Below, piece after piece: positions 1 through 64,000 of a stretch of DNA of 64,000 bases (position 1 is its first letter; the number at the start of each line of letters is the position of its first letter). The stretch covers positions 96,001-160,000 of the forward strand of contig CAVQEQ010000003.1 in assembly GCA_963711565.1 (NCBI GenBank), given 5' to 3'. Made by a program: the position numbers and the translations under genes. Under the pieces are notes generated by a model that made no database searches, was not told where the DNA came from, and saw nothing but the letters and a program-made list of their open reading frames with translations. Origin of the DNA: an uncultured delta proteobacterium (GTDB taxonomy: Bacteria > Desulfobacterota > Binatia > Binatales > Binataceae).

Positions 1-55
1 AGGAAGCGGGCCTCCCCAAAGCCTTCTAGTCGCGCACAGGTCGCGACTCCTTCGA

Positions 56-850
56 TCAAGCCTTCGTCGCCTTGATCGAGAAGATCGTCGGAATCGGGTC
101 GCCTTCGATATGCCACAGCCCGTCGCTGCTCTGCTTCATGAATGGAAAATGCGGGTAGCTGCACTCCGCGAATTCGTGCAGGAACTCGATTCTTAGCCCC
201 GTCGCCGCCAGCGCACTAACAACGTCGCCGATCCGATACATCCATTCGTGTGTCTCGGAAACTATCTTGCTGTGATCCGAGTAGTCAGGCCCCGGCGGAT
301 CCTCGCGCATCGCCGTATGGAAGTACGAAATCTCGAACTCGAGCTTGGTCGTCCCCGCGCGATTCGCGCTCATCTGGGTGAGCGGATGAAACTCCGCGAT
401 GTAGAAGAAGCCGCCCGGTTTGACGAAGCTTGCGGCGACTTGCGCCCATCGCGTGATATCGGGCAGCCAGCACAGCGCGCCGTACAACGTGAAGACGATG
501 TCGAATTGCTCGCGCAGGACGTTAGGAGCGTCGTAAATGTTCGACTGCACGAATCGCGCAGGAATTTTCAGCTCCGCGCTGATCGAGCGCGCCAGCGCGA
601 TCGCCTTATCGGAAAAGTCCACGCCGGTTACGTTCGCGCCCAGCCGTGCCCACGACATCGTGTCGAGTCCGAAGTGGCACTGCATGTGCAACAGCGACTT
701 GCCGCGAACGTCGCCGACCTCGCGCAGCTCGATCGGCTTGAGCACGTTCTCCCCCGCCTTAAACTCCGCCAGCAGATACTCCGGCGACGCCGCGTGATAC
801 CCGGTCATCAGGTTCCACGCGTCGAGATTGACTTTCAGCCGCTCGTCCAT
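56..850 (-). CDS. class I SAM-dependent methyltransferase
   Basis: LLHMQCHFGLDT motif I variant, VTGVDFS, FDIVFT, VKPGG. Confidence 0.85.
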   Translation of the reverse strand: MDERLKVNLDAWNLMTGYHAASPEYLLAEFKAGENVLKPIELREVGDVRGKSLLHMQCHFGLDTMSWARLGANVTGVDFSDKAIALARSISAELKIPARFVQSNIYDAPNVLREQFDIVFTLYGALCWLPDITRWAQVAASFVKPGGFFYIAEFHPLTQMSANRAGTTKLEFEISYFHTAMREDPPGPDYSDHSKIVSETHEWMYRIGDVVSALAATGLRIEFLHEFAECSYPHFPFMKQSSDGLWHIEGDPIPTIFSIKATKA

Positions 851-860
851 CGCAGCGGCT

Positions 861-1021
861 CTAGCAGGCTGTTGAAAAAGTAATTTTCAACGCCTGCTCC
901 CTCTCTCTTGTCTCCCCCAAAGGGGGAGATGTTGTAGGTAGGAAGACAACTGCTACGCAGAGTGTTGAAGCGCTTGAAATCAAATCCACGAGTTGCATCG
1001 AGTTCTTCAACACCCTGCTAG
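861..1021. mobile_element. MITE-like element with IS5/IS1182-type ends, flanked by CTAG
   Basis: Left end CTAGCAGGCTGTTGAAAAA; right end reverse-complements to CTAGCAGGGTGTTGAAGAA; internal hairpin TCTCCCCC-AAA-GGGGGAGA at 911-929; no coding capacity. Confidence 0.75.
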
Positions 1022-1437
1022 GGGCGCTCCTGGCTGTAATCCCACGAGACCGTGTGTGCGGGCTTGAAGCTTACCACCACGACCTTGTTGCCCTTGAGCG
1101 ACTTCGCGTAGGCCTTGCCGAGCTTCTTTCCCAGGTACTCGATCGCCATCCGCTCGGTGCGCTTGTCGTCAACTTTTTCCTCGAGCGTGACGCGTCCCTT
1201 CAGCACCACCGTCTTGTACGGCGCCTTCTTGGTATCGACCACCAGCGTGACGCGCGGGTCGCGCACCAGGCACTTGTATTTAAACGCCTCGGCCGCCGTG
1301 TGGAACACGATCTGGCCGTCGGCATACTCGTACCAGGTCGGCACTGCGTGCGGCGCGCCGTCGGGCGCGGTGACGGCGACGACCGCGACGATCGGCTTCT
1401 TGAGCAGCTTCTCGATATCTTTTTTCTTCATCGGCAT
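1018..1437 (-). CDS. PPOX-class (pyridoxamine 5'-phosphate oxidase-like, probably F420-binding) protein
   Basis: VAVTAPDGAPHAVPTWY, K...RDPRVTLVVD split-barrel pattern. Confidence 0.8.
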   Translation of the reverse strand: MPMKKKDIEKLLKKPIVAVVAVTAPDGAPHAVPTWYEYADGQIVFHTAAEAFKYKCLVRDPRVTLVVDTKKAPYKTVVLKGRVTLEEKVDDKRTERMAIEYLGKKLGKAYAKSLKGNKVVVVSFKPAHTVSWDYSQERP

Positions 1438-1471
1438 GGGGACGACGGCTCCTGTGGCGGGTGTGGCAAGA

Positions 1472-2272
1472 TCACTTGCCCTTGAAATTCGGTTTTTGTT
1501 TTTCGCGGAACGCGCGGATACCTTCGCGCACGTCCTCGGAAGGATTGGTGATCATCACGTTGAGCGCGGCGTCCTCGAGCGCATTCTCGAGCGTCATCTC
1601 GCGCTGCTTGTACATCATGCGCTTGGCCAGCCTGATTGCCAGGGGCGGTCCGTCCGCGAGCCGCCGCGCGAAGTCGTTCGTGCGCGCTTCGAGCTCCGCA
1701 TGCGGCACCACTTCGGTCACCAGCCCGAGTTCGAGCGCCGTCTTCGCATCATAGACTTCCGACAGCAGCGTCATCTTGAGCGCGCGATCCAGTCCCATGA
1801 AGCGCGGGAACAGGTACGCTCCCCCTTCGTCGCAGAGCAGCGCGAACTTAAGGGCAGTGTCTCCCAGCCGAGCCTGATCCGACGCAATTCTGAAATCGCA
1901 CGAGAGCGCCAGCGTGAGACCGCCCGCGACCGCCGCGCCGTTAATCGCCGCGATGACAGGCTTGTCGAACCGATGCAACGAAATCACGAGCTGATGGAAC
2001 CCTTCGCGCATTTCGAGCATGTGGCCCATCGGATGCCCATGGAACCGCGAGCGGCTCTCGGGCGCGCCGCTGATATCGCCGCCGGCGCAGAACGCACGTC
2101 CGCTGCCCGTGACGATCAGCACGCGCACGTCGTCGGCCTGCCGCGCGAGATCGATCGCCGCACACATCTCCTTGACCATCGTGTCGTTGTAGCCGTTCAT
2201 CCGCTCGGCGCGGTTGATGGTGATTTTCGCGATACCATCGCGCGAACCGTAGATGATTGTCTTGAAGTCCAT
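1472..2272 (-). CDS. enoyl-CoA hydratase/isomerase (PaaG-like)
   Basis: ITINRAERMN, RAFCAGGD, KPVIAAINGAAVAGG, DEGG, EGIRAFREKQKPNFKG. Confidence 0.9.
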   Translation of the reverse strand: MDFKTIIYGSRDGIAKITINRAERMNGYNDTMVKEMCAAIDLARQADDVRVLIVTGSGRAFCAGGDISGAPESRSRFHGHPMGHMLEMREGFHQLVISLHRFDKPVIAAINGAAVAGGLTLALSCDFRIASDQARLGDTALKFALLCDEGGAYLFPRFMGLDRALKMTLLSEVYDAKTALELGLVTEVVPHAELEARTNDFARRLADGPPLAIRLAKRMMYKQREMTLENALEDAALNVMITNPSEDVREGIRAFREKQKPNFKGK

Positions 2273-2297
2273 CGTCAGTGACCTCTTTTTTTTCTTG

Positions 2298-2441
2298 TGT
2301 CATTCAGAGCGAAGGCTGCCGTAGCGAAGAATCCCGGATCCGGTTCCTTCGCTTCGCTCCCGATGACAGAGAGACTAAAGCTCGACTCGTCCCCGCCCGA
2401 TTGTTCCCCTTCCCTCGAGGGAAGGGGTTAGCGGTTAGGTT
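2298..2441. repeat. compound REP-like palindromic elements
   Basis: TGTCATTCAGAGCGAAG...CTTCGCTCCCGATGACA hairpin (2298-2368), then CCCCTTCCC-TCGA-GGGAAGGGG (2406-2427); the first unit recurs at 34326. Confidence 0.75.
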
Positions 2442-2451
2442 GCAGAGACCC

Positions 2452-3261
2452 TTATCTCCCCTTAAACGTCGGCGCCCTCTTCTCCAAAAACGCCTTCACC
2501 GCCTCGCGATGGTCCTCGGTGCGGCCGGTCATCGTCTGGCCCCACGCCTCGCGATCGAGCAGCTCGTTGAATTCGTGATTCAGCGACGCGTTCAGATTCG
2601 CCTTCATGTACGAGTACGCAATCGTCGGACCGTTCGCGATCCTCGACGCGATGGCATGCACTTCGTCGCGGAACGACGCAGCGGGCACGACCCGATTTGC
2701 GAGACCAATGCGCAGCGCCTCGTCGGCGCCGATTACGTCGGCCAGGAAATACAGCTCGCGCGCCTTGGCCGATCCCACCAGATGGGTCAGCGACCAGGTG
2801 CCGCCGTAGTCGCCCGAGAAGCCGACCTTGGCGAACGCGGTGCCGAAGCGCGCCGCGTCGGATGCGATCCTGATATCGCACGCCATCGCCAGGCTCAGGC
2901 CGGCGCTGGCGGCCGGGCCATTCACCGCCGCGATCGTCACCTTCGCCATCTCGTGCAGCAGAAACGACGCTTCTTCGCCGCGACGCAGTCCCGCGACGCG
3001 ATCCTCAAGCGTCTGCGTCGCACCTTCACCGGCGCCTCCGCCCTCGTTGCGCGCGCGCATCCCGCCGATATCTCCGCCCGAGCAGAATCCGCGCCCCGCT
3101 CCCGTCAGCACGACGGCGCCGATTTCGGGATTGGTCGCGGCGCGCGACAGGTTGTCCACCAGCCCGCCCATCATCTCGGCGCTCATCGCATTGAGCTTGT
3201 CGGGCCGATTCAGCGTCAGGTACAGCACGCGGTCTTTAACTTCGGTCAGCAGGTCTGCCAT
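2452..3261 (-). CDS. enoyl-CoA hydratase/isomerase (PaaG-like), paralog of 1472-2272
   Basis: LTLNRPDKLNA, RGFCSGGD, DYGG, EAVKAFLEKRAPTFKG. Confidence 0.9.
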   Translation of the reverse strand: MADLLTEVKDRVLYLTLNRPDKLNAMSAEMMGGLVDNLSRAATNPEIGAVVLTGAGRGFCSGGDIGGMRARNEGGGAGEGATQTLEDRVAGLRRGEEASFLLHEMAKVTIAAVNGPAASAGLSLAMACDIRIASDAARFGTAFAKVGFSGDYGGTWSLTHLVGSAKARELYFLADVIGADEALRIGLANRVVPAASFRDEVHAIASRIANGPTIAYSYMKANLNASLNHEFNELLDREAWGQTMTGRTEDHREAVKAFLEKRAPTFKGR

Positions 3262-3296
3262 TTTGGGCCTCCAAAATTCCGGGTTCGACTCTGGTA

Positions 3297-4163
3297 CTAC
3301 TTCACGTCCGCTATTCTGTCGAGTGCCGCCGCGACCGCCTGTGTGCCGTCCAGGTCATGGCCGAGGGCGGCCGACGCATTGAACATCGAGGCCATCAGCG
3401 AAAGTCCCGGCAGCGCGAGCCTCGATTCGCGGGCGGCTTCGACCACCAGCCGCAGGTCTTTGCGAATAAGCTTGACGAAAAACCCCGGCCGATAATCGCC
3501 GGCTATAATTTTGGGGCCGAGATTCGACAACTGCCACGATCCAGCCGCGCCGGCGCCGATAGCCTCGATCACTCGCGACGCGTCGAGCCCGCCGGCCTTG
3601 GCAAACTTGATCGCCTCAGCCGCCGCTTCGAGATTGACCGCGACTGCGATCTGATTGGCGAGCTTGGTCATCTGGCCCGCGCCCGACGCGCCCATGTGAG
3701 TGACCCTTTTTCCCATCAGTTCGAACAGCGGCCGCGCCCGCTCGAACGCGGACGCATCTCCGCCAACCATGATCGCGAGCGTACCCTCGCGAGCGCCGAT
3801 GTCGCCGCCCGACACCGGCGCATCGAGATAGTTGACGCCGGCCGCCTTCAACCGTGCGGCGACCCCGCGCTCGGCGACCGGCGCTATCGTGCTCATGTCG
3901 ATCACGAGTTGTCCCGCCTTGAGCGCGGGCTCGATCTTGGCGACGGTCGCCTCAACGTCAGGCGTGTCGGGCACCATGATGAAGACGACGTCCGCGCCCG
4001 CGATGCAGGCGACGGCGTCCGCGGCAAAAGTCGCGCCGTCGGCAACCATCACGCGCGCCTTCTCGGGCGAGCGATTGAAGACGCGCACGCGATGCCCCCC
4101 GCCGATCAGCCGCCGCGCCATCGGCGCGCCCATTATTCCCGTTCCAATCCATCCGATTTCCAT
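3297..4163 (-). CDS. NAD(P)-dependent 3-hydroxyisobutyrate / 2-hydroxy-3-oxopropionate reductase family
   Basis: IGWIGTGIMG, DAPVSGG, GAGQMTKLANQ, KDL. Confidence 0.9.
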   Translation of the reverse strand: MEIGWIGTGIMGAPMARRLIGGGHRVRVFNRSPEKARVMVADGATFAADAVACIAGADVVFIMVPDTPDVEATVAKIEPALKAGQLVIDMSTIAPVAERGVAARLKAAGVNYLDAPVSGGDIGAREGTLAIMVGGDASAFERARPLFELMGKRVTHMGASGAGQMTKLANQIAVAVNLEAAAEAIKFAKAGGLDASRVIEAIGAGAAGSWQLSNLGPKIIAGDYRPGFFVKLIRKDLRLVVEAARESRLALPGLSLMASMFNASAALGHDLDGTQAVAAALDRIADVK

Positions 4164-4466
4164 AAGTCCCTCCCAGCGCCTAAATGATATGAGACTTCTA
4201 TTTTCTTATCACTGGGTGCAGGCGTCACCCGGGGTCACCCCCCGCGACGGTGTCGATGCCGAAGGAAGCGTGAAACCCACCGCGGGTTTCACTAAAATCA
4301 AATTCCCATGACGCTCGAACTCGCGCGCAACTCGATCGAATCGGGCAAAAGTGCCCGAAATCCAGTTTTATTGGTTCTGTCAGTAACAATAATGTTGACA
4401 GTTTGTTATCATAGTGTGGTCAGACAGTCAGCTTCGCGCTAAGACACGTTTGGGAGAAACGGGAAA

Positions 4467-4649
4467 CTGCTACGAATCAGACATAGCGCCGCCGCACTCT
4501 GCTACGGCTTTGCGTGGCTCTCGATGGTCGCGCTGATTGCGATGATCACGATCGCCGAAGCACTTCAGGGCGACTCCGCGGTCGACGCCGACTCCTACGA
4601 CGCCGATACCTTCGAGCATCTGAATATAGCCCGCCGAATACCCCGCTAA
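4467..4649 (+). CDS. putative 60-aa single-TM protein with CTG start (not in ORF track)
   Basis: Open frame LLRIRHSAAALCYGFAWLSMVALIAMITIAEALQGDSAVDADSYDADTFEHLNIARRIPR; GGGAG upstream; stop overlaps the convergent AKR stop. Confidence 0.5.
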   Translation: MLRIRHSAAALCYGFAWLSMVALIAMITIAEALQGDSAVDADSYDADTFEHLNIARRIPR

Positions 4650-5578
4650 CGCTGTCCAATCCAATCGGAAGGCGCGACCGAACGCCATCGCGCGCGAATC
4701 GCTTCATACTCCGCGGGCGGCAACGGGCCTGCGCTCGCGTGCGCGATATTCTGCGCGATTCGTTCTGGCCGCGTGGTGCCGACGATCGCGGTGGTCACGC
4801 CTGCCGTGCCCAGCGTGAATCGCAGCGCGACCGCGACCGCGTCCTCGACGCCGCGATGGAGAAAATCGTAGTCGAGCTTCCGCAGTCGATCCCAATATGG
4901 CCGAGTGTACCAGTCGCTCGGAGGCTGTTTGCCGTGACGCCAGGCCGCGTTGGCGATCGGCCGCTTGACGATCACGCCCATACCGCCCGCGGCCGTCTTG
5001 GGCAGTACGCGATCGATTGCTTCCTGGTCCGCGATGCTCACGGAGATCTGCAGAGTGTCGAACGCGCCGGTTTCGACCGCGTACACGGCGTCGTCGGAAT
5101 CGACGCTGCATCCGACGAAGCGCGCCTGTCCGCGTTCGCGCGCTTTGTGCAGGACCTCGATCACGCGGCCATCCTTCAGAGTCGCGAGCGGAGGGCTGTG
5201 AAACTGCATCACGTCAACGTGGTCGGTGCGCAGATTTTTGAGACTGCGTTCGATACTCCGCGCTAGCATCGCGGGGTCCCAATCCGGCTGCGCATAACCG
5301 GCGGCGCGCTCGGACGCGGACCCAAGCGGCGCATGCCCGCATTTCGTCATGAGGACAACCTCGGCGCGCCGTTTTGCGATCGCGTGGCCGATCAGAGCCT
5401 CGCCCTCGGCATAGCACTCAGCGGTATCGATCACGTTGATACCGGCGTCGAGCGCGGTATTCAGAATCTTATCGACGGTCTTCTGCGCGACCGCCTGGTA
5501 GCCGACCTCAGACCCGCCGAATCCAAGAGTGCTCACCCGGAGCCCGGTCTTTCCCAGCACGCGATATTCGATTGCCAT
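4646..5578 (-). CDS. aldo/keto reductase
   Basis: YRVLGKTGLRVSTLGFG, IDTAECY, TKCG, SLKNLRTDHVD. Confidence 0.9.
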   Translation of the reverse strand: MAIEYRVLGKTGLRVSTLGFGGSEVGYQAVAQKTVDKILNTALDAGINVIDTAECYAEGEALIGHAIAKRRAEVVLMTKCGHAPLGSASERAAGYAQPDWDPAMLARSIERSLKNLRTDHVDVMQFHSPPLATLKDGRVIEVLHKARERGQARFVGCSVDSDDAVYAVETGAFDTLQISVSIADQEAIDRVLPKTAAGGMGVIVKRPIANAAWRHGKQPPSDWYTRPYWDRLRKLDYDFLHRGVEDAVAVALRFTLGTAGVTTAIVGTTRPERIAQNIAHASAGPLPPAEYEAIRARWRSVAPSDWIGQR

Positions 5579-5630
5579 AAGTCTGGAAGCCTATGGGGAG
5601 CGAACGAGCGAGGCAAAGATGGTGGAAGCG

Positions 5631-6344
5631 CTAGGCAGAGCGATCGAGCTTGGCGCGCAGGCGCGACGCAAGGTCGGGCGCCGAGGTCTCATGCTTGAAA
5701 TAGACGAAGACTTCGCCAGCGCCCGTAGCGAGGCGATCGAGATTTTTCACCCACACATCCAGGCCAGCATCGTCGTAGGCCTCCTTGCGGAGGCGGACAT
5801 AAACGTGCGGCGCAGTTCGCTCGAGCGGTGACGCGAGTTTCTCGGTTTCCGCGATACATACCGCGGCGCCGCTGTCGGCGAGCGCGGTCATCACCGATTT
5901 GTCGAACCAGCTTTTGTTTCTGAACTCGAAGGCGGCTCGAATCCTGCCTTTCAGAATTGCGAGAAAATCGCGCAACAGCGGGAGATCGAGCTTCAGGTCG
6001 GGCGGTAGCTGGAACAGCGCGGGTGCGAGGCGCTCGCCCATGACAGATGCGCGCTCGATGAATGTTTCGGTGGTCTCTTTGACGTCGCGCAGCTTGGCGA
6101 AATGCGTGATGCGTTGCGGGGCCTTCAGTGCGAAGCGAAAATTCGACGGGGTGCGCGAGGCCCACCCTTCCAGCATTGCGGACTTCGGCATCGCGCGGAA
6201 CGTGTAGTTGATCTCGACGGTCGGCATCCGCTCGGCGTAGTACTCGAGCATTTTGGCGCCGGGGAGTTTCTCGGGATAAAAGCCGCCGAGCCATTCCTTG
6301 TACGAAAAGCCCGACGTGCCAATCAGGATTTTCGCCTTCGCCAT
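5631..6344 (-). CDS. DUF72 domain protein
   Basis: IGTSGFSYKEW, TVEINYTF, FALKAPQRITH, LFQLPP, EFRNKSW; start moved to MAKAK. Confidence 0.9.
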   Translation of the reverse strand: MAKAKILIGTSGFSYKEWLGGFYPEKLPGAKMLEYYAERMPTVEINYTFRAMPKSAMLEGWASRTPSNFRFALKAPQRITHFAKLRDVKETTETFIERASVMGERLAPALFQLPPDLKLDLPLLRDFLAILKGRIRAAFEFRNKSWFDKSVMTALADSGAAVCIAETEKLASPLERTAPHVYVRLRKEAYDDAGLDVWVKNLDRLATGAGEVFVYFKHETSAPDLASRLRAKLDRSA

Positions 6345-6361
6345 CGCAAATGCGCCGGCCG

Positions 6362-8929
6362 TTAGCCCTTGAGCGTTGCCTGCAGATTTTTGCCTTCGCG
6401 TTTGCGGAAGCCCACTGCGACGCTCAGGCGCTCGAGGTGCTGATCGATTATTTTGCCGCCGAGCCGCACGCGATGCTCGCCGAAGAATTTCTTGATCTCG
6501 TCCTCGCGATCGAGCAACGCGACGACGGCCTCGCACATTCGCGGCAGCGCGTTGTCGGGATATTTTTGAATCATCTCTTCCCAATGCGCGCGCGCGAAGT
6601 CCCACGCCTCGTATCGGCACGCGGGGTTGAGCAGCAACGAATGCATCAGGTACGGCGAATTCTGCGTGCGGACCTGCCCGTCGAGCGTCATCTCCATGGT
6701 TTTTTTCAGAAGATCGAGATCACGGAAATTTGCCAGCGCGAACAGGAAGCGTTGCTCTTCCTGCGGCGTGCGCGGCGCTTTGAACTTTTTCTTGAACTCG
6801 TCGTAGCGCGCGTCGTCGCCCGAATAGGCCAGGATATTCACCAGTGCGGGCATCAGGTCGCGATCCGCGGAATTGGGATTGTCCTCGAAGCGCGCATAAA
6901 GTTCTCGCGCACGCCGGTGCACCCCGGGATCGTCGCCCAACGTGCCGAGAACGCCGATGAGAGTGCCGCGTAACTGGCGCACTAGCTCGCTCTCGCCACT
7001 CTTTGGCTCCCAGCCGAGCCGCGCGGCGGCGGGACCGACGATCTCGCGCACAGTGAGTGCGATCGTGGGCCGGTCCGCATCCGACGCGATCATGTCGAGG
7101 TACGCGAACGCGCCGATCAACGCGCGCCACACGTTGATGTCGGTCTCGCTGGTGAACAGACGCGCCATCTTGAGGAACTCGCTCAGCGGGCCAAGTCCGG
7201 CGACAGTCGCCGCCCACGTATCGCTCACCAGACCGAAGCGCTCGATTGGCTGGAGCGCGCTGAGATTTTTCGTGATCGCCTCGAGCAGCGCAGGTGCATA
7301 GTGCACGCGATAAAAACCGTGGCCGCCCTCATTGAGCAGCGCCCATTCGAGCTTGCCAGGCAAATCGACGGTCGTCTCTTTCGCGGTGAGCAGCACCTTA
7401 TGCGTCGAGACGCCCTTGTCGGTCTTTGCACGAACCATCACGGGCACATGCCAAAGCTGGTCGTTGTCCTCGGCGAGATAGAAGAAGCGGCGCTGCGAGA
7501 GCTTGAGTCCGCGCCCGTCGGCGCTCAGCGCCGCGTCGATGATCGGAAAGCCGGGCTGGAAGATCCACGAGTCCATCATCTTGCGCACGGGCTCGTGTGA
7601 CGCCGCCTCGAGCGCGTCCCACAGGTCGCTGGTCTCGGTGTTGTTGAACTGATGCTTCTTTAGATAGAGGCGAATGCCGTCGCGAAAAACGTTAGCGCTC
7701 AGAAACTGCTCGAGCATCCGCAGCACCGCCGCGCCTTTCTCGTACGTCAGGATGTCGAACATCGCGCGGCAGTCTTCGGGACTGCGCACCGTGAATTCGA
7801 TCGGACGCGTGCTGCGCAGGCCATCAATCGACATCGCGGCGGCGCGCGAGACGCTGAAGCTCTCCCATCGCTTCCACTCCGGCTTCCACGCGTCAACCGC
7901 AAGCATCTCCATGAAGGTGGCGAACGCCTCGTTGAGCCAGATGCCGTTCCACCATCGCATGGTGACGAGATCGCCGAACCACATGTGCGCGTTTTCGTGC
8001 GAGACGACGTCGGCGACGCGCTCGAGCTCGGCGCGCGACGCGGATTTTTCGTCGGCGAGCAGCGCGGTCTCGCGAAACGTGATCGCGCCGAGGTTTTCCA
8101 TCGCGCCCGATGCGAAGTCGGGAATCGCGATCAAATCCAGCTTGTCGCCGGGATACTTGAGGCCGTAGTAGTCGGCAAAATACTTGAGCGAGAACGCGCC
8201 AATCTGTTTGGCCCAAATTGTCAGCGACTCCTTGCCGGGAACGTGAACGATACGCAGCGGCGTGCCCGCATCGACCGGCGCGGTCGCGTCGAACTCGCCG
8301 ACGATGAACGCGACCAGGTAGGTGGACATCGCGATCGTCTCCTTGAAGACGACCTCCTTCTTGCCCCCGGCCAGCTTGCGCTCGCTCTCCTGCCCGCCGT
8401 TCGATATGGCGGCGAGGTGCTCATCGACGACCAGCGTCACCCTGTAACTCGCCTTTAGCTCCGGCTCGTCCCAGCATGGAAACGCGCGGCGCGCGTCGGT
8501 GGATTCGAACTGCGTCGTCGCGGCGACGTGAGTCTTGCCGGAAGCGTCCTGGTACTGGCTGCGATAGAAGCCGTGCAGCTTGTCGTTCAGGATTCCGCGA
8601 AACGCAATCTTCAGCGTCCATTCGCCCGGCGAAAGTTTCTCGGCGAACCGAAGATGCGCGCGTTCCTTGGCCGTCTCCAGCTCAGCCTTTGCGGCGACGG
8701 ATTTGCCGGCGCGTTCAGCCGTCACCTTGTCGATCTCGAGCTCGAGCGCGTTGAGCACGACGGCGTCGGTCGCATCGTTGACGACGACCGCGATATTCAC
8801 ATCGCCCTGAAAGGTGAAGGCCTTGAGATCGGGCGTCAGCCGAATGTCGTAGCGCTTGGGCGTGACGTTTTTCGGCAGGCGATAATCCTGCGTGGTGTCA
8901 GCGAGTGGAGCTCCATCCTGGTCGCGCAT
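6362..8929 (-). CDS. pepN: M1 family aminopeptidase (puromycin-sensitive/ERAP1-like)
   Basis: GAMEN motif, HENAH-x18-E zinc motif, YEKG; start uncertain. Confidence 0.9.
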   Translation of the reverse strand: MRDQDGAPLADTTQDYRLPKNVTPKRYDIRLTPDLKAFTFQGDVNIAVVVNDATDAVVLNALELEIDKVTAERAGKSVAAKAELETAKERAHLRFAEKLSPGEWTLKIAFRGILNDKLHGFYRSQYQDASGKTHVAATTQFESTDARRAFPCWDEPELKASYRVTLVVDEHLAAISNGGQESERKLAGGKKEVVFKETIAMSTYLVAFIVGEFDATAPVDAGTPLRIVHVPGKESLTIWAKQIGAFSLKYFADYYGLKYPGDKLDLIAIPDFASGAMENLGAITFRETALLADEKSASRAELERVADVVSHENAHMWFGDLVTMRWWNGIWLNEAFATFMEMLAVDAWKPEWKRWESFSVSRAAAMSIDGLRSTRPIEFTVRSPEDCRAMFDILTYEKGAAVLRMLEQFLSANVFRDGIRLYLKKHQFNNTETSDLWDALEAASHEPVRKMMDSWIFQPGFPIIDAALSADGRGLKLSQRRFFYLAEDNDQLWHVPVMVRAKTDKGVSTHKVLLTAKETTVDLPGKLEWALLNEGGHGFYRVHYAPALLEAITKNLSALQPIERFGLVSDTWAATVAGLGPLSEFLKMARLFTSETDINVWRALIGAFAYLDMIASDADRPTIALTVREIVGPAAARLGWEPKSGESELVRQLRGTLIGVLGTLGDDPGVHRRARELYARFEDNPNSADRDLMPALVNILAYSGDDARYDEFKKKFKAPRTPQEEQRFLFALANFRDLDLLKKTMEMTLDGQVRTQNSPYLMHSLLLNPACRYEAWDFARAHWEEMIQKYPDNALPRMCEAVVALLDREDEIKKFFGEHRVRLGGKIIDQHLERLSVAVGFRKREGKNLQATLKG

Positions 8930-9038
8930 CTGGTCTCTCTTCCTTATAAATGCGGTCGAGTGTGAAAAATAAAATTGCGCGGGACAGTTATCCCGCATGC
9001 GTTTAGCCTAGTTCAAACCGGGTCTGCGCGCGAGCAAT

Positions 9039-9554
9039 TCATTCGCCGGCGAGGCGCAGCGGCCGCTCCATCCACACGACGTCCCAGTAGCGGTCGAACT
9101 TGCGGCCGCATTCGGTGAAGACGCCTACCTCGGTGAAGCCGAACTTGCGATGCAGCGCGATCGAGGCCTCGTTCGGAAGCGTGATGCCGGCGAGAACGCG
9201 GTTGATGTCCTCGTCTTTAAGCGCGTCGAGCAACACGCGATACATCATCGCGCCGATTCCACGCTCCTTGGCATCATTCGCGCAGTAAATCGACGTTTCG
9301 ACGCTGGTGTCATACGCCGCGCGGTCGCGGAACGGTCCGGTGCCCGCCCAGCCGACGACGAGGCAACCGTCCTCCGCGACGAAGAGCTGATGTCGGCGTC
9401 CGCCGGTATGCTCGTCGAACCATCGCGCACGCTGCTCGACCGTCTGCGGCTCCAGGTCGAACGTGATGGGCGTGTTGATTACATAGTAGTTGTAGATTTC
9501 GGTGAGGCGCGGCAGGTCGTCGCGGGTCGCGGGCCGAATCTTTACGTCCGCCAT
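9039..9554 (-). CDS. GNAT acetyltransferase (phosphinothricin/YncA-like)
   Basis: IYNYYV..T.ITFD, PNEASIALHRKFGF, GRKFDRYWDV. Confidence 0.85.
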   Translation of the reverse strand: MADVKIRPATRDDLPRLTEIYNYYVINTPITFDLEPQTVEQRARWFDEHTGGRRHQLFVAEDGCLVVGWAGTGPFRDRAAYDTSVETSIYCANDAKERGIGAMMYRVLLDALKDEDINRVLAGITLPNEASIALHRKFGFTEVGVFTECGRKFDRYWDVVWMERPLRLAGE

Positions 9555-9617
9555 GAAGGTCGTCTCCAGGTCGCGAAGTTTCGTCGATTCACAGGCAACG
9601 CGAGATTCAAAGTTGAA

Positions 9618-10478
9618 TCAAGCGGCCAGCCTGGTCTTCGCAAGCTCGGCAAACGTGATGAGTTCGATTTCATTTCGAGCGATCGACTCGCGCACGCGCG
9701 GGCTGGTGAGAATCTCAACTTCGAGCTGCGCCTCAGCTGCGGGCGGAGTTCCGCCGATGTCGGCGGCGGGATGGAAATACAGTTCGGTCGTGCCGTCACG
9801 GACTCGATCAAGCACGCCGACTATGTAGTCTTCGCTCAGATGCCCGCTCTGATGAAGTCCGAACAGCGCGTCCGTCGAGGCGAGGCCTCGATTCGCCATC
9901 ATGCGGCTGGTGCGGCGCGAGAGCGTGCGAAAAATTATCGACTCGACGAGCTTGCGCGGCGCATGGTCGCGGCGCAGGCGGAGCGTCGTCAGCACGCGCT
10001 CGCGCGGGAGCCGGATGCACGGCACTTTGTATTCGACGGCGAGGTCAACCAGAATATCGGCGAACAAGGGATGGACGTGGAAATTCAAGTGACCGTCGAT
10101 ATGGTTGAGGTAGCCGACGAGCTCGAGGTGGCGCTCGACTTGCGCACGCAGCTCGTCGGTCATCGCGGCGCGCATCGAGCGGTCGAAGAAATAGCGCATA
10201 CCCGCACCGACGGGACTGTCGATGAACTCGCCCGACGCGCTCACCGCGGCACCGAGACGCGAGGCGTCGAGGAGGCTGCGGCCGCGGCAGACGACCGCAT
10301 GCAAGCCCACGTCGAGCGCGGGATTGTCGCGCGCCATGTCGGCGGCGGCACGCGCGGCTGGCTCCGCCACCATCAGGCTCGCACTGCGCAGAATTCCGTC
10401 GCGATGCGCGCGGATGATACCGGCGTTGACCTCGGGCGACAAGCCGAAGTCGTCGGCGTTGACGATCAGGCGCTTCAA
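9618..10478 (-). CDS. hpnK: ChbG/HpnK family deacetylase
   Basis: LIVNADDFG, VGLH, HIDGHLNFHVHP, TELYFHP; adjacent to hopanoid genes; TTG start inferred. Confidence 0.8.
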   Translation of the reverse strand: MKRLIVNADDFGLSPEVNAGIIRAHRDGILRSASLMVAEPAARAAADMARDNPALDVGLHAVVCRGRSLLDASRLGAAVSASGEFIDSPVGAGMRYFFDRSMRAAMTDELRAQVERHLELVGYLNHIDGHLNFHVHPLFADILVDLAVEYKVPCIRLPRERVLTTLRLRRDHAPRKLVESIIFRTLSRRTSRMMANRGLASTDALFGLHQSGHLSEDYIVGVLDRVRDGTTELYFHPAADIGGTPPAAEAQLEVEILTSPRVRESIARNEIELITFAELAKTRLAA

Positions 10479-10553
10479 GCAGCGCCACCGCGACCAGTCC
10501 AAGTCAAATGCACCGCTCGATTTTGCTAGTATCTGACGGCTCGCTCAAGCGTC

Positions 10554-11387
10554 TTGGCGGAGTGCCAGAATGAGATCGCGAAATTGATTCTTGTCTTTTA
10601 CGCGTTCGCGCGGGAGATCGCGCCATTCAAGCGTCGCCTTCGCAATCGTGCTCCGCTCGCTCTCGACGACTTGCATGGCTTCCGCGCGGAGATCGGCGGC
10701 AAAGATTTTGCGGTCATCGGGCACGGAATCGGTCATCGACGCGCAACCGAAGCCGCGCGCCGTGCGTTCGATCGAATGCCCGGAGCAGAATTGGTAATCG
10801 GCACCGGCGTCGTTGGCGCGCTGTCGAGCGGACTAAAGCCCGGCGATCTCGTCCTCTCCGATCGTGTCTTGACGATTCATACGGACAGCACGCTGGCGGA
10901 AGAAGGGACAGCCGTCAGCGACGTGCACCTGCGCGCCGTCGGCCGATCGCTCACGAGCGCGAGGATTGCGTACTCAACCGGTGCGATCCTGACCTCGCAT
11001 CGCGTGCTCGCCACCGGCGCCGAGAAACGACGCGCCAAGGAAAGCACCGGCGCGATCGCGGTCGATATGGAAACTGCCGCGGTGGCCGCGGAAGCCGCTG
11101 CGCGCGGACTTCCGTTCGTCGCGATTCGCGCCGTGCTCGACGAAGTTGACGACGAAGTGGTGGCCGCCGCGATGGCTGACGAAGACGGCAACGTGCGGCC
11201 GCTCGCCGCGACGTCGTACCTGATTCGCAACCCGGCGACGATGCTGAAGCTGCCGCGGATGATGCGAAACCTTTCGCGCGCAACAGCTTCGATCGCCGAC
11301 GCACTCACGGCCATCGCGCACGAGGGCAAGCTTCCTGCAGCCGCTAAGCGTGCTCGCGCGCCGGTGGAGCGAAAGCCCCCGCGCTGA
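10554..11387 (+). CDS. hpnG: nucleosidase/phosphorylase family, HpnG-like (adenosylhopane nucleosidase)
   Basis: GHGIG, GVVGALS, AIAVDMETAAVA, AIRAVLD; hopanoid context. Confidence 0.75.
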   Translation: MAECQNEIAKLILVFYAFAREIAPFKRRLRNRAPLALDDLHGFRAEIGGKDFAVIGHGIGHRRATEAARRAFDRMPGAELVIGTGVVGALSSGLKPGDLVLSDRVLTIHTDSTLAEEGTAVSDVHLRAVGRSLTSARIAYSTGAILTSHRVLATGAEKRRAKESTGAIAVDMETAAVAAEAAARGLPFVAIRAVLDEVDDEVVAAAMADEDGNVRPLAATSYLIRNPATMLKLPRMMRNLSRATASIADALTAIAHEGKLPAAAKRARAPVERKPPR

Positions 11388-12138
11388 ACCCGCCGTCAAT
11401 CGGCACCGCGATGCCCGTGATGAACCCCGCCTCGTCCGACGCAAGGAACGCCGCGAGCGCGCCGACCTCTTCCGGCTTGCCGTTGCGCCCGAGCGGATGC
11501 ATGTTGCCGGTGCGTTCCCACACCAACTGCGACGCGCCGGCGGGAACGGTATTGCAATTTTCCGCGATTGGCGTCTCGATGACGCCGGGGCAAATCGACA
11601 CGCATCGAATCTTATGGCGCGCGAAGTCGAGCGCGATTCCCTTCGACATGATCACGACGCCGCCCTTCGCTGCCTGGTAGGCGCCGAGATTCGGCACGCC
11701 CTCGATTCCTGCGCCGCTGGCGGTGTTGATGATCACGCCGCCGCCCTGCTTGATCATTTGCGGGATCGCATACTTGCAGCCGAAGAACACGCCCTTCAGG
11801 CACACGTCCACGACCCAATCCCATTCTTCCTCGCTCGTGTCGACCACGGTCTTGGGCACGAAAACGCCCGCGTTGTTGAACAGGATGTCGAGCCGGCCGA
11901 ACGCGCGGATAGTTTCGTTGACCATGCGCTCGACCTCGGCGCCGACGCGCACATCCACCGACACTGAGTTCGCGACGCCGCCGGCCTTCTCGATCTCGGC
12001 CGCCGTATTGCTCGCCGTCTCCGCGCGCACGTCGGCCACCATCACCTTCGCGCCTTCATGCGCGAACCGAATCGCGCTGGCGCGCCCGATTCCCGAACCC
12101 GCACCCGTGATTAACGCAACTTTGTCCTTGAGCAGCAT
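11344..12138 (-). CDS. short-chain dehydrogenase/reductase
   Basis: TGAGSGIG, NNAG, YQAAK. Confidence 0.9.
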   Translation of the reverse strand: MLLKDKVALITGAGSGIGRASAIRFAHEGAKVMVADVRAETASNTAAEIEKAGGVANSVSVDVRVGAEVERMVNETIRAFGRLDILFNNAGVFVPKTVVDTSEEEWDWVVDVCLKGVFFGCKYAIPQMIKQGGGVIINTASGAGIEGVPNLGAYQAAKGGVVIMSKGIALDFARHKIRCVSICPGVIETPIAENCNTVPAGASQLVWERTGNMHPLGRNGKPEEVGALAAFLASDEAGFITGIAVPIDGGFSAGAFAPPAREHA

Positions 12139-12214
12139 TTCAGGTCACCTCGACTTTAGTCTTGGCCGGATGACCGACGCTTGCCACACTCGGCGGAGAT
12201 TTGAAAGCGCGCCG

Positions 12215-13114
12215 TTAGGCGGTGACGCTGCGCACCTTGTGTGTGCGCGCGCTCGTTGGCTTCCAGACAGGAAGATCTCGCTCGTAGGGAAAGTCCGCGA
12301 GATGCCGTTCGATCGCCGCGTCGTCGCCCCACGACTCGTGCCGCGTCAGGATATGAATCGCCAGTACCGTGAAGGGCAGGTAAATGAATATCCCGGCCCA
12401 TCCCACATTCGGCGCGTTGATTCGGAACAGCATCGTGATTCCGAAAATCACGATCCCGAAATAGAGCGCCGGACCAAGCAGCGCGCGCGAGCGCATCGCA
12501 GGAACAGAACCGGCGGGCTTCGCAGAACCGCGATTGAGCGACGCGTCGAGCCAATGGAAAATCGCAATCGTGATCGCCGCGACGAGATACCAACCGAGAT
12601 AGTTGGTGATCGGCACGCCGAAGTGCGGACCCGGCGGGTCGTACCAGAAAATCTTGCCGAGGAACCATCTGTCGCCGAGCACGCTCAGCGGATCGACGAC
12701 CATGTCCACCATCACCATGAACAGCGCCGCCATCAGCCATACCCGCGGCGCTCGGCGAATTTGCCACGTGTCGAGAATTCGGAAGTCAAAACCGCGCCGA
12801 TACAGCGGCGAGCTGAGCAGCAGCGCGACCGTGTAGCTGGCGAACGCGAGGAAGGTGAATGAGAGCGAATCCATGAACGGAACGCCGAAGACCCAGATCT
12901 CTCGGGCGCGGGTCGCTTCAATATAGTGATACAGGCCGAACGGGAACCCGTTGTGGATCGACGACCACTCGGACGCGAGCGAGACGGCGTAGGTGAGCAC
13001 GGTGAATAACAGCGTCGTGCGCAGGCCGAAGTTCACAACCGCGATAAACAGAAAACTCGCCAGGAAGATGAACACATACGGGCGCAGCGCGATCGTGGAC
13101 AACAGCAGATGCAT
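12215..13114 (-). CDS. CruF-like (carotenoid biosynthesis protein/DUF422) membrane protein
   Basis: E..SIHNGFPFGLYHY, FGVP, DMVVDP, W..PGPHFGVPITNYLGW. Confidence 0.8.
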   Translation of the reverse strand: MHLLLSTIALRPYVFIFLASFLFIAVVNFGLRTTLLFTVLTYAVSLASEWSSIHNGFPFGLYHYIEATRAREIWVFGVPFMDSLSFTFLAFASYTVALLLSSPLYRRGFDFRILDTWQIRRAPRVWLMAALFMVMVDMVVDPLSVLGDRWFLGKIFWYDPPGPHFGVPITNYLGWYLVAAITIAIFHWLDASLNRGSAKPAGSVPAMRSRALLGPALYFGIVIFGITMLFRINAPNVGWAGIFIYLPFTVLAIHILTRHESWGDDAAIERHLADFPYERDLPVWKPTSARTHKVRSVTA

Positions 13115-13122
13115 CGCCTTGC

Positions 13123-14139
13123 CTACGCGGCGCTCTTCGCCGGCCCTCTGGATCTGAAAAATTCGATAGCTGTCGCGATCGCGGCGTCGATCGGTCCGGG
13201 CGAATAGCCCAACTCCGCGCGCGCCTTCGACGAGTCGAAGAACATTCTCTTTCGCGCCATCCGCACTTCGGTCAGGCTGGCGCGTGGCGCGCGGCGCGTG
13301 ACGGTGCGCGCAAACGCTTCGGCGCCGAGCGCGTAGCCGAACGCTACCGCGTATGGAATTCGCACCTTCGGCCCAGGCATTCCTGAGATCGCCGCGAGCC
13401 GTCCCAGAAATTCCTTGAGCGTGAGATTCTCACCGCCCAAAATATATTTCTCGCCGATTCGTCCGCGCTCCGCCGCAAGCAGATGGCCGCGCGCGACATC
13501 TTCGACATCAACGATATTGAGCCCGGTCTCAACGTACGCCGGCATCCGCCGATTCAGGAAGTCCACGATGATTCTGCCGGTTGGCGTCGGCTTGAAGTCC
13601 AGCGCGCCAATCGGCGTCGAGGGATTCACAATCACCACCGGCGCGCCTGCCCGTGCGGCCTCGAGCGCCGCTTGCTCAGCCATGTACTTCGATCGTTTGT
13701 AATGACCCGGCATCGCGGCGAGCGACGACGGCGTGTCTTCGCGCCCCACTCCGCCATGCGGAATCCCGAGCGCCCCCACCGTGCTGGTATAGACGATTCG
13801 CGAAACTCCCGCATCGGTTGCGGCCCGGATAACATGCTGCGTGCCGGTGACGTTGGTCGCATACATCGGCGCCGGATCGGTCAGCCACAGCCGGTAGTCG
13901 GCGGCGACGTGATAGACCTCGTTGCATCCGTTCACCGCGCGCGCGACCGAATCGAAGTGCCGGAGATCGCCGCACACGATCTCGATCGGCAAACCGACCA
14001 GCGCACTCAGATCCGCGTTCTCGCGCGCCAGCACTCGCACGCGGTCGCCGCGGGCAAGCAGCGCGCGCACAACGTGACATCCAACGAATCCGTTGCCGCC
14101 CGTTACCAGCGCTAACCTGGTAGTCATTCGATTAGTCAA
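13123..14139 (-). CDS. hpnA: hopanoid-associated NAD-dependent epimerase
   Basis: TGGNGFVG, HVAADYRLW, YKRSK, KPTPTGRII. Confidence 0.9.
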   Translation of the reverse strand: MTNRMTTRLALVTGGNGFVGCHVVRALLARGDRVRVLARENADLSALVGLPIEIVCGDLRHFDSVARAVNGCNEVYHVAADYRLWLTDPAPMYATNVTGTQHVIRAATDAGVSRIVYTSTVGALGIPHGGVGREDTPSSLAAMPGHYKRSKYMAEQAALEAARAGAPVVIVNPSTPIGALDFKPTPTGRIIVDFLNRRMPAYVETGLNIVDVEDVARGHLLAAERGRIGEKYILGGENLTLKEFLGRLAAISGMPGPKVRIPYAVAFGYALGAEAFARTVTRRAPRASLTEVRMARKRMFFDSSKARAELGYSPGPIDAAIATAIEFFRSRGPAKSAA

Positions 14140-14142
14140 TAG

Positions 14143-15507
14143 CTATTCGGCGGGCCGCGCGAGAACGGCGGTTGCCGCGGCCCGTCCGGAAATCACAGCG
14201 CTCTCAATCGTCGCCGGCAGTTCCGTTTGTATCCAGTCGCCGGCCAGAAAGAAGTTCGCGATCGGCGTCTTCGCCGTCGGGCGCAATTCATGCGATCGAA
14301 GGTCCGGCGCCATCGTCGCGTTCTTCTCCTTGAGCACCAGCGACTTCACGACTCTGGCTTCGCGCGACGCTGGAATCATGGCGTGGAGATCGTTGATCAC
14401 GATATCAAGAATTTCCTGGTTGCTCCGATCGACCAGCTTACGCGCGCCGCTGATCACGAAACTAAGGTAACCCGGATGCGCCTCGCCGCGCTGCTCGAAT
14501 ATCCGGCGTTTGTTGAATAGCCATTGAGTAGTGGTGCCGATAAAGCCGATGAACGGCGAATTAGTCACTTCGCGATCGAGCCACACGTGGACGCAGATGA
14601 TCGGCGAGCTCGAAAGACCCGTGAAGCGAGAAAAAAATGGATCGGCGACCGCGTTTTCCGGCAGGAGTCGCAACAACTGCGGCGCCGGGACCGCGCTGAT
14701 GAAATCCGATGCCTCGACTCGACGCCCGTCGCGCAGCCGCACGCTTGCGACACGCCCTCCGGCGCCAAGTTCCAGCATCTCGACGATCGAATGCGAAGCA
14801 ACCGTCCCACCCGCCCGCTCAATCAAACGCTTCGCGCCTATGCAGTACAGGTCGCTCAGGCCGACGCGCGAATAGACGAATGCCGAGTCGCCGCGTCGCG
14901 AAAAAAATCCGCGCTTTAGAACTTCGGCCAACAACTGCGCCGATGACGATTCCGGCTCGTCGTTCAGCGTCGCGATCGACATTGGGTACCAAAAGCATCG
15001 GCGCGCATGTTCCGATTGCCCGAGACGATCCATCAACTGCGCGACGGTGAGATGGCGCAGTTCGCTTTTGCTGGAGCGTCTCATCGCGAGCATGCGAAGT
15101 CCGCCGCGCATGACGCTCATTCGCTCCGTGATAGTGAGATGCCGGTAGCCGAGCAGCGCGGCCGTCATGTGCAGAGGGCCCGGCAGGCGCGCGGTTTTCA
15201 GCACTGCACTTTGGCCGGCACCTGCGAGCATTTCGATCTCCAGATCCTCGTGAAACACCAGCTGATCGTAGGCGCCGATTCGCCGCAGAAAATCGAGCGT
15301 TTCAGTGTAACAACCCATCAGGACGTGCTGCCCATTGTCGACGAAATCGCCGGTGTCAGGATCGGCGAACGAATACGCACGCCCGCCAAGCGCGGGTTTC
15401 CCCTCGAGCACGGTGACCCGCACGCCTCTCTCTGCGAGCGCAACCGCCGCGCTCAGTCCCGCAAAGCCGGCGCCGATAACGACCGCATTTTTGGTCACGA
15501 CTGCCAT
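14143..15507 (-). CDS. hpnE: hydroxysqualene dehydroxylase
   Basis: IGAGFAGLSAA, GGRAYSF, DNGQHVLMGCY, LAGDWIQTELPATIESAV. Confidence 0.9.
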   Translation of the reverse strand: MAVVTKNAVVIGAGFAGLSAAVALAERGVRVTVLEGKPALGGRAYSFADPDTGDFVDNGQHVLMGCYTETLDFLRRIGAYDQLVFHEDLEIEMLAGAGQSAVLKTARLPGPLHMTAALLGYRHLTITERMSVMRGGLRMLAMRRSSKSELRHLTVAQLMDRLGQSEHARRCFWYPMSIATLNDEPESSSAQLLAEVLKRGFFSRRGDSAFVYSRVGLSDLYCIGAKRLIERAGGTVASHSIVEMLELGAGGRVASVRLRDGRRVEASDFISAVPAPQLLRLLPENAVADPFFSRFTGLSSSPIICVHVWLDREVTNSPFIGFIGTTTQWLFNKRRIFEQRGEAHPGYLSFVISGARKLVDRSNQEILDIVINDLHAMIPASREARVVKSLVLKEKNATMAPDLRSHELRPTAKTPIANFFLAGDWIQTELPATIESAVISGRAAATAVLARPAE

Positions 15508-16416
15508 TTATCCGCGGAGCGCGCTGAAGCGGCCCTCTGCCCACGCGCGGCCGACCAGGTAGAGCTTGTGCGGCGCGGACAGGCTGTGGCGGCGGTCGAG
15601 CACGCGATAGTTCGACTTGATGATTCGTTCGAGCAGCGCGGCGTAAATGAGGCGCATCGCTTCCGCGGTCAGCAGCGTCGCGCGATCTTCTGCCGCGAGT
15701 TCGCTCTGCGCCAGCGCGTAAAGTTCCCGCGCGCGCCGGGCCTCGAAGTCCATCAGGCCGACGAAGTTCGGCGTGTACACGCCGCCGAGAATTTCTTCCT
15801 CGCTCACGTTGAAGCGCGCGAGGTCTTCCAGAGGCAGATAAATCCGGCCGCGCTCGGCGTCCTCGCGCACGTCGCGCAGAATATTCGTCAGCTGAAGCGC
15901 CAGCCCGAGGTTTTCGGCGTAGAGCTTCGCCGACGGATTGCGGTAGCCGAAAATCTCGATGCAGATTAGGCCCAGCGCCGACGCGACGCGGTAACAGTAC
16001 GGCCGCAGTTCTTCCCAGCTCTGATAGCGCTTGCGCGAGAGGTCCATCTCCACACCGTTGATGATTTCCTCGAACAGCTCGCGCGGAATATGAAATCGCT
16101 TCGCGCTGTCGGCGAGGGCGCGGGAGAGCGCGCGTGTCGGCGCGCCCGCATACACGCGATCGAGTTCCTCGCGCCATCGCTTGAGCAACAGCGCCGGCTC
16201 GCGAATCGATTCGTCGTCGGCAATATCGTCGATGAAGCGGCAGAACGCATATACCGCGTGCAGCGCACGGCGCCGCTCGGGCGGCAGCAAAATGAACGCG
16301 TAGTAAAAGCTCGAACGCGATCGCCGCGTGACTTGCGCGCAGCGTTCGTAGTCAGCGTCGAGCGACGAGGCGTCGCTTCCGGCGAGTTCTTCAGAGGCCG
16401 GCGGCGTTGCTGTCAG
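15508..16416 (-). CDS. hpnD: presqualene diphosphate synthase (extended to inferred CTG start)
   Basis: SSFYYAF.LLP N-terminus lies upstream of the track start; DDIAD, QLTNILRDVRED, GRIYLP. Confidence 0.9.
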   Translation of the reverse strand: MTATPPASEELAGSDASSLDADYERCAQVTRRSRSSFYYAFILLPPERRRALHAVYAFCRFIDDIADDESIREPALLLKRWREELDRVYAGAPTRALSRALADSAKRFHIPRELFEEIINGVEMDLSRKRYQSWEELRPYCYRVASALGLICIEIFGYRNPSAKLYAENLGLALQLTNILRDVREDAERGRIYLPLEDLARFNVSEEEILGGVYTPNFVGLMDFEARRARELYALAQSELAAEDRATLLTAEAMRLIYAALLERIIKSNYRVLDRRHSLSAPHKLYLVGRAWAEGRFSALRG

Positions 16417-17339
16417 ACTTCAAGACGGCCACGGATCGCGCTCCATCCCAGTTTCAGGTAGTCGAGTTTCGTTAGTTCCGGACGCATCCGGAAAACGTCG
16501 TAGTTGACGCGATCGATCGCGCGCAGTATCGCCAGCCCGCCGCCCGCGAACATCACGATGTCGCGACGCAGTCGCTTGTCCACGCGCTTGTGCAGTTCTC
16601 CACCCTCGACGAGCATCGCGCGCGCGACCTCGACTTCGCGACGCATCAAGTCGATGAACTCGCGTCCGGACGTATGCGCCGTCAGGTCCGCAGGCGTCAC
16701 GCCGAATCGTTCCATGTCGCGGCGCGGAAAATAAATTCGTCCTTTGTCGAGATCGACGGCGACGTCCTGCCAGAAATTCGCGAGCTGCAATCCGCTGCAA
16801 ACGAGATCCGACAGACGCTGCCGCTCGGCGTCGCGATAGCCGAACAGGTAGAGCACGAGCCGGCCGACCGGATTCGCGGAGTAGCGTGAGTAACCGAGCA
16901 GGTCGTCGAGCGTGTCGAAGCCCTTGAAGTTCACATCGGAGCGAAACGCGGTCAGCAGATCCTTGAACGGCTCGCTCGGAATGTCGAAGCGGCGCACAGT
17001 ATCGGCGAGCGCAATGAACACCGGATGGCGCGGCGCGCCGGCATACGCCAAATCGAGCTCGCGCTCCCAATCGTCGAGCATCGCGAGGTCGTGATGCTCA
17101 TCGGCGAAGTCGTCAGCCATCCGCGCGTAGGCGTAAATCGCGTACATGTGCGGACGCATCTCGCGCGGCATCAGCCACGACGCCACGGTGAAATTTTCGT
17201 AGTGCGACTTCGCCAGCCGCGCGCAGAATTCGTACGCGCTCGCGACGTCGAACGTTCCCGCCGGCATCGACGCGTCCGGCGCCGCACTCGATGCGTACGA
17301 CATTACGCCGCCATCCACGTTGCCTCGCGCGGTTGCCAT
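16413..17339 (-). CDS. hpnC: hydroxysqualene synthase
   Basis: HYENFTVAS, ADDFADE, YSANPVGRLVL, QLANFWQD. Confidence 0.9.
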   Translation of the reverse strand: MATARGNVDGGVMSYASSAAPDASMPAGTFDVASAYEFCARLAKSHYENFTVASWLMPREMRPHMYAIYAYARMADDFADEHHDLAMLDDWERELDLAYAGAPRHPVFIALADTVRRFDIPSEPFKDLLTAFRSDVNFKGFDTLDDLLGYSRYSANPVGRLVLYLFGYRDAERQRLSDLVCSGLQLANFWQDVAVDLDKGRIYFPRRDMERFGVTPADLTAHTSGREFIDLMRREVEVARAMLVEGGELHKRVDKRLRRDIVMFAGGGLAILRAIDRVNYDVFRMRPELTKLDYLKLGWSAIRGRLEV

Positions 17340-17343
17340 AGTC

Positions 17344-18513
17344 TCAGGCTGCCACCGGCCGCGCGGCGATAAGTTCGCGCGCCGCGGACCGCGCCCATCC
17401 GTCGGTTTCGAGGAGATCCTCGATCGTTTGCGCCGCTGAGTTGTGATGCCGATTCATCACCGTCTCGATATGGCGCGGGATGTCCATGAAGCGGACGCGT
17501 CCCGCCAAGAAGCCCGCGACCAGTTCTTCGTTGGCGGCGTTGAGGCATGCGGTCATTGTGTTGCCGGCCGCGAGCGCATCGTACGCCAGCCGCAGACACG
17601 GGAAGCGCCGCAGGTCGGGTTCTTCAAACGTCAGTCGCGAATTTTCCGCCAGCGACAGCGGTTTCAGATGCGTCATCGGCAGCCGCTCCGGATACGCGAG
17701 CGCGTACGCGACCGGAATCGCCATGTCGGGAATCGCCATCTCGGCGATCACCGAGCCGTCGATCATCTCGACCATCGAATGAATCACGCTCTGCGGATGA
17801 ATCACGACCGAGACTTCGCTCGCTTTCAGATCGAACAGCCAGCGCGCCTCGATCACCTCAAGCCCCTTGTTCATCAGCGTCGCGGAGTCGATCGTAATCT
17901 TGCTGCCCATCACCCAGGTCGGATGCTTCAGCGCCTGTTCAATAGTGATCGACTCGAAACGATCCGCCGGCAACTCGCGAAACGGGCCGCCTGACGCGGT
18001 CAAAATTATCCGCTTCAACGACTCGCGCCCGCGACCTTGCAGGCATTGAAAAACCGCGTTGTGCTCGCTGTCAACGGGCAATAACTGCACGCGATTCTCG
18101 CGCACCGCCGCCGTGATCAGCTCGCCCGCGATGACCAGCACTTCCTTGTTGGCGAACGCGATGTCCTTGCCGGACTTGATCGCGGCGAGCGTCGGCTGCA
18201 ATCCCATCGCGCCGACCAGCGCCGACATCACGAGCTTCGCCTCAGGATGCGTCGCGACCGCGATCGCGCCTTCGAGCCCGTGCATGATCGTCACGCGATG
18301 CGCGCCAAGGCGCGTCGCCAGTTCGCGCGCGAGTTCAGGCGTGGCCACCGAAACCAATTCGGGGCGAAATAGCTTTACTTGCTCAATCAGCAGATCCAGG
18401 TTGCGTCCCGCCGCCATCGCGACGACGCGAAACCGGTCGCGGAAGCGGCCGACTACGTCGAGCGTCGTGACGCCGACCGAGCCGGTCGAGCCGAGAATTG
18501 AAATCGCCTTCAT
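17344..18513 (-). CDS. dxr: 1-deoxy-D-xylulose-5-phosphate reductoisomerase
   Basis: GSTGSVG, ANKE, PVDSEH, TASGGPF, KITIDSATLMNKGLEVIEA. Confidence 0.95.
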   Translation of the reverse strand: MKAISILGSTGSVGVTTLDVVGRFRDRFRVVAMAAGRNLDLLIEQVKLFRPELVSVATPELARELATRLGAHRVTIMHGLEGAIAVATHPEAKLVMSALVGAMGLQPTLAAIKSGKDIAFANKEVLVIAGELITAAVRENRVQLLPVDSEHNAVFQCLQGRGRESLKRIILTASGGPFRELPADRFESITIEQALKHPTWVMGSKITIDSATLMNKGLEVIEARWLFDLKASEVSVVIHPQSVIHSMVEMIDGSVIAEMAIPDMAIPVAYALAYPERLPMTHLKPLSLAENSRLTFEEPDLRRFPCLRLAYDALAAGNTMTACLNAANEELVAGFLAGRVRFMDIPRHIETVMNRHHNSAAQTIEDLLETDGWARSAARELIAARPVAA

Positions 18514-18523
18514 CGTAACTCGT

Positions 18524-20482
18524 TCAGTTCGACGCCGTCTCCGCCAACCGCTTGCGGAAGCGCCCGAGCGCCATCAACGGAAAGTAGTGCGCGTACATGT
18601 GGTAGCGAAGATAGAAATGATTCGGAAACCCGTTGCCGGTCGATTCCCGCTCGTCCCATACGCCTTCGTCGTTCTGCCGCTCTGAGAGCCATTGCGCACC
18701 GCGCATCGCACTTTCGCCGATGCCTTCTTCACCGGCGATCAATCCGATCAGTCCCCACGCCGTTTGCGACGCGGTGCTGGCGCCGCGGCCGTGCCAGGCC
18801 GGATCTTTGTCGGAGAGCGGACTCTCGCCCCATCCGCCGTCCGGATTCTGCTTCGACTTGAGCCACGCGACGGCGCGCTTGATCCATGGCTCATTGATAT
18901 CGACGCCGATTGCGCGCAGACCGGACAGCGCCGAGAACGTGCCGTAGATATAATTGACGCCCCAGCGTCCCCACCATCCGCCCGCCGGCGACTGATTCTT
19001 CTTGAGCCACTCGATCGCGCGCTTCGCCACGGGATGCTCGGTTCGATAGCCGACCGCTGCCATCATCTCGAGCACGCGACCGGTGAGGTCGGGGCACGAC
19101 GGATCGGTTACCGCTTCAACGTCCGCCAACGGCAGATGATTGAGCCAGGTTGAATCGTTGTCAGTGTCGAAGGCCGCGAAGCCGCCGTCCTTCGATTGCA
19201 TTCCCATCACCCAGTTCGCGCCTGTGCGAACGGCGCGTTCCTTCGCCGCCGGATCGGTCGCGTTCGAGTCCGCAAGCACTGACAGGATTACGGCGGAATC
19301 GTCAACGTCGGGATAGCAATCGTTGTAGAACTGGAACGCCCAGCCGCCGGGTTCGAGGTCGGGGCGTTTAACCGACCAATCGCCCTTCTTGAAAATCTGA
19401 TGATCGATCAGCCACCGCGAGGTCTTCTTGAGCGCCTCATCGTCGCCGGAGAGGCCAGAATCGAGCAGCGCGCGTCCGGCGAGCGCGGTGTCCCAGTTGA
19501 CCGAGACGCACGGCATGTACATGTCGTAATCGTCGAAATGCCAAATCAGTTCTTGCGACGCCTCGATCGCGCGCTTCAGCACCGGATGGTCGTTGCGGTA
19601 GCCGTTGGCTTTCAGAGCCATCGCGCTCAAAAGGTAGCACGGCTCGATCCCGCCCCACGAGCCGTTTGCCTCCTGATGCTCGAGCAGCCATTCCTCGGTG
19701 TGACGCAGCGCACGGGCGCGCAGAGATTTTATTTTGTGCCGATCGTAAAAGCGCAGCGCCTTGTCGGCGAAGTTAAGCGCATTGCGCAATGACAGCAGAT
19801 GTTTTCCGCGTGGCTGCTTGAACTTCGTGAAGTGCGGCGGCTCGATGTAGAGCTCCAACACTCCGCGCTGGTAGTCGATCTTTTTTTCGGGACGCGCCGC
19901 TTGCAGCATCATCAGTCCCATCAAGGTTCCACGCGCCCACGAGCCCAATTCGTAGATGTTGAACGGGAACCAGTTCGGAAAAAGCGAGAGCTCGACCGGC
20001 AGTGCGGCCGTCGCGTCCCAGGTGATCTGGCCCATCGACGCCAGGTAGAAGCGCGCCAGCGTCCCGCATTTCACGATGCCACCCTTCGACAGAATCCAGC
20101 GCCGCGCAGCCGCCAGCGGCTCGTCGCCCGCGCGCATCCCGGTGAGCTTCAGCGCAAAATAACTTTCGATCGTCGTCGAGAGATACCCTTCGCCACCCTG
20201 GTAGAGCGCCCAACTGCCGTCCGGACTTTGGATGTCGAGCAAGTGCTTCTTCAGGCGCGCCTCGGTCTCGAGGTCAACCGTGTCCATGAAATGATTGAAG
20301 ATGATGAACTCCGCGTTCATCTCCGCGTTGGCCTCCAGCGGCGCGTGCCAATAGCCCTCGGGTTTCTGCAGCGCGAGCAGAGCGCGTTGCGCACGATCGA
20401 CGGTGTAGTCAATCTTCGCCACGAACTCCTCATGCGGCGACATCGCGATCGCGGTGTTTCCAATTTCGATAGCCTGACTCAT
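18524..20482 (-). CDS. shc: squalene-hopene cyclase
   Basis: YPDVDDSA (DxDD), repeated QW motifs, GRWGVNYIYGT, NGFP..FYLRY. Confidence 0.95.
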   Translation of the reverse strand: MSQAIEIGNTAIAMSPHEEFVAKIDYTVDRAQRALLALQKPEGYWHAPLEANAEMNAEFIIFNHFMDTVDLETEARLKKHLLDIQSPDGSWALYQGGEGYLSTTIESYFALKLTGMRAGDEPLAAARRWILSKGGIVKCGTLARFYLASMGQITWDATAALPVELSLFPNWFPFNIYELGSWARGTLMGLMMLQAARPEKKIDYQRGVLELYIEPPHFTKFKQPRGKHLLSLRNALNFADKALRFYDRHKIKSLRARALRHTEEWLLEHQEANGSWGGIEPCYLLSAMALKANGYRNDHPVLKRAIEASQELIWHFDDYDMYMPCVSVNWDTALAGRALLDSGLSGDDEALKKTSRWLIDHQIFKKGDWSVKRPDLEPGGWAFQFYNDCYPDVDDSAVILSVLADSNATDPAAKERAVRTGANWVMGMQSKDGGFAAFDTDNDSTWLNHLPLADVEAVTDPSCPDLTGRVLEMMAAVGYRTEHPVAKRAIEWLKKNQSPAGGWWGRWGVNYIYGTFSALSGLRAIGVDINEPWIKRAVAWLKSKQNPDGGWGESPLSDKDPAWHGRGASTASQTAWGLIGLIAGEEGIGESAMRGAQWLSERQNDEGVWDERESTGNGFPNHFYLRYHMYAHYFPLMALGRFRKRLAETASN

Positions 20483-20492
20483 GTTTCACCCT

Positions 20493-21560
20493 TCAAGGAA
20501 TCACGGCGCATTTCAGAACCACACCGCGCTCGAGCATCTCGAACACTTCCGCCAGATCGCCCAGGCGCATTCGCGCGTTGACGATCGCGCCCGCATTGAG
20601 CGCGCGCCCCGCCAGCAATTCGTAAGCGCGGCGCACATCGCGCGGCCGATAATGAAACGGCGCCATCAAGGTCAGATTGTCGTAATGCATCCGCCGCGTA
20701 TCGAGGCTGAGCGCGGTGCCGGCCGGACATCCACCGAAAAAAACCACCCGTCCTCCGCGCCGCACCCGCGCGAGCGCATCCTGCCATCCTTCGACTTGCC
20801 CGGTGCACTCGATCACGAGGTCGGGGCCGAAGCCGCCGTTGAGCCGCGCGATTTCCGCTGCGGCATCGACGCCGGCTGCATCGACGACACGATCCGCTCC
20901 CAAGTCCGCGGCCCACTTAAGGCGCTTAGTCCCCCGACCGACGACCACCACCTCGCGCACGCCCGCGGCCTTCAGCACCAACATTTGCAGCAGGCCGAAC
21001 GCGCCGCCGCCGATGATTGCGACAGTCTCGTTTTTCTCTGGACGCGCCATTTCCTGAGCATGAATCACGCAGGAGAGCGGCTCGAGCAGCGCGGCTTCCT
21101 CGAACGGCAGGTCAGCGGGCTTGATAAAAGTGTTGCGCGCGACAACGTGCGCCGGCAGCAGCAGCATGTCGGCATAGCCGCCGTGGACCATCCGCCCGAG
21201 CGCGTCGTCGCAAAGATTTTCCTGCCCATGCTGGCAGTAGAAACAGATTCCGCACGGCGCAGTCGGCGCCGCCATGATCTCGTCGCCCAGCTTGAAGGCG
21301 GTCACGCCTTCGCCCGCTTCCACTACGACGCCGGAAAACTCGTGCCCGAAGGGCATCGGAAGTTTCCAGACCGGATGGCCGCGGCGAAATGTTTTCAGAT
21401 CTGTGCCGCAACTGAGCGCGCACTTGATTTGAATCAGCAACTCGCCGGGTCCCGGATGCGGCGCGACGTAGTCGCGCAACTCGAGGCGTCCCGGCTCGAC
21501 GAGCACGGCCTGGCGCGATTGCGCGCGCGCAATTTTCGCCGACGCTTCGAGCGCGCTCAC
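20493..21560 (-). CDS. zinc-dependent medium-chain alcohol dehydrogenase inside the hpn operon
   Basis: CGTD, GHE, CGICFYC...C structural zinc site, GGGAFG; overlaps ispA stop. Confidence 0.9.
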   Translation of the reverse strand: MSALEASAKIARAQSRQAVLVEPGRLELRDYVAPHPGPGELLIQIKCALSCGTDLKTFRRGHPVWKLPMPFGHEFSGVVVEAGEGVTAFKLGDEIMAAPTAPCGICFYCQHGQENLCDDALGRMVHGGYADMLLLPAHVVARNTFIKPADLPFEEAALLEPLSCVIHAQEMARPEKNETVAIIGGGAFGLLQMLVLKAAGVREVVVVGRGTKRLKWAADLGADRVVDAAGVDAAAEIARLNGGFGPDLVIECTGQVEGWQDALARVRRGGRVVFFGGCPAGTALSLDTRRMHYDNLTLMAPFHYRPRDVRRAYELLAGRALNAGAIVNARMRLGDLAEVFEMLERGVVLKCAVIP

Positions 21561-22447
21561 AGTTTGCGCTCCACGACGAACGTCGCGATATGCCGCAGCG
21601 GGTCGGCGCGATCGCCGAGACCTTGCAGCGCGCGATGCGCGCGCGTTTCGAGCTCGCGCGCCAAATCCATCGAGCGCTCGATTCCCAATATCGCCGGGTA
21701 GGTCGCCTTGCCGCGCTCGAAATCTTTTTGCGTGCGCTTGCCCATCTGCTCCGGCGTGCCTTGAACGTCGAGCAGATCATCGACCACCTGGAACGCCAGC
21801 CCGAGCGCGCGCGCGTACACGTCGAGCGACTCGATCTGCGACGCGCTCGCGCCGCCGAGCCGCGCGCCCCCGCGCACCGACGCGAGGAACAGAGCTCCGG
21901 TCTTCTTGCCGTGCAGTTCTTCGAGTTCTTCCACCGTTTTCGATTTGCCCTCGCCGAGCAGATCGATCACCTGCCCAGCGACCATCCCGCCGGCTCCTGC
22001 CGCGGTCGCCAGCTCCGCGACAGTTTCGAGCACGAGTGCCGGCGACGCGCTCTTGTTCGCCGAAAGCGCGAGCACCTTGAACGCGTCCGTCAACAGCGCG
22101 TCGCCCGCGAGCGTCGCGATCGCTTCGCCGTAAACCTTGTGATTGGTCGGGCGCCCGCGGCGCATGTCGTCGTCGTCCATGCACGGCAGGTCGTCGTGAA
22201 TCAGCGAGTAGGTGTGAATCATCTCGACCGCGCACGCGAGTCCCATCGCCGCATCGACGTTGCCGCCGACCGCCTCGCACGACGCGAGCACGAGCACCGG
22301 CCGCAGCCGCTTGCCGCCCGCCAGCAGCGAGTAGCGCATCGCCTCATGCAGGCGCGCCGCCGCGCCGGTCGGTTCCTCGACGCTTTGCTTGAGGGCCCGC
22401 TCGATCGTATGCGCGCGCTCCTTCAAATAGCTGTGCAAGTCGAACAC
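21557..22447 (-). CDS. ispA: farnesyl diphosphate synthase
   Basis: GGKRLRP, LIHDDLPCMDDDDMRRG, KKTGALF, FQVVDDLLD. Confidence 0.9.
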   Translation of the reverse strand: MFDLHSYLKERAHTIERALKQSVEEPTGAAARLHEAMRYSLLAGGKRLRPVLVLASCEAVGGNVDAAMGLACAVEMIHTYSLIHDDLPCMDDDDMRRGRPTNHKVYGEAIATLAGDALLTDAFKVLALSANKSASPALVLETVAELATAAGAGGMVAGQVIDLLGEGKSKTVEELEELHGKKTGALFLASVRGGARLGGASASQIESLDVYARALGLAFQVVDDLLDVQGTPEQMGKRTQKDFERGKATYPAILGIERSMDLARELETRAHRALQGLGDRADPLRHIATFVVERKL

Positions 22448-22554
22448 GTCTCGTCTCTTATCCAGATGCCGGTGACGCTTCTTTGAAACCGGGATTGTTT
22501 CGCGCGTGAAGATTCCCCCACATCGCGGGGTTCACGGGTCAGCTGCGCGATTTC

Positions 22555-23559
22555 CTACGCGACGTAGTGCCGCACCATCCGCCACGAGTCCTTCAGATTC
22601 TGGCCGAACTCGAGCGCCACCGTCCCCTCAAATCCCGAATGCAGCTTGCAATCGCGGCAGCGGAAATCCTGCTTGGTACGATAATACTCCCAATCAGTAG
22701 CCGCGTGCATCTCGTTGAGCGTCTTGTAGTGTCCGTTGGTGATCAGGTAGCACGGCCCCTTCCATCCCTGCGGATTGCGCGTGACCGTCGTCCACGGACT
22801 GCATTGCATGTCGCGTTTGCCGACCAGGTAATCGAGATAAATCGGCGTGTTGATAATCTTGTAGTCGTTCGCCATGTCGCGAACCTTGAAGAACTTCGCC
22901 GGCATCTCTTCCTTCTTCAGATACTCCTCGTCGTTCTGCAGCACCTGGTAGTGATAGCCGGGACTGAGCAGCATGCCGTCGACGCCGAGGCTGGTCAGGT
23001 ACTTGACCATGTCCTCGAGCTCATCGCCCGTGGTCTCGCGGAACACCGTCGTGTTGGTCTGCACGCGGTAGCCCTTCTCCTTCAGCATCTTGATCATCTT
23101 GACGACGATGTCGAAATGACCCACGCGGTCGGTCACGCGATCGTTGGTCTCGCGCATCCCATCAAGGTGCAGGTTGAAGCTGAGATAGGGACTCGGCGGC
23201 ACCTGCTTGACGAAGCGCTCGAGCAGGATCGCGTTGGTGCAGATCATCACGTGACGCTTTTGATCCTCGATCAATCCGCGCGTCAGCGCCGCGATATGCT
23301 TGTACATCAGCGGCTCGCCGCCGCAGATCGATACGATCGGCGCGCCGGCTTCTTCCGCCGAATGCAGCGCCTCGTCGAGCGGCATCATGTCGCGAATGGT
23401 GTCCTTGTACTCGACGATTCGCCCGCATCCGATACACGCGAGATTGCACGCATGCAGCGGTTCGAGCATCAGCACCAACGGAAAATATTTTTCACCTGAT
23501 TTTCTCTTGGCGCGCATATAGCGCCCCAGGTCGATCATCTGTCTAAGCGGAATGCGCAT
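22555..23559 (-). CDS. hpnH: adenosylhopane synthase (radical SAM)
   Basis: PLVLMLEPLHACNLACIGC, GGEPL, TRNPQGWKGPCY, CRDCKLHSGFE. Confidence 0.9.
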   Translation of the reverse strand: MRIPLRQMIDLGRYMRAKRKSGEKYFPLVLMLEPLHACNLACIGCGRIVEYKDTIRDMMPLDEALHSAEEAGAPIVSICGGEPLMYKHIAALTRGLIEDQKRHVMICTNAILLERFVKQVPPSPYLSFNLHLDGMRETNDRVTDRVGHFDIVVKMIKMLKEKGYRVQTNTTVFRETTGDELEDMVKYLTSLGVDGMLLSPGYHYQVLQNDEEYLKKEEMPAKFFKVRDMANDYKIINTPIYLDYLVGKRDMQCSPWTTVTRNPQGWKGPCYLITNGHYKTLNEMHAATDWEYYRTKQDFRCRDCKLHSGFEGTVALEFGQNLKDSWRMVRHYVA

Positions 23560-23595
23560 ACTCGTGCGTTCTCCTGGATCGTGTTGAAGAAAAGG

Positions 23596-24306
23596 TTAGG
23601 CGGACGGCGCGCTGCCGCCCTCCGATGAAGATGTCCCCGACGGTCCGAACAGCCACTCACCCACCATTGCCACCGCCCCCTCGGGGTCGATCGCATTCGC
23701 GCCCATGAACAAATATTCGATCAGCAATCCGTTCAGCGCCGAGAGCAGGAACGCCGCCGCCGATTCCGGCGCCGACCGCCGCGTGCAGATTCCCTTTTGC
23801 TGCGCGCTGCCAATCAGATCGACAATCATCGCGCGATATCCGCCGTAGAGCTTCAGCACCTGATCGTTGAGGCTCTCGGAGAGCTTCTGGTCGTGCAGCA
23901 TCTGCGCGAGGAAAAAACGGACCGAGCTCGCGTTGTCGCGCACGAACGACAAGTAGGATTCGACCAGCTTCAGAATTTGCTGGCGCTCGTCCATCGCCGC
24001 CGCTTCTTCGGCGAAGTCGATGAAGTACGGCTCGAGCAGACGGTTGAGAACCGCGACGAACAACTCTTCCTTGGTCTTGAAATGCCAGAAAATCAGCGCC
24101 TTGCTGACGCGCGCCTCTCGCGCCACTTCCGACATCGAGGTCTCATGGAACCCGCGATTGGCGAATAGATGCATCGCGGCTTTCAGGATCTCGTCGCGCG
24201 AATCCTGCGAGCCGGTGCGCGGCTCCGCGATACCCACCTTTATCTGCGATACACCCATAACCCGGCTCTGACTCCCCGCTCTACTACTGTCGTCGCCCGT
24301 AGCCAC
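23596..24306 (-). CDS. TetR/AcrR family regulator heading the hpn operon
   Basis: ILKAAMHLFANRGFHETSMSEVAREARVSKALIFWHFKTKEELF; start uncertain. Confidence 0.9.
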   Translation of the reverse strand: MATGDDSSRAGSQSRVMGVSQIKVGIAEPRTGSQDSRDEILKAAMHLFANRGFHETSMSEVAREARVSKALIFWHFKTKEELFVAVLNRLLEPYFIDFAEEAAAMDERQQILKLVESYLSFVRDNASSVRFFLAQMLHDQKLSESLNDQVLKLYGGYRAMIVDLIGSAQQKGICTRRSAPESAAAFLLSALNGLLIEYLFMGANAIDPEGAVAMVGEWLFGPSGTSSSEGGSAPSA

Positions 24307-24367
24307 GAAAATCAGTCCAATGCCCGCTAATTCGAGCCGCCATCATCTGCGCGTCTCGGAATTGCGG

Positions 24368-24446
24368 CTAACCATTCGGTCAATGGAAACTTTACCGTCA
24401 CAATCTCGAAAGTCAAGAGCGACAGTCCGAGCGGTCAGTCGGTCAG
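24368..24446 (-). promoter_or_regulatory. sigma70-like promoter with TetR-type operator(s)
   Basis: Minus strand TTGACT-N16-TAAAGT, then pseudo-palindrome TTGACCGAATGGTTAG; two more TGACCG half-sites at 24423-24446. Confidence 0.6.
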
Positions 24447-24495
24447 CGCGGTCGGAAACGCTTTGCGGCGGCTTTGTCGCGCTAACTAGCCGATA

Positions 24496-25527
24496 TTAAG
24501 AGAGTTTTATCTCGACGCCGCCGTTGATGGACGATTTCCGCGCCGCCTCCATAAGCATAAGTGCGACTCGAGCTTCGGCCACGTTGCGCTTTGCGATGGG
24601 CGAATCCGTTCCTTCGGTGACGGCTAGCTCGAACTCCTCGGCCACTCCGCCGAACCATGCCGAATGGTACGAGTCGTCGGCCATGTCGGCAACCGAGAGG
24701 TCATCAACTTTTCCCGCGCGGTCGGTGAGCAGCACCCGATCCCCTTCAATCTCCAGACTCGCGCGCTCTCCATATATGAGCGCCAACGTCCGGCGCACAG
24801 GCGCGCGCCAAGAAAGATGTACCCGGGACAGCGCTCCACTCTCGAACCGGATGCGCAGGTCGGCAACGTCGTCAACGTCGGCGCTCGCCGGCGATTCGAG
24901 CCGCGCCGAGATCGACACCGGCGCGTCGCCGCCCAGAAGCCAATTCATAAGGTAGAAGACGTGCCAGCCGTGATCGATCAAAATCCCGCCGCCCGACGCC
25001 GCCGACGAGCGCCACTTACCGCCGCTGCCGCCGGCACCGGCGGGTGCGGTCCGCAGCCGATCGATCGAGACGAATCGAACGGCGCCAAGCCTGCCCGCCT
25101 CGATCGCTTTGCGCGCAGCCATATAGGCCGGCGCGTATTTCCAATTGTGCACGCACATCAAGACGCGCCGCTTCTCGGCGGCAAGCGCAGCAAGCTCATC
25201 GAACTCGGAAAGCGTGAGCGCAAGCGGCTTCTCGACGAGCACGTGCGCGCCCGCCGCAAGGGCCGCACGCGCGGCACCATGATGCAATCCCGGCGGACTG
25301 GCGACATCGACAAAATCAGGCGCCTCACCATCGAGCATCAGCTCGAGGTCGTCGTACACGCGCACATTCTTGATGAGTCGGATAGCATCGTGACGCCGCT
25401 CGGAGACAGGATCGTGAATCGCGCCGATAGCGACATTTTCGCGCGTGCGCCATCCCGGCAGATGCGCCCGCGCGGCGACCTCGCCAAATCCCGAAATAGC
25501 CCCGCGCAGTTTTGCTCGAACAGCCAT
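24496..25527 (-). CDS. Gfo/Idh/MocA family oxidoreductase
   Basis: GFGEVAARAH, HVLVEKPL, GGGILIDHGWH. Confidence 0.9.
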   Translation of the reverse strand: MAVRAKLRGAISGFGEVAARAHLPGWRTRENVAIGAIHDPVSERRHDAIRLIKNVRVYDDLELMLDGEAPDFVDVASPPGLHHGAARAALAAGAHVLVEKPLALTLSEFDELAALAAEKRRVLMCVHNWKYAPAYMAARKAIEAGRLGAVRFVSIDRLRTAPAGAGGSGGKWRSSAASGGGILIDHGWHVFYLMNWLLGGDAPVSISARLESPASADVDDVADLRIRFESGALSRVHLSWRAPVRRTLALIYGERASLEIEGDRVLLTDRAGKVDDLSVADMADDSYHSAWFGGVAEEFELAVTEGTDSPIAKRNVAEARVALMLMEAARKSSINGGVEIKLS

Positions 25528-25598
25528 TAGCGCCGTTAAGTCTCAGCTAAACCGATACCGCGAGCAACCGGCCTGCAGTCGGGTATTGTCCTGGTTTC

Positions 25599-25714
25599 AG
25601 TGGGGCGGGCCGCCGTGCCCGCCCTCTCCTCGAGGTTGCGGCCCATATCGAGCGTCGGCAGGCGTGGGCGCCGACGCCCGCGCGTCGATGGCGGGCACGG
25701 CGGCCCGCCCCACT
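25599..25714. repeat. REP doublet (REPIN-like), perfect 25-bp inverted repeat
   Basis: AGTGGGGCGGGCCGCCGTGCCCGCC (25599-25623) and its exact reverse complement (25690-25714); each arm is itself a hairpin. Confidence 0.85.
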
Positions 25715-25919
25715 ATAAGGCTACGCGATTTTGGACCCGCCGAAGCGATATTGAAACTAGGACACCACCCGCAGGCGCAACTCTGCACCGCAGTCCAAAC
25801 CCGGCATCGGCCACATCGGATTCCGAGCAGTTTCTTTGTGAAAGAATATCGATCCCCGATGGCAGCGCTCTTGCTCTCTCCTCCAGCGAAGGCTCAACAA
25901 CAGGGAGGACAGGCGAATC

Positions 25920-26159
25920 ATGTTCGCATGGATTCTAATCGGACTTATCTCGGGATGGCTGGCGGGCAAACTCCTGAACGGCAACGGCTACGGCATGATG
26001 GCTGACATCGGGCTCGGACTGCTAGGTGGAGTGATCGGAGGAATAATCTTCGCGGTGCTGGGAGTACAAGCGCACAACTTCATCGGCGCAATCCTGATGT
26101 CTACGGCAGGAGCCACCGCGCTGGTCATAGCAACGAGAATAATCCGCGACGAGATTTGA
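25920..26159 (+). CDS. GlsB/YeaQ/YmgE family stress membrane protein
   Basis: WILIGLISGWLAGKLL...DIGLGLLGGVIGG; GGAGG RBS. Confidence 0.9.
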   Translation: MFAWILIGLISGWLAGKLLNGNGYGMMADIGLGLLGGVIGGIIFAVLGVQAHNFIGAILMSTAGATALVIATRIIRDEI

Positions 26160-26209
26160 GTATCTCTTCCAACACCTCTCCCGGGGGGAGAGGTAAATTC
26201 CTCATTCAA

Positions 26210-27061
26210 TTAGATGTACAGCGCTGCGATCTTCTTCAGCGTCGCTTCCGTGTTTGCGAAGGTCAGCTCTCCCAGGCCTGCGACGAAACGCCTGGCGCCG
26301 GCCTCCGCGAACTCTTTCAAGCCGTCTTGCACCTTTGCGCGGTCGCCGCGGATTCCGCCCATGATCGTGATGTCCAGTTCGGCGAAATTCCTACCAACCG
26401 CCGCGCACTCGCGCTTGAGATCATCGACGCGCGTCTTCAACTGAGCCGCGTTCAGCGCGATCGGGCACCATCCATCAGCCCACTTCGCCACGCGCTTGAG
26501 CGCGTTCTTGTCGAGGCTACCGATCAACACCGGCGGTCCGGACTTCTGCGCTGGCTTCGGCAACGATTTCACCGGCGGAAACTTGACGTACTTGCCGTCG
26601 AACGAGACCGCGTCCTCGGTCCACAGCTTGCGCATCGCGGCGACTATCTCGGCGGTCTCACTCCATCGATGAGGGAAATCGACGCCGAACAAATCGCTCT
26701 CCTCGCGCAGCCATCCGGCGCCGATTCCGAACAGCACGCGGCCGCCCGAGTATGCGTCGAGCGTCGCGAACTGTTTCGCCAGCGCGAGCGGCTCATGCTC
26801 CGGGACGAGGCATATACCGGTGGCGAGCTTAAGATTTTTGGTGACGGCGGCCGCCATGCTGAGCGCGATCATCTGATCGGCCATCGTGAAGTACTGCGGC
26901 GGAATCGGGCCGCCGGTGGGAAACTGCTGCGTCGGATTCGCGGGCATCGCAGGATGCTCGGGCACCCAGACGGATTCGAAGCCGAGCGATTCGGCGACGC
27001 GCGCAAATTCCGCGGGATGAGCATTCTTGCCGGTGAATGGAGTAAGCAATCCAATTTTCAT
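26210..27061 (-). CDS. LLM class (probably F420-dependent) oxidoreductase
   Basis: AESLGFESVWVPEH, LAKQFATLD..SGGR..FGIGAGWLREE, PKPAQ. Confidence 0.9.
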   Translation of the reverse strand: MKIGLLTPFTGKNAHPAEFARVAESLGFESVWVPEHPAMPANPTQQFPTGGPIPPQYFTMADQMIALSMAAAVTKNLKLATGICLVPEHEPLALAKQFATLDAYSGGRVLFGIGAGWLREESDLFGVDFPHRWSETAEIVAAMRKLWTEDAVSFDGKYVKFPPVKSLPKPAQKSGPPVLIGSLDKNALKRVAKWADGWCPIALNAAQLKTRVDDLKRECAAVGRNFAELDITIMGGIRGDRAKVQDGLKEFAEAGARRFVAGLGELTFANTEATLKKIAALYI

Positions 27062-27119
27062 TTTAAGTTCTCCCGGGACACATCTTACCTAGCTCGTTCG
27101 CTTTTCTCTGTCATCTCCT

Positions 27120-27249
27120 ACACCTCTCCCCGCGGGAGAGGATGCGCCTCCGGCGCGGGTGAGGGCGCGCGCATCCAACTCAATGCCAGCGCCCTCACCC
27201 GTGCGCGACACAAGTGTCGCCGCGCGACCTCTCCCGCGGGGAGAGGTAA
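27120..27249. repeat. REP-like compound palindrome; short related copy at 26172-26196
   Basis: ACACCTCTCCCCGCGGGAGAGG...GGGTGAGGGC/GCCCTCACCC...CCTCTCCCGCGGGGAGAGGT. Confidence 0.75.
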
Positions 27250-27252
27250 CTG

Positions 27253-27726
27253 CTACCACCCAAAAAAATCTTTCGCGGCGACGAATTTCGCGACGCCGGC
27301 CGCTTCGCCCGCGAGCCGATCGACTTCCTGATCGCCGACCATCGTCGATGACGTAAGGTCAACGCCGTACAGGTCGGCGAGTTCGGTGATCATGCCACCC
27401 CTGGGCTTGCGGCATTCGCAGCGGTCGTCGTCGGTATGCGGACAGATTTGCCATCCGGTCAGGATGTCGCCGAGCTGATGGTCGAGTTGCGCAAGCGCGG
27501 CTTCGACTTTTTCCGCCTTGAGACGGCCGCGCCTGATTCCCGATTGGTTCGTCACTACGAACATCAAATGGTTATGCAGGGGGCGGAGCTTTTCGGCTAC
27601 GTTGGGGAGCAGTTCGACTACGAGGTTGCCGTCGGCGTCTATCGGAATCTCGCGCGACTCGTTGAGCTTGACGAGCGTGCCACCGAGATCGAAGAACAAC
27701 GCGGCGTTGCCGTTCGGATTGGTCAT
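27253..27726 (-). CDS. HAD-IIIA phosphatase, GmhB-like
   Basis: FFDLGGTL, VTNQSG, CPH...CECRKP, MVGD. Confidence 0.85.
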   Translation of the reverse strand: MTNPNGNAALFFDLGGTLVKLNESREIPIDADGNLVVELLPNVAEKLRPLHNHLMFVVTNQSGIRRGRLKAEKVEAALAQLDHQLGDILTGWQICPHTDDDRCECRKPRGGMITELADLYGVDLTSSTMVGDQEVDRLAGEAAGVAKFVAAKDFFGW

Positions 27727-27741
27727 GAAAAAAGATTTCGC

Positions 27742-29106
27742 TTACGCGTGGCGCCAGTCAACGTGGTCGCGGACGTGCGCGAACACTTCGTCCAGGATTT
27801 CGACGCCCGCTTCGGCCTGCGCTTCGGTGATAACCAGCGACGGGTTGATTCGAATCTTGGGAAAGTAGGCCATCGTCACCAGCCCGCGCTTGAGGCATTC
27901 CTTAAAAATCAGCTCCGTGACCTTCTTGCCGAGCAGTTCCTTGCTCTCGAGATCGCGCACCAGCTCGACGCCTATCAGCAGTCCCTTGCCGCGCACATCG
28001 CCGATGAATTCGTATTTTTCCTTGAGCTGCACCAGCCGCGACAGCATCATCGCACCGACCTCGCGCGAGTTCTCGACCAGGTGCTCTTTCTGAATCGTGC
28101 CGATTGTTTCCGACACTGCTACCGCCGCCAACGGATTTCCGCCGTAGCTCGACGACGACGCGCTCGGCTTGCCGAACGGTTCCGCTTTGCCCAGCTCGTC
28201 GCTCAGCAGCACTCCCGAAACCGGAAAGCCCGAGCCCATCCCTTTGCCGACGGTGACGATATCCGGGCGAGTGCCGCTATGCTCGACGCCCCACCATTTG
28301 CCGGTGCGTCCGAAGCCGGTGATCATTTCGTCGGCGATCAGCAGCGCGCCGAAATCCTTGGCGACCGACTTCACCGCCGGCAGCCAGTCGTCGGGAGGAA
28401 TCACGTTGCCTGCGGTGCCTTGCATCGGCTCGGCAACGATCGCGGCGAGCGAGCCGCTGGTGCTCATCTTGATTTGCTGGCGGGCGAAATCGACGCAGTA
28501 AAGTCCGCAATCGGGATACTTCAACTTGAACGGGCATCGATAGCAGTCCGCGTACGGGACGGTGTACTGCCCGCCCTGCAAGGGTCCGTAGCCTTGCTTC
28601 GACTCGTCGCCAATTAGGCCGAGCACGCCGCCGGTCTTGCCGTGGAAGCCGCCCCAGAAGCTCACAGCCTCATGATGACCCGTTGCGGAGCGCGCCAGCC
28701 GCAGCGCGGCTTCGACCGCCTCCGCGCCGCCACTATATAGATGTGCGCGAGTCAGTCCCGCGGGCGCGACTTCGGCCAGCGCCTTGAACGCCGCCGCGCG
28801 CTCTTTGGTCGCGAATGTGCCGACTGTCAACCGCGCCGCCTGCTTCGACAGCGCCTGCGCCATTGCTGGATGCGCATGGCCGAGGCTCGCGACCGCGACG
28901 CCCGCGAAAAAATCGACGTAGGTGTTGCCGTCGGCGTCGGTGAGCGTCGCCCCCTCGCCATGATCGAACGCGAGACCGGCCAGCAGCGAAATTCGCTGGC
29001 GCCCGGGCGCGATGTATTTTTGTTCGAGTTCGAAGATCTCTTTCGACTTGGGTCCGGGAACCGATGTCTTAATCGAAGGAAGTTTTCCGTTGGTGGTTGT
29101 CATCAA
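27742..29106 (-). CDS. class III PLP-dependent aminotransferase
   Basis: SGGAEAVE, GGFHGKT, EPMQG, IADEMITGFGRTG, VGKG, SYGGNP. Confidence 0.9.
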   Translation of the reverse strand: MMTTTNGKLPSIKTSVPGPKSKEIFELEQKYIAPGRQRISLLAGLAFDHGEGATLTDADGNTYVDFFAGVAVASLGHAHPAMAQALSKQAARLTVGTFATKERAAAFKALAEVAPAGLTRAHLYSGGAEAVEAALRLARSATGHHEAVSFWGGFHGKTGGVLGLIGDESKQGYGPLQGGQYTVPYADCYRCPFKLKYPDCGLYCVDFARQQIKMSTSGSLAAIVAEPMQGTAGNVIPPDDWLPAVKSVAKDFGALLIADEMITGFGRTGKWWGVEHSGTRPDIVTVGKGMGSGFPVSGVLLSDELGKAEPFGKPSASSSSYGGNPLAAVAVSETIGTIQKEHLVENSREVGAMMLSRLVQLKEKYEFIGDVRGKGLLIGVELVRDLESKELLGKKVTELIFKECLKRGLVTMAYFPKIRINPSLVITEAQAEAGVEILDEVFAHVRDHVDWRHA

Positions 29107-29151
29107 ATGAGCGGGCGATCCGATTCCTTTGTTTGAATTACCGGCGCGATT

Positions 29152-29973
29152 TTAGCGCGGGCGGCCAAGCAGACTTATCGCACGGCGCGCGATCGCGCGA
29201 GCGGCCGTTGCGCGCACTCGACTGTAGCTAGGCCAGTCATTGAAATCGATAATCGCAAAACGATCGCCACTCAAGACCGCGTCTCCGCCCCACGCTTCGA
29301 GGCCGAGCGCGGCCGCGGCGGCGGAGGCCGCATCCGAGAGAGCGCGCACGGCGGCCTCGGCGACTTCCTCGCCATCAGGATGCACGCTGAAATGCGTGCC
29401 GCCGCTGACACCGTAAAATTTCACGACGCGGCCGACGACTTCCTGCTGCACGTAGGCGAAGCGGATTCCGCGTCGTGCGAAATCAGCGAGGATCGCTTCG
29501 ACCTCTGCGCGATCAGCCGCCCGCTGCACGTCTTCGGGCGCGAGCGCGTGCAAGTCGCCGCGCTTGACGTACACCCCCGCCGACAAATCCAGGGCCGCGA
29601 GCTTACGCACATCGAGCGGCTCGTCAACCGCCACCAATGCTCCCGGCGGCGTCGGCACGCCGGCGCGCTCGAGGCCGGGCGCGAGCAAGTCGCGGTAGCA
29701 GTTGCGAATCGAGAGCGCCGAGTTGACTGCGACCGCGCCCGCCTGCTCGACGGCAGCCAGCCGCTTGAGCGCGCGCGGCCCCTGACACATCGGCAGTACG
29801 AGGTCGGCGCGGGGCGGCGCGTTCGCCGCGAAGCTGACCCCATCGATAGTCTGGATCTCGACGCCTTCGCGCTTCAGCTCCGCCATCGTGGCGTCGAGAA
29901 TCGCGGCATCAGCCTCCACCTTGCCCGGTGAAAACTCGGGTTCCCGATAAATTCCTAAAGCTCGATAGCTCAT
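29152..29973 (-). CDS. uncharacterised ATP-grasp-like protein
   Basis: REPEFSPGKVEADAAI N-terminus, YVKRGD, QQEVVGRVVKFYGV, GGDAV, IIDFNDWPSY. Confidence 0.7.
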   Translation of the reverse strand: MSYRALGIYREPEFSPGKVEADAAILDATMAELKREGVEIQTIDGVSFAANAPPRADLVLPMCQGPRALKRLAAVEQAGAVAVNSALSIRNCYRDLLAPGLERAGVPTPPGALVAVDEPLDVRKLAALDLSAGVYVKRGDLHALAPEDVQRAADRAEVEAILADFARRGIRFAYVQQEVVGRVVKFYGVSGGTHFSVHPDGEEVAEAAVRALSDAASAAAAALGLEAWGGDAVLSGDRFAIIDFNDWPSYSRVRATAARAIARRAISLLGRPR

Positions 29974-30701
29974 GGCATCTTCCGTATTGCCGCCCGGGCG
30001 GCGTCGAGGTCCGACGCTTCATCCACGTCGATCGATCCTTCGAGCTCGATCGCATCCAGCGCCATCCCGCGTTCGATGAGCAGTGCGAGGAAGCGGCGGA
30101 GCGCGTCGAGTCCCGCGCGACGCGCGTCGGCGGCGTAATCGAAAACTCGTGTCGACAGGAAATAGAGCCCCGCCGTCACCATAGAAGTCTGACGGTTGCC
30201 GAGCCGCAGGATCAACCCATTTGATGTTACATCGGCGAAAAGCGGCTTGGCCTCGCCGCGCCATCGCGTGACGGCGAGCACACCGGCCAGATTTTTCTCG
30301 CGGCACTCCTCGATCTTTTTGCGCGACTCATTAACAAAACGCGCGAGCTCTGTCTGTGGAATTACGGCATCGACCGTCAACGCGATAAACCATCCAGGCT
30401 CGAGCAACTCGCCGAGCGCGAGCATCGTCTCCATCGAGTTGGCGGTATCGCGTACGACGAGAGCGACCGACGGCGGATTCGCGATCACCAATTTCTTTTC
30501 GCTAGCGATACGCGCCGTCTCGGAGTTGACGATGGCAACGACCGACGATGCGCCCGCGTCGAGAATCGCACGCGCCTGGCGTGAAAGCATCGCCTCGCCG
30601 CCGAGCATCACGAGCGGCTTGGGAATGTCGTCGCGCGTCGAGTTGCGCAGGCGCTCGCCGCGCCCGGCTGCAATGATCGCTCCTTGCAGTTTCGTCACCA
30701 T
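29970..30701 (-). CDS. NTP transferase (nucleotidyltransferase)
   Basis: IIAAGRGERL...PKPL, TVD, IDVD. Confidence 0.85.
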   Translation of the reverse strand: MVTKLQGAIIAAGRGERLRNSTRDDIPKPLVMLGGEAMLSRQARAILDAGASSVVAIVNSETARIASEKKLVIANPPSVALVVRDTANSMETMLALGELLEPGWFIALTVDAVIPQTELARFVNESRKKIEECREKNLAGVLAVTRWRGEAKPLFADVTSNGLILRLGNRQTSMVTAGLYFLSTRVFDYAADARRAGLDALRRFLALLIERGMALDAIELEGSIDVDEASDLDAARAAIRKMP

Positions 30702-31423
30702 TGAATTTGCGGAACTTCGTCGATCGATCGGATCGTGATGTCGGCCGCGGATGCGTCATCGCCGGATTGCGCGGCGGTTCGCAGCCAGACCGTGCGCATT
30801 CCGAGCTTGCGTGCGGGTGCGCAATCCTTGGCAAGCGAGTCGCCAATCATCGCGGCCGATTCGGGCGCGCATTGTATTTTTTTCAAAGCGGTTTCGAAGA
30901 TGCCCGGCTCGGGTTTGAAAATTCCGACGCGCGAAGAGTCCGCAACCGCCGCGAAGTATCGATCGAGCTTCGCCTCTTCCAGGATGCGGTCGAGATTGCC
31001 GTAGAAGTTCGAGACGATCCCCATCTTGAAGCGGCTCCTGAGCTGTCCGACTACTTCGCGGCTGTGCGCCAGTCCAATAAACGTCTCGCGCACGAAAGAA
31101 TTCGTGACCGCCTCGACGAATCGATAGCGTCCTGCCGCGCCGGCGTCGTCCAGTACTTTGCGCAGAGGCTCGGGCCCGCTTTTCCGCAGGTATTCGAACT
31201 GGTGGCCGACCAGAAAGCGCACGAGATCCGTCAAGCCGAAGCGCGCCACGACTCGCGTCGCGCCATAGCCGATTCGCGTTGCGTGATCGAAAGCCGGGTC
31301 AAGCTCGGCGCGCGAGATCTCGATTCCAGCTGCACGGTAGCTGGCGAGAAATCTATCGAGCCAATGAGCAGGCCCATCGAGCGTACCGCCGAAATCGAAC
31401 AGCAGGACTGTAATCGTGGCCAT
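30695..31423 (-). CDS. HAD family hydrolase
   Basis: LFDFGGTLD, VSNFYGN, KPEPGIF, IGDS..KD. Confidence 0.9.
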   Translation of the reverse strand: MATITVLLFDFGGTLDGPAHWLDRFLASYRAAGIEISRAELDPAFDHATRIGYGATRVVARFGLTDLVRFLVGHQFEYLRKSGPEPLRKVLDDAGAAGRYRFVEAVTNSFVRETFIGLAHSREVVGQLRSRFKMGIVSNFYGNLDRILEEAKLDRYFAAVADSSRVGIFKPEPGIFETALKKIQCAPESAAMIGDSLAKDCAPARKLGMRTVWLRTAAQSGDDASAADITIRSIDEVPQIQW

Positions 31424-31649
31424 GAAACGGCCAGTTTACCAGCCGCAGTCGCCTTCCTCCAGTTTCTTGAAAATTAAAGTGCGCGATGGGGAGATTGCGC
31501 GACCTGAATCGAAAATGTTCCCGGGAGAACCGATGGTCCGTCAGTCCGAGCGCCCAGCTAGATGCTCGCTTCAAATGAAAGACGAACTCATAATTAACTG
31601 TGGAAGTTAGTAGCAGGGCTACTTCCGCTGGCGTTACCGCTGTGTTACC

Positions 31650-32885
31650 GTGGCGCGGATCGCGGAAGACGAGGGAATACGGGGTTTTAACGAGACGCTG
31701 GTGATTGAAACTGCTCTAATCGCTGCTCCTGACCGCGCGGACAACGCGGTCTTCGGCCGCCCCTTGCTGGAGCGGCTGATGATTAACTGCGAGCGCGCCG
31801 GCATCAAGCGGTTCGTCGTGGCAGCGTCGCGCGAGAACTATCCGGACGTCGCACGCGCGATGGGCCGGTTCAAAAATTCTGACACGGTCTCGATGGTCGA
31901 GTCGTTCGGCGAGATTCTGAATACTCAGAACGCCCGCGAATTAGGCATCGACCCATTGTCGCCATGCGTGTCGTTTTCGGGGAACCTGGTGTTCGCGAAG
32001 TCACATCTGGCGCGAATCCTTGCGGCGCACGCCTCCGATCCACGATCGGTTCATCGCGAATTCAGCACCGACCACGACTGCGGCGGCGAAATCGCGACCG
32101 GTCCGATTAGTGAGATCCTCAAGCGCGGCGGAATTTCGAACACCGTCACCGCGCCTGCGGCGAGCCTGCTGCCATTCGCGCTGAACGGGCGCCCCGAGGA
32201 TCGCGAAGAGGCGGAACTGCGGCTGGCGAAATCGATTCGCGAGGAATCGGCGCACAAGGACGCGCCGATGGCGCGATGGGTGGACCGCAAGATTTCCTGG
32301 CGCATCAGCTACTGGCTCGCAACCCATACGCGCGCCACGCCGAACATGGTCACGGTCGCGAACACGATCTTCGGCTTGGCGTGCGCGTTGATGTTCTCGG
32401 TGCCGAATTACTGGATGCGGCTGTTCGCGGCAATTTTCTTTTTGATCTCGATCACGATCGACGGCGTCGACGGCGAACTGGCGCGGCTAAAAATGGTCGA
32501 GAGCGATTTCGGCGGCGCGCTCAACGTCCTCACCGACAATATCGTGCACGCCGCGGTGTTCATCGGCTTGCTGATCGGATGCTACCGGGTCGAGCACAGC
32601 GGCGCTTACCTGTACCTGATTCCGATCCTGCTCGGCGGCTTCGCGATGTGCGCGTTCGCGACCTGGCGCGCTTTCAAAGTAAAGGGCGATCAGGCGGCGG
32701 CGTGGCTGGACAAGGTCGATCGATGGAGCGGGCGCGATTTCGCATACCTGCTCGTGGTGTTGGCCTTAATCAATCGGATAGAGTACTTCGCTTGGGGCAC
32801 GGCATTCGGCACTTACGTGTTTGCCCTGGCGCTGATATGGATTACCGGCCGGACCGAATCGTCAATGAAGGCTGAAAGCCTGTAG
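31650..32885 (+). CDS. CDP-alcohol phosphotransferase with degenerate N-terminal NTP-transferase-like domain
   Basis: TPNMVT, DGVDGELAR-x7-FGGALNVLTD, multiple TM segments; N-terminal VFGRPLLERL; start uncertain. Confidence 0.85.
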   Translation: MARIAEDEGIRGFNETLVIETALIAAPDRADNAVFGRPLLERLMINCERAGIKRFVVAASRENYPDVARAMGRFKNSDTVSMVESFGEILNTQNARELGIDPLSPCVSFSGNLVFAKSHLARILAAHASDPRSVHREFSTDHDCGGEIATGPISEILKRGGISNTVTAPAASLLPFALNGRPEDREEAELRLAKSIREESAHKDAPMARWVDRKISWRISYWLATHTRATPNMVTVANTIFGLACALMFSVPNYWMRLFAAIFFLISITIDGVDGELARLKMVESDFGGALNVLTDNIVHAAVFIGLLIGCYRVEHSGAYLYLIPILLGGFAMCAFATWRAFKVKGDQAAAWLDKVDRWSGRDFAYLLVVLALINRIEYFAWGTAFGTYVFALALIWITGRTESSMKAESL

Positions 32886-32916
32886 GAATGAATCGAGGCC
32901 TGCAGGCGGAGGAAGT

Positions 32917-34248
32917 ATGAACGGCAAGAAGCCACGAATTCTCCTGGTGCAACCCACAACCGTCCACCTGGACGGCACGCCGCACAAGACGCGCTGGCGG
33001 TTGATCATGGGACTGATGATTCCGCTGATGGCGGGACTCACGCCCGACGACTACGACGTGACGCTGTGCGACGAGCGCCTCGAAAACATCGACTTCGACG
33101 GCGGATGGGATCTCGTCGGCATGACGACGACGATCGGCGCGTCGCTGCGCGCGTACCAACTCGGCGACGAGTTCCGCAAACGCGGCATCCCCGTGGTCTT
33201 CGGCGGCTTCCATGCGACCCTCCAGACTGAAGAAGCTCTGCATCACTGCGACGCGGTCGTGAAGGGCGAGGCCGACCTGGTATGGCCTGAGCTTTTGCAG
33301 GACTGGCGCGACGGCAAGCTCAAGACGATTTACAAAGCCGACAAGGTGCACGATCTGAAGAACCTGCCGCGCCCTCGTCACGAGCTGCTCAAGCTCAACC
33401 GCTACCTGTTCAAGGCGGCGCCGGTGCAGGCGAGCCGCGGATGCCCGTATCGATGCTCGTTCTGCGAGATTCCGGTCTTCTACGACGGCGCCTATCGCAC
33501 GCGGCCCATCGAGGACATCGTCGAGGAGATCAAGCAGGTCGTCAAGGTCACGGGCTTCCGGCGCTTCCAGTTCATCGACGATCAGATCACCGGCAAGCAC
33601 AAATTCGCGCGCGAGCTGTTCAAGGCGCTCGAGCCGCTCAACATCCGCTTCTCATGCCTGTGGACGATCAACTCGAATCACGACGACGAGCTGCTCGACC
33701 TCGCGGCCAAGGCGGGAATCTTCCACGTCAACATCGGCGTGGAATCGATCAGCCAGGACAGCCTGCTGTCGATGAACAAGATTCAGAATCACGCGAATCA
33801 GTACAAGAAGCTGCTCAAGAAGATGGAGAAATACGGAATCTACTACTCGCTCAACTTCCTGTTCGGGCTGGAAGAGGATCGTCCGGGAATTTTCGACGAG
33901 ACGCTCAAGTTCCTGCACGAGGTCAAGGCGCCCGAGGCGTTCTTCAACACCGTGACCCCGCGCGTTGGCACGCCGATGCGCACGCAGCTCGAGAACGAAG
34001 GCCGCGTGATAATCCCCGACGCCGACTTGTACACCAACAACTTCCGCTGCATGTTCGTGCCCAAGAACATGTCGCCGCAGGAAGTCGAAGAAGGCGTGTG
34101 GCGCTGCACCAAGGAGTTCTACTCGCTCAAGTCGATGTTCAAGCGGCTGCTGATGCCGCCGGGCAAGTTCACCTGGCAGGGCCTGACCGAAAACATGCTC
34201 TTCTACTGGGGCGCCAAGCAGCAGATCGATCCGGTTGATTATTATTAG
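32917..34248 (+). CDS. B12-binding-domain radical SAM enzyme
   Basis: GLTP, VVFGGFHAT, GEAD, SRGCPYRCSFC, FIDD, IGVES. Confidence 0.9.
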   Translation: MNGKKPRILLVQPTTVHLDGTPHKTRWRLIMGLMIPLMAGLTPDDYDVTLCDERLENIDFDGGWDLVGMTTTIGASLRAYQLGDEFRKRGIPVVFGGFHATLQTEEALHHCDAVVKGEADLVWPELLQDWRDGKLKTIYKADKVHDLKNLPRPRHELLKLNRYLFKAAPVQASRGCPYRCSFCEIPVFYDGAYRTRPIEDIVEEIKQVVKVTGFRRFQFIDDQITGKHKFARELFKALEPLNIRFSCLWTINSNHDDELLDLAAKAGIFHVNIGVESISQDSLLSMNKIQNHANQYKKLLKKMEKYGIYYSLNFLFGLEEDRPGIFDETLKFLHEVKAPEAFFNTVTPRVGTPMRTQLENEGRVIIPDADLYTNNFRCMFVPKNMSPQEVEEGVWRCTKEFYSLKSMFKRLLMPPGKFTWQGLTENMLFYWGAKQQIDPVDYY

Positions 34249-34325
34249 GCCGCAATCTGTCCCCTTGTCGCGCGATGAGAGTAGTGCCTACGCCGGCTCG
34301 ACTTTCGTCCCCTCTCCCTTCCCCG

Positions 34326-34555
34326 TGTCATTCAGAGCGGAGTCCGCGGAGCGAAGAATCCCGGCTCCTTCTTCCCCTCTCCCAGAATGGGAGAGGGTCG
34401 AAGGTGAGGGTCGAGTTAGGATGTCGCGTTCCGCGCGACCGCTTACCCGCCTCGCCCGCTTGTTTGCGGGAGAGGCCGCGCCGAAGGAGCGGGTGAGGGT
34501 GATTTTGCGCGCGATTCAGGATTCTGGGCGTGCGATGACTATACAGAGTTCCTCT
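34326..34555. repeat. compound REP/MITE copy (left arm around small membrane gene)
   Basis: Copy of the 2298 element, then CCCCTCTCCC-AGAAT-GGGAGAGGGTCGAAGGTGAGGGTC and segments that are inverted copies of 34929-35052. Confidence 0.7.
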
Positions 34556-34572
34556 ACCAGGCCGGCCCCGCT

Positions 34573-34888
34573 TTGATCTTAAGGACTCTCGGGATCCTCG
34601 TACTCGCGTCGGTGCTCGAGGTCGGCGGTGATGCGCTCGTCCGGATAGGACTCCACAGCTACGGATACTCACTGGCGGCAGGCGCGTTCACTCTCGTCGC
34701 GTACGGAGTCCTGGTCAATCAAACCAGCGTCGATTTCAACCGCCTTATGGGAATCTACATCGCGGTCTTCTTCGTGGTGTCGCAGGCAATCTCGCTGATA
34801 CTCTTCAAGCAAATCCCCGACGACAGAATCATCCTGGGCGGCGGCTTCATAGTCAGCCGGCGGCCTGTTGATTCTGCTGATGACCTAA
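34573..34888 (+). pseudogene. small 4-TM YnfA/SMR-like protein with +1 frameshift near the 3' end
   Basis: LEVGGDAL, DFNRLMGIYIAVFFVVSQ; removing A34855 restores IVAGGLLILLMT-stop. Confidence 0.65.
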
Positions 34889-34928
34889 CTCCTCGGTGGC
34901 GGCACTCTTCCTGGCCTCTCTCCATCAA

Positions 34929-35071
34929 GAGGCCTCTGCATAAACTTCGGCGGACACGCCCAATTAGAAACCAAAATCTTGAATCGCGCGCAAAATAGCG
35001 CGCTGCATAAGGACCCTCACCTTCGATCCTCTCCCATCCTGGGAGAGGGGAAAGAAGCGTGCAAAGGTCTC
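34929..35071. mobile_element. MITE with IS5-like terminal inverted repeats carrying a REP hairpin
   Basis: GAGGCCTCTGCA ... TGCAAAGGTCTC (10/12 inverted match); internal CCTCTCCC-ATCCT-GGGAGAGG. Confidence 0.6.
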
Positions 35072-35319
35072 CTATCAGGGAGCGGCCGCGCCTCCAGCAC
35101 AGCTGAGTTGATCACGTGCCAGTCGCACCTATGGTGGATGAAAACCGAACACCACATCTGTTTTGCGTACACCATCGAGCCACCGCTGCCCCTGAGAGCA
35201 AAGTAGCGCGCCGCGCCCAACTTTGCGCTTCACACTGGGTGCAGGGCTCAGCCCTGCCGCCCGCCGCGCAGGCGATTATCCTCTCATTCTTTCGTTTTCC
35301 TTTCTCCTGAACTGAAAAA

Positions 35320-35335
35320 CGTTTCACGTGAAACG
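35320..35335. other. parS centromere-like site
   Basis: CGTTTCACGTGAAACG matches the parS consensus TGTTTCACGTGAAACA at 14/16; inside a perfect 20-bp palindrome (35318-35337), intergenic. Confidence 0.85.
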
Positions 35336-35411
35336 TTGGGCTCTGGATCCTAAGAAATAACCCCTGTTTCGCAAAATGCGCCGTAATTCGCGCGCGTGGC
35401 TCGTCTCCCAG

Positions 35412-36257
35412 CTACGGATGCAGCACGACGTTGTCGATCAGGCGCGTCTTGCCGACGCGGGCCGCTATCGCGAGCAGGATCGGACGGTCGAGCGACGGAT
35501 GACGTGCGAGCGTCTCGGCGTCCACTGCTTCCACGTATTCAATTTCGACTCCCTTCGTGCGCTTGAGGACGCGGGTTGCCGCGAACACTATTTCTTCGGC
35601 ACAGCATGGGTCCGTGCGATGCTTGTCGCTGGCGGCGCGAATCGCGAGGCTTAGCGCCAGCGCGTCTTCGCGTTCGGTTGGCGAGAGATAGGCGTTGCGC
35701 GAGCTCATCGCGAGGCCGTCTTTTTCGCGCACAATCGGCACCGGAATAATCTCAACGTCGAAGTTCAGGTCGCGGACCATCTTCTGGATCGCGCGAAGTT
35801 GCTGAAAATCCTTTTCGCCGAAAACCGCCATGTGCGGCTTCACGATATTGAAGAGCTTGGCGACGATCGTCGTCACGCCGCGGAAATGGCCGGGGCGATG
35901 TGCACCGCAGAGACCGGTGGTTATTTCGCCGGCGTCGACCCAGGTCTGCGCGTCGGGCGAGCACATCGCGGCGGCCTCCGGCGCGAAGACCACGTCCACC
36001 GGCACTGTCTCGAGCATCGCGCAATCGCGCTCGAAGTTGCGCGGGTAACGAGCAAAATCCTCGCCGGGGCCGAACTGGGTGGGGTTGACGAAAATCGACG
36101 CGACCAGCACCGACGACTCGCGGCGCCCTTCGCGCATCAGGGCCAGATGGCCGTCGTGCAGAAAGCCCATCGTCGGCACCAGCGCGATCCGTTCGCGACT
36201 TTGGCGAGCGCTATCGGCGTAGCGGGTCATCTCGTCGGGCGAGGTGATGACGATCAT
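35412..36257 (-). CDS. panC: pantoate-beta-alanine ligase
   Basis: VPTMGFLHDGH, SIFVNPTQF, RPGHFRGV, GEKDFQQ, GLAMSSRN, RLIDN; ATGA overlap with panB. Confidence 0.95.
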   Translation of the reverse strand: MIVITSPDEMTRYADSARQSRERIALVPTMGFLHDGHLALMREGRRESSVLVASIFVNPTQFGPGEDFARYPRNFERDCAMLETVPVDVVFAPEAAAMCSPDAQTWVDAGEITTGLCGAHRPGHFRGVTTIVAKLFNIVKPHMAVFGEKDFQQLRAIQKMVRDLNFDVEIIPVPIVREKDGLAMSSRNAYLSPTEREDALALSLAIRAASDKHRTDPCCAEEIVFAATRVLKRTKGVEIEYVEAVDAETLARHPSLDRPILLAIAARVGKTRLIDNVVLHP

Positions 36258-37093
36258 CGCGAGGCTCTCCTCGATTCGGCGTAACAATGTTCGGGCGCGG
36301 GAAACGCGTGTTCCCTGACTTCGCGCACGTAAGCGCTTGCCGCCGCCGCCGCGTCATTCCACAAATGCGCGAACGGCTTGGCGAAGCGCGGCGCGCACGA
36401 CTCGTACAGGCCGAGCATGTCGTGCATCACGAGCACCTGGCCGTCGCAGTCGGGGCCGGCGCCGATGCCGATAGTTGGAATCGCGACGCTGGCGGTTATC
36501 TCGCGCGCCAACGACGGCGGCACGCCCTCGACGACGATTGCGAATGCGCCCGCGGCTTCGAGTGCGGCGGCGTCTTCGAGCAGCCGTTCGCGGCATCCGG
36601 CGGTGCGGCCGGATTTGCGGCCTTGCACGCGATGCCCTCCCATCCGATGAATCGATTGCGGCGTCAGGCCAACGTGGCCCATCACGGGAATATCGACCGC
36701 CGCGATTCTCGCGACCGCGTCGGCAATCGCGACACCGCCTTCGAGCTTCACCGCCTCTGCGCCGCCTTCCTTGACGAGGCGGCCGGCGTTGCGGAGCGCG
36801 TCTTCGGGACTCACCTGGTACGAGAGAAACGGCATGTCGGCAACGACCAGCGCACGCCGTCGCGCCCGCGCGACCGCACGGGTGTGGTAGATGACTTCGT
36901 CGATTGTGACGGCCAGCGTGGTGTCCTCGCCGCGCACCGCCATGCCGAGGCTGTCGCCGATTAGCAGCACATCGACACCGCAGTTGTCGAAAATTCTTGC
37001 AAAGGGAAAGTCATACGCGGTCAGCATCGTGATCGGCTGGCGCGCGGCTTTCATGCGCGCGAGATCGGGCACGCGAACTTTTTCCTCCATCAT
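36254..37093 (-). CDS. panB: 3-methyl-2-oxobutanoate hydroxymethyltransferase
   Basis: MLTAYD, GDSLGM, DMPF, VKLEGG, GHVGLTPQ, PTIGIGAG. Confidence 0.95.
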   Translation of the reverse strand: MMEEKVRVPDLARMKAARQPITMLTAYDFPFARIFDNCGVDVLLIGDSLGMAVRGEDTTLAVTIDEVIYHTRAVARARRRALVVADMPFLSYQVSPEDALRNAGRLVKEGGAEAVKLEGGVAIADAVARIAAVDIPVMGHVGLTPQSIHRMGGHRVQGRKSGRTAGCRERLLEDAAALEAAGAFAIVVEGVPPSLAREITASVAIPTIGIGAGPDCDGQVLVMHDMLGLYESCAPRFAKPFAHLWNDAAAAASAYVREVREHAFPAPEHCYAESRRASR

Positions 37094-37123
37094 ATTCACT
37101 CTCACTCGCTTCAGCTGCTTCAA

Positions 37124-37158
37124 CAAAAAATCGGGGCTGCCGCGCACCGGCAACCCCG
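37124..37158 (-). terminator. intrinsic terminator/attenuator upstream of panB
   Basis: Minus strand CGGGGTTGCCG-loop-CGGCAGCCCCG followed by ATTTTTTG, about 30 nt before the start codon. Confidence 0.8.
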
Positions 37159-37163
37159 CATCA

Positions 37164-37293
37164 GAGCAGTCTCGAATAGACGAGCGCTCGAATCACTCGG
37201 AGTCCCGGTCCCGTTCTCGGATCCAGGCGCGAGCAGACAACGAACCAAAATGTCCTCTCAACACCGTCTCGCCGGGAAAAATCCTCGACGGAC
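37164..37293 (-). ncRNA. pan-motif-like cis-regulatory RNA (three tandem hairpins)
   Basis: Three hairpins, each with CGRGAC in the 3' arm, in the panB leader. Confidence 0.65.
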
Positions 37294-37340
37294 CAATTCA
37301 ACTATATAGAGAAAGCGGGCGGGCGCGTAAAGGAGAAACT

Positions 37341-38198
37341 TCAGTTGGTGGCTTGCAGGGTGTTGGCCGTTACCGGCAGCGTTACCTGGAGACGTTTGCC
37401 GTCGCGCACGACGCTCAGGTAAATGATCTCGCCCGGCTGAAGGTCGCGCATGCGGTCCTGGAAGTCGAGAAAGTTCGTCACGCGCGAACCGTCGACCCCG
37501 ATGATCATGTCGTAGCTCTCACCGATTTGCATGATATCGAGCACCGGTATCAAAAGAATCGCGGCCTGCCCAAACGGAGCCATCGCACCAACCATCGCCG
37601 CACCCGCCAGCGCGTCATGCACAACGTGAGTGTAGGGATGCAAACCGGCGGCCGCCGCCGGGCTGCCTTTCTGCACGGCCGTGATTAGCAAGCCGTCGGC
37701 ATCCTCGCCGGATTTGAGCGTGCGCTTGGCTTCGCGCAATTGCATTCCGAACGGTGTCGAAAGCTCGCCGTCGTTGTCGAATTGCTGGAGGACCTGCTGC
37801 GGCGGTATCCCGCTCTGCTCTTGCTGGTAGCGCGCGATGTCGTTGCCCTGATTTGACGGATCCGAATCCGCGGACGGCTGCGAATCGGGAGCGAGATCCT
37901 GGGGCTGCTGCTGTGGCGTGTTGGCAGGGTTGGCGGCTGGAATCTCGGCAGTTCCGGGGGCAGTGGCCTCGATGTTGTCGAGCGGGGTCGGCACCAGGTT
38001 CGATGGAGTGCCGGAGGTAGAGCTCGAAGCCGCGGCAGAAGCGGCGGCAGTCTTCCAGGTCTCAGAGGCGGTGGTATCGGCGGCGGACTGGGCGGATGCG
38101 CGCGCGCCGGCGAACACAACCAGCAGCATCGCGGCGAGCGACGCGCCGAACGCCTGACTCAGGCGCGCTTTGCTAGTTAGCACTCCAGCGTTTTTCAT
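37341..38198 (-). CDS. exported protein with low-complexity N-terminus and split PDZ domain
   Basis: Signal peptide, GLLITAVQKGSPAAAAGL, DMIIGVDG, PGEIIYLSVVRDG. Confidence 0.75.
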   Translation of the reverse strand: MKNAGVLTSKARLSQAFGASLAAMLLVVFAGARASAQSAADTTASETWKTAAASAAASSSTSGTPSNLVPTPLDNIEATAPGTAEIPAANPANTPQQQPQDLAPDSQPSADSDPSNQGNDIARYQQEQSGIPPQQVLQQFDNDGELSTPFGMQLREAKRTLKSGEDADGLLITAVQKGSPAAAAGLHPYTHVVHDALAGAAMVGAMAPFGQAAILLIPVLDIMQIGESYDMIIGVDGSRVTNFLDFQDRMRDLQPGEIIYLSVVRDGKRLQVTLPVTANTLQATN

Positions 38199-39051
38199 GC
38201 TCCACCACGCGGCCCTCGCGCTCGAGCTTTTTCAGATGCGAGCGAATCGAGCTCGCGGCCGCAGGATGCAGATACTCCGGAACGTCCACGTAAATCTTCT
38301 TCACGATCGCCATCGCGTCGAGCGGTGCCGCACCATCGGCCAGCGCCTCGAGCACCTGGCGCTCGCGCAATTCGCGATGAGCAATATACTCGCCGATCTT
38401 TTCTTTCGGATTGCGGATGACCGGGCCGTGCGCCGGGTAAATCGTCTCGAGATCGAGCGCGAGCAAGCGCCTGAGCGAATCCATGTACTCGCCCAAGTCG
38501 CCGGTATCGTCCGGAATAACTGTAGTTCCCGCCCCTAGCACGACATCCCCCGTGAACAATGCGCGCTCTTCTTCGAGATAGTAGCACAGGTGATCGGGCG
38601 CGTGGCCAGGCGTAAAAACCGCGCGCAGCGTGGCGCCCTCGGTGTGGACGACCGCGTCGTGGCCGATGGCGGAAATCTCGCCGGCGGGAGCATCGTGGCC
38701 TTCCCACGGCATCTTGAGGACTTCCATCTCGCCGAATTTTTCGACGACCTGCTTGACGCCGCCCAGGTGATCGACGTGCGCGTGAGTCAGCACTATCCGT
38801 TCGAGCTCGGTGCTGTCGGAAAGTTCCTTGAGCGCAGTTTCAAGCAGGTCGGCGTAGATGGCAACGCCCTGACCCGTATCGAGCAGTAAAGGCCGCTTCG
38901 AGGTGCCAACGATGTAGGTGTTGGTGCCGGGGCCGGTAAACGGACTCGGATTCTGGCCGAGCACCGTCGCGACGCGCGGCGAGATGCGCGAGTAGTCCGG
39001 CATCTTCAGACCGATCATCGAATCGGTCACGACCCGCCCCTGCTTGCTCAT
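38173..39051 (-). CDS. MBL-fold hydrolase, LACTB2-like with C-terminal winged helix
   Basis: NPSPFTGPGTNTY, THAHVDH, TPGHAPDH, FTGD, YPAHG. Confidence 0.9.
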   Translation of the reverse strand: MSKQGRVVTDSMIGLKMPDYSRISPRVATVLGQNPSPFTGPGTNTYIVGTSKRPLLLDTGQGVAIYADLLETALKELSDSTELERIVLTHAHVDHLGGVKQVVEKFGEMEVLKMPWEGHDAPAGEISAIGHDAVVHTEGATLRAVFTPGHAPDHLCYYLEEERALFTGDVVLGAGTTVIPDDTGDLGEYMDSLRRLLALDLETIYPAHGPVIRNPKEKIGEYIAHRELRERQVLEALADGAAPLDAMAIVKKIYVDVPEYLHPAAASSIRSHLKKLEREGRVVEHEKRWSAN

Positions 39052-39078
39052 CAGACTTTCCCCTAACCCCTCGAAAGC

Positions 39079-39849
39079 CTAGCGCCGGTTGCGCTCAAAT
39101 ATCAGCCGGAGTCCCTTTAATGTCAGAAACTCATCGACTTCTTCAATCGTCTCGCTCTCGGGGGCAATCAGATCGGCGAGACCGCCGGTCGCGATGACGC
39201 GCGCCTTTTCGCCGCGCTCCTTCAGGATGCGCGAGACGAGGCCGTCCACCAGCGCCGTGTAGCCGAAGATCAGACCCGACTGGATCGAGCCGACCGTCGT
39301 GCGGCCGACCGCCTCGCGCGGGCGCACCAGCTCGACGCGATAGAGCTTGGCGGCATGCTCGATCAACGCGTTCATCGATACGCCAAGGCCGGGCGCGATC
39401 GCGCCGCCGGCGTACTCGCCCTTGCCGGTCACGTAGTCGAAGGTGGTGGCGGTGCCAAAATCGACGACGATCGTCGCGCACGCATAGCGCTCGTAGGCCG
39501 CGACGGCGTTGACGATCCGATCGGCGCCGACTTCCTTGGGATTCTCGTAAAGGATCGGCATCCCGGTTTTGATTCCCGGGCCCACCATCAGCGGCGCGCA
39601 ATGGAAATAGCGCTCGGCGAGTTGCTCCATCACCTGATTGAGGGGCGGAACGACGCAGGCTATCGCAACCCCTTCGGGCCTGACGCCGCCTTCGAGGCCG
39701 GCGCCGGCGAGAAGAGTGTTGAGGAGCGCGCCATGCTCGTCGGTCGTGCGATCGGGAACGGTCGAGATGCGCCAGTGATTGCGCAGGCGCTCGCCTTCGT
39801 AGATTCCAATCACGGTATGGCTGTTGCCCACATCGACCGTTATCAGCAT
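39079..39849 (-). CDS. coaX: type III pantothenate kinase
   Basis: VDVGNS, VGADR, VDFGTATT, GGAIAPG, ATGG. Confidence 0.95.
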   Translation of the reverse strand: MLITVDVGNSHTVIGIYEGERLRNHWRISTVPDRTTDEHGALLNTLLAGAGLEGGVRPEGVAIACVVPPLNQVMEQLAERYFHCAPLMVGPGIKTGMPILYENPKEVGADRIVNAVAAYERYACATIVVDFGTATTFDYVTGKGEYAGGAIAPGLGVSMNALIEHAAKLYRVELVRPREAVGRTTVGSIQSGLIFGYTALVDGLVSRILKERGEKARVIATGGLADLIAPESETIEEVDEFLTLKGLRLIFERNRR

Positions 39850-39948
39850 TACAAGTCTCCGTCCGACGGGCGTCGTCGATAGCGACGCGATCGGGCACAG
39901 ATAATAGCGCGCGTACCGGAGGTAAAAGAAACGCGCCGCGATGCGCGG

Positions 39949-40653
39949 TTAACGGTGGAATCCGAAAGACCGACCCGACATCATCATCGGCATCATCGGG
40001 CTGCCTGCGGGGCGGCTAAACGCGGACATCGTAGGAGGATTCATCCACGGTCCTTGATTCAGCGGCGGGAGCGCGGCCTGGGTGATCGGGCTGCTCATCG
40101 GCGCGAAAGCAGACGGGGAAACTTGCGAAGGCCGATTCAACCTTTGCGGGACGGCGACCGTGATCTGGTAAGGGTAAGGATACCCCTCATAGATCTGCTG
40201 GTTCTGATAGTCGTCCGCTGTGCCCCAATCCGGATTGGCCGAGCCGGAGCTGGCGCTGTCGTCATCGGAGTCTGTCGGCGGAGCACCCGGCGATGGAGCG
40301 TTGATGGCCTCGCCGTCGTCGTCGTTATCGTCGTCGCTCGAGGTGTCGCAGGATGCCGGAGCGCCGTCCTTGGGGCACGTCGCTTGTGGAATCTCGAGGA
40401 CCTGGTCGGCGGTTTCCGCGTTCTCATCAATAGCAGGTCCGGAGCGTTCCCAACTGGCATCGACGCTGGTGCCAGATTCGGCGACCGCGCCTGAATCGGC
40501 GTCAGCGCTTGAATCAGCGGGTGTGCTGGAATCGCCGGCAGCGCTGGGATCGGTGACCTCCTGTGAGAACGCGAAGCGCGGATTCACAAAGACGGTCAGC
40601 GCGAGCGCCGCGGAAATTGTGACGATCAATCGCGCTGGCTGCGTCCTGATCAT
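39949..40653 (-). CDS. exported acidic/Pro-rich hypothetical protein
   Basis: Signal peptide ending AFS-Q; D/S-rich middle with two Cys; P/M-rich tail. Confidence 0.7.
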   Translation of the reverse strand: MIRTQPARLIVTISAALALTVFVNPRFAFSQEVTDPSAAGDSSTPADSSADADSGAVAESGTSVDASWERSGPAIDENAETADQVLEIPQATCPKDGAPASCDTSSDDDNDDDGEAINAPSPGAPPTDSDDDSASSGSANPDWGTADDYQNQQIYEGYPYPYQITVAVPQRLNRPSQVSPSAFAPMSSPITQAALPPLNQGPWMNPPTMSAFSRPAGSPMMPMMMSGRSFGFHR

Positions 40654-40754
40654 GGATCGACACTACCACTCGATTCGAGGAGGGCCAAGGAGAAATCTGT
40701 AGTGCGCTTGGATAAGGTTTGCACGCTGGCCGCGAGCGGCTAAGATTCCGCGTT

Positions 40755-41498
40755 ATGTCGGAAACAAAAGTCGCATTGGTAACCGGCGCGGGCCGCGGCA
40801 TCGGCCGCGACATCGCGCTTCGAATGGCAAAAGAAGGCTACGCGGTCGGGCTGATCGCGCGAACCAAGTCACAGCTTGACGAAACCGCCGAACTCATTCG
40901 CGCGCAAGGCGGCAGAGCTGTCGTGACGCCGACCGACGTATCGCGCCGCGAGCAAGTCGTCGCGGCGGTCGAGACCGTCGAGCGCGAACTCGGGCCAATT
41001 TCCGTGTTGATCAACAACGCGGGCGCGTACCTGCGCAAGCGCTTCACCGAAATCACCGAAGAGGACTTCGATTTCCAGCTCAAGGTGAACGCCTACGGAC
41101 CGTTCTTCTGTACCCAGGCCGTCATCGGCAAGATGGGCGAGCGCAAGGCAGGCACGGTGATTTTCGTGCTGGGATCGGAGTCGCGCAGCGGACCGGCGCA
41201 ATACTCAGCCTACAACGCGTCAAAGCTGGCGCAGCGCGCGATTGCGGAGTCGGTGGCTTACGAATTTATGCATCTCGGCGTGCATGCTGCCGCGCTCGAC
41301 GTGGACGGCGCCGTGGACAGCGCGCGGGTGCGCGAGTCGATGCCCGACGTGGATCCGTCGCACTTCGTGCCGCCCGCGGCGATATGCGACGAGATCGTGC
41401 ACCTGATCAATCAGTCGAAAAGCGCGTGGACGTTCCAGGTCGATATGCGAGCGTTCGTGCAATGGCGTCCGCGTGTCGCGCCGAAGAAAAAGCCCTGA
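40755..41498 (+). CDS. short-chain dehydrogenase/reductase
   Basis: TGAGRGIG, NNAG, YNASK. Confidence 0.9.
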   Translation: MSETKVALVTGAGRGIGRDIALRMAKEGYAVGLIARTKSQLDETAELIRAQGGRAVVTPTDVSRREQVVAAVETVERELGPISVLINNAGAYLRKRFTEITEEDFDFQLKVNAYGPFFCTQAVIGKMGERKAGTVIFVLGSESRSGPAQYSAYNASKLAQRAIAESVAYEFMHLGVHAAALDVDGAVDSARVRESMPDVDPSHFVPPAAICDEIVHLINQSKSAWTFQVDMRAFVQWRPRVAPKKKP

Positions 41499-41560
41499 CG
41501 CTCTTGTCCGCGGCGGCGGGTGTGGTCTTGCCGACAGCGAATATATAATGTTCCTCGCGT

Positions 41561-41637
41561 CGGGGTGTGGCGCAGACTGGTAGCGCACTCGCTTGGGGTG
41601 CGAGTGGTCGCCGGTTCAAATCCGGCCACCCCGACCA
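41561..41637 (+). tRNA. tRNA-Pro(GGG)
   Basis: Cloverleaf CGGGGTG...CACCCCG-ACCA, anticodon arm CTCGC-TTGGGGT-GCGAG, GTTCAAATC T-loop; TATAAT at 41544. Confidence 0.97.
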
Positions 41638-41720
41638 ATTTCAACTCTTAGCGCGCGCCCGGCTTCGCTGGCGCCCCCCGAAAAGGCCGTGCGGGCGGAA
41701 AGCTGCGTTGAATTCCCGAG

Positions 41721-42324
41721 TTGAAATCTGTGGCCTCGCTAGTAGTATCAACGCAGCGTATCCGGTTTCTTGTTGCACTTCCTGTTTTCGTTTTCTTGAC
41801 GGCCGGATGCGGCGCTCAACAGGAGCGCATAAACGCGGCGCAGCAGGAGTACGACGCGGCCGCAGACCGCCTCAATAAACTGTCGCTGGCTCCGGAAACA
41901 TGCCAGAGCGAGATCCTGGCCCCAGTGGGGTGTGTGTTATAACAACCCGAACCTGACCGAGAAACGCAGGTCGCAGTGTTTCGATGCGGCTGAGCGCCAG
42001 CCGGTCTGCGACGTGGGCAAAGTGGAGGACGAGCGCACGCAGGCTTTCAACACCGCAAAAGCCGCCTACGACCGCCTCGAAGCCATCCCGGGACATCCGT
42101 GGGCGGCGGCGCCTATGGATATGCGGCCGTTCGAGAAAGAAATTGACCGCCGCATGACTCAGGAAGACGGCTACGCTTCGGATTGCGACCGCGGGCAGGC
42201 GTCCGCTTGCATTCAGTATCAAGAAGCTCTTCAACAGGACCGCGACCAGGAGACGCAGAGACACGAGGACTTCGAACGGAGCCTGGACCTAGATCCGAAT
42301 CCGTATCTCATGACCATCCCATGA
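41721..42324 (+). pseudogene. frameshifted Cys-containing lipoprotein
   Basis: Lipobox LTAGC in 41721-41942; the frame continues in 41932-42324 if one base is removed from CCCC (41920-41923) or GGGG (41927-41930). Confidence 0.6.
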
Positions 42325-42556
42325 CTGAGAAAAGACCGCCGGGCTCACTCATTCCTGGCGTGCCCGCGCTTGAGGGTAAACGCATCGCCAAGGCGCGCGC
42401 GAGGGCTCGCTGAAGAGCTTTTCGTGCACCACTTTTGCAGCTCCGCCGGATAACAATTCGAATATCGAGTGTAGAAGCGCCCGCGCGCGCGCCGAGCCGA
42501 TCGACCCTCGTCGCCGTCACAATCACCCGGACGGGATTTCGTTTTTCTGCGCGATC

Positions 42557-42844
42557 CTAACGTCCCTTCTTCGGTACGCGCTTGCCCACCGCTTGGCTGG
42601 AGTTCTTTCCCGGCTGGAGAATATTCACGCGCTGGCGCATCTCACGGACCATCTCGACGATCTCCTCGCCGGAGACGTCGCTGTCGATGCCCGCGACATC
42701 GAGCGGCGAGCGACGCGAACGTTCGGGCTGAATGAGGAACACCTGGCCGTCGCGGCGTTTGACCCGCACGGCGCCTTCGCGCCGCGCCCGTTCGAGAAGA
42801 GCGGCGAATTTCTGACGTGCTTCCGAAAACGTATAGACTGTCAC
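42557..42844 (-). CDS. Phd/YefM-like antitoxin
   Basis: GTG start overlapping toxin stop; TVYTFSEARQKFAALLERARREG.V.VKRRDG...SPLDV. Confidence 0.8.
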   Translation of the reverse strand: MTVYTFSEARQKFAALLERARREGAVRVKRRDGQVFLIQPERSRRSPLDVAGIDSDVSGEEIVEMVREMRQRVNILQPGKNSSQAVGKRVPKKGR

Positions 42845-43239
42845 GGTTGTATCTCCAATGTTTTGATTCCCGCACGGGCGGCAGCGGTCACCAACCCTTG
42901 ATCGAGGGAGAGCAACGCGCAGTGATGCTGCATCGCGCAGACGAGCACATAGGCATCGTATGCGTAGAGATCGAAATTCTGAGCCACTTCGAGCGCCCAA
43001 TCCAGTTCTACGTCTGAAAAGCGGATCGGAATCTGCTGGTACGCTTCGAGTGCGCGGCGGGCCGCGCCAAGGGTAAGCCGTTGACGCTTGAACATGGCAG
43101 AAAATGCGTTGCCGATTTCCCAATGAACCGAAGGAGGTGCAAGCAGGTCCGCAGATGCGGTGGCTTGCACCAAGGCGGCGCGGTGAGGTTCGCGGACGAG
43201 AACCGCGATGATGACGGAGGTGTTGACCACGATTTCCAT
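42841..43239 (-). CDS. PIN-domain (VapC-like) toxin, first catalytic Asp replaced by Asn
   Basis: IVVNTS, WEIGNA, YAYDAYVL, LLSLD; TTGTACAA palindrome at 43250. Confidence 0.85.
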   Translation of the reverse strand: MEIVVNTSVIIAVLVREPHRAALVQATASADLLAPPSVHWEIGNAFSAMFKRQRLTLGAARRALEAYQQIPIRFSDVELDWALEVAQNFDLYAYDAYVLVCAMQHHCALLSLDQGLVTAAARAGIKTLEIQP

Positions 43240-43351
43240 ACCTGAGCAATTGTACAACACGGCTTCGGCAGTTTCCACCTGTTCTCTTCCTGCCCCCGCG
43301 GCGGTCGAGAGATTAGGTAGCTGAAGGACGACGTAACCGGAGCTTCGGCTT

Positions 43352-43912
43352 GTGCGTCTATATAGCGGTCATCGGCGAGCGGATGGGTTTATCTTGCGGA
43401 CAAATCAAAAGATTCGCGGCCGATCCGATCACAGTCATCGTGGAATTCTGTGCGCCGTTGCCCTCGCGGTGCTGATAGCTCCCACCACGCTGAGCGCGCC
43501 CGCCTTCGCAGATGTTTCGCCTGGATTCTTCGGCCGTGCGGCTAGCGCCAACGTCGATGATCAACCCGTCCAATTGGCGGAAGCGAATCTTCCGCCCGTC
43601 GGCAGTCTCGATGACTACGTGCGCGAAGGGAATGAGAATGGCGGCGGGTCGAGCTATCAGCCGCAAGGCGTTCCACCGCAAGGTTATCAGCCGCAGGCGG
43701 TGCCTCCGCAGGGATACTATCCCCAAGGCGCGCCGCCGCAGGAATGGAACAACGGCTATGCCGACCCCAACGCGGAGCGCAACGCGCTGATCGGTGCCGC
43801 GGTTGTAGGGGCCATGGCCGTTGGACTGTGGGCCTGGCAGCAGCATCAGATGCAACAAGCTCAGCGACGCGCCCGCAAGCATTATTATTCGCATCGACGC
43901 GCCTACGATTAG
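43352..43912 (+). CDS. hypothetical membrane/exported protein with Pro-Gln repeats
   Basis: Signal-like segment, three 10-aa repeats, C-terminal TM followed by basic tail; start uncertain. Confidence 0.65.
   Translation: MRLYSGHRRADGFILRTNQKIRGRSDHSHRGILCAVALAVLIAPTTLSAPAFADVSPGFFGRAASANVDDQPVQLAEANLPPVGSLDDYVREGNENGGGSSYQPQGVPPQGYQPQAVPPQGYYPQGAPPQEWNNGYADPNAERNALIGAAVVGAMAVGLWAWQQHQMQQAQRRARKHYYSHRRAYD
43655..43744 (+). repeat. 3 x 30-bp intragenic tandem repeat
   Basis: YQPQGVPPQG / YQPQAVPPQG / YYPQGAPPQE. Confidence 0.8.
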
Positions 43913-44024
43913 GCGCCTGGCGAGTACTCGCACGAAACAGTGAAATAAGACCGTGCGGGTGGTCTCACCGGTCCCCGTAAGACCTTATGGTGAGGCCGAC
44001 CCGCACAGCGGAGGCACAGATTGA

Positions 44025-45683
44025 TCAGGCAGGCTTGGTGACGAGAACAGTCTCCTTGCCTTTCTTCTTGGAGTTGCGCACGAAGTAGAAAGCTCCGTAA
44101 GCTCCCCACAGGACGGCGATTCCGACCGCCATCAGCGGCTCTTTTACGCTGCCGAGTCCTTCCATCGGGCCGATCACGTAAAACGCCATACAGGCAAAGT
44201 TCGCAAGCGCGCCGAAGATGGGTATCGCCATGTGTTTCACGCCATGGAACATATGATGCTCGCGGTACGCGACTATGCAGCAGACGTTGGTCAACCCATA
44301 GACGATAAACGTTCCGAAGTTCGAGATTAGCGTGATCAACGCCAGTCCGTTCGGCAGCGCCGACAGCGATGCGTTGCTGTTCATCCCGATCGCGTACCAC
44401 AAATTATGCGGCAGCGTGGCGATGGTCTTGTCGTCGGGCGCGGAACCGCCGGCGAAGAAATAAAGGGCCCCGTAAGCGCCGAGCACGGCCGAAATGGCCG
44501 CGAGGGTCCAAATCGTGCGATGCGGCGTCAAGTTCTCGCCATGCAGGAGGCCGAAGTGCTCCGGTACTTCCGCGTCGCGGCCCATCGCGTAGGTCACGCG
44601 GGCACCGGTGTTGATACAGCTAAGTGTCGTTCCTATCAGCGCAAGGAACACAGTTAGCGCTTCGAGCATCATGAATGCCTGGCCGTGGCCGCCTAGCAGC
44701 GCATTGCCGATGATCGTCATCATGTCGCCGATGGGAGCCGCCGAGCCTTTCGCGTCGGCCATGCTATAGGCACTGCTCATGAAGTAGTTGGCGGCGAAGT
44801 ATTCGATCATGTAGCAGAACAGGCCCTGGATCGTCAGCGAGAGCAGCACGCCGCGGGGAATGTCGCGCGTCGGATTCTTCGCTTCCTCGCCGAGCGATGT
44901 GACCGATTCGAATCCAACCAGCAGGAAGATCGCGATCGTGGCTTGCAGCATCACATAGCTGAAATTGTGCGGCGCAATGACCGACCATGCACTAGGATGC
45001 GACGGCGTATCGCCGTTCAAAGCGTAGTGCAGCACCTTCTTGGTGCCATCGAGCGCAAGCCCGGTGGATCCTTCCGGGTGTCCGAGCCGGTACGCGATCG
45101 CCAAAGCGGTGAAAAACAACAGCGCGGCGATTTGGATTGCATTGATCGCGATATTCACCATCGTCGATCCGTTCACGCCGCGAAATGCGATATATGCGAT
45201 TCCAAAAGCCGAGATAATCGCGACGATCGCCATGAACACCGGGCCAGGCGTGCCGGCGTTGATCGTGTCAGGCGCGAAGTTGCCGACGATGTATCCGATC
45301 ATAATCCCGATCGTAGCGACCATCGCTCCCGGATAGACCCAGTAATACAGGTGCGACGCCCATCCGATTGTGAATTTGGCGATGCGGGCAAAGCGAAAAG
45401 CTTTCGTCTTGCTGAGAAATGCCTGCTCAGCAAAGTAGTAGGAACTGCCCGCACCTGGATAAAGCTTGGCGAGTTCTGAGTACGAGATTGCGGTGGCGTA
45501 CGCGAGTAACAGGGCGGCGAAGATTCCCGCCCACATCGCGACGCCGGATGGGTAGGCGTAGCCCGCCTGGACTACAAACGTAATCCATAGGAAGGCTCCC
45601 GGCGCAATGAGCGCCATCGCATTGACCGTCACACCGGTCAACCCCAGAGTTGCTTTCATCTTTGGTTCTGCTGATTCGGCCAT
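44025..45683 (-). CDS. APC family amino acid/polyamine permease
   Basis: YSELAKLYPGAGSSYY, GFESVTSLGEEAKNP.RDIPR, ARVTYAMGRD; about 12 TM; start inferred at MAESA. Confidence 0.9.
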   Translation of the reverse strand: MAESAEPKMKATLGLTGVTVNAMALIAPGAFLWITFVVQAGYAYPSGVAMWAGIFAALLLAYATAISYSELAKLYPGAGSSYYFAEQAFLSKTKAFRFARIAKFTIGWASHLYYWVYPGAMVATIGIMIGYIVGNFAPDTINAGTPGPVFMAIVAIISAFGIAYIAFRGVNGSTMVNIAINAIQIAALLFFTALAIAYRLGHPEGSTGLALDGTKKVLHYALNGDTPSHPSAWSVIAPHNFSYVMLQATIAIFLLVGFESVTSLGEEAKNPTRDIPRGVLLSLTIQGLFCYMIEYFAANYFMSSAYSMADAKGSAAPIGDMMTIIGNALLGGHGQAFMMLEALTVFLALIGTTLSCINTGARVTYAMGRDAEVPEHFGLLHGENLTPHRTIWTLAAISAVLGAYGALYFFAGGSAPDDKTIATLPHNLWYAIGMNSNASLSALPNGLALITLISNFGTFIVYGLTNVCCIVAYREHHMFHGVKHMAIPIFGALANFACMAFYVIGPMEGLGSVKEPLMAVGIAVLWGAYGAFYFVRNSKKKGKETVLVTKPA

Positions 45684-45772
45684 CCTTACACCTTTTGTGT
45701 TGGGCGCAGCGTTGCGCGTTGCACTCATCTCCTCCGGCAAGGTCTATCGCCAGTTGTTCGTGTGCGGACGGC

Positions 45773-45788
45773 AGCAGGAAGCATGCCA
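45773..45788 (-). promoter_or_regulatory. sigma54 (-24/-12) promoter
   Basis: TGGCATGCTTCCTGCT with exact GG-N10-GC spacing; TGC-N11-GCA activator-like box at 46018-46034. Confidence 0.65.
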
Positions 45789-46079
45789 TTAGCTCCTCCT
45801 TACGAGGCGCAAACTCAGTTATAGGGGTAGTTCTTAGAGGGAGGTGTTATAGCGTTGCAGAATGAAATGCTCGCGAGTGAGCGAGCGCATTGATTGATCC
45901 TTGGTCAATGCAGCTTGCAGTGCAGGCATTTTTCATTATGCACTGCCTATAAAAGGACGTGGAGCGCGCGAATTCTTCTCCAGCTGTCAAGTGAAGCCGA
46001 CTCGCAGTCAAACTTGCTGCAAGTTTTTTGAGCAGTGCAAAAGAAAAAGGCGCTCGCGAGGGCCTCGCATCATCACCAT

Positions 46080-46835
46080 CTACGGGAGGGCATTGGGCAA
46101 GAAATCGAACACGACTTCCTTGAATCGTGGATCGGTCGGCGACGTCATGTGGTCGCGTCCATCGAGCATCAGCAACTGCGCCTCCGGGATCATTTTCGCG
46201 AGCGGCTGGGGGTCTCCAATCGCGTTGTCGTTGCTTCCGACGACGATCAGCACCGGCATCCGCACTGCCGCGAGTTTGGCTGGATCGAACGGCAATCGCT
46301 CCGCGTCGATCAGCGCTGCCAGCGCCGTGAGGTCGTTGGGCATCGACTCTGCGAATCGCCGATATGCTTTTGCCACCGGACTTTTGATCGTCACAGGATC
46401 GTCGGCGCGATAGGCGTCGGCAATCGCGTCGCGATCCGCTTTGTCTTCCAGACCGTCGTCGTACGCGATTCCACCTAACACGATCGCGCGAAAGCGCTCG
46501 AGATGGGACAGCATCAGATCGATCGCGATGCTCGCGCCCATCGAGTAGCCCATCAGGATCGCGCGAGAGATCCCGAGATGGTCCATAAGTCGCGTCACGT
46601 CCGCACCCATGCTCGCGTAGCCGTAGGCGTCAGGAGCGTGCGGCTTGTCGCTGAGCCCGTGACCACGCACGTCGGGCGCAATGACGCGGTACTTCTTCGA
46701 CAGCGCCGCGATCCATCCGGTGCTGCCCCAGTTGTGCTCCGCAGTGGAAGCAAAGCCGTGCACGAGCATGACGGCCTCACCGGAACCGGCGTCATGGTAG
46801 TGAATCCTGACTCCCGCTGAATCGAAAAACGGCAT
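46080..46835 (-). CDS. alpha/beta hydrolase
   Basis: VHGF, DVRGHG.S, GYSMG, GSND, RDH. Confidence 0.9.
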   Translation of the reverse strand: MPFFDSAGVRIHYHDAGSGEAVMLVHGFASTAEHNWGSTGWIAALSKKYRVIAPDVRGHGLSDKPHAPDAYGYASMGADVTRLMDHLGISRAILMGYSMGASIAIDLMLSHLERFRAIVLGGIAYDDGLEDKADRDAIADAYRADDPVTIKSPVAKAYRRFAESMPNDLTALAALIDAERLPFDPAKLAAVRMPVLIVVGSNDNAIGDPQPLAKMIPEAQLLMLDGRDHMTSPTDPRFKEVVFDFLPNALP

Positions 46836-46839
46836 GCCG

Positions 46840-47445
46840 CTATCTCCGAGCGATTATACGCCGCAATTCGCTGACAGCCTTCAGGAAACTGTCGGCGGGT
46901 GTCGTATCCGGATCGATGAGCCGATGGAGCCGGAAGCCATCCTCCATTGCAAGCAGCGTAGCACCCGCCCAAGCCGGATCGATTCGACCCTTGCGGCCGG
47001 CGGCAGGATTGGTCACGGCAACGATCTCCGCGGTCAGAGCCCTGCGCGCACGCAGGCGTTTGGCGAGTTCGGGCCGGCGTTTTTTGGCGCGAGCAACGAA
47101 GAGGATCAACTCCATATGGAGCAGGGGCAAGCGGCCCAATGGATCCTGCCGGCTGCGCTCTGTCGCCCCCAAGGCCACGATGTAGTCCGTTGTATCGCGA
47201 TGACGCGCCAGCAGATCGCGATGGTGCTGAAGAGACCGCTCCGCATGATCTTCCAGCATCACGATAATCAGTTCGTCTTTACTGGCAAAGTTCGAATAGA
47301 AGGCGCCTCGCGAAAAGCCGGCGGCGGCGGCAATAACTTCTATGCTTGCCGCGCCGATGCCCCGCTCCTCGAAGACTCGCGCCGCTGCCTCAAACAGACG
47401 TTCTCGCGTGTCGGCGCGGGTCGGACGGGTGCGCACTCTTGACAT
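46840..47445 (-). CDS. TetR/AcrR family regulator
   Basis: TRERLFEAAARVFEERG...GFSRGAFYSNFASKDEL. Confidence 0.9.
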   Translation of the reverse strand: MSRVRTRPTRADTRERLFEAAARVFEERGIGAASIEVIAAAAGFSRGAFYSNFASKDELIIVMLEDHAERSLQHHRDLLARHRDTTDYIVALGATERSRQDPLGRLPLLHMELILFVARAKKRRPELAKRLRARRALTAEIVAVTNPAAGRKGRIDPAWAGATLLAMEDGFRLHRLIDPDTTPADSFLKAVSELRRIIARR

Positions 47446-47467
47446 CGCAGTCCAGCCTATCGCAGAA

Positions 47468-47501
47468 TTGCACCTCGATACAAGATCGTATCGAGTTGCA
47501 A
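47468..47501. promoter_or_regulatory. TetR operator-like palindrome between divergent genes
   Basis: TTGCA-C-CTCGATAC-N6-GTATCGAG-T-TGCAA. Confidence 0.75.
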
Positions 47502-47524
47502 GCTTTTTCCCCGGAGCAAGAATC

Positions 47525-48526
47525 ATGGCTCATTGGACATTCGACATGCCGGTCATGCAATTCCTGGCGGATCACAGGACATTTCTTCTTACGAAATTCT
47601 TCCTGTTCGCCACTTTTATTGGCGAAGCCGACGGCTACATCCTGGTCATCACCTTAATCTACGTCATGTTCGACAAGACGCTGGCCGTCCGCCTTTCCGT
47701 ACTGGTGTTACTGACGATGTGCCTCAATCACGTCCTGAAGATAATCATCAAGAATCCCCGTCCCTTCATCCGCGAAGGCACCTATCTCAAGAAATGGGCG
47801 GTATCAGCGGACAACGCGAAAGAACTTGCGACGGAATACTCGACACCCTCTGGTCACGCGATGGGCGGTTCGTCCTTCTACTCTTATCTCTACGCATCGG
47901 TCGAAAATCGATTCGTAAGAGTCTTAGCTGTCGTGGCGATTCTTCTCACCGGACTTTCGCGCCCCTACCTGGGTGTCCATTATCCCGGGGACGTTCTCAT
48001 TGGTTGGGTGATCGGGCTGCTCGTCGCGCTGGTGGCGATAAAGTTTGCGGACAGAATCAGCGACGGTTGGAATACGCTGTCATACGGCCGGCGCGCGGCG
48101 ATCGCTGTGGGCGCAAGCCTGATTCTCTGGCTCGCCACCATCGCCATCAACGGTTGGCGCATCGATAGCCAGCCGCGCGCATTTTTGGGTTATGCGGGAT
48201 TCCTGACGGGCATCGTCCTCGGCCGCCCCATCGAGTTAAGCGTCGTGGACTTCGATCCCCGAAGCTCCAAACCACTGGCGAAAATCCTGCGATTCGCGAT
48301 ATCCGTTGGCATGGCGCTGGTGTCGCTGATCGTTCTCGAAGTGTTATTCAGAAGAATAGCCATCGACTACTCGGTCCTGGGATATCTGTTGCAATACGTC
48401 CGCTACACGATCGCCGGAGTCGTTAGCATTTTCGTCGCACCGTTGATTTTCACAAAGCTCGGACTGGCTGAGCCGTATCCTGCGAACTCGTCCGACGCCA
48501 ATTTCCGCGTGAACCTGGCCCTCTAA
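47525..48526 (+). CDS. PAP2 family membrane phosphatase
   Basis: K-x6-RP, PSGH, SRPYLGVHYPGD. Confidence 0.9.
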   Translation: MAHWTFDMPVMQFLADHRTFLLTKFFLFATFIGEADGYILVITLIYVMFDKTLAVRLSVLVLLTMCLNHVLKIIIKNPRPFIREGTYLKKWAVSADNAKELATEYSTPSGHAMGGSSFYSYLYASVENRFVRVLAVVAILLTGLSRPYLGVHYPGDVLIGWVIGLLVALVAIKFADRISDGWNTLSYGRRAAIAVGASLILWLATIAINGWRIDSQPRAFLGYAGFLTGIVLGRPIELSVVDFDPRSSKPLAKILRFAISVGMALVSLIVLEVLFRRIAIDYSVLGYLLQYVRYTIAGVVSIFVAPLIFTKLGLAEPYPANSSDANFRVNLAL

Positions 48527-48581
48527 GAGCCGTCGGCGGCCTGCTCCTGATACCTTAATCGTTGGCCGGCGTATCTGTATA

Positions 48582-49241
48582 ATGATGCGCACGATGGCGA
48601 TTGACCTCGAAAACGCGCGCGCGCGGATGGTGGTCGAGCAGCTCGAACGCCGCGGCATCAAAGATCCGCGCGTGCTCGCCGCGATGCGCACTGTCGCGCG
48701 TCATCGCTTCCTTCCGGCCGAGCTTCACGACCACGCCTACGACGACGGCCCGCTGCCGATCGGCGACCGGCAGACTATTTCGCAGCCGTACATGGTCGCG
48801 CTGATGAGCGAGGTCGCGGAGCTTAACGGCAGCGAGAAAGTTCTCGAAGTCGGCACCGGCTCGGGCTATCAGACCGCGGTGCTCGCGCGGCTCGCGCGCG
48901 CCGTTTATTCAGTCGAGCTCAATGCTCATCTTCACGATCGCGCCCGCGTGATTCTCAACTCAATCGGTTGCGGCAACGTCCATCTTCGATGCGGTGACGG
49001 CTCCGACGGATGGCCAGAGGAGGCGCCGTTCAACGTCGTGATGGTGACGGCCGCGATGCCCGGAATCGCGCTGCCACTGCTGAATCAGTTGACGCCGCAA
49101 GGACGATTGATTGCGCCGATCGGCGAGGACGAACTCCAGACCCTGGTGCGTATCAGTCACAAGACCGGGCACTGGAACGAGGAATATTTCGGCGAGTGCC
49201 GATTCGTGAAGATGACCGGCAAGCACGGCTTCCAGGACTAG
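48582..49241 (+). CDS. pcm: protein-L-isoaspartate O-methyltransferase
   Basis: QTISQPYMVA, VLEVGTGSGYQ, GDGS.GW. Confidence 0.95.
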   Translation: MMRTMAIDLENARARMVVEQLERRGIKDPRVLAAMRTVARHRFLPAELHDHAYDDGPLPIGDRQTISQPYMVALMSEVAELNGSEKVLEVGTGSGYQTAVLARLARAVYSVELNAHLHDRARVILNSIGCGNVHLRCGDGSDGWPEEAPFNVVMVTAAMPGIALPLLNQLTPQGRLIAPIGEDELQTLVRISHKTGHWNEEYFGECRFVKMTGKHGFQD

Positions 49242-49303
49242 CGCACTGATATTTCGCGGACCCGCAGGGATGTGGTGCGGGGCGGTGACGGACGGCGGGT
49301 GAT

Positions 49304-50071
49304 GTGATCGAGTCGTGGTTTAGAAGAACGCGATGGATTTCGCGCGCGAGCGTGGCGATCGCGCTCGCGCTGTCGATAGCGCTCGCCGGATGCGGCGATA
49401 GCGTCCCGCCGTCGAGCAACCTTCCGATCGGTTCGCAACGCGCGGTCACTCACGTCGTCGCGCCGGGCGAGACCGTTTACCATATCGCGACAGAATACGG
49501 CGTCAGCGTTGGACGCCTGATGGCGGCGAACGGACTCACCGATCCGCGCGAGTTGCGCGTCGGCCAGGTGCTGACGATTCCCGGCGCCTACCGGGGCGCT
49601 TCAATCGGGACCGCGTCCAGCGGAGTGCATCCATACACCGGCGAGCGCGCGTCGCGCCAATTCCAGTGGCCGGTGCAGAATGGAGTAGTGTCGTCGGGAT
49701 TCGGAATCCGCAACGGCGCGATGCATGACGGCGTCGATATCGCCGCTCCGGTGGGCACTCCCGTGTACGCGGCCGACACAGGCGTCGTGATTTTCTCGGG
49801 CATGCTGCACGGCTACGGCAACACCGTGATCATCCGTCACGACGCTAGTTACGCGACGGTCTATGCCCACAACCAACGCAACCTTGTCAGCGAGGGCGCG
49901 CGGGTGGCGTGCGGACAGCAGATCGGCGAGATCGGGCGCTCGGGACGCACCACCGGCGCCAATCTTCACTTCGAGGTACGGCGCGATAATGTCGCGCAAA
50001 ACCCGCTCGCCTATCTGCCCGAGCCCGCAACGTCAGACGGAATCAGCTTTGCCGCGGCCGGCGGCAGCTAG
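49304..50071 (+). CDS. nlpD: LysM + M23 peptidase lipoprotein (NlpD-like)
   Basis: Lipobox LAGC, LysM, HDGVD, YAH, HFE; follows pcm. Confidence 0.85.
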   Translation: MIESWFRRTRWISRASVAIALALSIALAGCGDSVPPSSNLPIGSQRAVTHVVAPGETVYHIATEYGVSVGRLMAANGLTDPRELRVGQVLTIPGAYRGASIGTASSGVHPYTGERASRQFQWPVQNGVVSSGFGIRNGAMHDGVDIAAPVGTPVYAADTGVVIFSGMLHGYGNTVIIRHDASYATVYAHNQRNLVSEGARVACGQQIGEIGRSGRTTGANLHFEVRRDNVAQNPLAYLPEPATSDGISFAAAGGS

Positions 50072-50127
50072 TATCTTTGACCACCGCACGCGAGACTGCG
50101 CCCGATAATTGTGCGATGGAATCAAGG

Positions 50128-50649
50128 ATGATTGTCGAAGAAATCAAAAAACTGATTCGCAATGTCCCGGACTTTCCGAAGCCCGGAATAATGTTCCGCG
50201 ACTTCACGCCGCTGATCGCCGACGCGCGCGGTCTCGCCGCGGTGGTCGATCAGCTGGCCGAGCCTTATCTCGGCAAAGTCGACGCCGTGGTCGGAATCGA
50301 GTCGCGCGGCTTCATCGTCGGCGCGCCCGTGGCGTATCGGTTGGGCGTGGGCCTGGCGATCGCGCGCAAGCCCGGCAAGCTCCCGTTTCATACTTACGAT
50401 CAGGCGTACGATCTCGAGTACGGCAGCGCGACGCTGCAGATGCATCAGGACGCGCTTGCGGGCAAGGGTCGCGTGCTCCTGGTCGACGACCTGCTCGCGA
50501 CCGGCGGCACCGCGGCGGCCGCACTGCAACTGGTCCGGAAGCTCGGTGGCAACGTGATTGGATGCGCGTTCGTGGTCGAGCTCGACGCGCTCAAGGGTCG
50601 CGAGCGCCTCGCGCCAGTGAACTGCTACTCGCTGATCCACTATGATTAA
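50128..50649 (+). CDS. apt: adenine phosphoribosyltransferase
   Basis: PDFPKPGI.FRD, GIESRGF, RKPGKLP, VDDLLATGGT. Confidence 0.95.
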   Translation: MIVEEIKKLIRNVPDFPKPGIMFRDFTPLIADARGLAAVVDQLAEPYLGKVDAVVGIESRGFIVGAPVAYRLGVGLAIARKPGKLPFHTYDQAYDLEYGSATLQMHQDALAGKGRVLLVDDLLATGGTAAAALQLVRKLGGNVIGCAFVVELDALKGRERLAPVNCYSLIHYD

Positions 50650-50652
50650 GCA

Positions 50653-51570
50653 ATGCAGACCTCGACGGACAACCGCGAACCACGGGCACATGCGCGGTCG
50701 GATCAGCGCCGCCTGCTAGTCGTCCTCGGCGTCACCTCGGTTTATTTCCTCACCGAACTCGCCGGCGGATACCTGACGGGCAGCCTCGCGCTGCTTTCCG
50801 ACGCGGTCCACATGCTCACCGATATCGCCGCGCTCTGCCTGGGTCTGCTGACCTTGTGGATATCGGCGCGGCCGGCATCGTCGGCAAAGTCCTACGGCTA
50901 TCTGCGCGCGGAGATACTCGGCGCGCTGCTCAACGGCCTCTTCCTGTGGGTGCTGGTGGTCTTCATCTGGATCGAAGCGTTCGAGCGATTGCGAAACCCG
51001 CACCCGGTTTCTGGCTTGGGCGTCATGGCGGTCGCGATCGTCGGCATCGGCGTGAACACCTTCTCGGCGTGGATGACCTCGACGGACGCGCAGGGCGGCC
51101 CGAGGCGAGGAATGGCGATGCGCGCGGTGTTCGTGCACGTCATTTCCGATCTCGTTGGATCGATCGGCGTGCTCGCGTCCGGCGCGGTCACCTACTTCAC
51201 GGGCTGGATGCAAGCCGATCCCGCGGTGAGTATCTTGATAGGATGCCTGGTGCTGTACGGGTCATGGGGTCTTGTGCGCGAAGGCGTGGACATCCTCATG
51301 GAATCGGTCCCGCGACACATCGACCTCAACGAGATGCGTACCGACCTGCTGGCCGTCAGCGGCACCGAGGAAGTTCACGACCTTCACGTCTGGTGTCTGA
51401 CGACCCGGCAGTTCGCGCTGTCGGCGCATGCGGTGGTCGCGGCGGACGCGGATCGCGACCGAGTGCTCGCTGACATGTGCCATCTGCTGCAGACCAAGTT
51501 TGACATCCATCACCTGACACTGCAGCTCGAGTGCGACAACCGCCGCCAACACGAGCCGGAACATTTCTGA
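50653..51570 (+). CDS. cation diffusion facilitator (CzcD/ZitB-like)
   Basis: SLALLSDAVHMLTD, HVISD, HDLHVW, HLTLQLE. Confidence 0.9.
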   Translation: MQTSTDNREPRAHARSDQRRLLVVLGVTSVYFLTELAGGYLTGSLALLSDAVHMLTDIAALCLGLLTLWISARPASSAKSYGYLRAEILGALLNGLFLWVLVVFIWIEAFERLRNPHPVSGLGVMAVAIVGIGVNTFSAWMTSTDAQGGPRRGMAMRAVFVHVISDLVGSIGVLASGAVTYFTGWMQADPAVSILIGCLVLYGSWGLVREGVDILMESVPRHIDLNEMRTDLLAVSGTEEVHDLHVWCLTTRQFALSAHAVVAADADRDRVLADMCHLLQTKFDIHHLTLQLECDNRRQHEPEHF

Positions 51571-51574
51571 TCGC

Positions 51575-52210
51575 ATGAACGCCGACAAGACAATTTTTTA
51601 CGACATCAACACGCAGCGCGACTTCATCCTGCCCGACGGCAAATTTCATATCGAGGGCGCCGAGAAGATCGTGCCGACGTGGAAGGCGCTTACCGATCTC
51701 GCGCGCGATCAGAAAGTGCAAATCGTATGCTCGGTCGATTGCCACGTTCCCGGCGACCCGCAGTTGAAGAGTTGGGGCGGACCGTATCCCGATCATTGCA
51801 TGGCGGGTACCCTCGGTCAGCAGAAGATCGACGAGACCAGGCCGCTCAATCCGCTGATGCTCGAAGATCGGGAATACACGCCCGACGAGATCAAGCAGAT
51901 CCTCGACCATGATGGGGAGATCGTTTTTCGCCGCCAGCAGTTCGAGAAGCTCGCCGACAGCGCCCACCTGAGCGCCATCTTGCGGCTGGTGCTGCGCCCC
52001 TACCAGGACATCGTGATGTACGGCGTGTACACGGAATCATGCGTCGAACGCGAGATCAGCGCGCTCGTCGGACTCGGCCCGAAACTCCACCTTGTGCGCG
52101 ACGCCGTCGCAGTCATCGGCGGCGAATCACCAATCTTCCACGAGAAGTTGCAGCAGGAAGGCGTCAACCTGATCTCTTTCGACGAGCTCAAGCTGCAAAT
52201 GCTCAACTGA
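51575..52210 (+). CDS. isochorismatase/nicotinamidase-like cysteine hydrolase
   Basis: DINTQRDF, D.H, PDHCMAGT.G, GVYTESCV. Confidence 0.75.
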   Translation: MNADKTIFYDINTQRDFILPDGKFHIEGAEKIVPTWKALTDLARDQKVQIVCSVDCHVPGDPQLKSWGGPYPDHCMAGTLGQQKIDETRPLNPLMLEDREYTPDEIKQILDHDGEIVFRRQQFEKLADSAHLSAILRLVLRPYQDIVMYGVYTESCVEREISALVGLGPKLHLVRDAVAVIGGESPIFHEKLQQEGVNLISFDELKLQMLN

Positions 52211-53103
52211 TGGCCACGTCTGAACCGATCGATCCGCGCGCCGACGACGAGGGCGCGCAGGAATTTTACGACGAGCCCTGGGTCACCCCGCCGTTTCAGC
52301 CGATCCGCGCGATCGGGGCTCTAATCCTGATCGCATCCGGCTTCGGGCTGTATGAATACGTGCTGGTATCGTTCTGGTCGGTGCCGTGGATGGGCATTCA
52401 CGATCGAACTCCATGGCCGGCGTTCGCGATCCTGGCCTGTGCGATTGTCGTTTCGATTTTAGGCCTGCGACTCGCGCTCGGACTTTATTCGCCGCACGCC
52501 AAGCTCGGCTTCGGCCTGTTCGCATTCCTTGCATGCATCGTCGTCGGCGCAGGCGGCGGCCGATTCGTCAGTTATGCGATGCGCGCGACGCTCAATCCGC
52601 CGTTCACGTTAAGGCTCGCCGTCGGACAACAATTCCCGAGCTTCGCGCTCACCGATCAAAATGATTCGACTCACCGCGGGCCTGCGCAGAGCGATGCGGC
52701 CGCCACGTTGATCTATATCTATCGCGGCGACTACGACCCGTTTGCTCGCTTCGAGCTCGCGGAGCTGACGGCGCACGCCGGCGAGTTTCGCCGCGCCGGC
52801 GTTGACACCGTCGCAATCAGCACCGATCAGATCGAACGATCGAAAATGCTCGCGGGATTTCTGCGCACGAAAATCCCGCTGCTGAGCGACAACAGCGAAT
52901 CGATAGTCGCGCCGCTCGGCCTCGTGCAACATCATCGCAACGGCGAGCCCGACAACGCGATACCCGCGTTTTTTGTCGTCGATCGAAATGGCGTCGTGCG
53001 ATGGATCTTCACGTCGCCTTACTACCGCGAGTTGCCGCGGCCGGACACTCTCCTCGACGCCGCGAAATCGGTCACGGTATCGCCGACAGCATCGCCGCAG
53101 TAG
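52210..53103 (+). CDS. 3-TM protein fused to Cys-less AhpC/TSA redoxin domain
   Basis: VGQQFPSFALTDQ, YRGDYDPFA, AISTD, PLLSD, PAFFVVDRNGVVRW. Confidence 0.8.
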   Translation: MATSEPIDPRADDEGAQEFYDEPWVTPPFQPIRAIGALILIASGFGLYEYVLVSFWSVPWMGIHDRTPWPAFAILACAIVVSILGLRLALGLYSPHAKLGFGLFAFLACIVVGAGGGRFVSYAMRATLNPPFTLRLAVGQQFPSFALTDQNDSTHRGPAQSDAAATLIYIYRGDYDPFARFELAELTAHAGEFRRAGVDTVAISTDQIERSKMLAGFLRTKIPLLSDNSESIVAPLGLVQHHRNGEPDNAIPAFFVVDRNGVVRWIFTSPYYRELPRPDTLLDAAKSVTVSPTASPQ

Positions 53104-53716
53104 CAATCGCGGGCGAGTCCGCGGCGAATATCGCGCCGATCGATGCAACTCCAGCTGGCCGTGTCGATGCCAGCAGTTCGCGCGCGCGATCGGGTGTGAT
53201 GCCGCCGAGTGCGAAGACCGGAATCGCGCCTGCGACGCACGCCGCCTTGAGGCCGCTCGCACCCCACGCGGGCCTGGAGGCCGGCTTGGACAGCGGATCG
53301 AAGACCGGACCGAAGACCGCGAAGTCGGCGCCCTCGCGCGCGGCGCCGGCAACGTCGGGTGGCGAGTGACTCGACACCCCGACAAGCCGATCCGGACCGA
53401 GCAGTTTGCGCGCCATGCTGACGCCGATCGAATCGAACGGCAGATGAACACCGTCGGCGTTTGCTGCGATTGCCACGTCAACGCGATCGTTCACGATCAG
53501 CGGCGCACCGGCGCGCGTGCAAATCTCGCGAAGGCAGAGCGCCAGCTGGTAGAGCTCGCGCGCGGGCAAATCCTTTTCGCGGAGTTGCAACGCGACCGCT
53601 CCGGGCGGCGCGGCCGACAGCGCGGCCTCGCACGCGGAGACGAGGTCGCCGCCCTTTACGACGTGGCGATCTGTGATGAGATAAAGCCGAAAGCTGACGC
53701 GCGCACGCGGCGACAA
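53072..53716 (-). CDS. thiE: thiamine phosphate synthase family (ThiE/TenI)
   Basis: LYLITD, QLREK, VNDRVD, DGVHL, GPVF, ALGGI. Confidence 0.8.
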   Translation of the reverse strand: MSPRARVSFRLYLITDRHVVKGGDLVSACEAALSAAPPGAVALQLREKDLPARELYQLALCLREICTRAGAPLIVNDRVDVAIAANADGVHLPFDSIGVSMARKLLGPDRLVGVSSHSPPDVAGAAREGADFAVFGPVFDPLSKPASRPAWGASGLKAACVAGAIPVFALGGITPDRARELLASTRPAGVASIGAIFAADSPAIATAAMLSAIP

Positions 53717-53723
53717 GGCGCGC

Positions 53724-54500
53724 CTACCCTATCAGGCCGGTCAGCGGGCTCGACGCGGTCGCGTAGAGCTTGCGCTCGATTCGGCCAGCGCAATACGCGA
53801 GGCGGCCGGCCTCGACGGCAAGCTTCATCGCACGCGCCATTGCAAGAGGATCTTTTGCACCCGCGATCGCGGTGTTCATCAGCACGCCGTCGCATCCGAG
53901 TTCCATCGCCACCGCCGCGTCGGACGCCGTGCCGACGCCCGCATCGACAATCACCGGTACCTTCGCCTGTTCGATAATAATCGCGAGGTTGAATGGATTG
54001 CGGATTCCCAGGCCGGAACCAATCGGCGCCGCCAGCGGCATCACGGCCACGCATCCGATCTCCTGGAGCCGCAGGCAAGTAACGGGATCGTCGGTGACAT
54101 AGGGCATCACCTTGAATCCTTCCTTGACCAGCACGCGCGCCGCTTCGAGCGTCGCGGCAACGTCGGGAAACAGCGTCTGGTTGTCGCCGATCACCTCGAG
54201 CTTCACGAGATCGCCGACGCCGACCTCGCGGGCGAGGCGGCAGGTGCGAATCGCCTCTTCGGCGGTGAAGCATCCAGCGGTGTTGGGCAGAATCTGGTAG
54301 CGCTTTGGATCCAGATAGTCGAGCAAATTTTCCTTGCCTCGATCGGTGATGTTTACGCGGCGCACCGCGACCGTCACGATCTCGGCGCCGCTCTCTTCGA
54401 CTGCGGCTTTGGTCTCGGCGAAATCGCGATACTTGCCGGTGCCGACAATCAGCCGCGACTTGAATTTTTTCCCGCCAAGCTCAAATGGCATGTCTTCCAT
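53724..54500 (-). CDS. thiG: thiazole synthase
   Basis: [39 protein letters not shown]. Confidence 0.95.
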
Positions 54501-54506
54501 AATTAC

Positions 54507-54725
54507 CTATCCGCCGCCGACGAAGTTGATTATCTCGACGTGATCGCCCGCGCGCACGATGGTCACGTCGTAGTTGGCCTTGGGCACGATTTCGCGGTTG
54601 ATCTCGACCGCGACCCGGCCGCGGCGCATGTTGAGACGTTCGAGCAGCTCCGCCAGTGGAGTGTCGGAGTGGAGCGGGTAGCGATCGCCGTTGAGGATGA
54701 TTGAAGTTGCAGTGGAGTCCAGCAT
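54507..54725 (-). CDS. thiS: sulfur carrier protein
   Basis: VAVEINREIVP, C-terminal FVGGG. Confidence 0.95.
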   Translation of the reverse strand: MLDSTATSIILNGDRYPLHSDTPLAELLERLNMRRGRVAVEINREIVPKANYDVTIVRAGDHVEIINFVGGG

Positions 54726-54785
54726 TAGTGAGCCGCTTCTCCGGTGAGGGAAGCGGCCCAGGCGCAGCCCGAACGCTGCGCCGAT

Positions 54786-54869
54786 GGCTTCCCTACGCCG
54801 GCATGACCCGGATCAGGTTCGAGGGGTTCTCCCGCAGGAGCTCTCAGTGCGTCAAGCACACCCCCAGCC
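54786..54869 (-). ncRNA. TPP riboswitch
   Basis: Minus strand GGGGTG...CTGAGA...ACCC..GAACCTGATCCGGGTCATGCCGGCGTAGGGAAG upstream of thiS. Confidence 0.95.
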
Positions 54870-54987
54870 GGTTTTCACTATACGACTATGGGCGAGGGGT
54901 GTCAAAAATAGACGAGTCGGCAGGTGGACGCGCGGACAAGTGTGGTGTACAAATATGCACAACCTGTACTAGCTTGAAAGAACCCAG

Positions 54988-55257
54988 ATGAAGAGGAAAT
55001 TCGATTTCAGCAAGGCCAGGCGGGGGCCTGTTGTCCCTCCTGCGCCGGGAAAGACTGAAGTAACGATTCGGCTCGACAACGATGTAATCGAGCATTTCCA
55101 GAACATTGTCGATCGGGCGGGCGGCGGAAACTACCAGACGATGATCAATGCGGCGCTGCGCGAATATATCCAGGGCGCGCGGCTGGAGGCGGTCGTACGT
55201 CGCGCGGTTCGTAAGGAGGTCGAGGCGGTCAAGGAGGCTCTGGCGAAAACGGGCTGA
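54988..55257 (+). CDS. BrnA-family antitoxin (orphan)
   Basis: FDFSKARRG, K..VTIRLD.DV...F, YQTMINAALREY. Confidence 0.85.
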   Translation: MKRKFDFSKARRGPVVPPAPGKTEVTIRLDNDVIEHFQNIVDRAGGGNYQTMINAALREYIQGARLEAVVRRAVRKEVEAVKEALAKTG

Positions 55258-55274
55258 AAGCCGGGGAGACAGCT

Positions 55275-56042
55275 ATGGCTGCGATATCTGCGATTGTCGA
55301 GCAAATTATCGATGGGGCGGGATTCGTGCTGATGCCGAAGCTGATGGACGCGGGCGACGCGGCGTTCGCGCGTGCACGTGCGCTGGAAGTCGCCGCGTCG
55401 CCGGCTGCTTCCGAGCTCGGCAGACGCAATGAAAAGATCGGCCAGCAGCATATTCGCGGGCTGCTTGCGCATGGCGAGATATTCGAGCGCCTCGTGCAGC
55501 ATCCGGCGATTGTCGAAGTCGCCGAGGCGACGCTTGGCGACGACATGATGCTCGGCGCGTACTCGGCGCGGATTCTGTATCCGGCGGCGACCGAGATGGG
55601 AGTTCATATCGACTATCCGTACTGGGCGATGCGCGGGCCGTTCGCGCTGCGGCCGCCGCTGATGGTGCAAGTCATCTGGATGCTGCAGGATTTCACCGAA
55701 CAGAACGGCGCAACGCTGGTCGCGCCGCGCAGTCAGTTGCGATGCGCGCGGCCGAATCGCGAGGAATTCGCGCGCGAGGCGATCAAGATCACCGGCGACG
55801 CCGGCGACGCGATCATTTCGCATGGTCTACTGTGGCATGACACTTCGCAAAATCACACCGGAGAGCCGCGCGTCGCTCTGCTGATAAACTACGGCCTGAA
55901 GGTGATTCGGCCGCTCGATTCCGAGATAGCGAAAGTTCCGGCCGCCGTGCTCGAACGCGCGACGCCGAAGCTTCGCCAATTGTTAGGCTTGGAATTCGGC
56001 AAATCGCTCGCGCGCGATCTGACGAGAGGCGGGTTGTACTGA
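55275..56042 (+). CDS. phytanoyl-CoA dioxygenase family Fe(II)/2OG oxygenase
   Basis: HID, DFTEQNGAT..PRS, LWH, R. Confidence 0.85.
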   Translation: MAAISAIVEQIIDGAGFVLMPKLMDAGDAAFARARALEVAASPAASELGRRNEKIGQQHIRGLLAHGEIFERLVQHPAIVEVAEATLGDDMMLGAYSARILYPAATEMGVHIDYPYWAMRGPFALRPPLMVQVIWMLQDFTEQNGATLVAPRSQLRCARPNREEFAREAIKITGDAGDAIISHGLLWHDTSQNHTGEPRVALLINYGLKVIRPLDSEIAKVPAAVLERATPKLRQLLGLEFGKSLARDLTRGGLY

Positions 56043-56077
56043 TTCTGAAGAGCGACTCGCCTCAGCCGCCGTTTGCG

Positions 56078-56593
56078 TCATTTTCTCCAGAGGCTGTTCA
56101 ATAGCAAAGCGGCAAGAAAGACGTTCGCGTTGGGCTTGCTCTTAATAATATTCCAATCGGAGAATGCCCGCTCAGCTAGATCAATTTTTTGAAGCACGTC
56201 ATTTCGATCGAAGAGCGCGCCAGCATCGTCATCGGCTGTATGCCGAGCCTCCTGGAGCTCGACAAACGCATTAGCGATTCTCTTGAACTCTGGTTCCAAT
56301 GGAGGCATGACCAACTGATTAAGATGACGCGGCAGCGACGACGCAGCAGTCGCACGCCAATAAGTTTGACACACTTCCTTCATCCTCCCGTGATCGAACG
56401 CGCGCTGCACGCGATTGCGAAGGCCAGAGGGATTCGGAGGAGCGAGCCTTCTTGCCCCCTCCGAGGCGAGCAGATGAAATAGTGCATAGTATGCCGTTGA
56501 TACAGATCGACGGAGGCTCGCCTGTTTCGGTTTCTTCGGTTCCTTCTGCGCAAGGTGGCTCGCTTGCGCGAGAAGATCTCTTGACAGTGCCAA
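56078..56593 (-). CDS. HEPN-domain protein
   Basis: RRSVSTAYYALFH, LQEARHTADDD. Confidence 0.75.
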   Translation of the reverse strand: MALSRDLLAQASHLAQKEPKKPKQASLRRSVSTAYYALFHLLASEGARRLAPPNPSGLRNRVQRAFDHGRMKEVCQTYWRATAASSLPRHLNQLVMPPLEPEFKRIANAFVELQEARHTADDDAGALFDRNDVLQKIDLAERAFSDWNIIKSKPNANVFLAALLLNSLWRK

Positions 56594-56623
56594 AATTCGC
56601 TTTGAGTCGGGTCCGCGTTCGAT

Positions 56624-56950
56624 CTAGGCTGCGGAGCGAAGCCTGATGTATGGCTCTCGCGGCACGTTGTTCTGAAAGATCTCAGTCTTAATCGATCTTC
56701 CTAGCTCATTGATCTGACCTAACTCCCCTTTGGTCAACTTGGACTTCGGCTCGATTAATAGCCAGATCCATACGGCGGGCTGATCAGTCGAGTCTTCCCC
56801 CAACTCCACGTCAGATCCGACGATCAAGGGAAGCGGGCGCCTCTTTAGGACGCGGTTCACCAATCTTCGAATCTGCGCCTCTTCCCTGGATAAGGTTTTG
56901 TACGCAATTGCCACAAGGCAACTGTACCACTGTCGGATTTGTGCTTCCAC
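56624..56950 (-). CDS. small hypothetical partner of HEPN gene (MNT-like position)
   Basis: GEDSTDQPAVWIW...PYIRLRS; immediately upstream of HEPN gene; start may be GTG 56914. Confidence 0.6.
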   Translation of the reverse strand: MEAQIRQWYSCLVAIAYKTLSREEAQIRRLVNRVLKRRPLPLIVGSDVELGEDSTDQPAVWIWLLIEPKSKLTKGELGQINELGRSIKTEIFQNNVPREPYIRLRSAA

Positions 56951-57078
56951 GCCGGACGTTCCAACTATGAAGCGGCTTTTCGGTATGAATTGCGGTTTTC
57001 GCGGTCAACTGTCCAGTCGAAATTGCTCACCGGTTGACGGGAAAGGCTCGTTTGGACATCATTCGACGCACCATTGTC

Positions 57079-58377
57079 ATGACGCAATCAGACAACAATT
57101 CTCGCGATGATGATTTCCGCGATCCTGCTATCTCGGAAGCGTTGGCGAAGATCGCTAAGGAGCGTGGGTGGTCTGAGGAGTTGACTCGGAGGATTGCGGG
57201 GGCGCGCGTGCCGGTCTCGTCGCTTTATTCGTGGAGCTGGTTTGGGCTTTCGCTGGAGCAGACTGCGGCGCAGCTTGGCTGGTACGAGCGGATGACGACC
57301 GGCGATTTGCGCGGGCGCGACGCGACCTATGCCGACAACGAGGAATTTTCGGCGCTGTGGTCCGATTCGCCCGAGGAGATCGCCGGCTGGGAAATTATCG
57401 TCGAGCGCGGGCCGGACGCATTCGCGCAGTTCAGGCTGCAGCAGAATGTTCAAATCCCGATCCTATTGCTCGGGCCCGAGATCGTGGCGTGCTGCGCGTT
57501 CTCGCGGCGCAAGGTGCTGATCGACGGGCGACCTTTTTCGGTGCAATACGGACAGGCGCTGCGCGTGAGGCGCGCCTATCGCCGGCTCGGCTATGGCGAC
57601 CAGGTGCGGCGGCTCGCGATGCCGCCGGGAATCGCACGGCCGTCGGTCGGCCAATACGACATCATGCGATCGCAGAATTTTGCGGTGGTGAACTGGTGGC
57701 AGAAGTACAGCCCGCAATTTTTTGAGAACACGCCGACGCGCGAAGGCGCGGTACCGGGTCTCCCGATTTCCGTTTCGCAATATCCTGCCGACGCGCGCGC
57801 CGATGACGATCGCGCTATTCGGCCGGTGCGGCGCGAGGACCTGGCGGCGTGCGCCGCACTCATCAATCGCACTCACGCCGGATTAGATCTGTTCCGGCCG
57901 TACAGCGCCGAGTATCTCGAAGATGTGCTAGACGAAGGCTTCTGGGGCGAGCGGCCGAAGCCGACCGGCAATCCGCAGATGGATTGGTGGAAGAGCGTTT
58001 ATGGATGGACCGACTACTTCGTGCTCGAAGAGGCGGGACGCATCCGCGCGTGCGGAGGCCTGTGGGATCGCGGCCGCGATATGCGCGAGCAATGGCGCTG
58101 TATCGGCGGCAATGAGCATCGCTCGATCGCGATCGCATGCGTGCTGGATTTCGGATACGACGAAGGGGCCGAGGAATGCATGGCGCGGCTGATCCGATGG
58201 ATGATCGGGCGCACGCATGAGCTGGGGCGCGACTACCTCGCGATTCCGATCGAGCATCTGCCGGCACTGGTCGCGCTGATGGAAAAGTCGCGACCGGAAC
58301 TCGACACGCGCGCGTTGCGATGGGGGCTGAAGGAGCCGCCGATCAGGCGCCCCTACACGGACCTGCGCTACTGGTAG
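57079..58377 (+). CDS. hypothetical protein, probable tandem GNAT fold
   Basis: ALRVRRAYRRLGYG acetyl-CoA-binding-like motif; second IRPVRREDL repeat. Confidence 0.65.
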   Translation: MTQSDNNSRDDDFRDPAISEALAKIAKERGWSEELTRRIAGARVPVSSLYSWSWFGLSLEQTAAQLGWYERMTTGDLRGRDATYADNEEFSALWSDSPEEIAGWEIIVERGPDAFAQFRLQQNVQIPILLLGPEIVACCAFSRRKVLIDGRPFSVQYGQALRVRRAYRRLGYGDQVRRLAMPPGIARPSVGQYDIMRSQNFAVVNWWQKYSPQFFENTPTREGAVPGLPISVSQYPADARADDDRAIRPVRREDLAACAALINRTHAGLDLFRPYSAEYLEDVLDEGFWGERPKPTGNPQMDWWKSVYGWTDYFVLEEAGRIRACGGLWDRGRDMREQWRCIGGNEHRSIAIACVLDFGYDEGAEECMARLIRWMIGRTHELGRDYLAIPIEHLPALVALMEKSRPELDTRALRWGLKEPPIRRPYTDLRYW

Positions 58378-58407
58378 CGGCGAGTATCGGCAGCGTCGCG
58401 ACCGGCG

Positions 58408-58869
58408 TCATTTTCGCGAAGCAGCGCCTTTCCAGGCGGCAAGCAGCGCGGAGAAGTCGGACGGCTGCTCTTCGTAGGAGAGAATGCCATCGACCAGCGC
58501 CCACGGTTGAGCGCTCAACGTCCAGAGCTGCGCGACTGGTTTGATCCAGCTGGTGTCATCCAAAGTTCCGGCGCGAACATTGATCGTCGGGCGGCCTTCT
58601 CTCAGTGTGGATATCCGCGAATAGCAGGATGGGCATAGCAAGGAGACGTTGGAGCCGCCGCCGGGGATGGGTCGCTCTTTTCGGATCGGATTGCCCGCGG
58701 TCACCTCGAGGCCATCGGCAGGGATCACAATCGACATACTGAATGCGCTGCCGGTCCTCTTCTGACACAGATGGCAGTGGCAGATATAGGCAGTGAGAGG
58801 CGCTCGCGTTACGAGGTATCGGATCTCGCCGCAGTTGCATCCACCATGCATTGGAAGTGTGAAGGTCAT
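58408..58869 (-). CDS. GFA/CENP-V family protein
   Basis: GGCNCG, CHCHLCQK, CPSC. Confidence 0.9.
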   Translation of the reverse strand: MTFTLPMHGGCNCGEIRYLVTRAPLTAYICHCHLCQKRTGSAFSMSIVIPADGLEVTAGNPIRKERPIPGGGSNVSLLCPSCYSRISTLREGRPTINVRAGTLDDTSWIKPVAQLWTLSAQPWALVDGILSYEEQPSDFSALLAAWKGAASRK

Positions 58870-58888
58870 GATTGAGGTATCGTAGGTC

Positions 58889-61165
58889 CTAGGCGCCTTT
58901 GAGTATAGCTGTCGCCTTGTCGAGCCGGTCACTGTAGGCGTTGAGCGCGTTTGCGGTCAGCTTGGCGTAACGGTTGGCGTCGGACCAGCGGCGATCTTCG
59001 ATTGCTTCGCGGACTCCGGGTAGGGTTTTGGCTTCATAGCCGGTATAGCGGCCGGGGGCGTAGATCAAGTTCTTGTACCAGCCTCGACCCGGCAGGCCTA
59101 CATCGGGTGCCAGGGTTTGATCTATGGTCAACATCAAGGCCTGCACTTGGGCTACTTGAGAGACGGATACGTGTGACGAGTTTTTCACTAACGCTTCGTC
59201 GTAGGAGTTAGCGCTGCGCTTAAGGCGATCGACCGCGTCGTCCAGACTCGCGAACTCAACATGTGGGACGCGGTCCAGAGCCGTTGGCAGGCCACTAGAC
59301 TTAGTGGGATCGGCGGCTAGCTTGAACGCATGATCGTGTAACAGTTTGGCTTGAGTGTCGGCTTCTTCGCGCTCGTCGTCGGCTAGCTTCTTCACCTGCT
59401 CGAGATAGTCGGAGACCGCGTTCGCGAAAGCGCTCGCGTTTTGTAGTGGGAGGTCGGAGTCGGCAACGCGCAACACTATACGTCCTACAGTCTTCGCCAG
59501 CATCGCGTCATAGACGAAGCCCGGATCGACGAAGCGGGTATGATGCTCGAAGGTGTCATAGCGAGAGTGATAGACGCCGCTGGAGTGGCCTTCCTCATAG
59601 AAGCCTACATCCAGCACGGGCACACCCAGGTGATCGAGAAAGGCTGAGAAGTCGGAGCCTGAGCCGAGCGCCTCGACAGGAAAGTCTTTGTCCGGGTCCG
59701 CCACTATCTTCGCCGCGGCCCTTGCGCGCTCGGGCGCAGCGGGAGTGAGAGCGGCTACACGCAACTTCGCGCGCAGCCGATCGCCTATAGAAACTCCGGT
59801 CTCAGGATCGATCACATCAGCGGCTACCTGGTTCACCAGATGCTGGAAATCATGGCTGCCGCCCACACCTAGAAAGCCGCGCTCGTTGGAGTCGGAGTTT
59901 ATGTATAGGACTACTTTCTTCTTGAGTTCATCGGCGTGCTGCTCGGCCCATTCGGTCGAGCCCAGCAGCATCGGCTCCTCAGCGTCCCAACTCGTATAGA
60001 CGATCGTGCGCTTGGGCCGCCAACCCTGCTTCGCGAGTCCGCTGAAGGCCTTGGCCTCCGCCAGCAGAGCGACTTGACCGGACAGTGGGTCGGTGGCGCC
60101 GAACACCCAGCCGTCGTGATGATTGCCGCGGACTACCCATTGGTCCGGCCAAGTCGATCCTTTCATCGTTGCGATAACGTCATAGATAGGCTGTTGCTGC
60201 CAATCGGATTTTACCGCCAGATGGACCACCGCGGGTCCCGGTCCTACGCGATAGGTTATAGGTAGCGCGCCGCGCCACGATTGTGGAGCTATAGAACCTC
60301 CCAACGCCGCGAGGAAGACCTGGGCGTCGGCATAGGAGATTGGTATCGTGGGAATCTTCATGATGGTCGGTGCGTCCGACATCTTAAGGCGCTTGGCGTC
60401 CTTGGTTGCGCCTATACCTGGAGTCAGCGGATCGCCGGGGTAGAGACCCATATCGAGTACCGAGCCACGTTGTATGCCATGCGGCGGTCGCATAGGACCG
60501 TTGGGATAAGTCTCATCGATGGAATAACCGTCCTGGGCCGGGTCGGAGTAGATGATGCATCCGATAGCGCCGTGATCCTGCGCGAGCTTCGGCTTCAACC
60601 CGCGCCATCCGCCGCCGTAGCGCGCAATGACTATCTTGCCCTTGACGCTTACGCCCAACTGCTGAAGCGTCTTGTAGTCGTCCAACATCCCATAGTTGAC
60701 ATAGACAAGGCCGGCGGTGACATCGCCGTCGCGCTGATAGGCGGCGTAGGCCGGAAGCGCGGGATCAGTCGCGGTCGCGCTTGAATCGCCGGGGATTGGC
60801 GGCTCCTGCAGCGTGGCACTGAACTTTTGCGGGCCTATCATCTCAAGGGTCTCGCTTATAGGTTTGGGGTATAGCACCCAGAAGGTCTCGATGTGCGCGT
60901 CCCAGCCCCAATCCTTGAACCAGGCAAGGATTTGATCGGCGTTCGACTTGTCGTGCGGCGAGCTGACATGGTTTGGCTCGGCAGCCAGCAACTTCATCCA
61001 GTCGCGCAGGTCGTCCGGATGAATGAGCGCATCGAAGTTGCGTTCAACGGTTGCCTCATCAGGCGAGATGGATGTTGGCGCGGCGAGGGCCGCGCTTACG
61101 CAAAGAGCGACGGCCGCTGCGAGCGAGAGCGCTAGCTTTGAAGTGATTTTAAATCTGCGGTGCAC
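58889..61165 (-). CDS. M28 glutamate carboxypeptidase II / transferrin-receptor-like peptidase
   Basis: PA domain YVNYG, GNHHDGW..GATD, WDAEE, GSGSDF, YHSRYD; signal peptide; start uncertain. Confidence 0.9.
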   Translation of the reverse strand: MHRRFKITSKLALSLAAAVALCVSAALAAPTSISPDEATVERNFDALIHPDDLRDWMKLLAAEPNHVSSPHDKSNADQILAWFKDWGWDAHIETFWVLYPKPISETLEMIGPQKFSATLQEPPIPGDSSATATDPALPAYAAYQRDGDVTAGLVYVNYGMLDDYKTLQQLGVSVKGKIVIARYGGGWRGLKPKLAQDHGAIGCIIYSDPAQDGYSIDETYPNGPMRPPHGIQRGSVLDMGLYPGDPLTPGIGATKDAKRLKMSDAPTIMKIPTIPISYADAQVFLAALGGSIAPQSWRGALPITYRVGPGPAVVHLAVKSDWQQQPIYDVIATMKGSTWPDQWVVRGNHHDGWVFGATDPLSGQVALLAEAKAFSGLAKQGWRPKRTIVYTSWDAEEPMLLGSTEWAEQHADELKKKVVLYINSDSNERGFLGVGGSHDFQHLVNQVAADVIDPETGVSIGDRLRAKLRVAALTPAAPERARAAAKIVADPDKDFPVEALGSGSDFSAFLDHLGVPVLDVGFYEEGHSSGVYHSRYDTFEHHTRFVDPGFVYDAMLAKTVGRIVLRVADSDLPLQNASAFANAVSDYLEQVKKLADDEREEADTQAKLLHDHAFKLAADPTKSSGLPTALDRVPHVEFASLDDAVDRLKRSANSYDEALVKNSSHVSVSQVAQVQALMLTIDQTLAPDVGLPGRGWYKNLIYAPGRYTGYEAKTLPGVREAIEDRRWSDANRYAKLTANALNAYSDRLDKATAILKGA

Positions 61166-61170
61166 GCGGC

Positions 61171-62169
61171 TCAGGCGCGCAATCCTGCCAGGCAGCCAGT
61201 AGCATCCAGAATCGGATCGAGCGCGCGCTTGTCGCCTACAGCCTGATACTTTTCGCGCAAGGTCGCGAGCGATTTGGCGTGATACTTTTGCGGCTTCTGG
61301 GTCCAGGTTTTGCCGCCCAGCTCTACGCTGAATTCGTCGCGGCCGTTTGCAATCGCCGCCGCGTTAGCCACCGTCCACGGGATGAAAAGTCTGCCGACCT
61401 GACGCTCAAGCAGCGGGCTCAGCGTTGCCGACAGGCTTGACCACGGCTCGAAGTCGCCCTCGGCTCGCGGCCACAGCATGCGATGGATCCATGCGAGCAG
61501 GTTGGGCGTGGTCGCGTTGATAAGCGCGCCCGGCGTCGGGTCAGTCCATGCGTTGTAAAGTTGCCCCCACATCGCGAAGTCGGCAAACGCGGGACGATTC
61601 CCGAACAGATATGCACGCGTGGCGAAGTGAGGCTCGAGGATCGTCAGCGTGTCGCGGAACGAGTCCTCGATTTGCGGCGCTGTCTGGGGATTCGAGCCGA
61701 CGAAAGAAACGCGAGGCACCATCCGCTCGCGAACCATCGCCGCCCCGTTGGCGACCTGCGCGTCGTCAAGCGCCGGCATCATCGAGCGTGCGATGCGGCC
61801 GGCGGCCGAGAGAATATCGGCCTCGCGCGCCCAGCGGTAATGGAACATCCACTTGTTGCCCCATTCGTCGCCGAACTCCTCCAGCAACGCCGAAAGAAAT
61901 TTTGCGGCCGGTTCGGCGGGATGAATCGAGGGCGCGGGATGAAGCGCCTCGACGTACTCGATGATCGGCGTGGAATCCTGGATGCCCTTATTTTCGGGCG
62001 TGACGACCAGCGGGACCAGCGGCAGCTTCTGGTACTTCTGATACTCGCCGTCGGTATCGAGACTCCGCGGAATCCATCGGTGTGGAATTCCCTTGTAGCG
62101 GAAGTACGAGCGGACCTTTACGGAGTACGGCGAGAGCTCGATGCCGTGAATGTGGTATTCGCTGGTCAT
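61171..62169 (-). CDS. glutathione S-transferase family protein
   Basis: SPYSVKVRSYFRYK, VP, QDSTPII, YLFG.RP.FADF. Confidence 0.85.
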   Translation of the reverse strand: MTSEYHIHGIELSPYSVKVRSYFRYKGIPHRWIPRSLDTDGEYQKYQKLPLVPLVVTPENKGIQDSTPIIEYVEALHPAPSIHPAEPAAKFLSALLEEFGDEWGNKWMFHYRWAREADILSAAGRIARSMMPALDDAQVANGAAMVRERMVPRVSFVGSNPQTAPQIEDSFRDTLTILEPHFATRAYLFGNRPAFADFAMWGQLYNAWTDPTPGALINATTPNLLAWIHRMLWPRAEGDFEPWSSLSATLSPLLERQVGRLFIPWTVANAAAIANGRDEFSVELGGKTWTQKPQKYHAKSLATLREKYQAVGDKRALDPILDATGCLAGLRA

Positions 62170-62325
62170 GGTTTTAATTCCTCGACCGCGAGTATCGCAC
62201 ACAGTTGGCGTTCTTTGTAAATCCGCCGCGCTCAGGTTGTCAGCCTGCACGGCTGGAGATCGGAATGGAGAGTGCGGGGCCTCAAGCGCCATGACGCCTG
62301 GAGACCCCGCCGAGCTTGATTGGGC

Positions 62326-62589
62326 CTAGTAGCCCTTCTCGGGGACGATCGTAGTCTTGTTGGTGTCGTGCTCCGCACCGTGGCAGGCCGCGACCGTGTC
62401 AACCGGCGCACTCAAATTAGATGCGATCTGAGCGTCGGTCTGTCCTGCCGCAGCCTGCGTTTTCACAACATCGCAATCGACCGGAATATTCGATGTGGAA
62501 AACATCGAGCATCCGGGCAGTCCCGCCGCGACGATCAAAAGTCCCGATGCGGTTGAGAGCCAAAGCCTGTTGCGTACTCTTCGTTGCAT
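62326..62589 (-). CDS. small lipoprotein
   Basis: GGAGGAG RBS, lipobox LPGC, two further Cys. Confidence 0.7.
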   Translation of the reverse strand: MQRRVRNRLWLSTASGLLIVAAGLPGCSMFSTSNIPVDCDVVKTQAAAGQTDAQIASNLSAPVDTVAACHGAEHDTNKTTIVPEKGY

Positions 62590-62797
62590 AATTCTCCTCC
62601 CGGCTAAGTCAGAGTCCGTCTCTTGAGGTTTGCCTGATTCCCCACAATCACAAAACCATTCGCGCATTCTTATCATTTGCCGTCAAAATTAAATAGTAAG
62701 GCTGACGACAAGAATGAGCCGGGAGCGCGCCGAATGGTGCGTGAGCAATCGCGACGAACAGGATTGTTTTAAAGGTTCTCGCGATCCCGCGAACTGG

Positions 62798-62974
62798 CTA
62801 ATGCTTGTCTCGATTGACTGCCGAAACCGCCCTGTCGATCGTCTTTCCGATGGCATCTTTGACGTTGCCGGCAGCTTGATCCATCTTTCCGCGATTCTTC
62901 AGTTTCTTGTCATTAGTCAGTACGCCGGCCGCTTCTTCGACGCGTCCCTTAACTTTATCGGTTGTACCATTCAT
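62798..62974 (-). CDS. CsbD family stress protein, 58 aa (not in ORF track)
   Basis: MNGTTDKVKGRVEEAAGVLTNDKKLKNRGKMDQAAGNVKDAIGK; AGGAG RBS. Confidence 0.9.
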   Translation of the reverse strand: MNGTTDKVKGRVEEAAGVLTNDKKLKNRGKMDQAAGNVKDAIGKTIDRAVSAVNRDKH

Positions 62975-63019
62975 TAGTCATTCTCCTGTTGCTGAATTGC
63001 GACTTGGATATGTAGGAAT

Positions 63020-63421
63020 CTACTCATTCGCCCCGGACGCGAGCGGCGCGACAATCACCGGCATAAGCATTGGCCCGCTGGACAAGGTGCGGTCCAGTGC
63101 GCCGATGCGTCCCCAATCTTCACGCTGCCAATGCTCCAGAATCACGCGCGTCAACCACCAGACCAAAACGAAGACGATGAGCGACGCGAGCACGGTGGTA
63201 ATAACGCCGTTGAGGCTCAACACTTCCTGGTAGTGGCCGGAGACGGCGCGGCGAAATGAATCCGCTTCGATGAGACGTCCACTGACGGGAGTGAGTGCGT
63301 TGGCGACAAAGCTGGCAAAGGTCGAGTAGGCGAGGCCGGCGGTCAGTCCGGCGAGCAAGCTCAATTTCTCGGACCCGGCCGATAAATCAACGCTGAGAAC
63401 TTGGCGGCGAGGTGGTGCCAT
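63020..63421 (-). CDS. hypothetical 2-TM protein (distant MscL-like topology possible)
   Basis: GAGGAGG RBS; two hydrophobic segments. Confidence 0.6.
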   Translation of the reverse strand: MAPPRRQVLSVDLSAGSEKLSLLAGLTAGLAYSTFASFVANALTPVSGRLIEADSFRRAVSGHYQEVLSLNGVITTVLASLIVFVLVWWLTRVILEHWQREDWGRIGALDRTLSSGPMLMPVIVAPLASGANE

Positions 63422-63554
63422 GCGGCCTCCTCAAGCCTTGCGATCGTACTAATCGCGTTGGTCGAGCGGAACGTGGTCAAAGGCGAGCGGAAGGGCCACT
63501 GTCAGGCTGGATCAGGTCGGGACTCGACTCTTATATCGATACCGGCTTTGTGTA

Positions 63555-63582
63555 GTTTGGACTAGTAATTTACTAGTGTCAA
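63555..63582 (-). promoter_or_regulatory. promoter with palindromic operator in the spacer
   Basis: Minus strand TTGACA overlapping ACTAGTAAATTACTAGT, then CAAACT 17 bp after the -35 box. Confidence 0.6.
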
Positions 63583-63646
63583 GCAGAGTAAAATATAATC
63601 AACTGAGAATACTACAATACTACTAGAAATGTACTCGGCGGCACCC

Positions 63647-64000
63647 TCAGGCCGCCGAGGGAGGTAATTTGAGCCTCAGAATCGTCTCGTCCGGCGTCAG
63701 CTTGACCATCGACGCACTCGTCTCCCACAAATCCGTCGCCATCGCCGGATCATACGAGTCCTTCGACGACGGCACGTCGCGCGTGCCCTGGAAGTATTTC
63801 CCCGAGATGCGCTCGAGTCTCGGATCAGTGACTATGTTCGCGAGGGACCTGCCCGATCGCGCGACGCTGTTCACGTTCGGCACGAACGGGCGGAGGACCG
63901 GCAGCACGAAGCGCCACGCGAATCTCGCCATCATGCCATAGTCGCGCGCCAGCCCGGTCCCCGGCATCAGGCCGGGATCGAACGCGTTGACGGTAATCGA
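63647..64000 (-). CDS. C-terminal part of SDR (protochlorophyllide-reductase/WWOX-like), cut by window edge
   Basis: TVNAFDPGLMPGTGLAR, SGKYF, SKDSYD....DLWETS. Confidence 0.8.
   Translation of the reverse strand, partial: SITVNAFDPGLMPGTGLARDYGMMARFAWRFVLPVLRPFVPNVNSVARSGRSLANIVTDPRLERISGKYFQGTRDVPSSKDSYDPAMATDLWETSASMVKLTPDETILRLKLPPSAA

Follow-up and report, generated by a model that had tools for sequence, protein, structure and literature searches.

The locus at 9618..34248 of the window (the whole stretch of 64,000 nucleotides that was analysed) belongs to Candidatus Binatus, an uncultured soil bacterium, and is made of a canonical hopanoid operon with a separate conserved cassette alongside it. 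This cassette is unstudied and widely conserved, and comprises a HAD hydrolase, an NTP-transferase, an ATP-grasp protein, a class III aminotransferase, a Gfo/Idh/MocA dehydrogenase (Gfo) and a CDP-alcohol transferase. We propose, with a probability of roughly one half, that it converts inositol to a CDP-activated amino-inositol phosphate, which would then be transferred to a glycerolipid alcohol (diacyl- or alkyl-glycerol). The proposal is based on gene identities, conservation, homology with a Phocaeicola vulgatus cluster, and co-occurrence and adjacency with hpn genes, the substrate, product and acceptor all being predicted. The original prediction had described the second block as an uncharacterised head-group module attaching a phospho-(amino)polyol or cyclitol to a hopanoid, or making a partner lipid; conservation and gene context support such a module, an amino-cyclitol phosphate is its likeliest product, and a partner lipid fits better than hopanoid attachment, the acceptor being more probably a glycerolipid than the hopanoid itself. 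If this is true, the product would be a zwitterionic partner lipid for hopanoid-rich membranes.

Hopanoid operon and its junction with the cassette

All genes named in the original prediction were recovered in 9618..34248 where it had placed them by Pfam and NCBIfam profile searches; those from the Gfo gene to the radical SAM gene match Pfam families, the ATP-grasp protein described below apart. The hopanoid block forms three transcription units, the longest of which runs on the minus strand from a TetR regulator (23596..24306; PF00440) through hpnH, the adenosylhopane synthase (22555..23559; TIGR03470, 375 bits, cut-off 225; CxxxCxxC), ispA for FPP synthase (21557..22447; NF045485 over cut-off), a Zn-dependent dehydrogenase whose position is kept in relatives (20493..21560; PF08240/PF00107), the squalene-hopene cyclase gene shc (18524..20482; TIGR01507, 709 bits, cut-off 431), dxr (17344..18513; TIGR00243 over cut-off), hpnC, hpnD and hpnE for squalene synthesis (14143..17339; TIGR03464, TIGR03465 and TIGR03467, all over cut-off), hpnA (13123..14139; TIGR03466, 458 bits, cut-off 368) and a CruF-like membrane hydratase (12215..13114; PF04240, CruF models below cut-off) to an SDR oxidoreductase (11344..12138; PF13561), last in the operon and kept in position in 3/3 Binatus loci fetched. 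The dehydrogenase, hydratase and SDR had been missing from the earlier list. The other units are hpnK, of the BHT-GlcNAc deacetylase family (9618..10502, minus strand; TIGR03473, 252 bits, cut-off 233), and, divergent from it, an hpnG-like phosphorylase (10554..11387, plus strand; PF01048), for which HpnG is the best-matching model (TIGR03468) at 112 bits, below the cut-off of 187. The reported lack of HpnI holds for the window only: the 4.8 Mb genome that carries it (G000) has hpnJ (721 bits, cut-off 578) and hpnI (340 bits, cut-off 310) as neighbours at G000:C3:633299-636008, about 0.5 Mb away. The argument from a missing HpnI therefore fails, since the canonical HpnI/K/J tailoring set is complete in this genome, in which no HpnN was found.

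The two blocks had been described as directly adjoining, which they are not. The TetR gene separates gfo from hpnH, and the gmhB-gfo interval of this genome holds an F420-type LLM oxidoreductase between hairpin repeats (26210..27061, minus strand; TIGR03619 over cut-off) and a small hydrophobic ORF outside the cassette (25920..26159, plus strand; an ORF call with no family match). The oxidoreductase is variable among relatives, being relocated or missing in L030-L034. Soil-metagenome contigs of near-identical strains run unbroken from hpnH to gfo (3.2 kb) and from gmhB to the radical SAM gene (7.2 kb); they end at the repeats, so that the whole junction is spanned by none. Downstream of gfo lies the promoter of the hopanoid operon (24369..24416, minus strand), a conserved -35/-10-like element with an imperfect palindrome, TGACCG-n3-GGTTA, both half-sites of which occur in 10/10 aligned Binataceae regions. 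This palindrome, present in two copies in the 4.8 Mb genome, is likely a TetR operator. The hopanoid operon is thus served by a conserved promoter and palindrome of its own, and a motif search of the cassette intergenic regions did not find the palindrome there; the suggested regulatory join of the two blocks is therefore unsupported.

Cassette genes and proposed pathway

The Gfo dehydrogenase (24496..25527, minus strand; PF01408/PF22725) is predicted to perform the inositol oxidation step. Its best NCBIfam model is IolG (78 bits, cut-off 355), and its best structure matches are 6nor and 6jw6, which we take to be the aminoglycoside dehydrogenases GenD2 and KanD2. The class III aminotransferase (27742..29106, minus strand; PF00202, PLP-lysine motif), a predicted inosose aminotransferase, has orthologues at 46-64% identity in several phyla, and in structure it is nearest to amino-acid aminotransferases and racemases. 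The low IolG score and these structural matches count against our explanation and make the substrates of the two enzymes putative. The two genes travel as a pair: gfo accompanies the aminotransferase in 43/48 loci that have the latter (of the other five, two have gfo cut off, two lie at a contig end and one has no gfo in view), it occurs without the aminotransferase at one locus, and outside Binataceae it lies beside the aminotransferase or one gene away. The cassette further encodes an NTP-transferase, a predicted cytidylyltransferase with a homologue in the P. vulgatus cluster (29970..30701, minus strand; PF12804/PF00483), and a HAD-IA hydrolase, a predicted phosphatase (30695..31423, minus strand; PF00702, motif I DFGGT). 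Two genes are Binataceae additions, a GmhB-like HAD-IIIA protein (27253..27726, minus strand; TIGR01656/TIGR01662, motif I DLGGT) and a B12-binding radical SAM enzyme with a Pfam match (32917..34248, plus strand), whose orthologues (51-53%) elsewhere sit in unrelated gene neighbourhoods; assignment of the latter to HpnJ (80 bits against 578) or HpnR (52 against 650) was ruled out. Both HAD proteins lack the second Asp of motif I, which counts against our explanation.

The ATP-grasp protein (29152..29973, minus strand) belongs to an unnamed family with no Pfam or NCBIfam match in the profile search; the fold named in the original prediction is borne out by an AF2 model (pLDDT 93). For its catalytic half, ITPK kinases make up the best 5 of 18 PDB matches (E 5e-7 to 2e-4) and share its KFY and D-x-N motifs (in alignment with ITPK4 and ITPK1), whereas the ligases listed have R and E-x-N. 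The protein carries catalytic motifs of the ITPK type on a fold like that of RimK, and we predict a cyclitol kinase. It could instead be an amide ligase, with an aminotransferase whose substrate is an amino acid or, as for HpnO, ribosylhopane; the head group would then be an aminoacylated alcohol or one other than inositol. The whole fold is indeed closest to RimK/LysX ligases (Z 21.8), with no ITPK among the best 50 matches listed in that comparison and ITPK1 at Foldseek rank 43, a full-length broad profile places a peptide ligase level with ITPK4, the nearest aminotransferase structures include racemases, and HpnO is described as difficult to distinguish from other aminotransferases in the passages available (PMC12583986). 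We nevertheless find this reading improbable, considering that the ITPK-type K and D-x-N are invariant in 39/39 aligned rows, that the gene is kept in Bacteroidota clusters without the aminotransferase, and that the aminotransferase is itself kept at 46-58% identity in genomes where shc was not found. In other genomes the ATP-grasp domain is fused to the NTP-transferase, HAD or CDP-alcohol transferase.

The long-type CDP-alcohol phosphotransferase (31650..32885, plus strand; PF01066), which would choose the acceptor, resembles AF2299: its best solved structures are AF2299 (4o6m, E 7e-14) and then IPCT/DIPPS (4mnd), and among NCBIfam models IPCT/DIPPS scores best, though below cut-off. In this assembly only, the third motif Asp is replaced by Asn. 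The IPCT/DIPPS matches, together with a polysaccharide flippase beside the Verrucomicrobia cassette L102, would suit a soluble phosphodiester (a di-inositol-phosphate-like solute) or a surface-glycan decoration in place of a membrane lipid. Such a product is doubtful: many cassette loci also encode a membrane protein of HpnL/LPG-synthase type and proteins for lipid transport (MlaC-like, MMPL, TolC), and published passages link the homologous cluster of P. vulgatus to an inositol lipid (PMC9246714).

For the preferred glycerolipid product, each step of the following order is predicted from protein family, motifs and the genes around it. Ino1 would form inositol-1-phosphate, from which the HAD enzyme would remove the phosphate; Gfo would oxidise a ring hydroxyl to give an inosose, and the aminotransferase would convert this to an inosamine. 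The ITPK-like enzyme would phosphorylate the inosamine again, the NTP-transferase would yield CDP-inosamine, and the CDP-alcohol transferase would make the phosphodiester on the glycerolipid alcohol. An HpnL-like protein, encoded elsewhere in this genome and inside the cassette in other lineages, may flip or handle the product, and the family-specific radical SAM and GmhB-like proteins may tailor it. An inositol link is supported by ino1, the myo-inositol-1-phosphate synthase gene: matches to it occur in 25/87 non-Binataceae cassette loci, and in G129 it is inserted inside the cassette. In the present genome ino1 is found some 3-4 kb ahead of the window. In most Binatus genomes ino1 and the cassette are not linked, which counts against our explanation.

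Association with hopanoids and nature of the acceptor

The association of the cassette with hopanoid genes is real and strong. In a phylum draw of 301 genomes (21 with the cassette, 280 without), shc occurs in 19/21 cassette genomes against 33/280 others, and in four other families the cassette adjoins hpnH, hpnJ or hpnK in operon-like arrangements with hpn genes. Both facts stand against the glycerolipid reading and need explanation. It is very improbable that the adjacency is inherited synteny devoid of functional meaning, as five families flank the cassette with different hpn genes at 30-60% protein identity and all 9 cassette-bearing families of the phylum draw fall within its 22/95 families with shc (kin not independent), even though the families concerned are related, the blocks are split in several Binatus genomes, and, in the 2 Binatia genomes of other families with both on one contig, shc and the cassette lie farther than 60 kb apart. 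The neighbourhood survey found a link that recurs in distant families and is not obligate.

We also consider unlikely, though less so, that the long-type transferase of hopanoid producers uses the side chain of bacteriohopanetetrol, or of one of its derivatives, as acceptor for the amino-inositol phosphate, which would yield a composite hopanoid joined by a phosphodiester. Co-directional runs are consistent with it: hpnA-hpnH-HAD-NTP-transferase-ATP-grasp-aminotransferase-gfo-CDP-alcohol transferase-hpnL-like in G128 and G159, ispH-hpnH-cassette-hpnL-like-tolC-hpnN-like-mlaC in G085, hpnJ-cassette in Desulfoferrobacter suflitae and two other Syntrophobacteraceae, and cassette-hpnL-like-hpnK, near hpnJ, in G057. 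Moreover, gfo lies within 13 kb of shc in 33/36 other Binatus genomes (split in none), and among 88 transferase domains placed in a quick tree, 44 rows with shc and 2 without fall in the two long-N-terminus clades, against 3 and 39 in the short clades; those 3 are Verrucomicrobia loci that each also have a long-type gene. However, the tree split tracks taxonomy, and AF2299, structurally the closest match, is archaeal. The main cassette is more than 180 kb from shc in 3 Binatus genomes, and in at least 3 more it is on a different contig, flanked by long clear stretches; 33/52 shc genomes of the phylum draw lack the cassette, and HpnI/K/J tailoring is already available in this genome. One Verrucomicrobia cassette adjoins an SPT-like gene and a sphingolipid desaturase, and HpnL-like genes also accompany phosphonolipid clusters, according to passages in PMC5987646. 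The dependence on hopanoids implied by the original prediction is unsupported, because the same cassette type, with a long-type transferase after the aminotransferase-gfo pair, occurs in G048 (Binatia, 99% complete), where shc, hpnH, hpnJ and hpnE were all not found; shc was likewise not found in G198 (85%) and L107, nor in 14/26 tested genomes with an aminotransferase-type cassette in a separate multi-phylum search (completeness figures absent). It can therefore be surmised that non-hopanoid acceptors are usable. As one query found no serine-palmitoyltransferase-like gene in this genome, a glycerolipid is favoured over a ceramide here.

Comparison with known systems

In the streptidine, 2-deoxystreptamine and rhizopine pathways, Gfo-type oxidation of a cyclitol is followed by transamination, mostly by DegT-type enzymes; the Gfo and aminotransferase of the cassette resemble this aminocyclitol formation. 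To our knowledge, those pathways have neither CDP activation nor a membrane transferase. Compared with the canonical hopanoid pathway (hpnCDE-shc-hpnH-hpnG with HpnI/K/J), all genes are present in this genome, hpnI and hpnJ outside the window, but the operon embeds TetR, Zn-dehydrogenase, CruF-like and SDR genes and HpnN was not found. Canonical HpnI/K/J tailoring leads to a BHT cyclitol ether, as passages in PMC12583986 describe, and the hopanoid literature passages searched hold no mention of a phosphodiester-linked hopanoid.

ITPK1-family kinases act on inositol monophosphate and have homologues in Asgard archaea, according to passages in PMC6900528. The cassette ATP-grasp protein shares their KFY, GxD and D-x-N-x-P motifs and inositol context; unlike them it is bacterial, 273 aa long and nearer RimK in whole fold, with weak E-values and a predicted kinase role. 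The CDP-inositol route of Rhodothermus marinus consists of IPCT and BEPIS (Jorge et al. 2015, as cited in a passage of PMC4587543). There, as in archaeal IPCT/DIPPS, AF2299 and our proposal, the head group and not the lipid is activated as a CDP-alcohol; the cassette transferase resembles AF2299 and IPCT/DIPPS in family and N-terminal domain, with scores far below family cut-offs, but oxidation, amination and kinase steps are not described for that route.

The closest parallel is a cluster proposed, without confirmation, for CDP-inositol lipids in Phocaeicola (Bacteroides) vulgatus, which was shown to make inositol-phospho-dihydroceramide, and in Prevotella (passages of Heaver et al. 2022, PMC9246714). 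The text and supplements of that paper hold no mention of an ATP-grasp gene under the terms searched. P. vulgatus ATCC 8482 (L129) carries in one run an NTP-transferase, an ATP-grasp protein, a CDP-alcohol transferase, an LPG-synthase/HpnL-like protein, a HAD, an MFS protein, a PfkB and ino1, and its gene order suggests that these are the BVU-tagged genes of the published cluster. NTP-transferase, CDP-alcohol transferase, HAD, an LPG-synthase-type membrane protein and ino1 are common to both systems, as is the ATP-grasp protein of L129, which lies between NTP-transferase and transferase and is 35% identical to that of the cassette. The window adds Gfo, the class III aminotransferase, the GmhB-like protein and the B12 radical SAM enzyme, has adjoining hopanoid genes, and encodes a long AF2299-like transferase of another clade. 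In its core the cassette matches the putative alternative inositol-lipid cluster of P. vulgatus, with the Gfo and aminotransferase pair as an extension.

Gene content of the window

Every gene named in the original prediction was confirmed when 40 ORFs were scanned against Pfam and NCBIfam. The homologues of window proteins that carry a name come from Candidatus Binatus and the Binataceae. The window corresponds to C3:96001-160000 of G000, a 95%-complete Candidatus Binatus genome in 4 contigs, and its hopanoid block (9618-24306) carries hpnK, hpnA, hpnC, hpnD, hpnE, dxr, shc (18524-20482), ispA and hpnH (22555-23559) above the NCBIfam family cut-offs, among them the shc, hpnCDE and hpnH genes of a canonical hpn cluster. 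For hpnG, the best model is HpnG at 112 bits against a cut-off of 187. Absent from the original prediction were a TetR gene (23596-24306), a Zn-dehydrogenase (20493-21560), an SDR (11344-12138) and a CruF-like gene (12215-13114) inside the block and, between gfo and gmhB, an LLM oxidoreductase (26210-27061), a small ORF on the opposite strand and hairpin repeats. The Zn-dehydrogenase, the SDR and the CruF-like hydratase are fixed members of the Binatus hopanoid operon. The first two are candidates for the reduction of ribosylhopane to bacteriohopanetetrol (BHT), whose enzyme is not yet established according to the available text of PMC12583986, and the CruF-like hydratase could hydroxylate a C30 terpene.

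The argument for unusual side-chain chemistry that had been drawn from a missing HpnI fails at the genome level, hpnJ and hpnI lying side by side at C3:633-636 kb, both over cut-off. Together with hpnK in the window they complete the HpnI/HpnK/HpnJ set for the BHT cyclitol ether, and the standard route, as summarised in that same available text, is therefore encoded in G000. Genes for an ArnT-like glycosyltransferase and for an LPG-synthase-type flippase occur near the run of hpnJ, hpnI and a DMT transporter (neighbourhood L021:3887-12908, equivalent to G000:C3:627.9-636.9 kb). An HpnL-like gene is located on contig C2 of G000; with one query each, neither HpnN nor a serine-palmitoyltransferase-like (SPT-like) gene was found in this genome.

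The ATP-grasp gene of the adjoining cassette (29152-29973) is carried by 7 of the 24 Binatia genomes from other families, in the order HAD (30695-31423 in the window), NTP-transferase (29970-30701), ATP-grasp, class III aminotransferase (27742-29106), gfo (24496-25527) and CDP-alcohol transferase (31650-32885); the cassette is intact in six of the seven and spread over two contigs in the last, G048. Because this order is conserved, gfo belongs to the cassette, and the GmhB-like (27253-27726) and B12 radical SAM (32917-34248) genes are additions made by the Binataceae. Both HAD-type proteins (27253-27726 and 30695-31423) have a motif I of the form DxGGT, in which the second aspartate is absent. 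A small SMR/YnfA-like membrane ORF, kept in Binatus, lies 3' of the radical SAM gene (34235-34998).

The B12 radical SAM protein was rejected as HpnJ (80 bits against 578, TIGR03471) and as HpnR (52 bits against 650, TIGR04367); its DUF4070 match is sub-threshold, and the NCBIfam output contained no HpnP model. It was likewise rejected as a core cassette gene, since such a gene adjoins the cassette in only one of 87 non-Binataceae loci. At that locus (L047, G137:C8:106000-125999), part of the cassette occurs twice, and a B12 radical SAM gene of 40% identity lies between the two copies. Orthologues at 51-53% occur in 10 genomes, 7 of them without the cassette, and no hpn or cassette genes were found near them in 6 of 6 fetched neighbourhoods.

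Beyond the Binatia, a scan of 14 of the 64 parts of the GTDB collection, with a 124-sequence ATP-grasp alignment as query, confirmed at least 594 relatives; the best 80 of the 594 were retained and come from Bacteroidota, Ignavibacteriota, Gemmatimonadota, Verrucomicrobiota, Desulfobacterota, Myxococcota and Binatia. The family comprises 1,040 representatives at E<=1e-10. The 87 non-Binataceae loci include an aminotransferase in 48 cases, gfo in 44 and both in 43, with an ino1 match in 25 and a distant ino1-like match in three more. Among nine long proteins scanned, the ATP-grasp domain is fused to the NTP-transferase in seven, to HAD plus NTP-transferase in one and to the CDP-alcohol transferase in one. 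As to whether the aminotransferase might be HpnO, which would act on ribosylhopane and be confined to hopanoid producers, the comparison, made by distribution, placed its orthologues (46-58%) in 14 genomes in which shc was not found.

Link between the cassette and the hopanoid genes

The physical association proposed originally is borne out in part. In a draw of 301 genomes from the phylum, the ATP-grasp family is present in 21 and shc in 52; shc was found in 19 of the 21 carriers against 33 of the 280 other genomes, and all 9 carrier families fall among the 22 of 95 families with shc; P values for this association overstate it, because kin are not independent. One of the two carriers lacking shc, G258, has hpnH. 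Over the 36 other Binatus genomes, a count that includes the unpublished G018 and G023, the ATP-grasp gene and shc are no more than 13 kb apart in 17, far apart on one contig in 3 and on different contigs in 14 (2 unscored), and gfo is near shc in 33 and far in none. Adjacency to hpn genes also recurs at a distance. In both G128 and G159, hpnA-hpnH precede the cassette, the genes overlapping or nearly touching, and hpnL-like, DUF2147 or tolC, and hpnN-like genes come next; the G085 cassette is flanked by ispH-hpnH on one side and by hpnL-like, tolC, hpnN-like and mlaC genes on the other. Among the Syntrophobacteraceae, hpnJ precedes the cassette in Desulfoferrobacter suflitae (the one case where it was checked against its cut-off) and in two further members of the family. 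In G057 the cassette continues into hpnL-like and hpnK genes, with hpnJ and ino1 nearby. HpnL-like genes are no marker of a hopanoid substrate, since they also accompany CDP-type phosphonolipid clusters in the portions of PMC5987646 available.

The cassette is also present where shc was not found, a result obtained on 50 of the 62 non-Binataceae GTDB-scan loci (the 12 left out being of Bacteroidales type without aminotransferase) in genomes whose completeness is not given. The gene was found for 9 of 9 loci from former Deltaproteobacteria, one of which duplicates G053, and for 6 of 6 from Verrucomicrobiota, one of them unpublished (G381) and another scoring below cut-off. The counts were 0 of 7 for Gemmatimonadota, 0 of 6 for Ignavibacteriota or Bacteroidota with an aminotransferase, 0 of 1 for the single locus L107 and 0 of 21 for loci without aminotransferase. 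Thus shc was not found for 14 of the 26 tested loci with an aminotransferase in view, a count to be read with the same proviso on completeness. The Binatia genome G048 (99% complete, 2% contamination, 300 contigs) carries the cassette with long-type transferases, AF2299-like and with a long N-terminus, and has no shc, hpnH, hpnE or hpnJ over cut-off.

The suggested regulatory join was not supported. A -35-like TTGAC and the palindrome TGACCG-n3-GGTTA between gfo and tetR are kept in 10 of 10 aligned Binataceae regions, and the palindrome occurs only twice in G000, at window 24369-24382 and at C3:415833-415846. It was not found upstream of gfo, the LLM oxidoreductase or gmhB, nor in the gap between HAD and transferase. 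Since the motif is conserved at tetR and was not found in the cassette intergenic regions, the hopanoid operon likely has its own predicted TetR-controlled promoter. Nor was one shared transcript or regulon supported, the sigma-70 scan returning 1 site against 3.2 expected by chance. The second palindrome copy lies about 75 bases upstream of an unassigned 622-aa B12 radical SAM gene (L152:5891-7759, minus strand), another possible member of the hopanoid regulon; its product has an N-terminal hydrophobic segment. REP-like hairpin repeats occupy window 25599-25714, 26168-26193, 27116-27247 and 34372-35052, in the zone where relatives split the cassette from the hopanoid block and where metagenome contigs end.

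The ATP-grasp and CDP-alcohol enzymes

The ATP-grasp protein (29152-29973) has no family match, and its AF2 model (pLDDT 93) adopts the ATP-grasp fold. Searches with the whole fold could not tell kinase from ligase: in Foldseek, D-Ala-D-Ala ligases came top and maize ITPK1 was at rank 43, and in VIA-align RimK came top (Z 21.8) and none of the 50 matches listed was an ITPK. The ESM Atlas returned unnamed clusters, plus one with RimK on 14% of its members. Profile searches against the PDB placed ITPKs at 5 of the top 6 matches with profile A1 and at the top 5 of 18 with a catalytic-half profile (39 rows); with the broad profile A3, a peptide ligase was level with ITPK4. The invariant K-F-Y, GGD and D-x-N-x-W-P-S line up with ITPK4 and human ITPK1, whereas the ligases shown have R and E-x-N. 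The protein combines the ATP-grasp fold, K(F/V)Y and the D-x-N metal motif of the ITPK1 family, and we consider that it is probably a kinase (roughly 0.6), a ligase being less likely. According to the parts of PMC6900528 available, inositol monophosphate is a substrate of ITPK1, and homologues exist in Asgard archaea. The ATP-grasp family of the cassette, which also occurs in the inositol-lipid cluster of the gut bacterium P. vulgatus, could be a bacterial inositol kinase, an enzyme that eluded identification in Tannerella and mycobacteria according to the accessible text of PMC4587543.

The CDP-alcohol transferase (31650-32885) reaches 75 bits against the 580 of the IPCT/DIPPS model (NF041135). 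It has the four-aspartate motif of CDP-alcohol phosphotransferases, with Asn in place of the third Asp in the G000 assembly (32523-32525). Asp stands at this position in the other Binataceae sequences that show the motif and in contigs from 4 of 4 soil runs, and the Asn probably reflects an assembly error or a rare allele. In a quick tree of 88 transferase domains, whose long/short split follows taxonomy, the clades with a long N-terminus contain 44 domains from genomes with shc and 2 from genomes without, against 3 and 39 in the short clades.

Discussion

The cassette is real and is best read as an uncharacterised variant of the CDP-inositol lipid route; its tie to the hopanoid genes is strong and non-obligate. 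The simplest chain that uses all core genes, every step of which is inferred, would lead from inositol-1-phosphate through inositol, inosose, inosamine and inosamine phosphate to CDP-inosamine, and then to a phosphodiester with a lipid alcohol. We propose that the acceptor is most likely a glycerolipid, at about even odds. At a Verrucomicrobiae locus (L102:13084-15590), three CDP-alcohol transferases lie in a cassette that adjoins an SPT/BioF-like gene and a sphingolipid desaturase, which suggests a ceramide acceptor there. A hopanoid acceptor in the long-type subfamily appears unlikely. It can be hypothesised, with little confidence, that in hopanoid-producing Binatia, Desulfobacterota and Verrucomicrobia an ITPK-like kinase and a dedicated long-type transferase put amino-inositol phosphate on BHT; such a product would form a hopanoid class resembling phospholipids, one that standard bacteriohopanepolyol work-ups would likely miss. 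Were the acceptor indeed a hopanoid, a new composite hopanoid class, relevant to biomarker work, would result.

Candidatus Binatus, which has not been cultured, occurs in soil metagenomes, and the predicted amino-inositol phospholipid has computable diagnostic ions and would concern several phyla, including the cultured species D. suflitae. Literature searches found no description of an amino-inositol phospholipid of this kind, nor any that connects Binatia and hopanoids with CDP-alcohol or inositol chemistry. The available part of an shc-neighbourhood survey (bioRxiv 10.1101/2025.07.29.667474) names only hpnL, M, S and T, and its Table S8 may list cassette genes. Through the cassette, an unnamed family of ATP-grasp proteins also gains a role that can be tested.

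The closest published counterpart is found in Phocaeicola vulgatus ATCC 8482, where genes for an NTP-transferase, an ATP-grasp protein, a CDP-alcohol transferase, an LPG-synthase-like protein, a HAD, an MFS protein, a PfkB protein and ino1 match the putative alternative inositol lipid cluster of Heaver et al, 2022 (PMC9246714, in the parts available). Inositol-phospho-dihydroceramide was detected in that species and the cluster enzymes were not confirmed, according to the same parts. Under the terms searched, the text and 8 supplementary files of that work gave no match for the ATP-grasp gene. The family member (L129:9983-10834) sits inside the published cluster, and the MFS transporter and PfkB kinase lie between HAD and ino1. 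The window shares with the Heaver cluster the grouping of NTP-transferase, CDP-alcohol transferase and HAD, but differs in the position of ino1, which in that cluster is in the immediate vicinity and in G000 (C3:91.7-93.1 kb) lies about 33 kb from the ATP-grasp gene, being unlinked from the cassette in most Binatus genomes.
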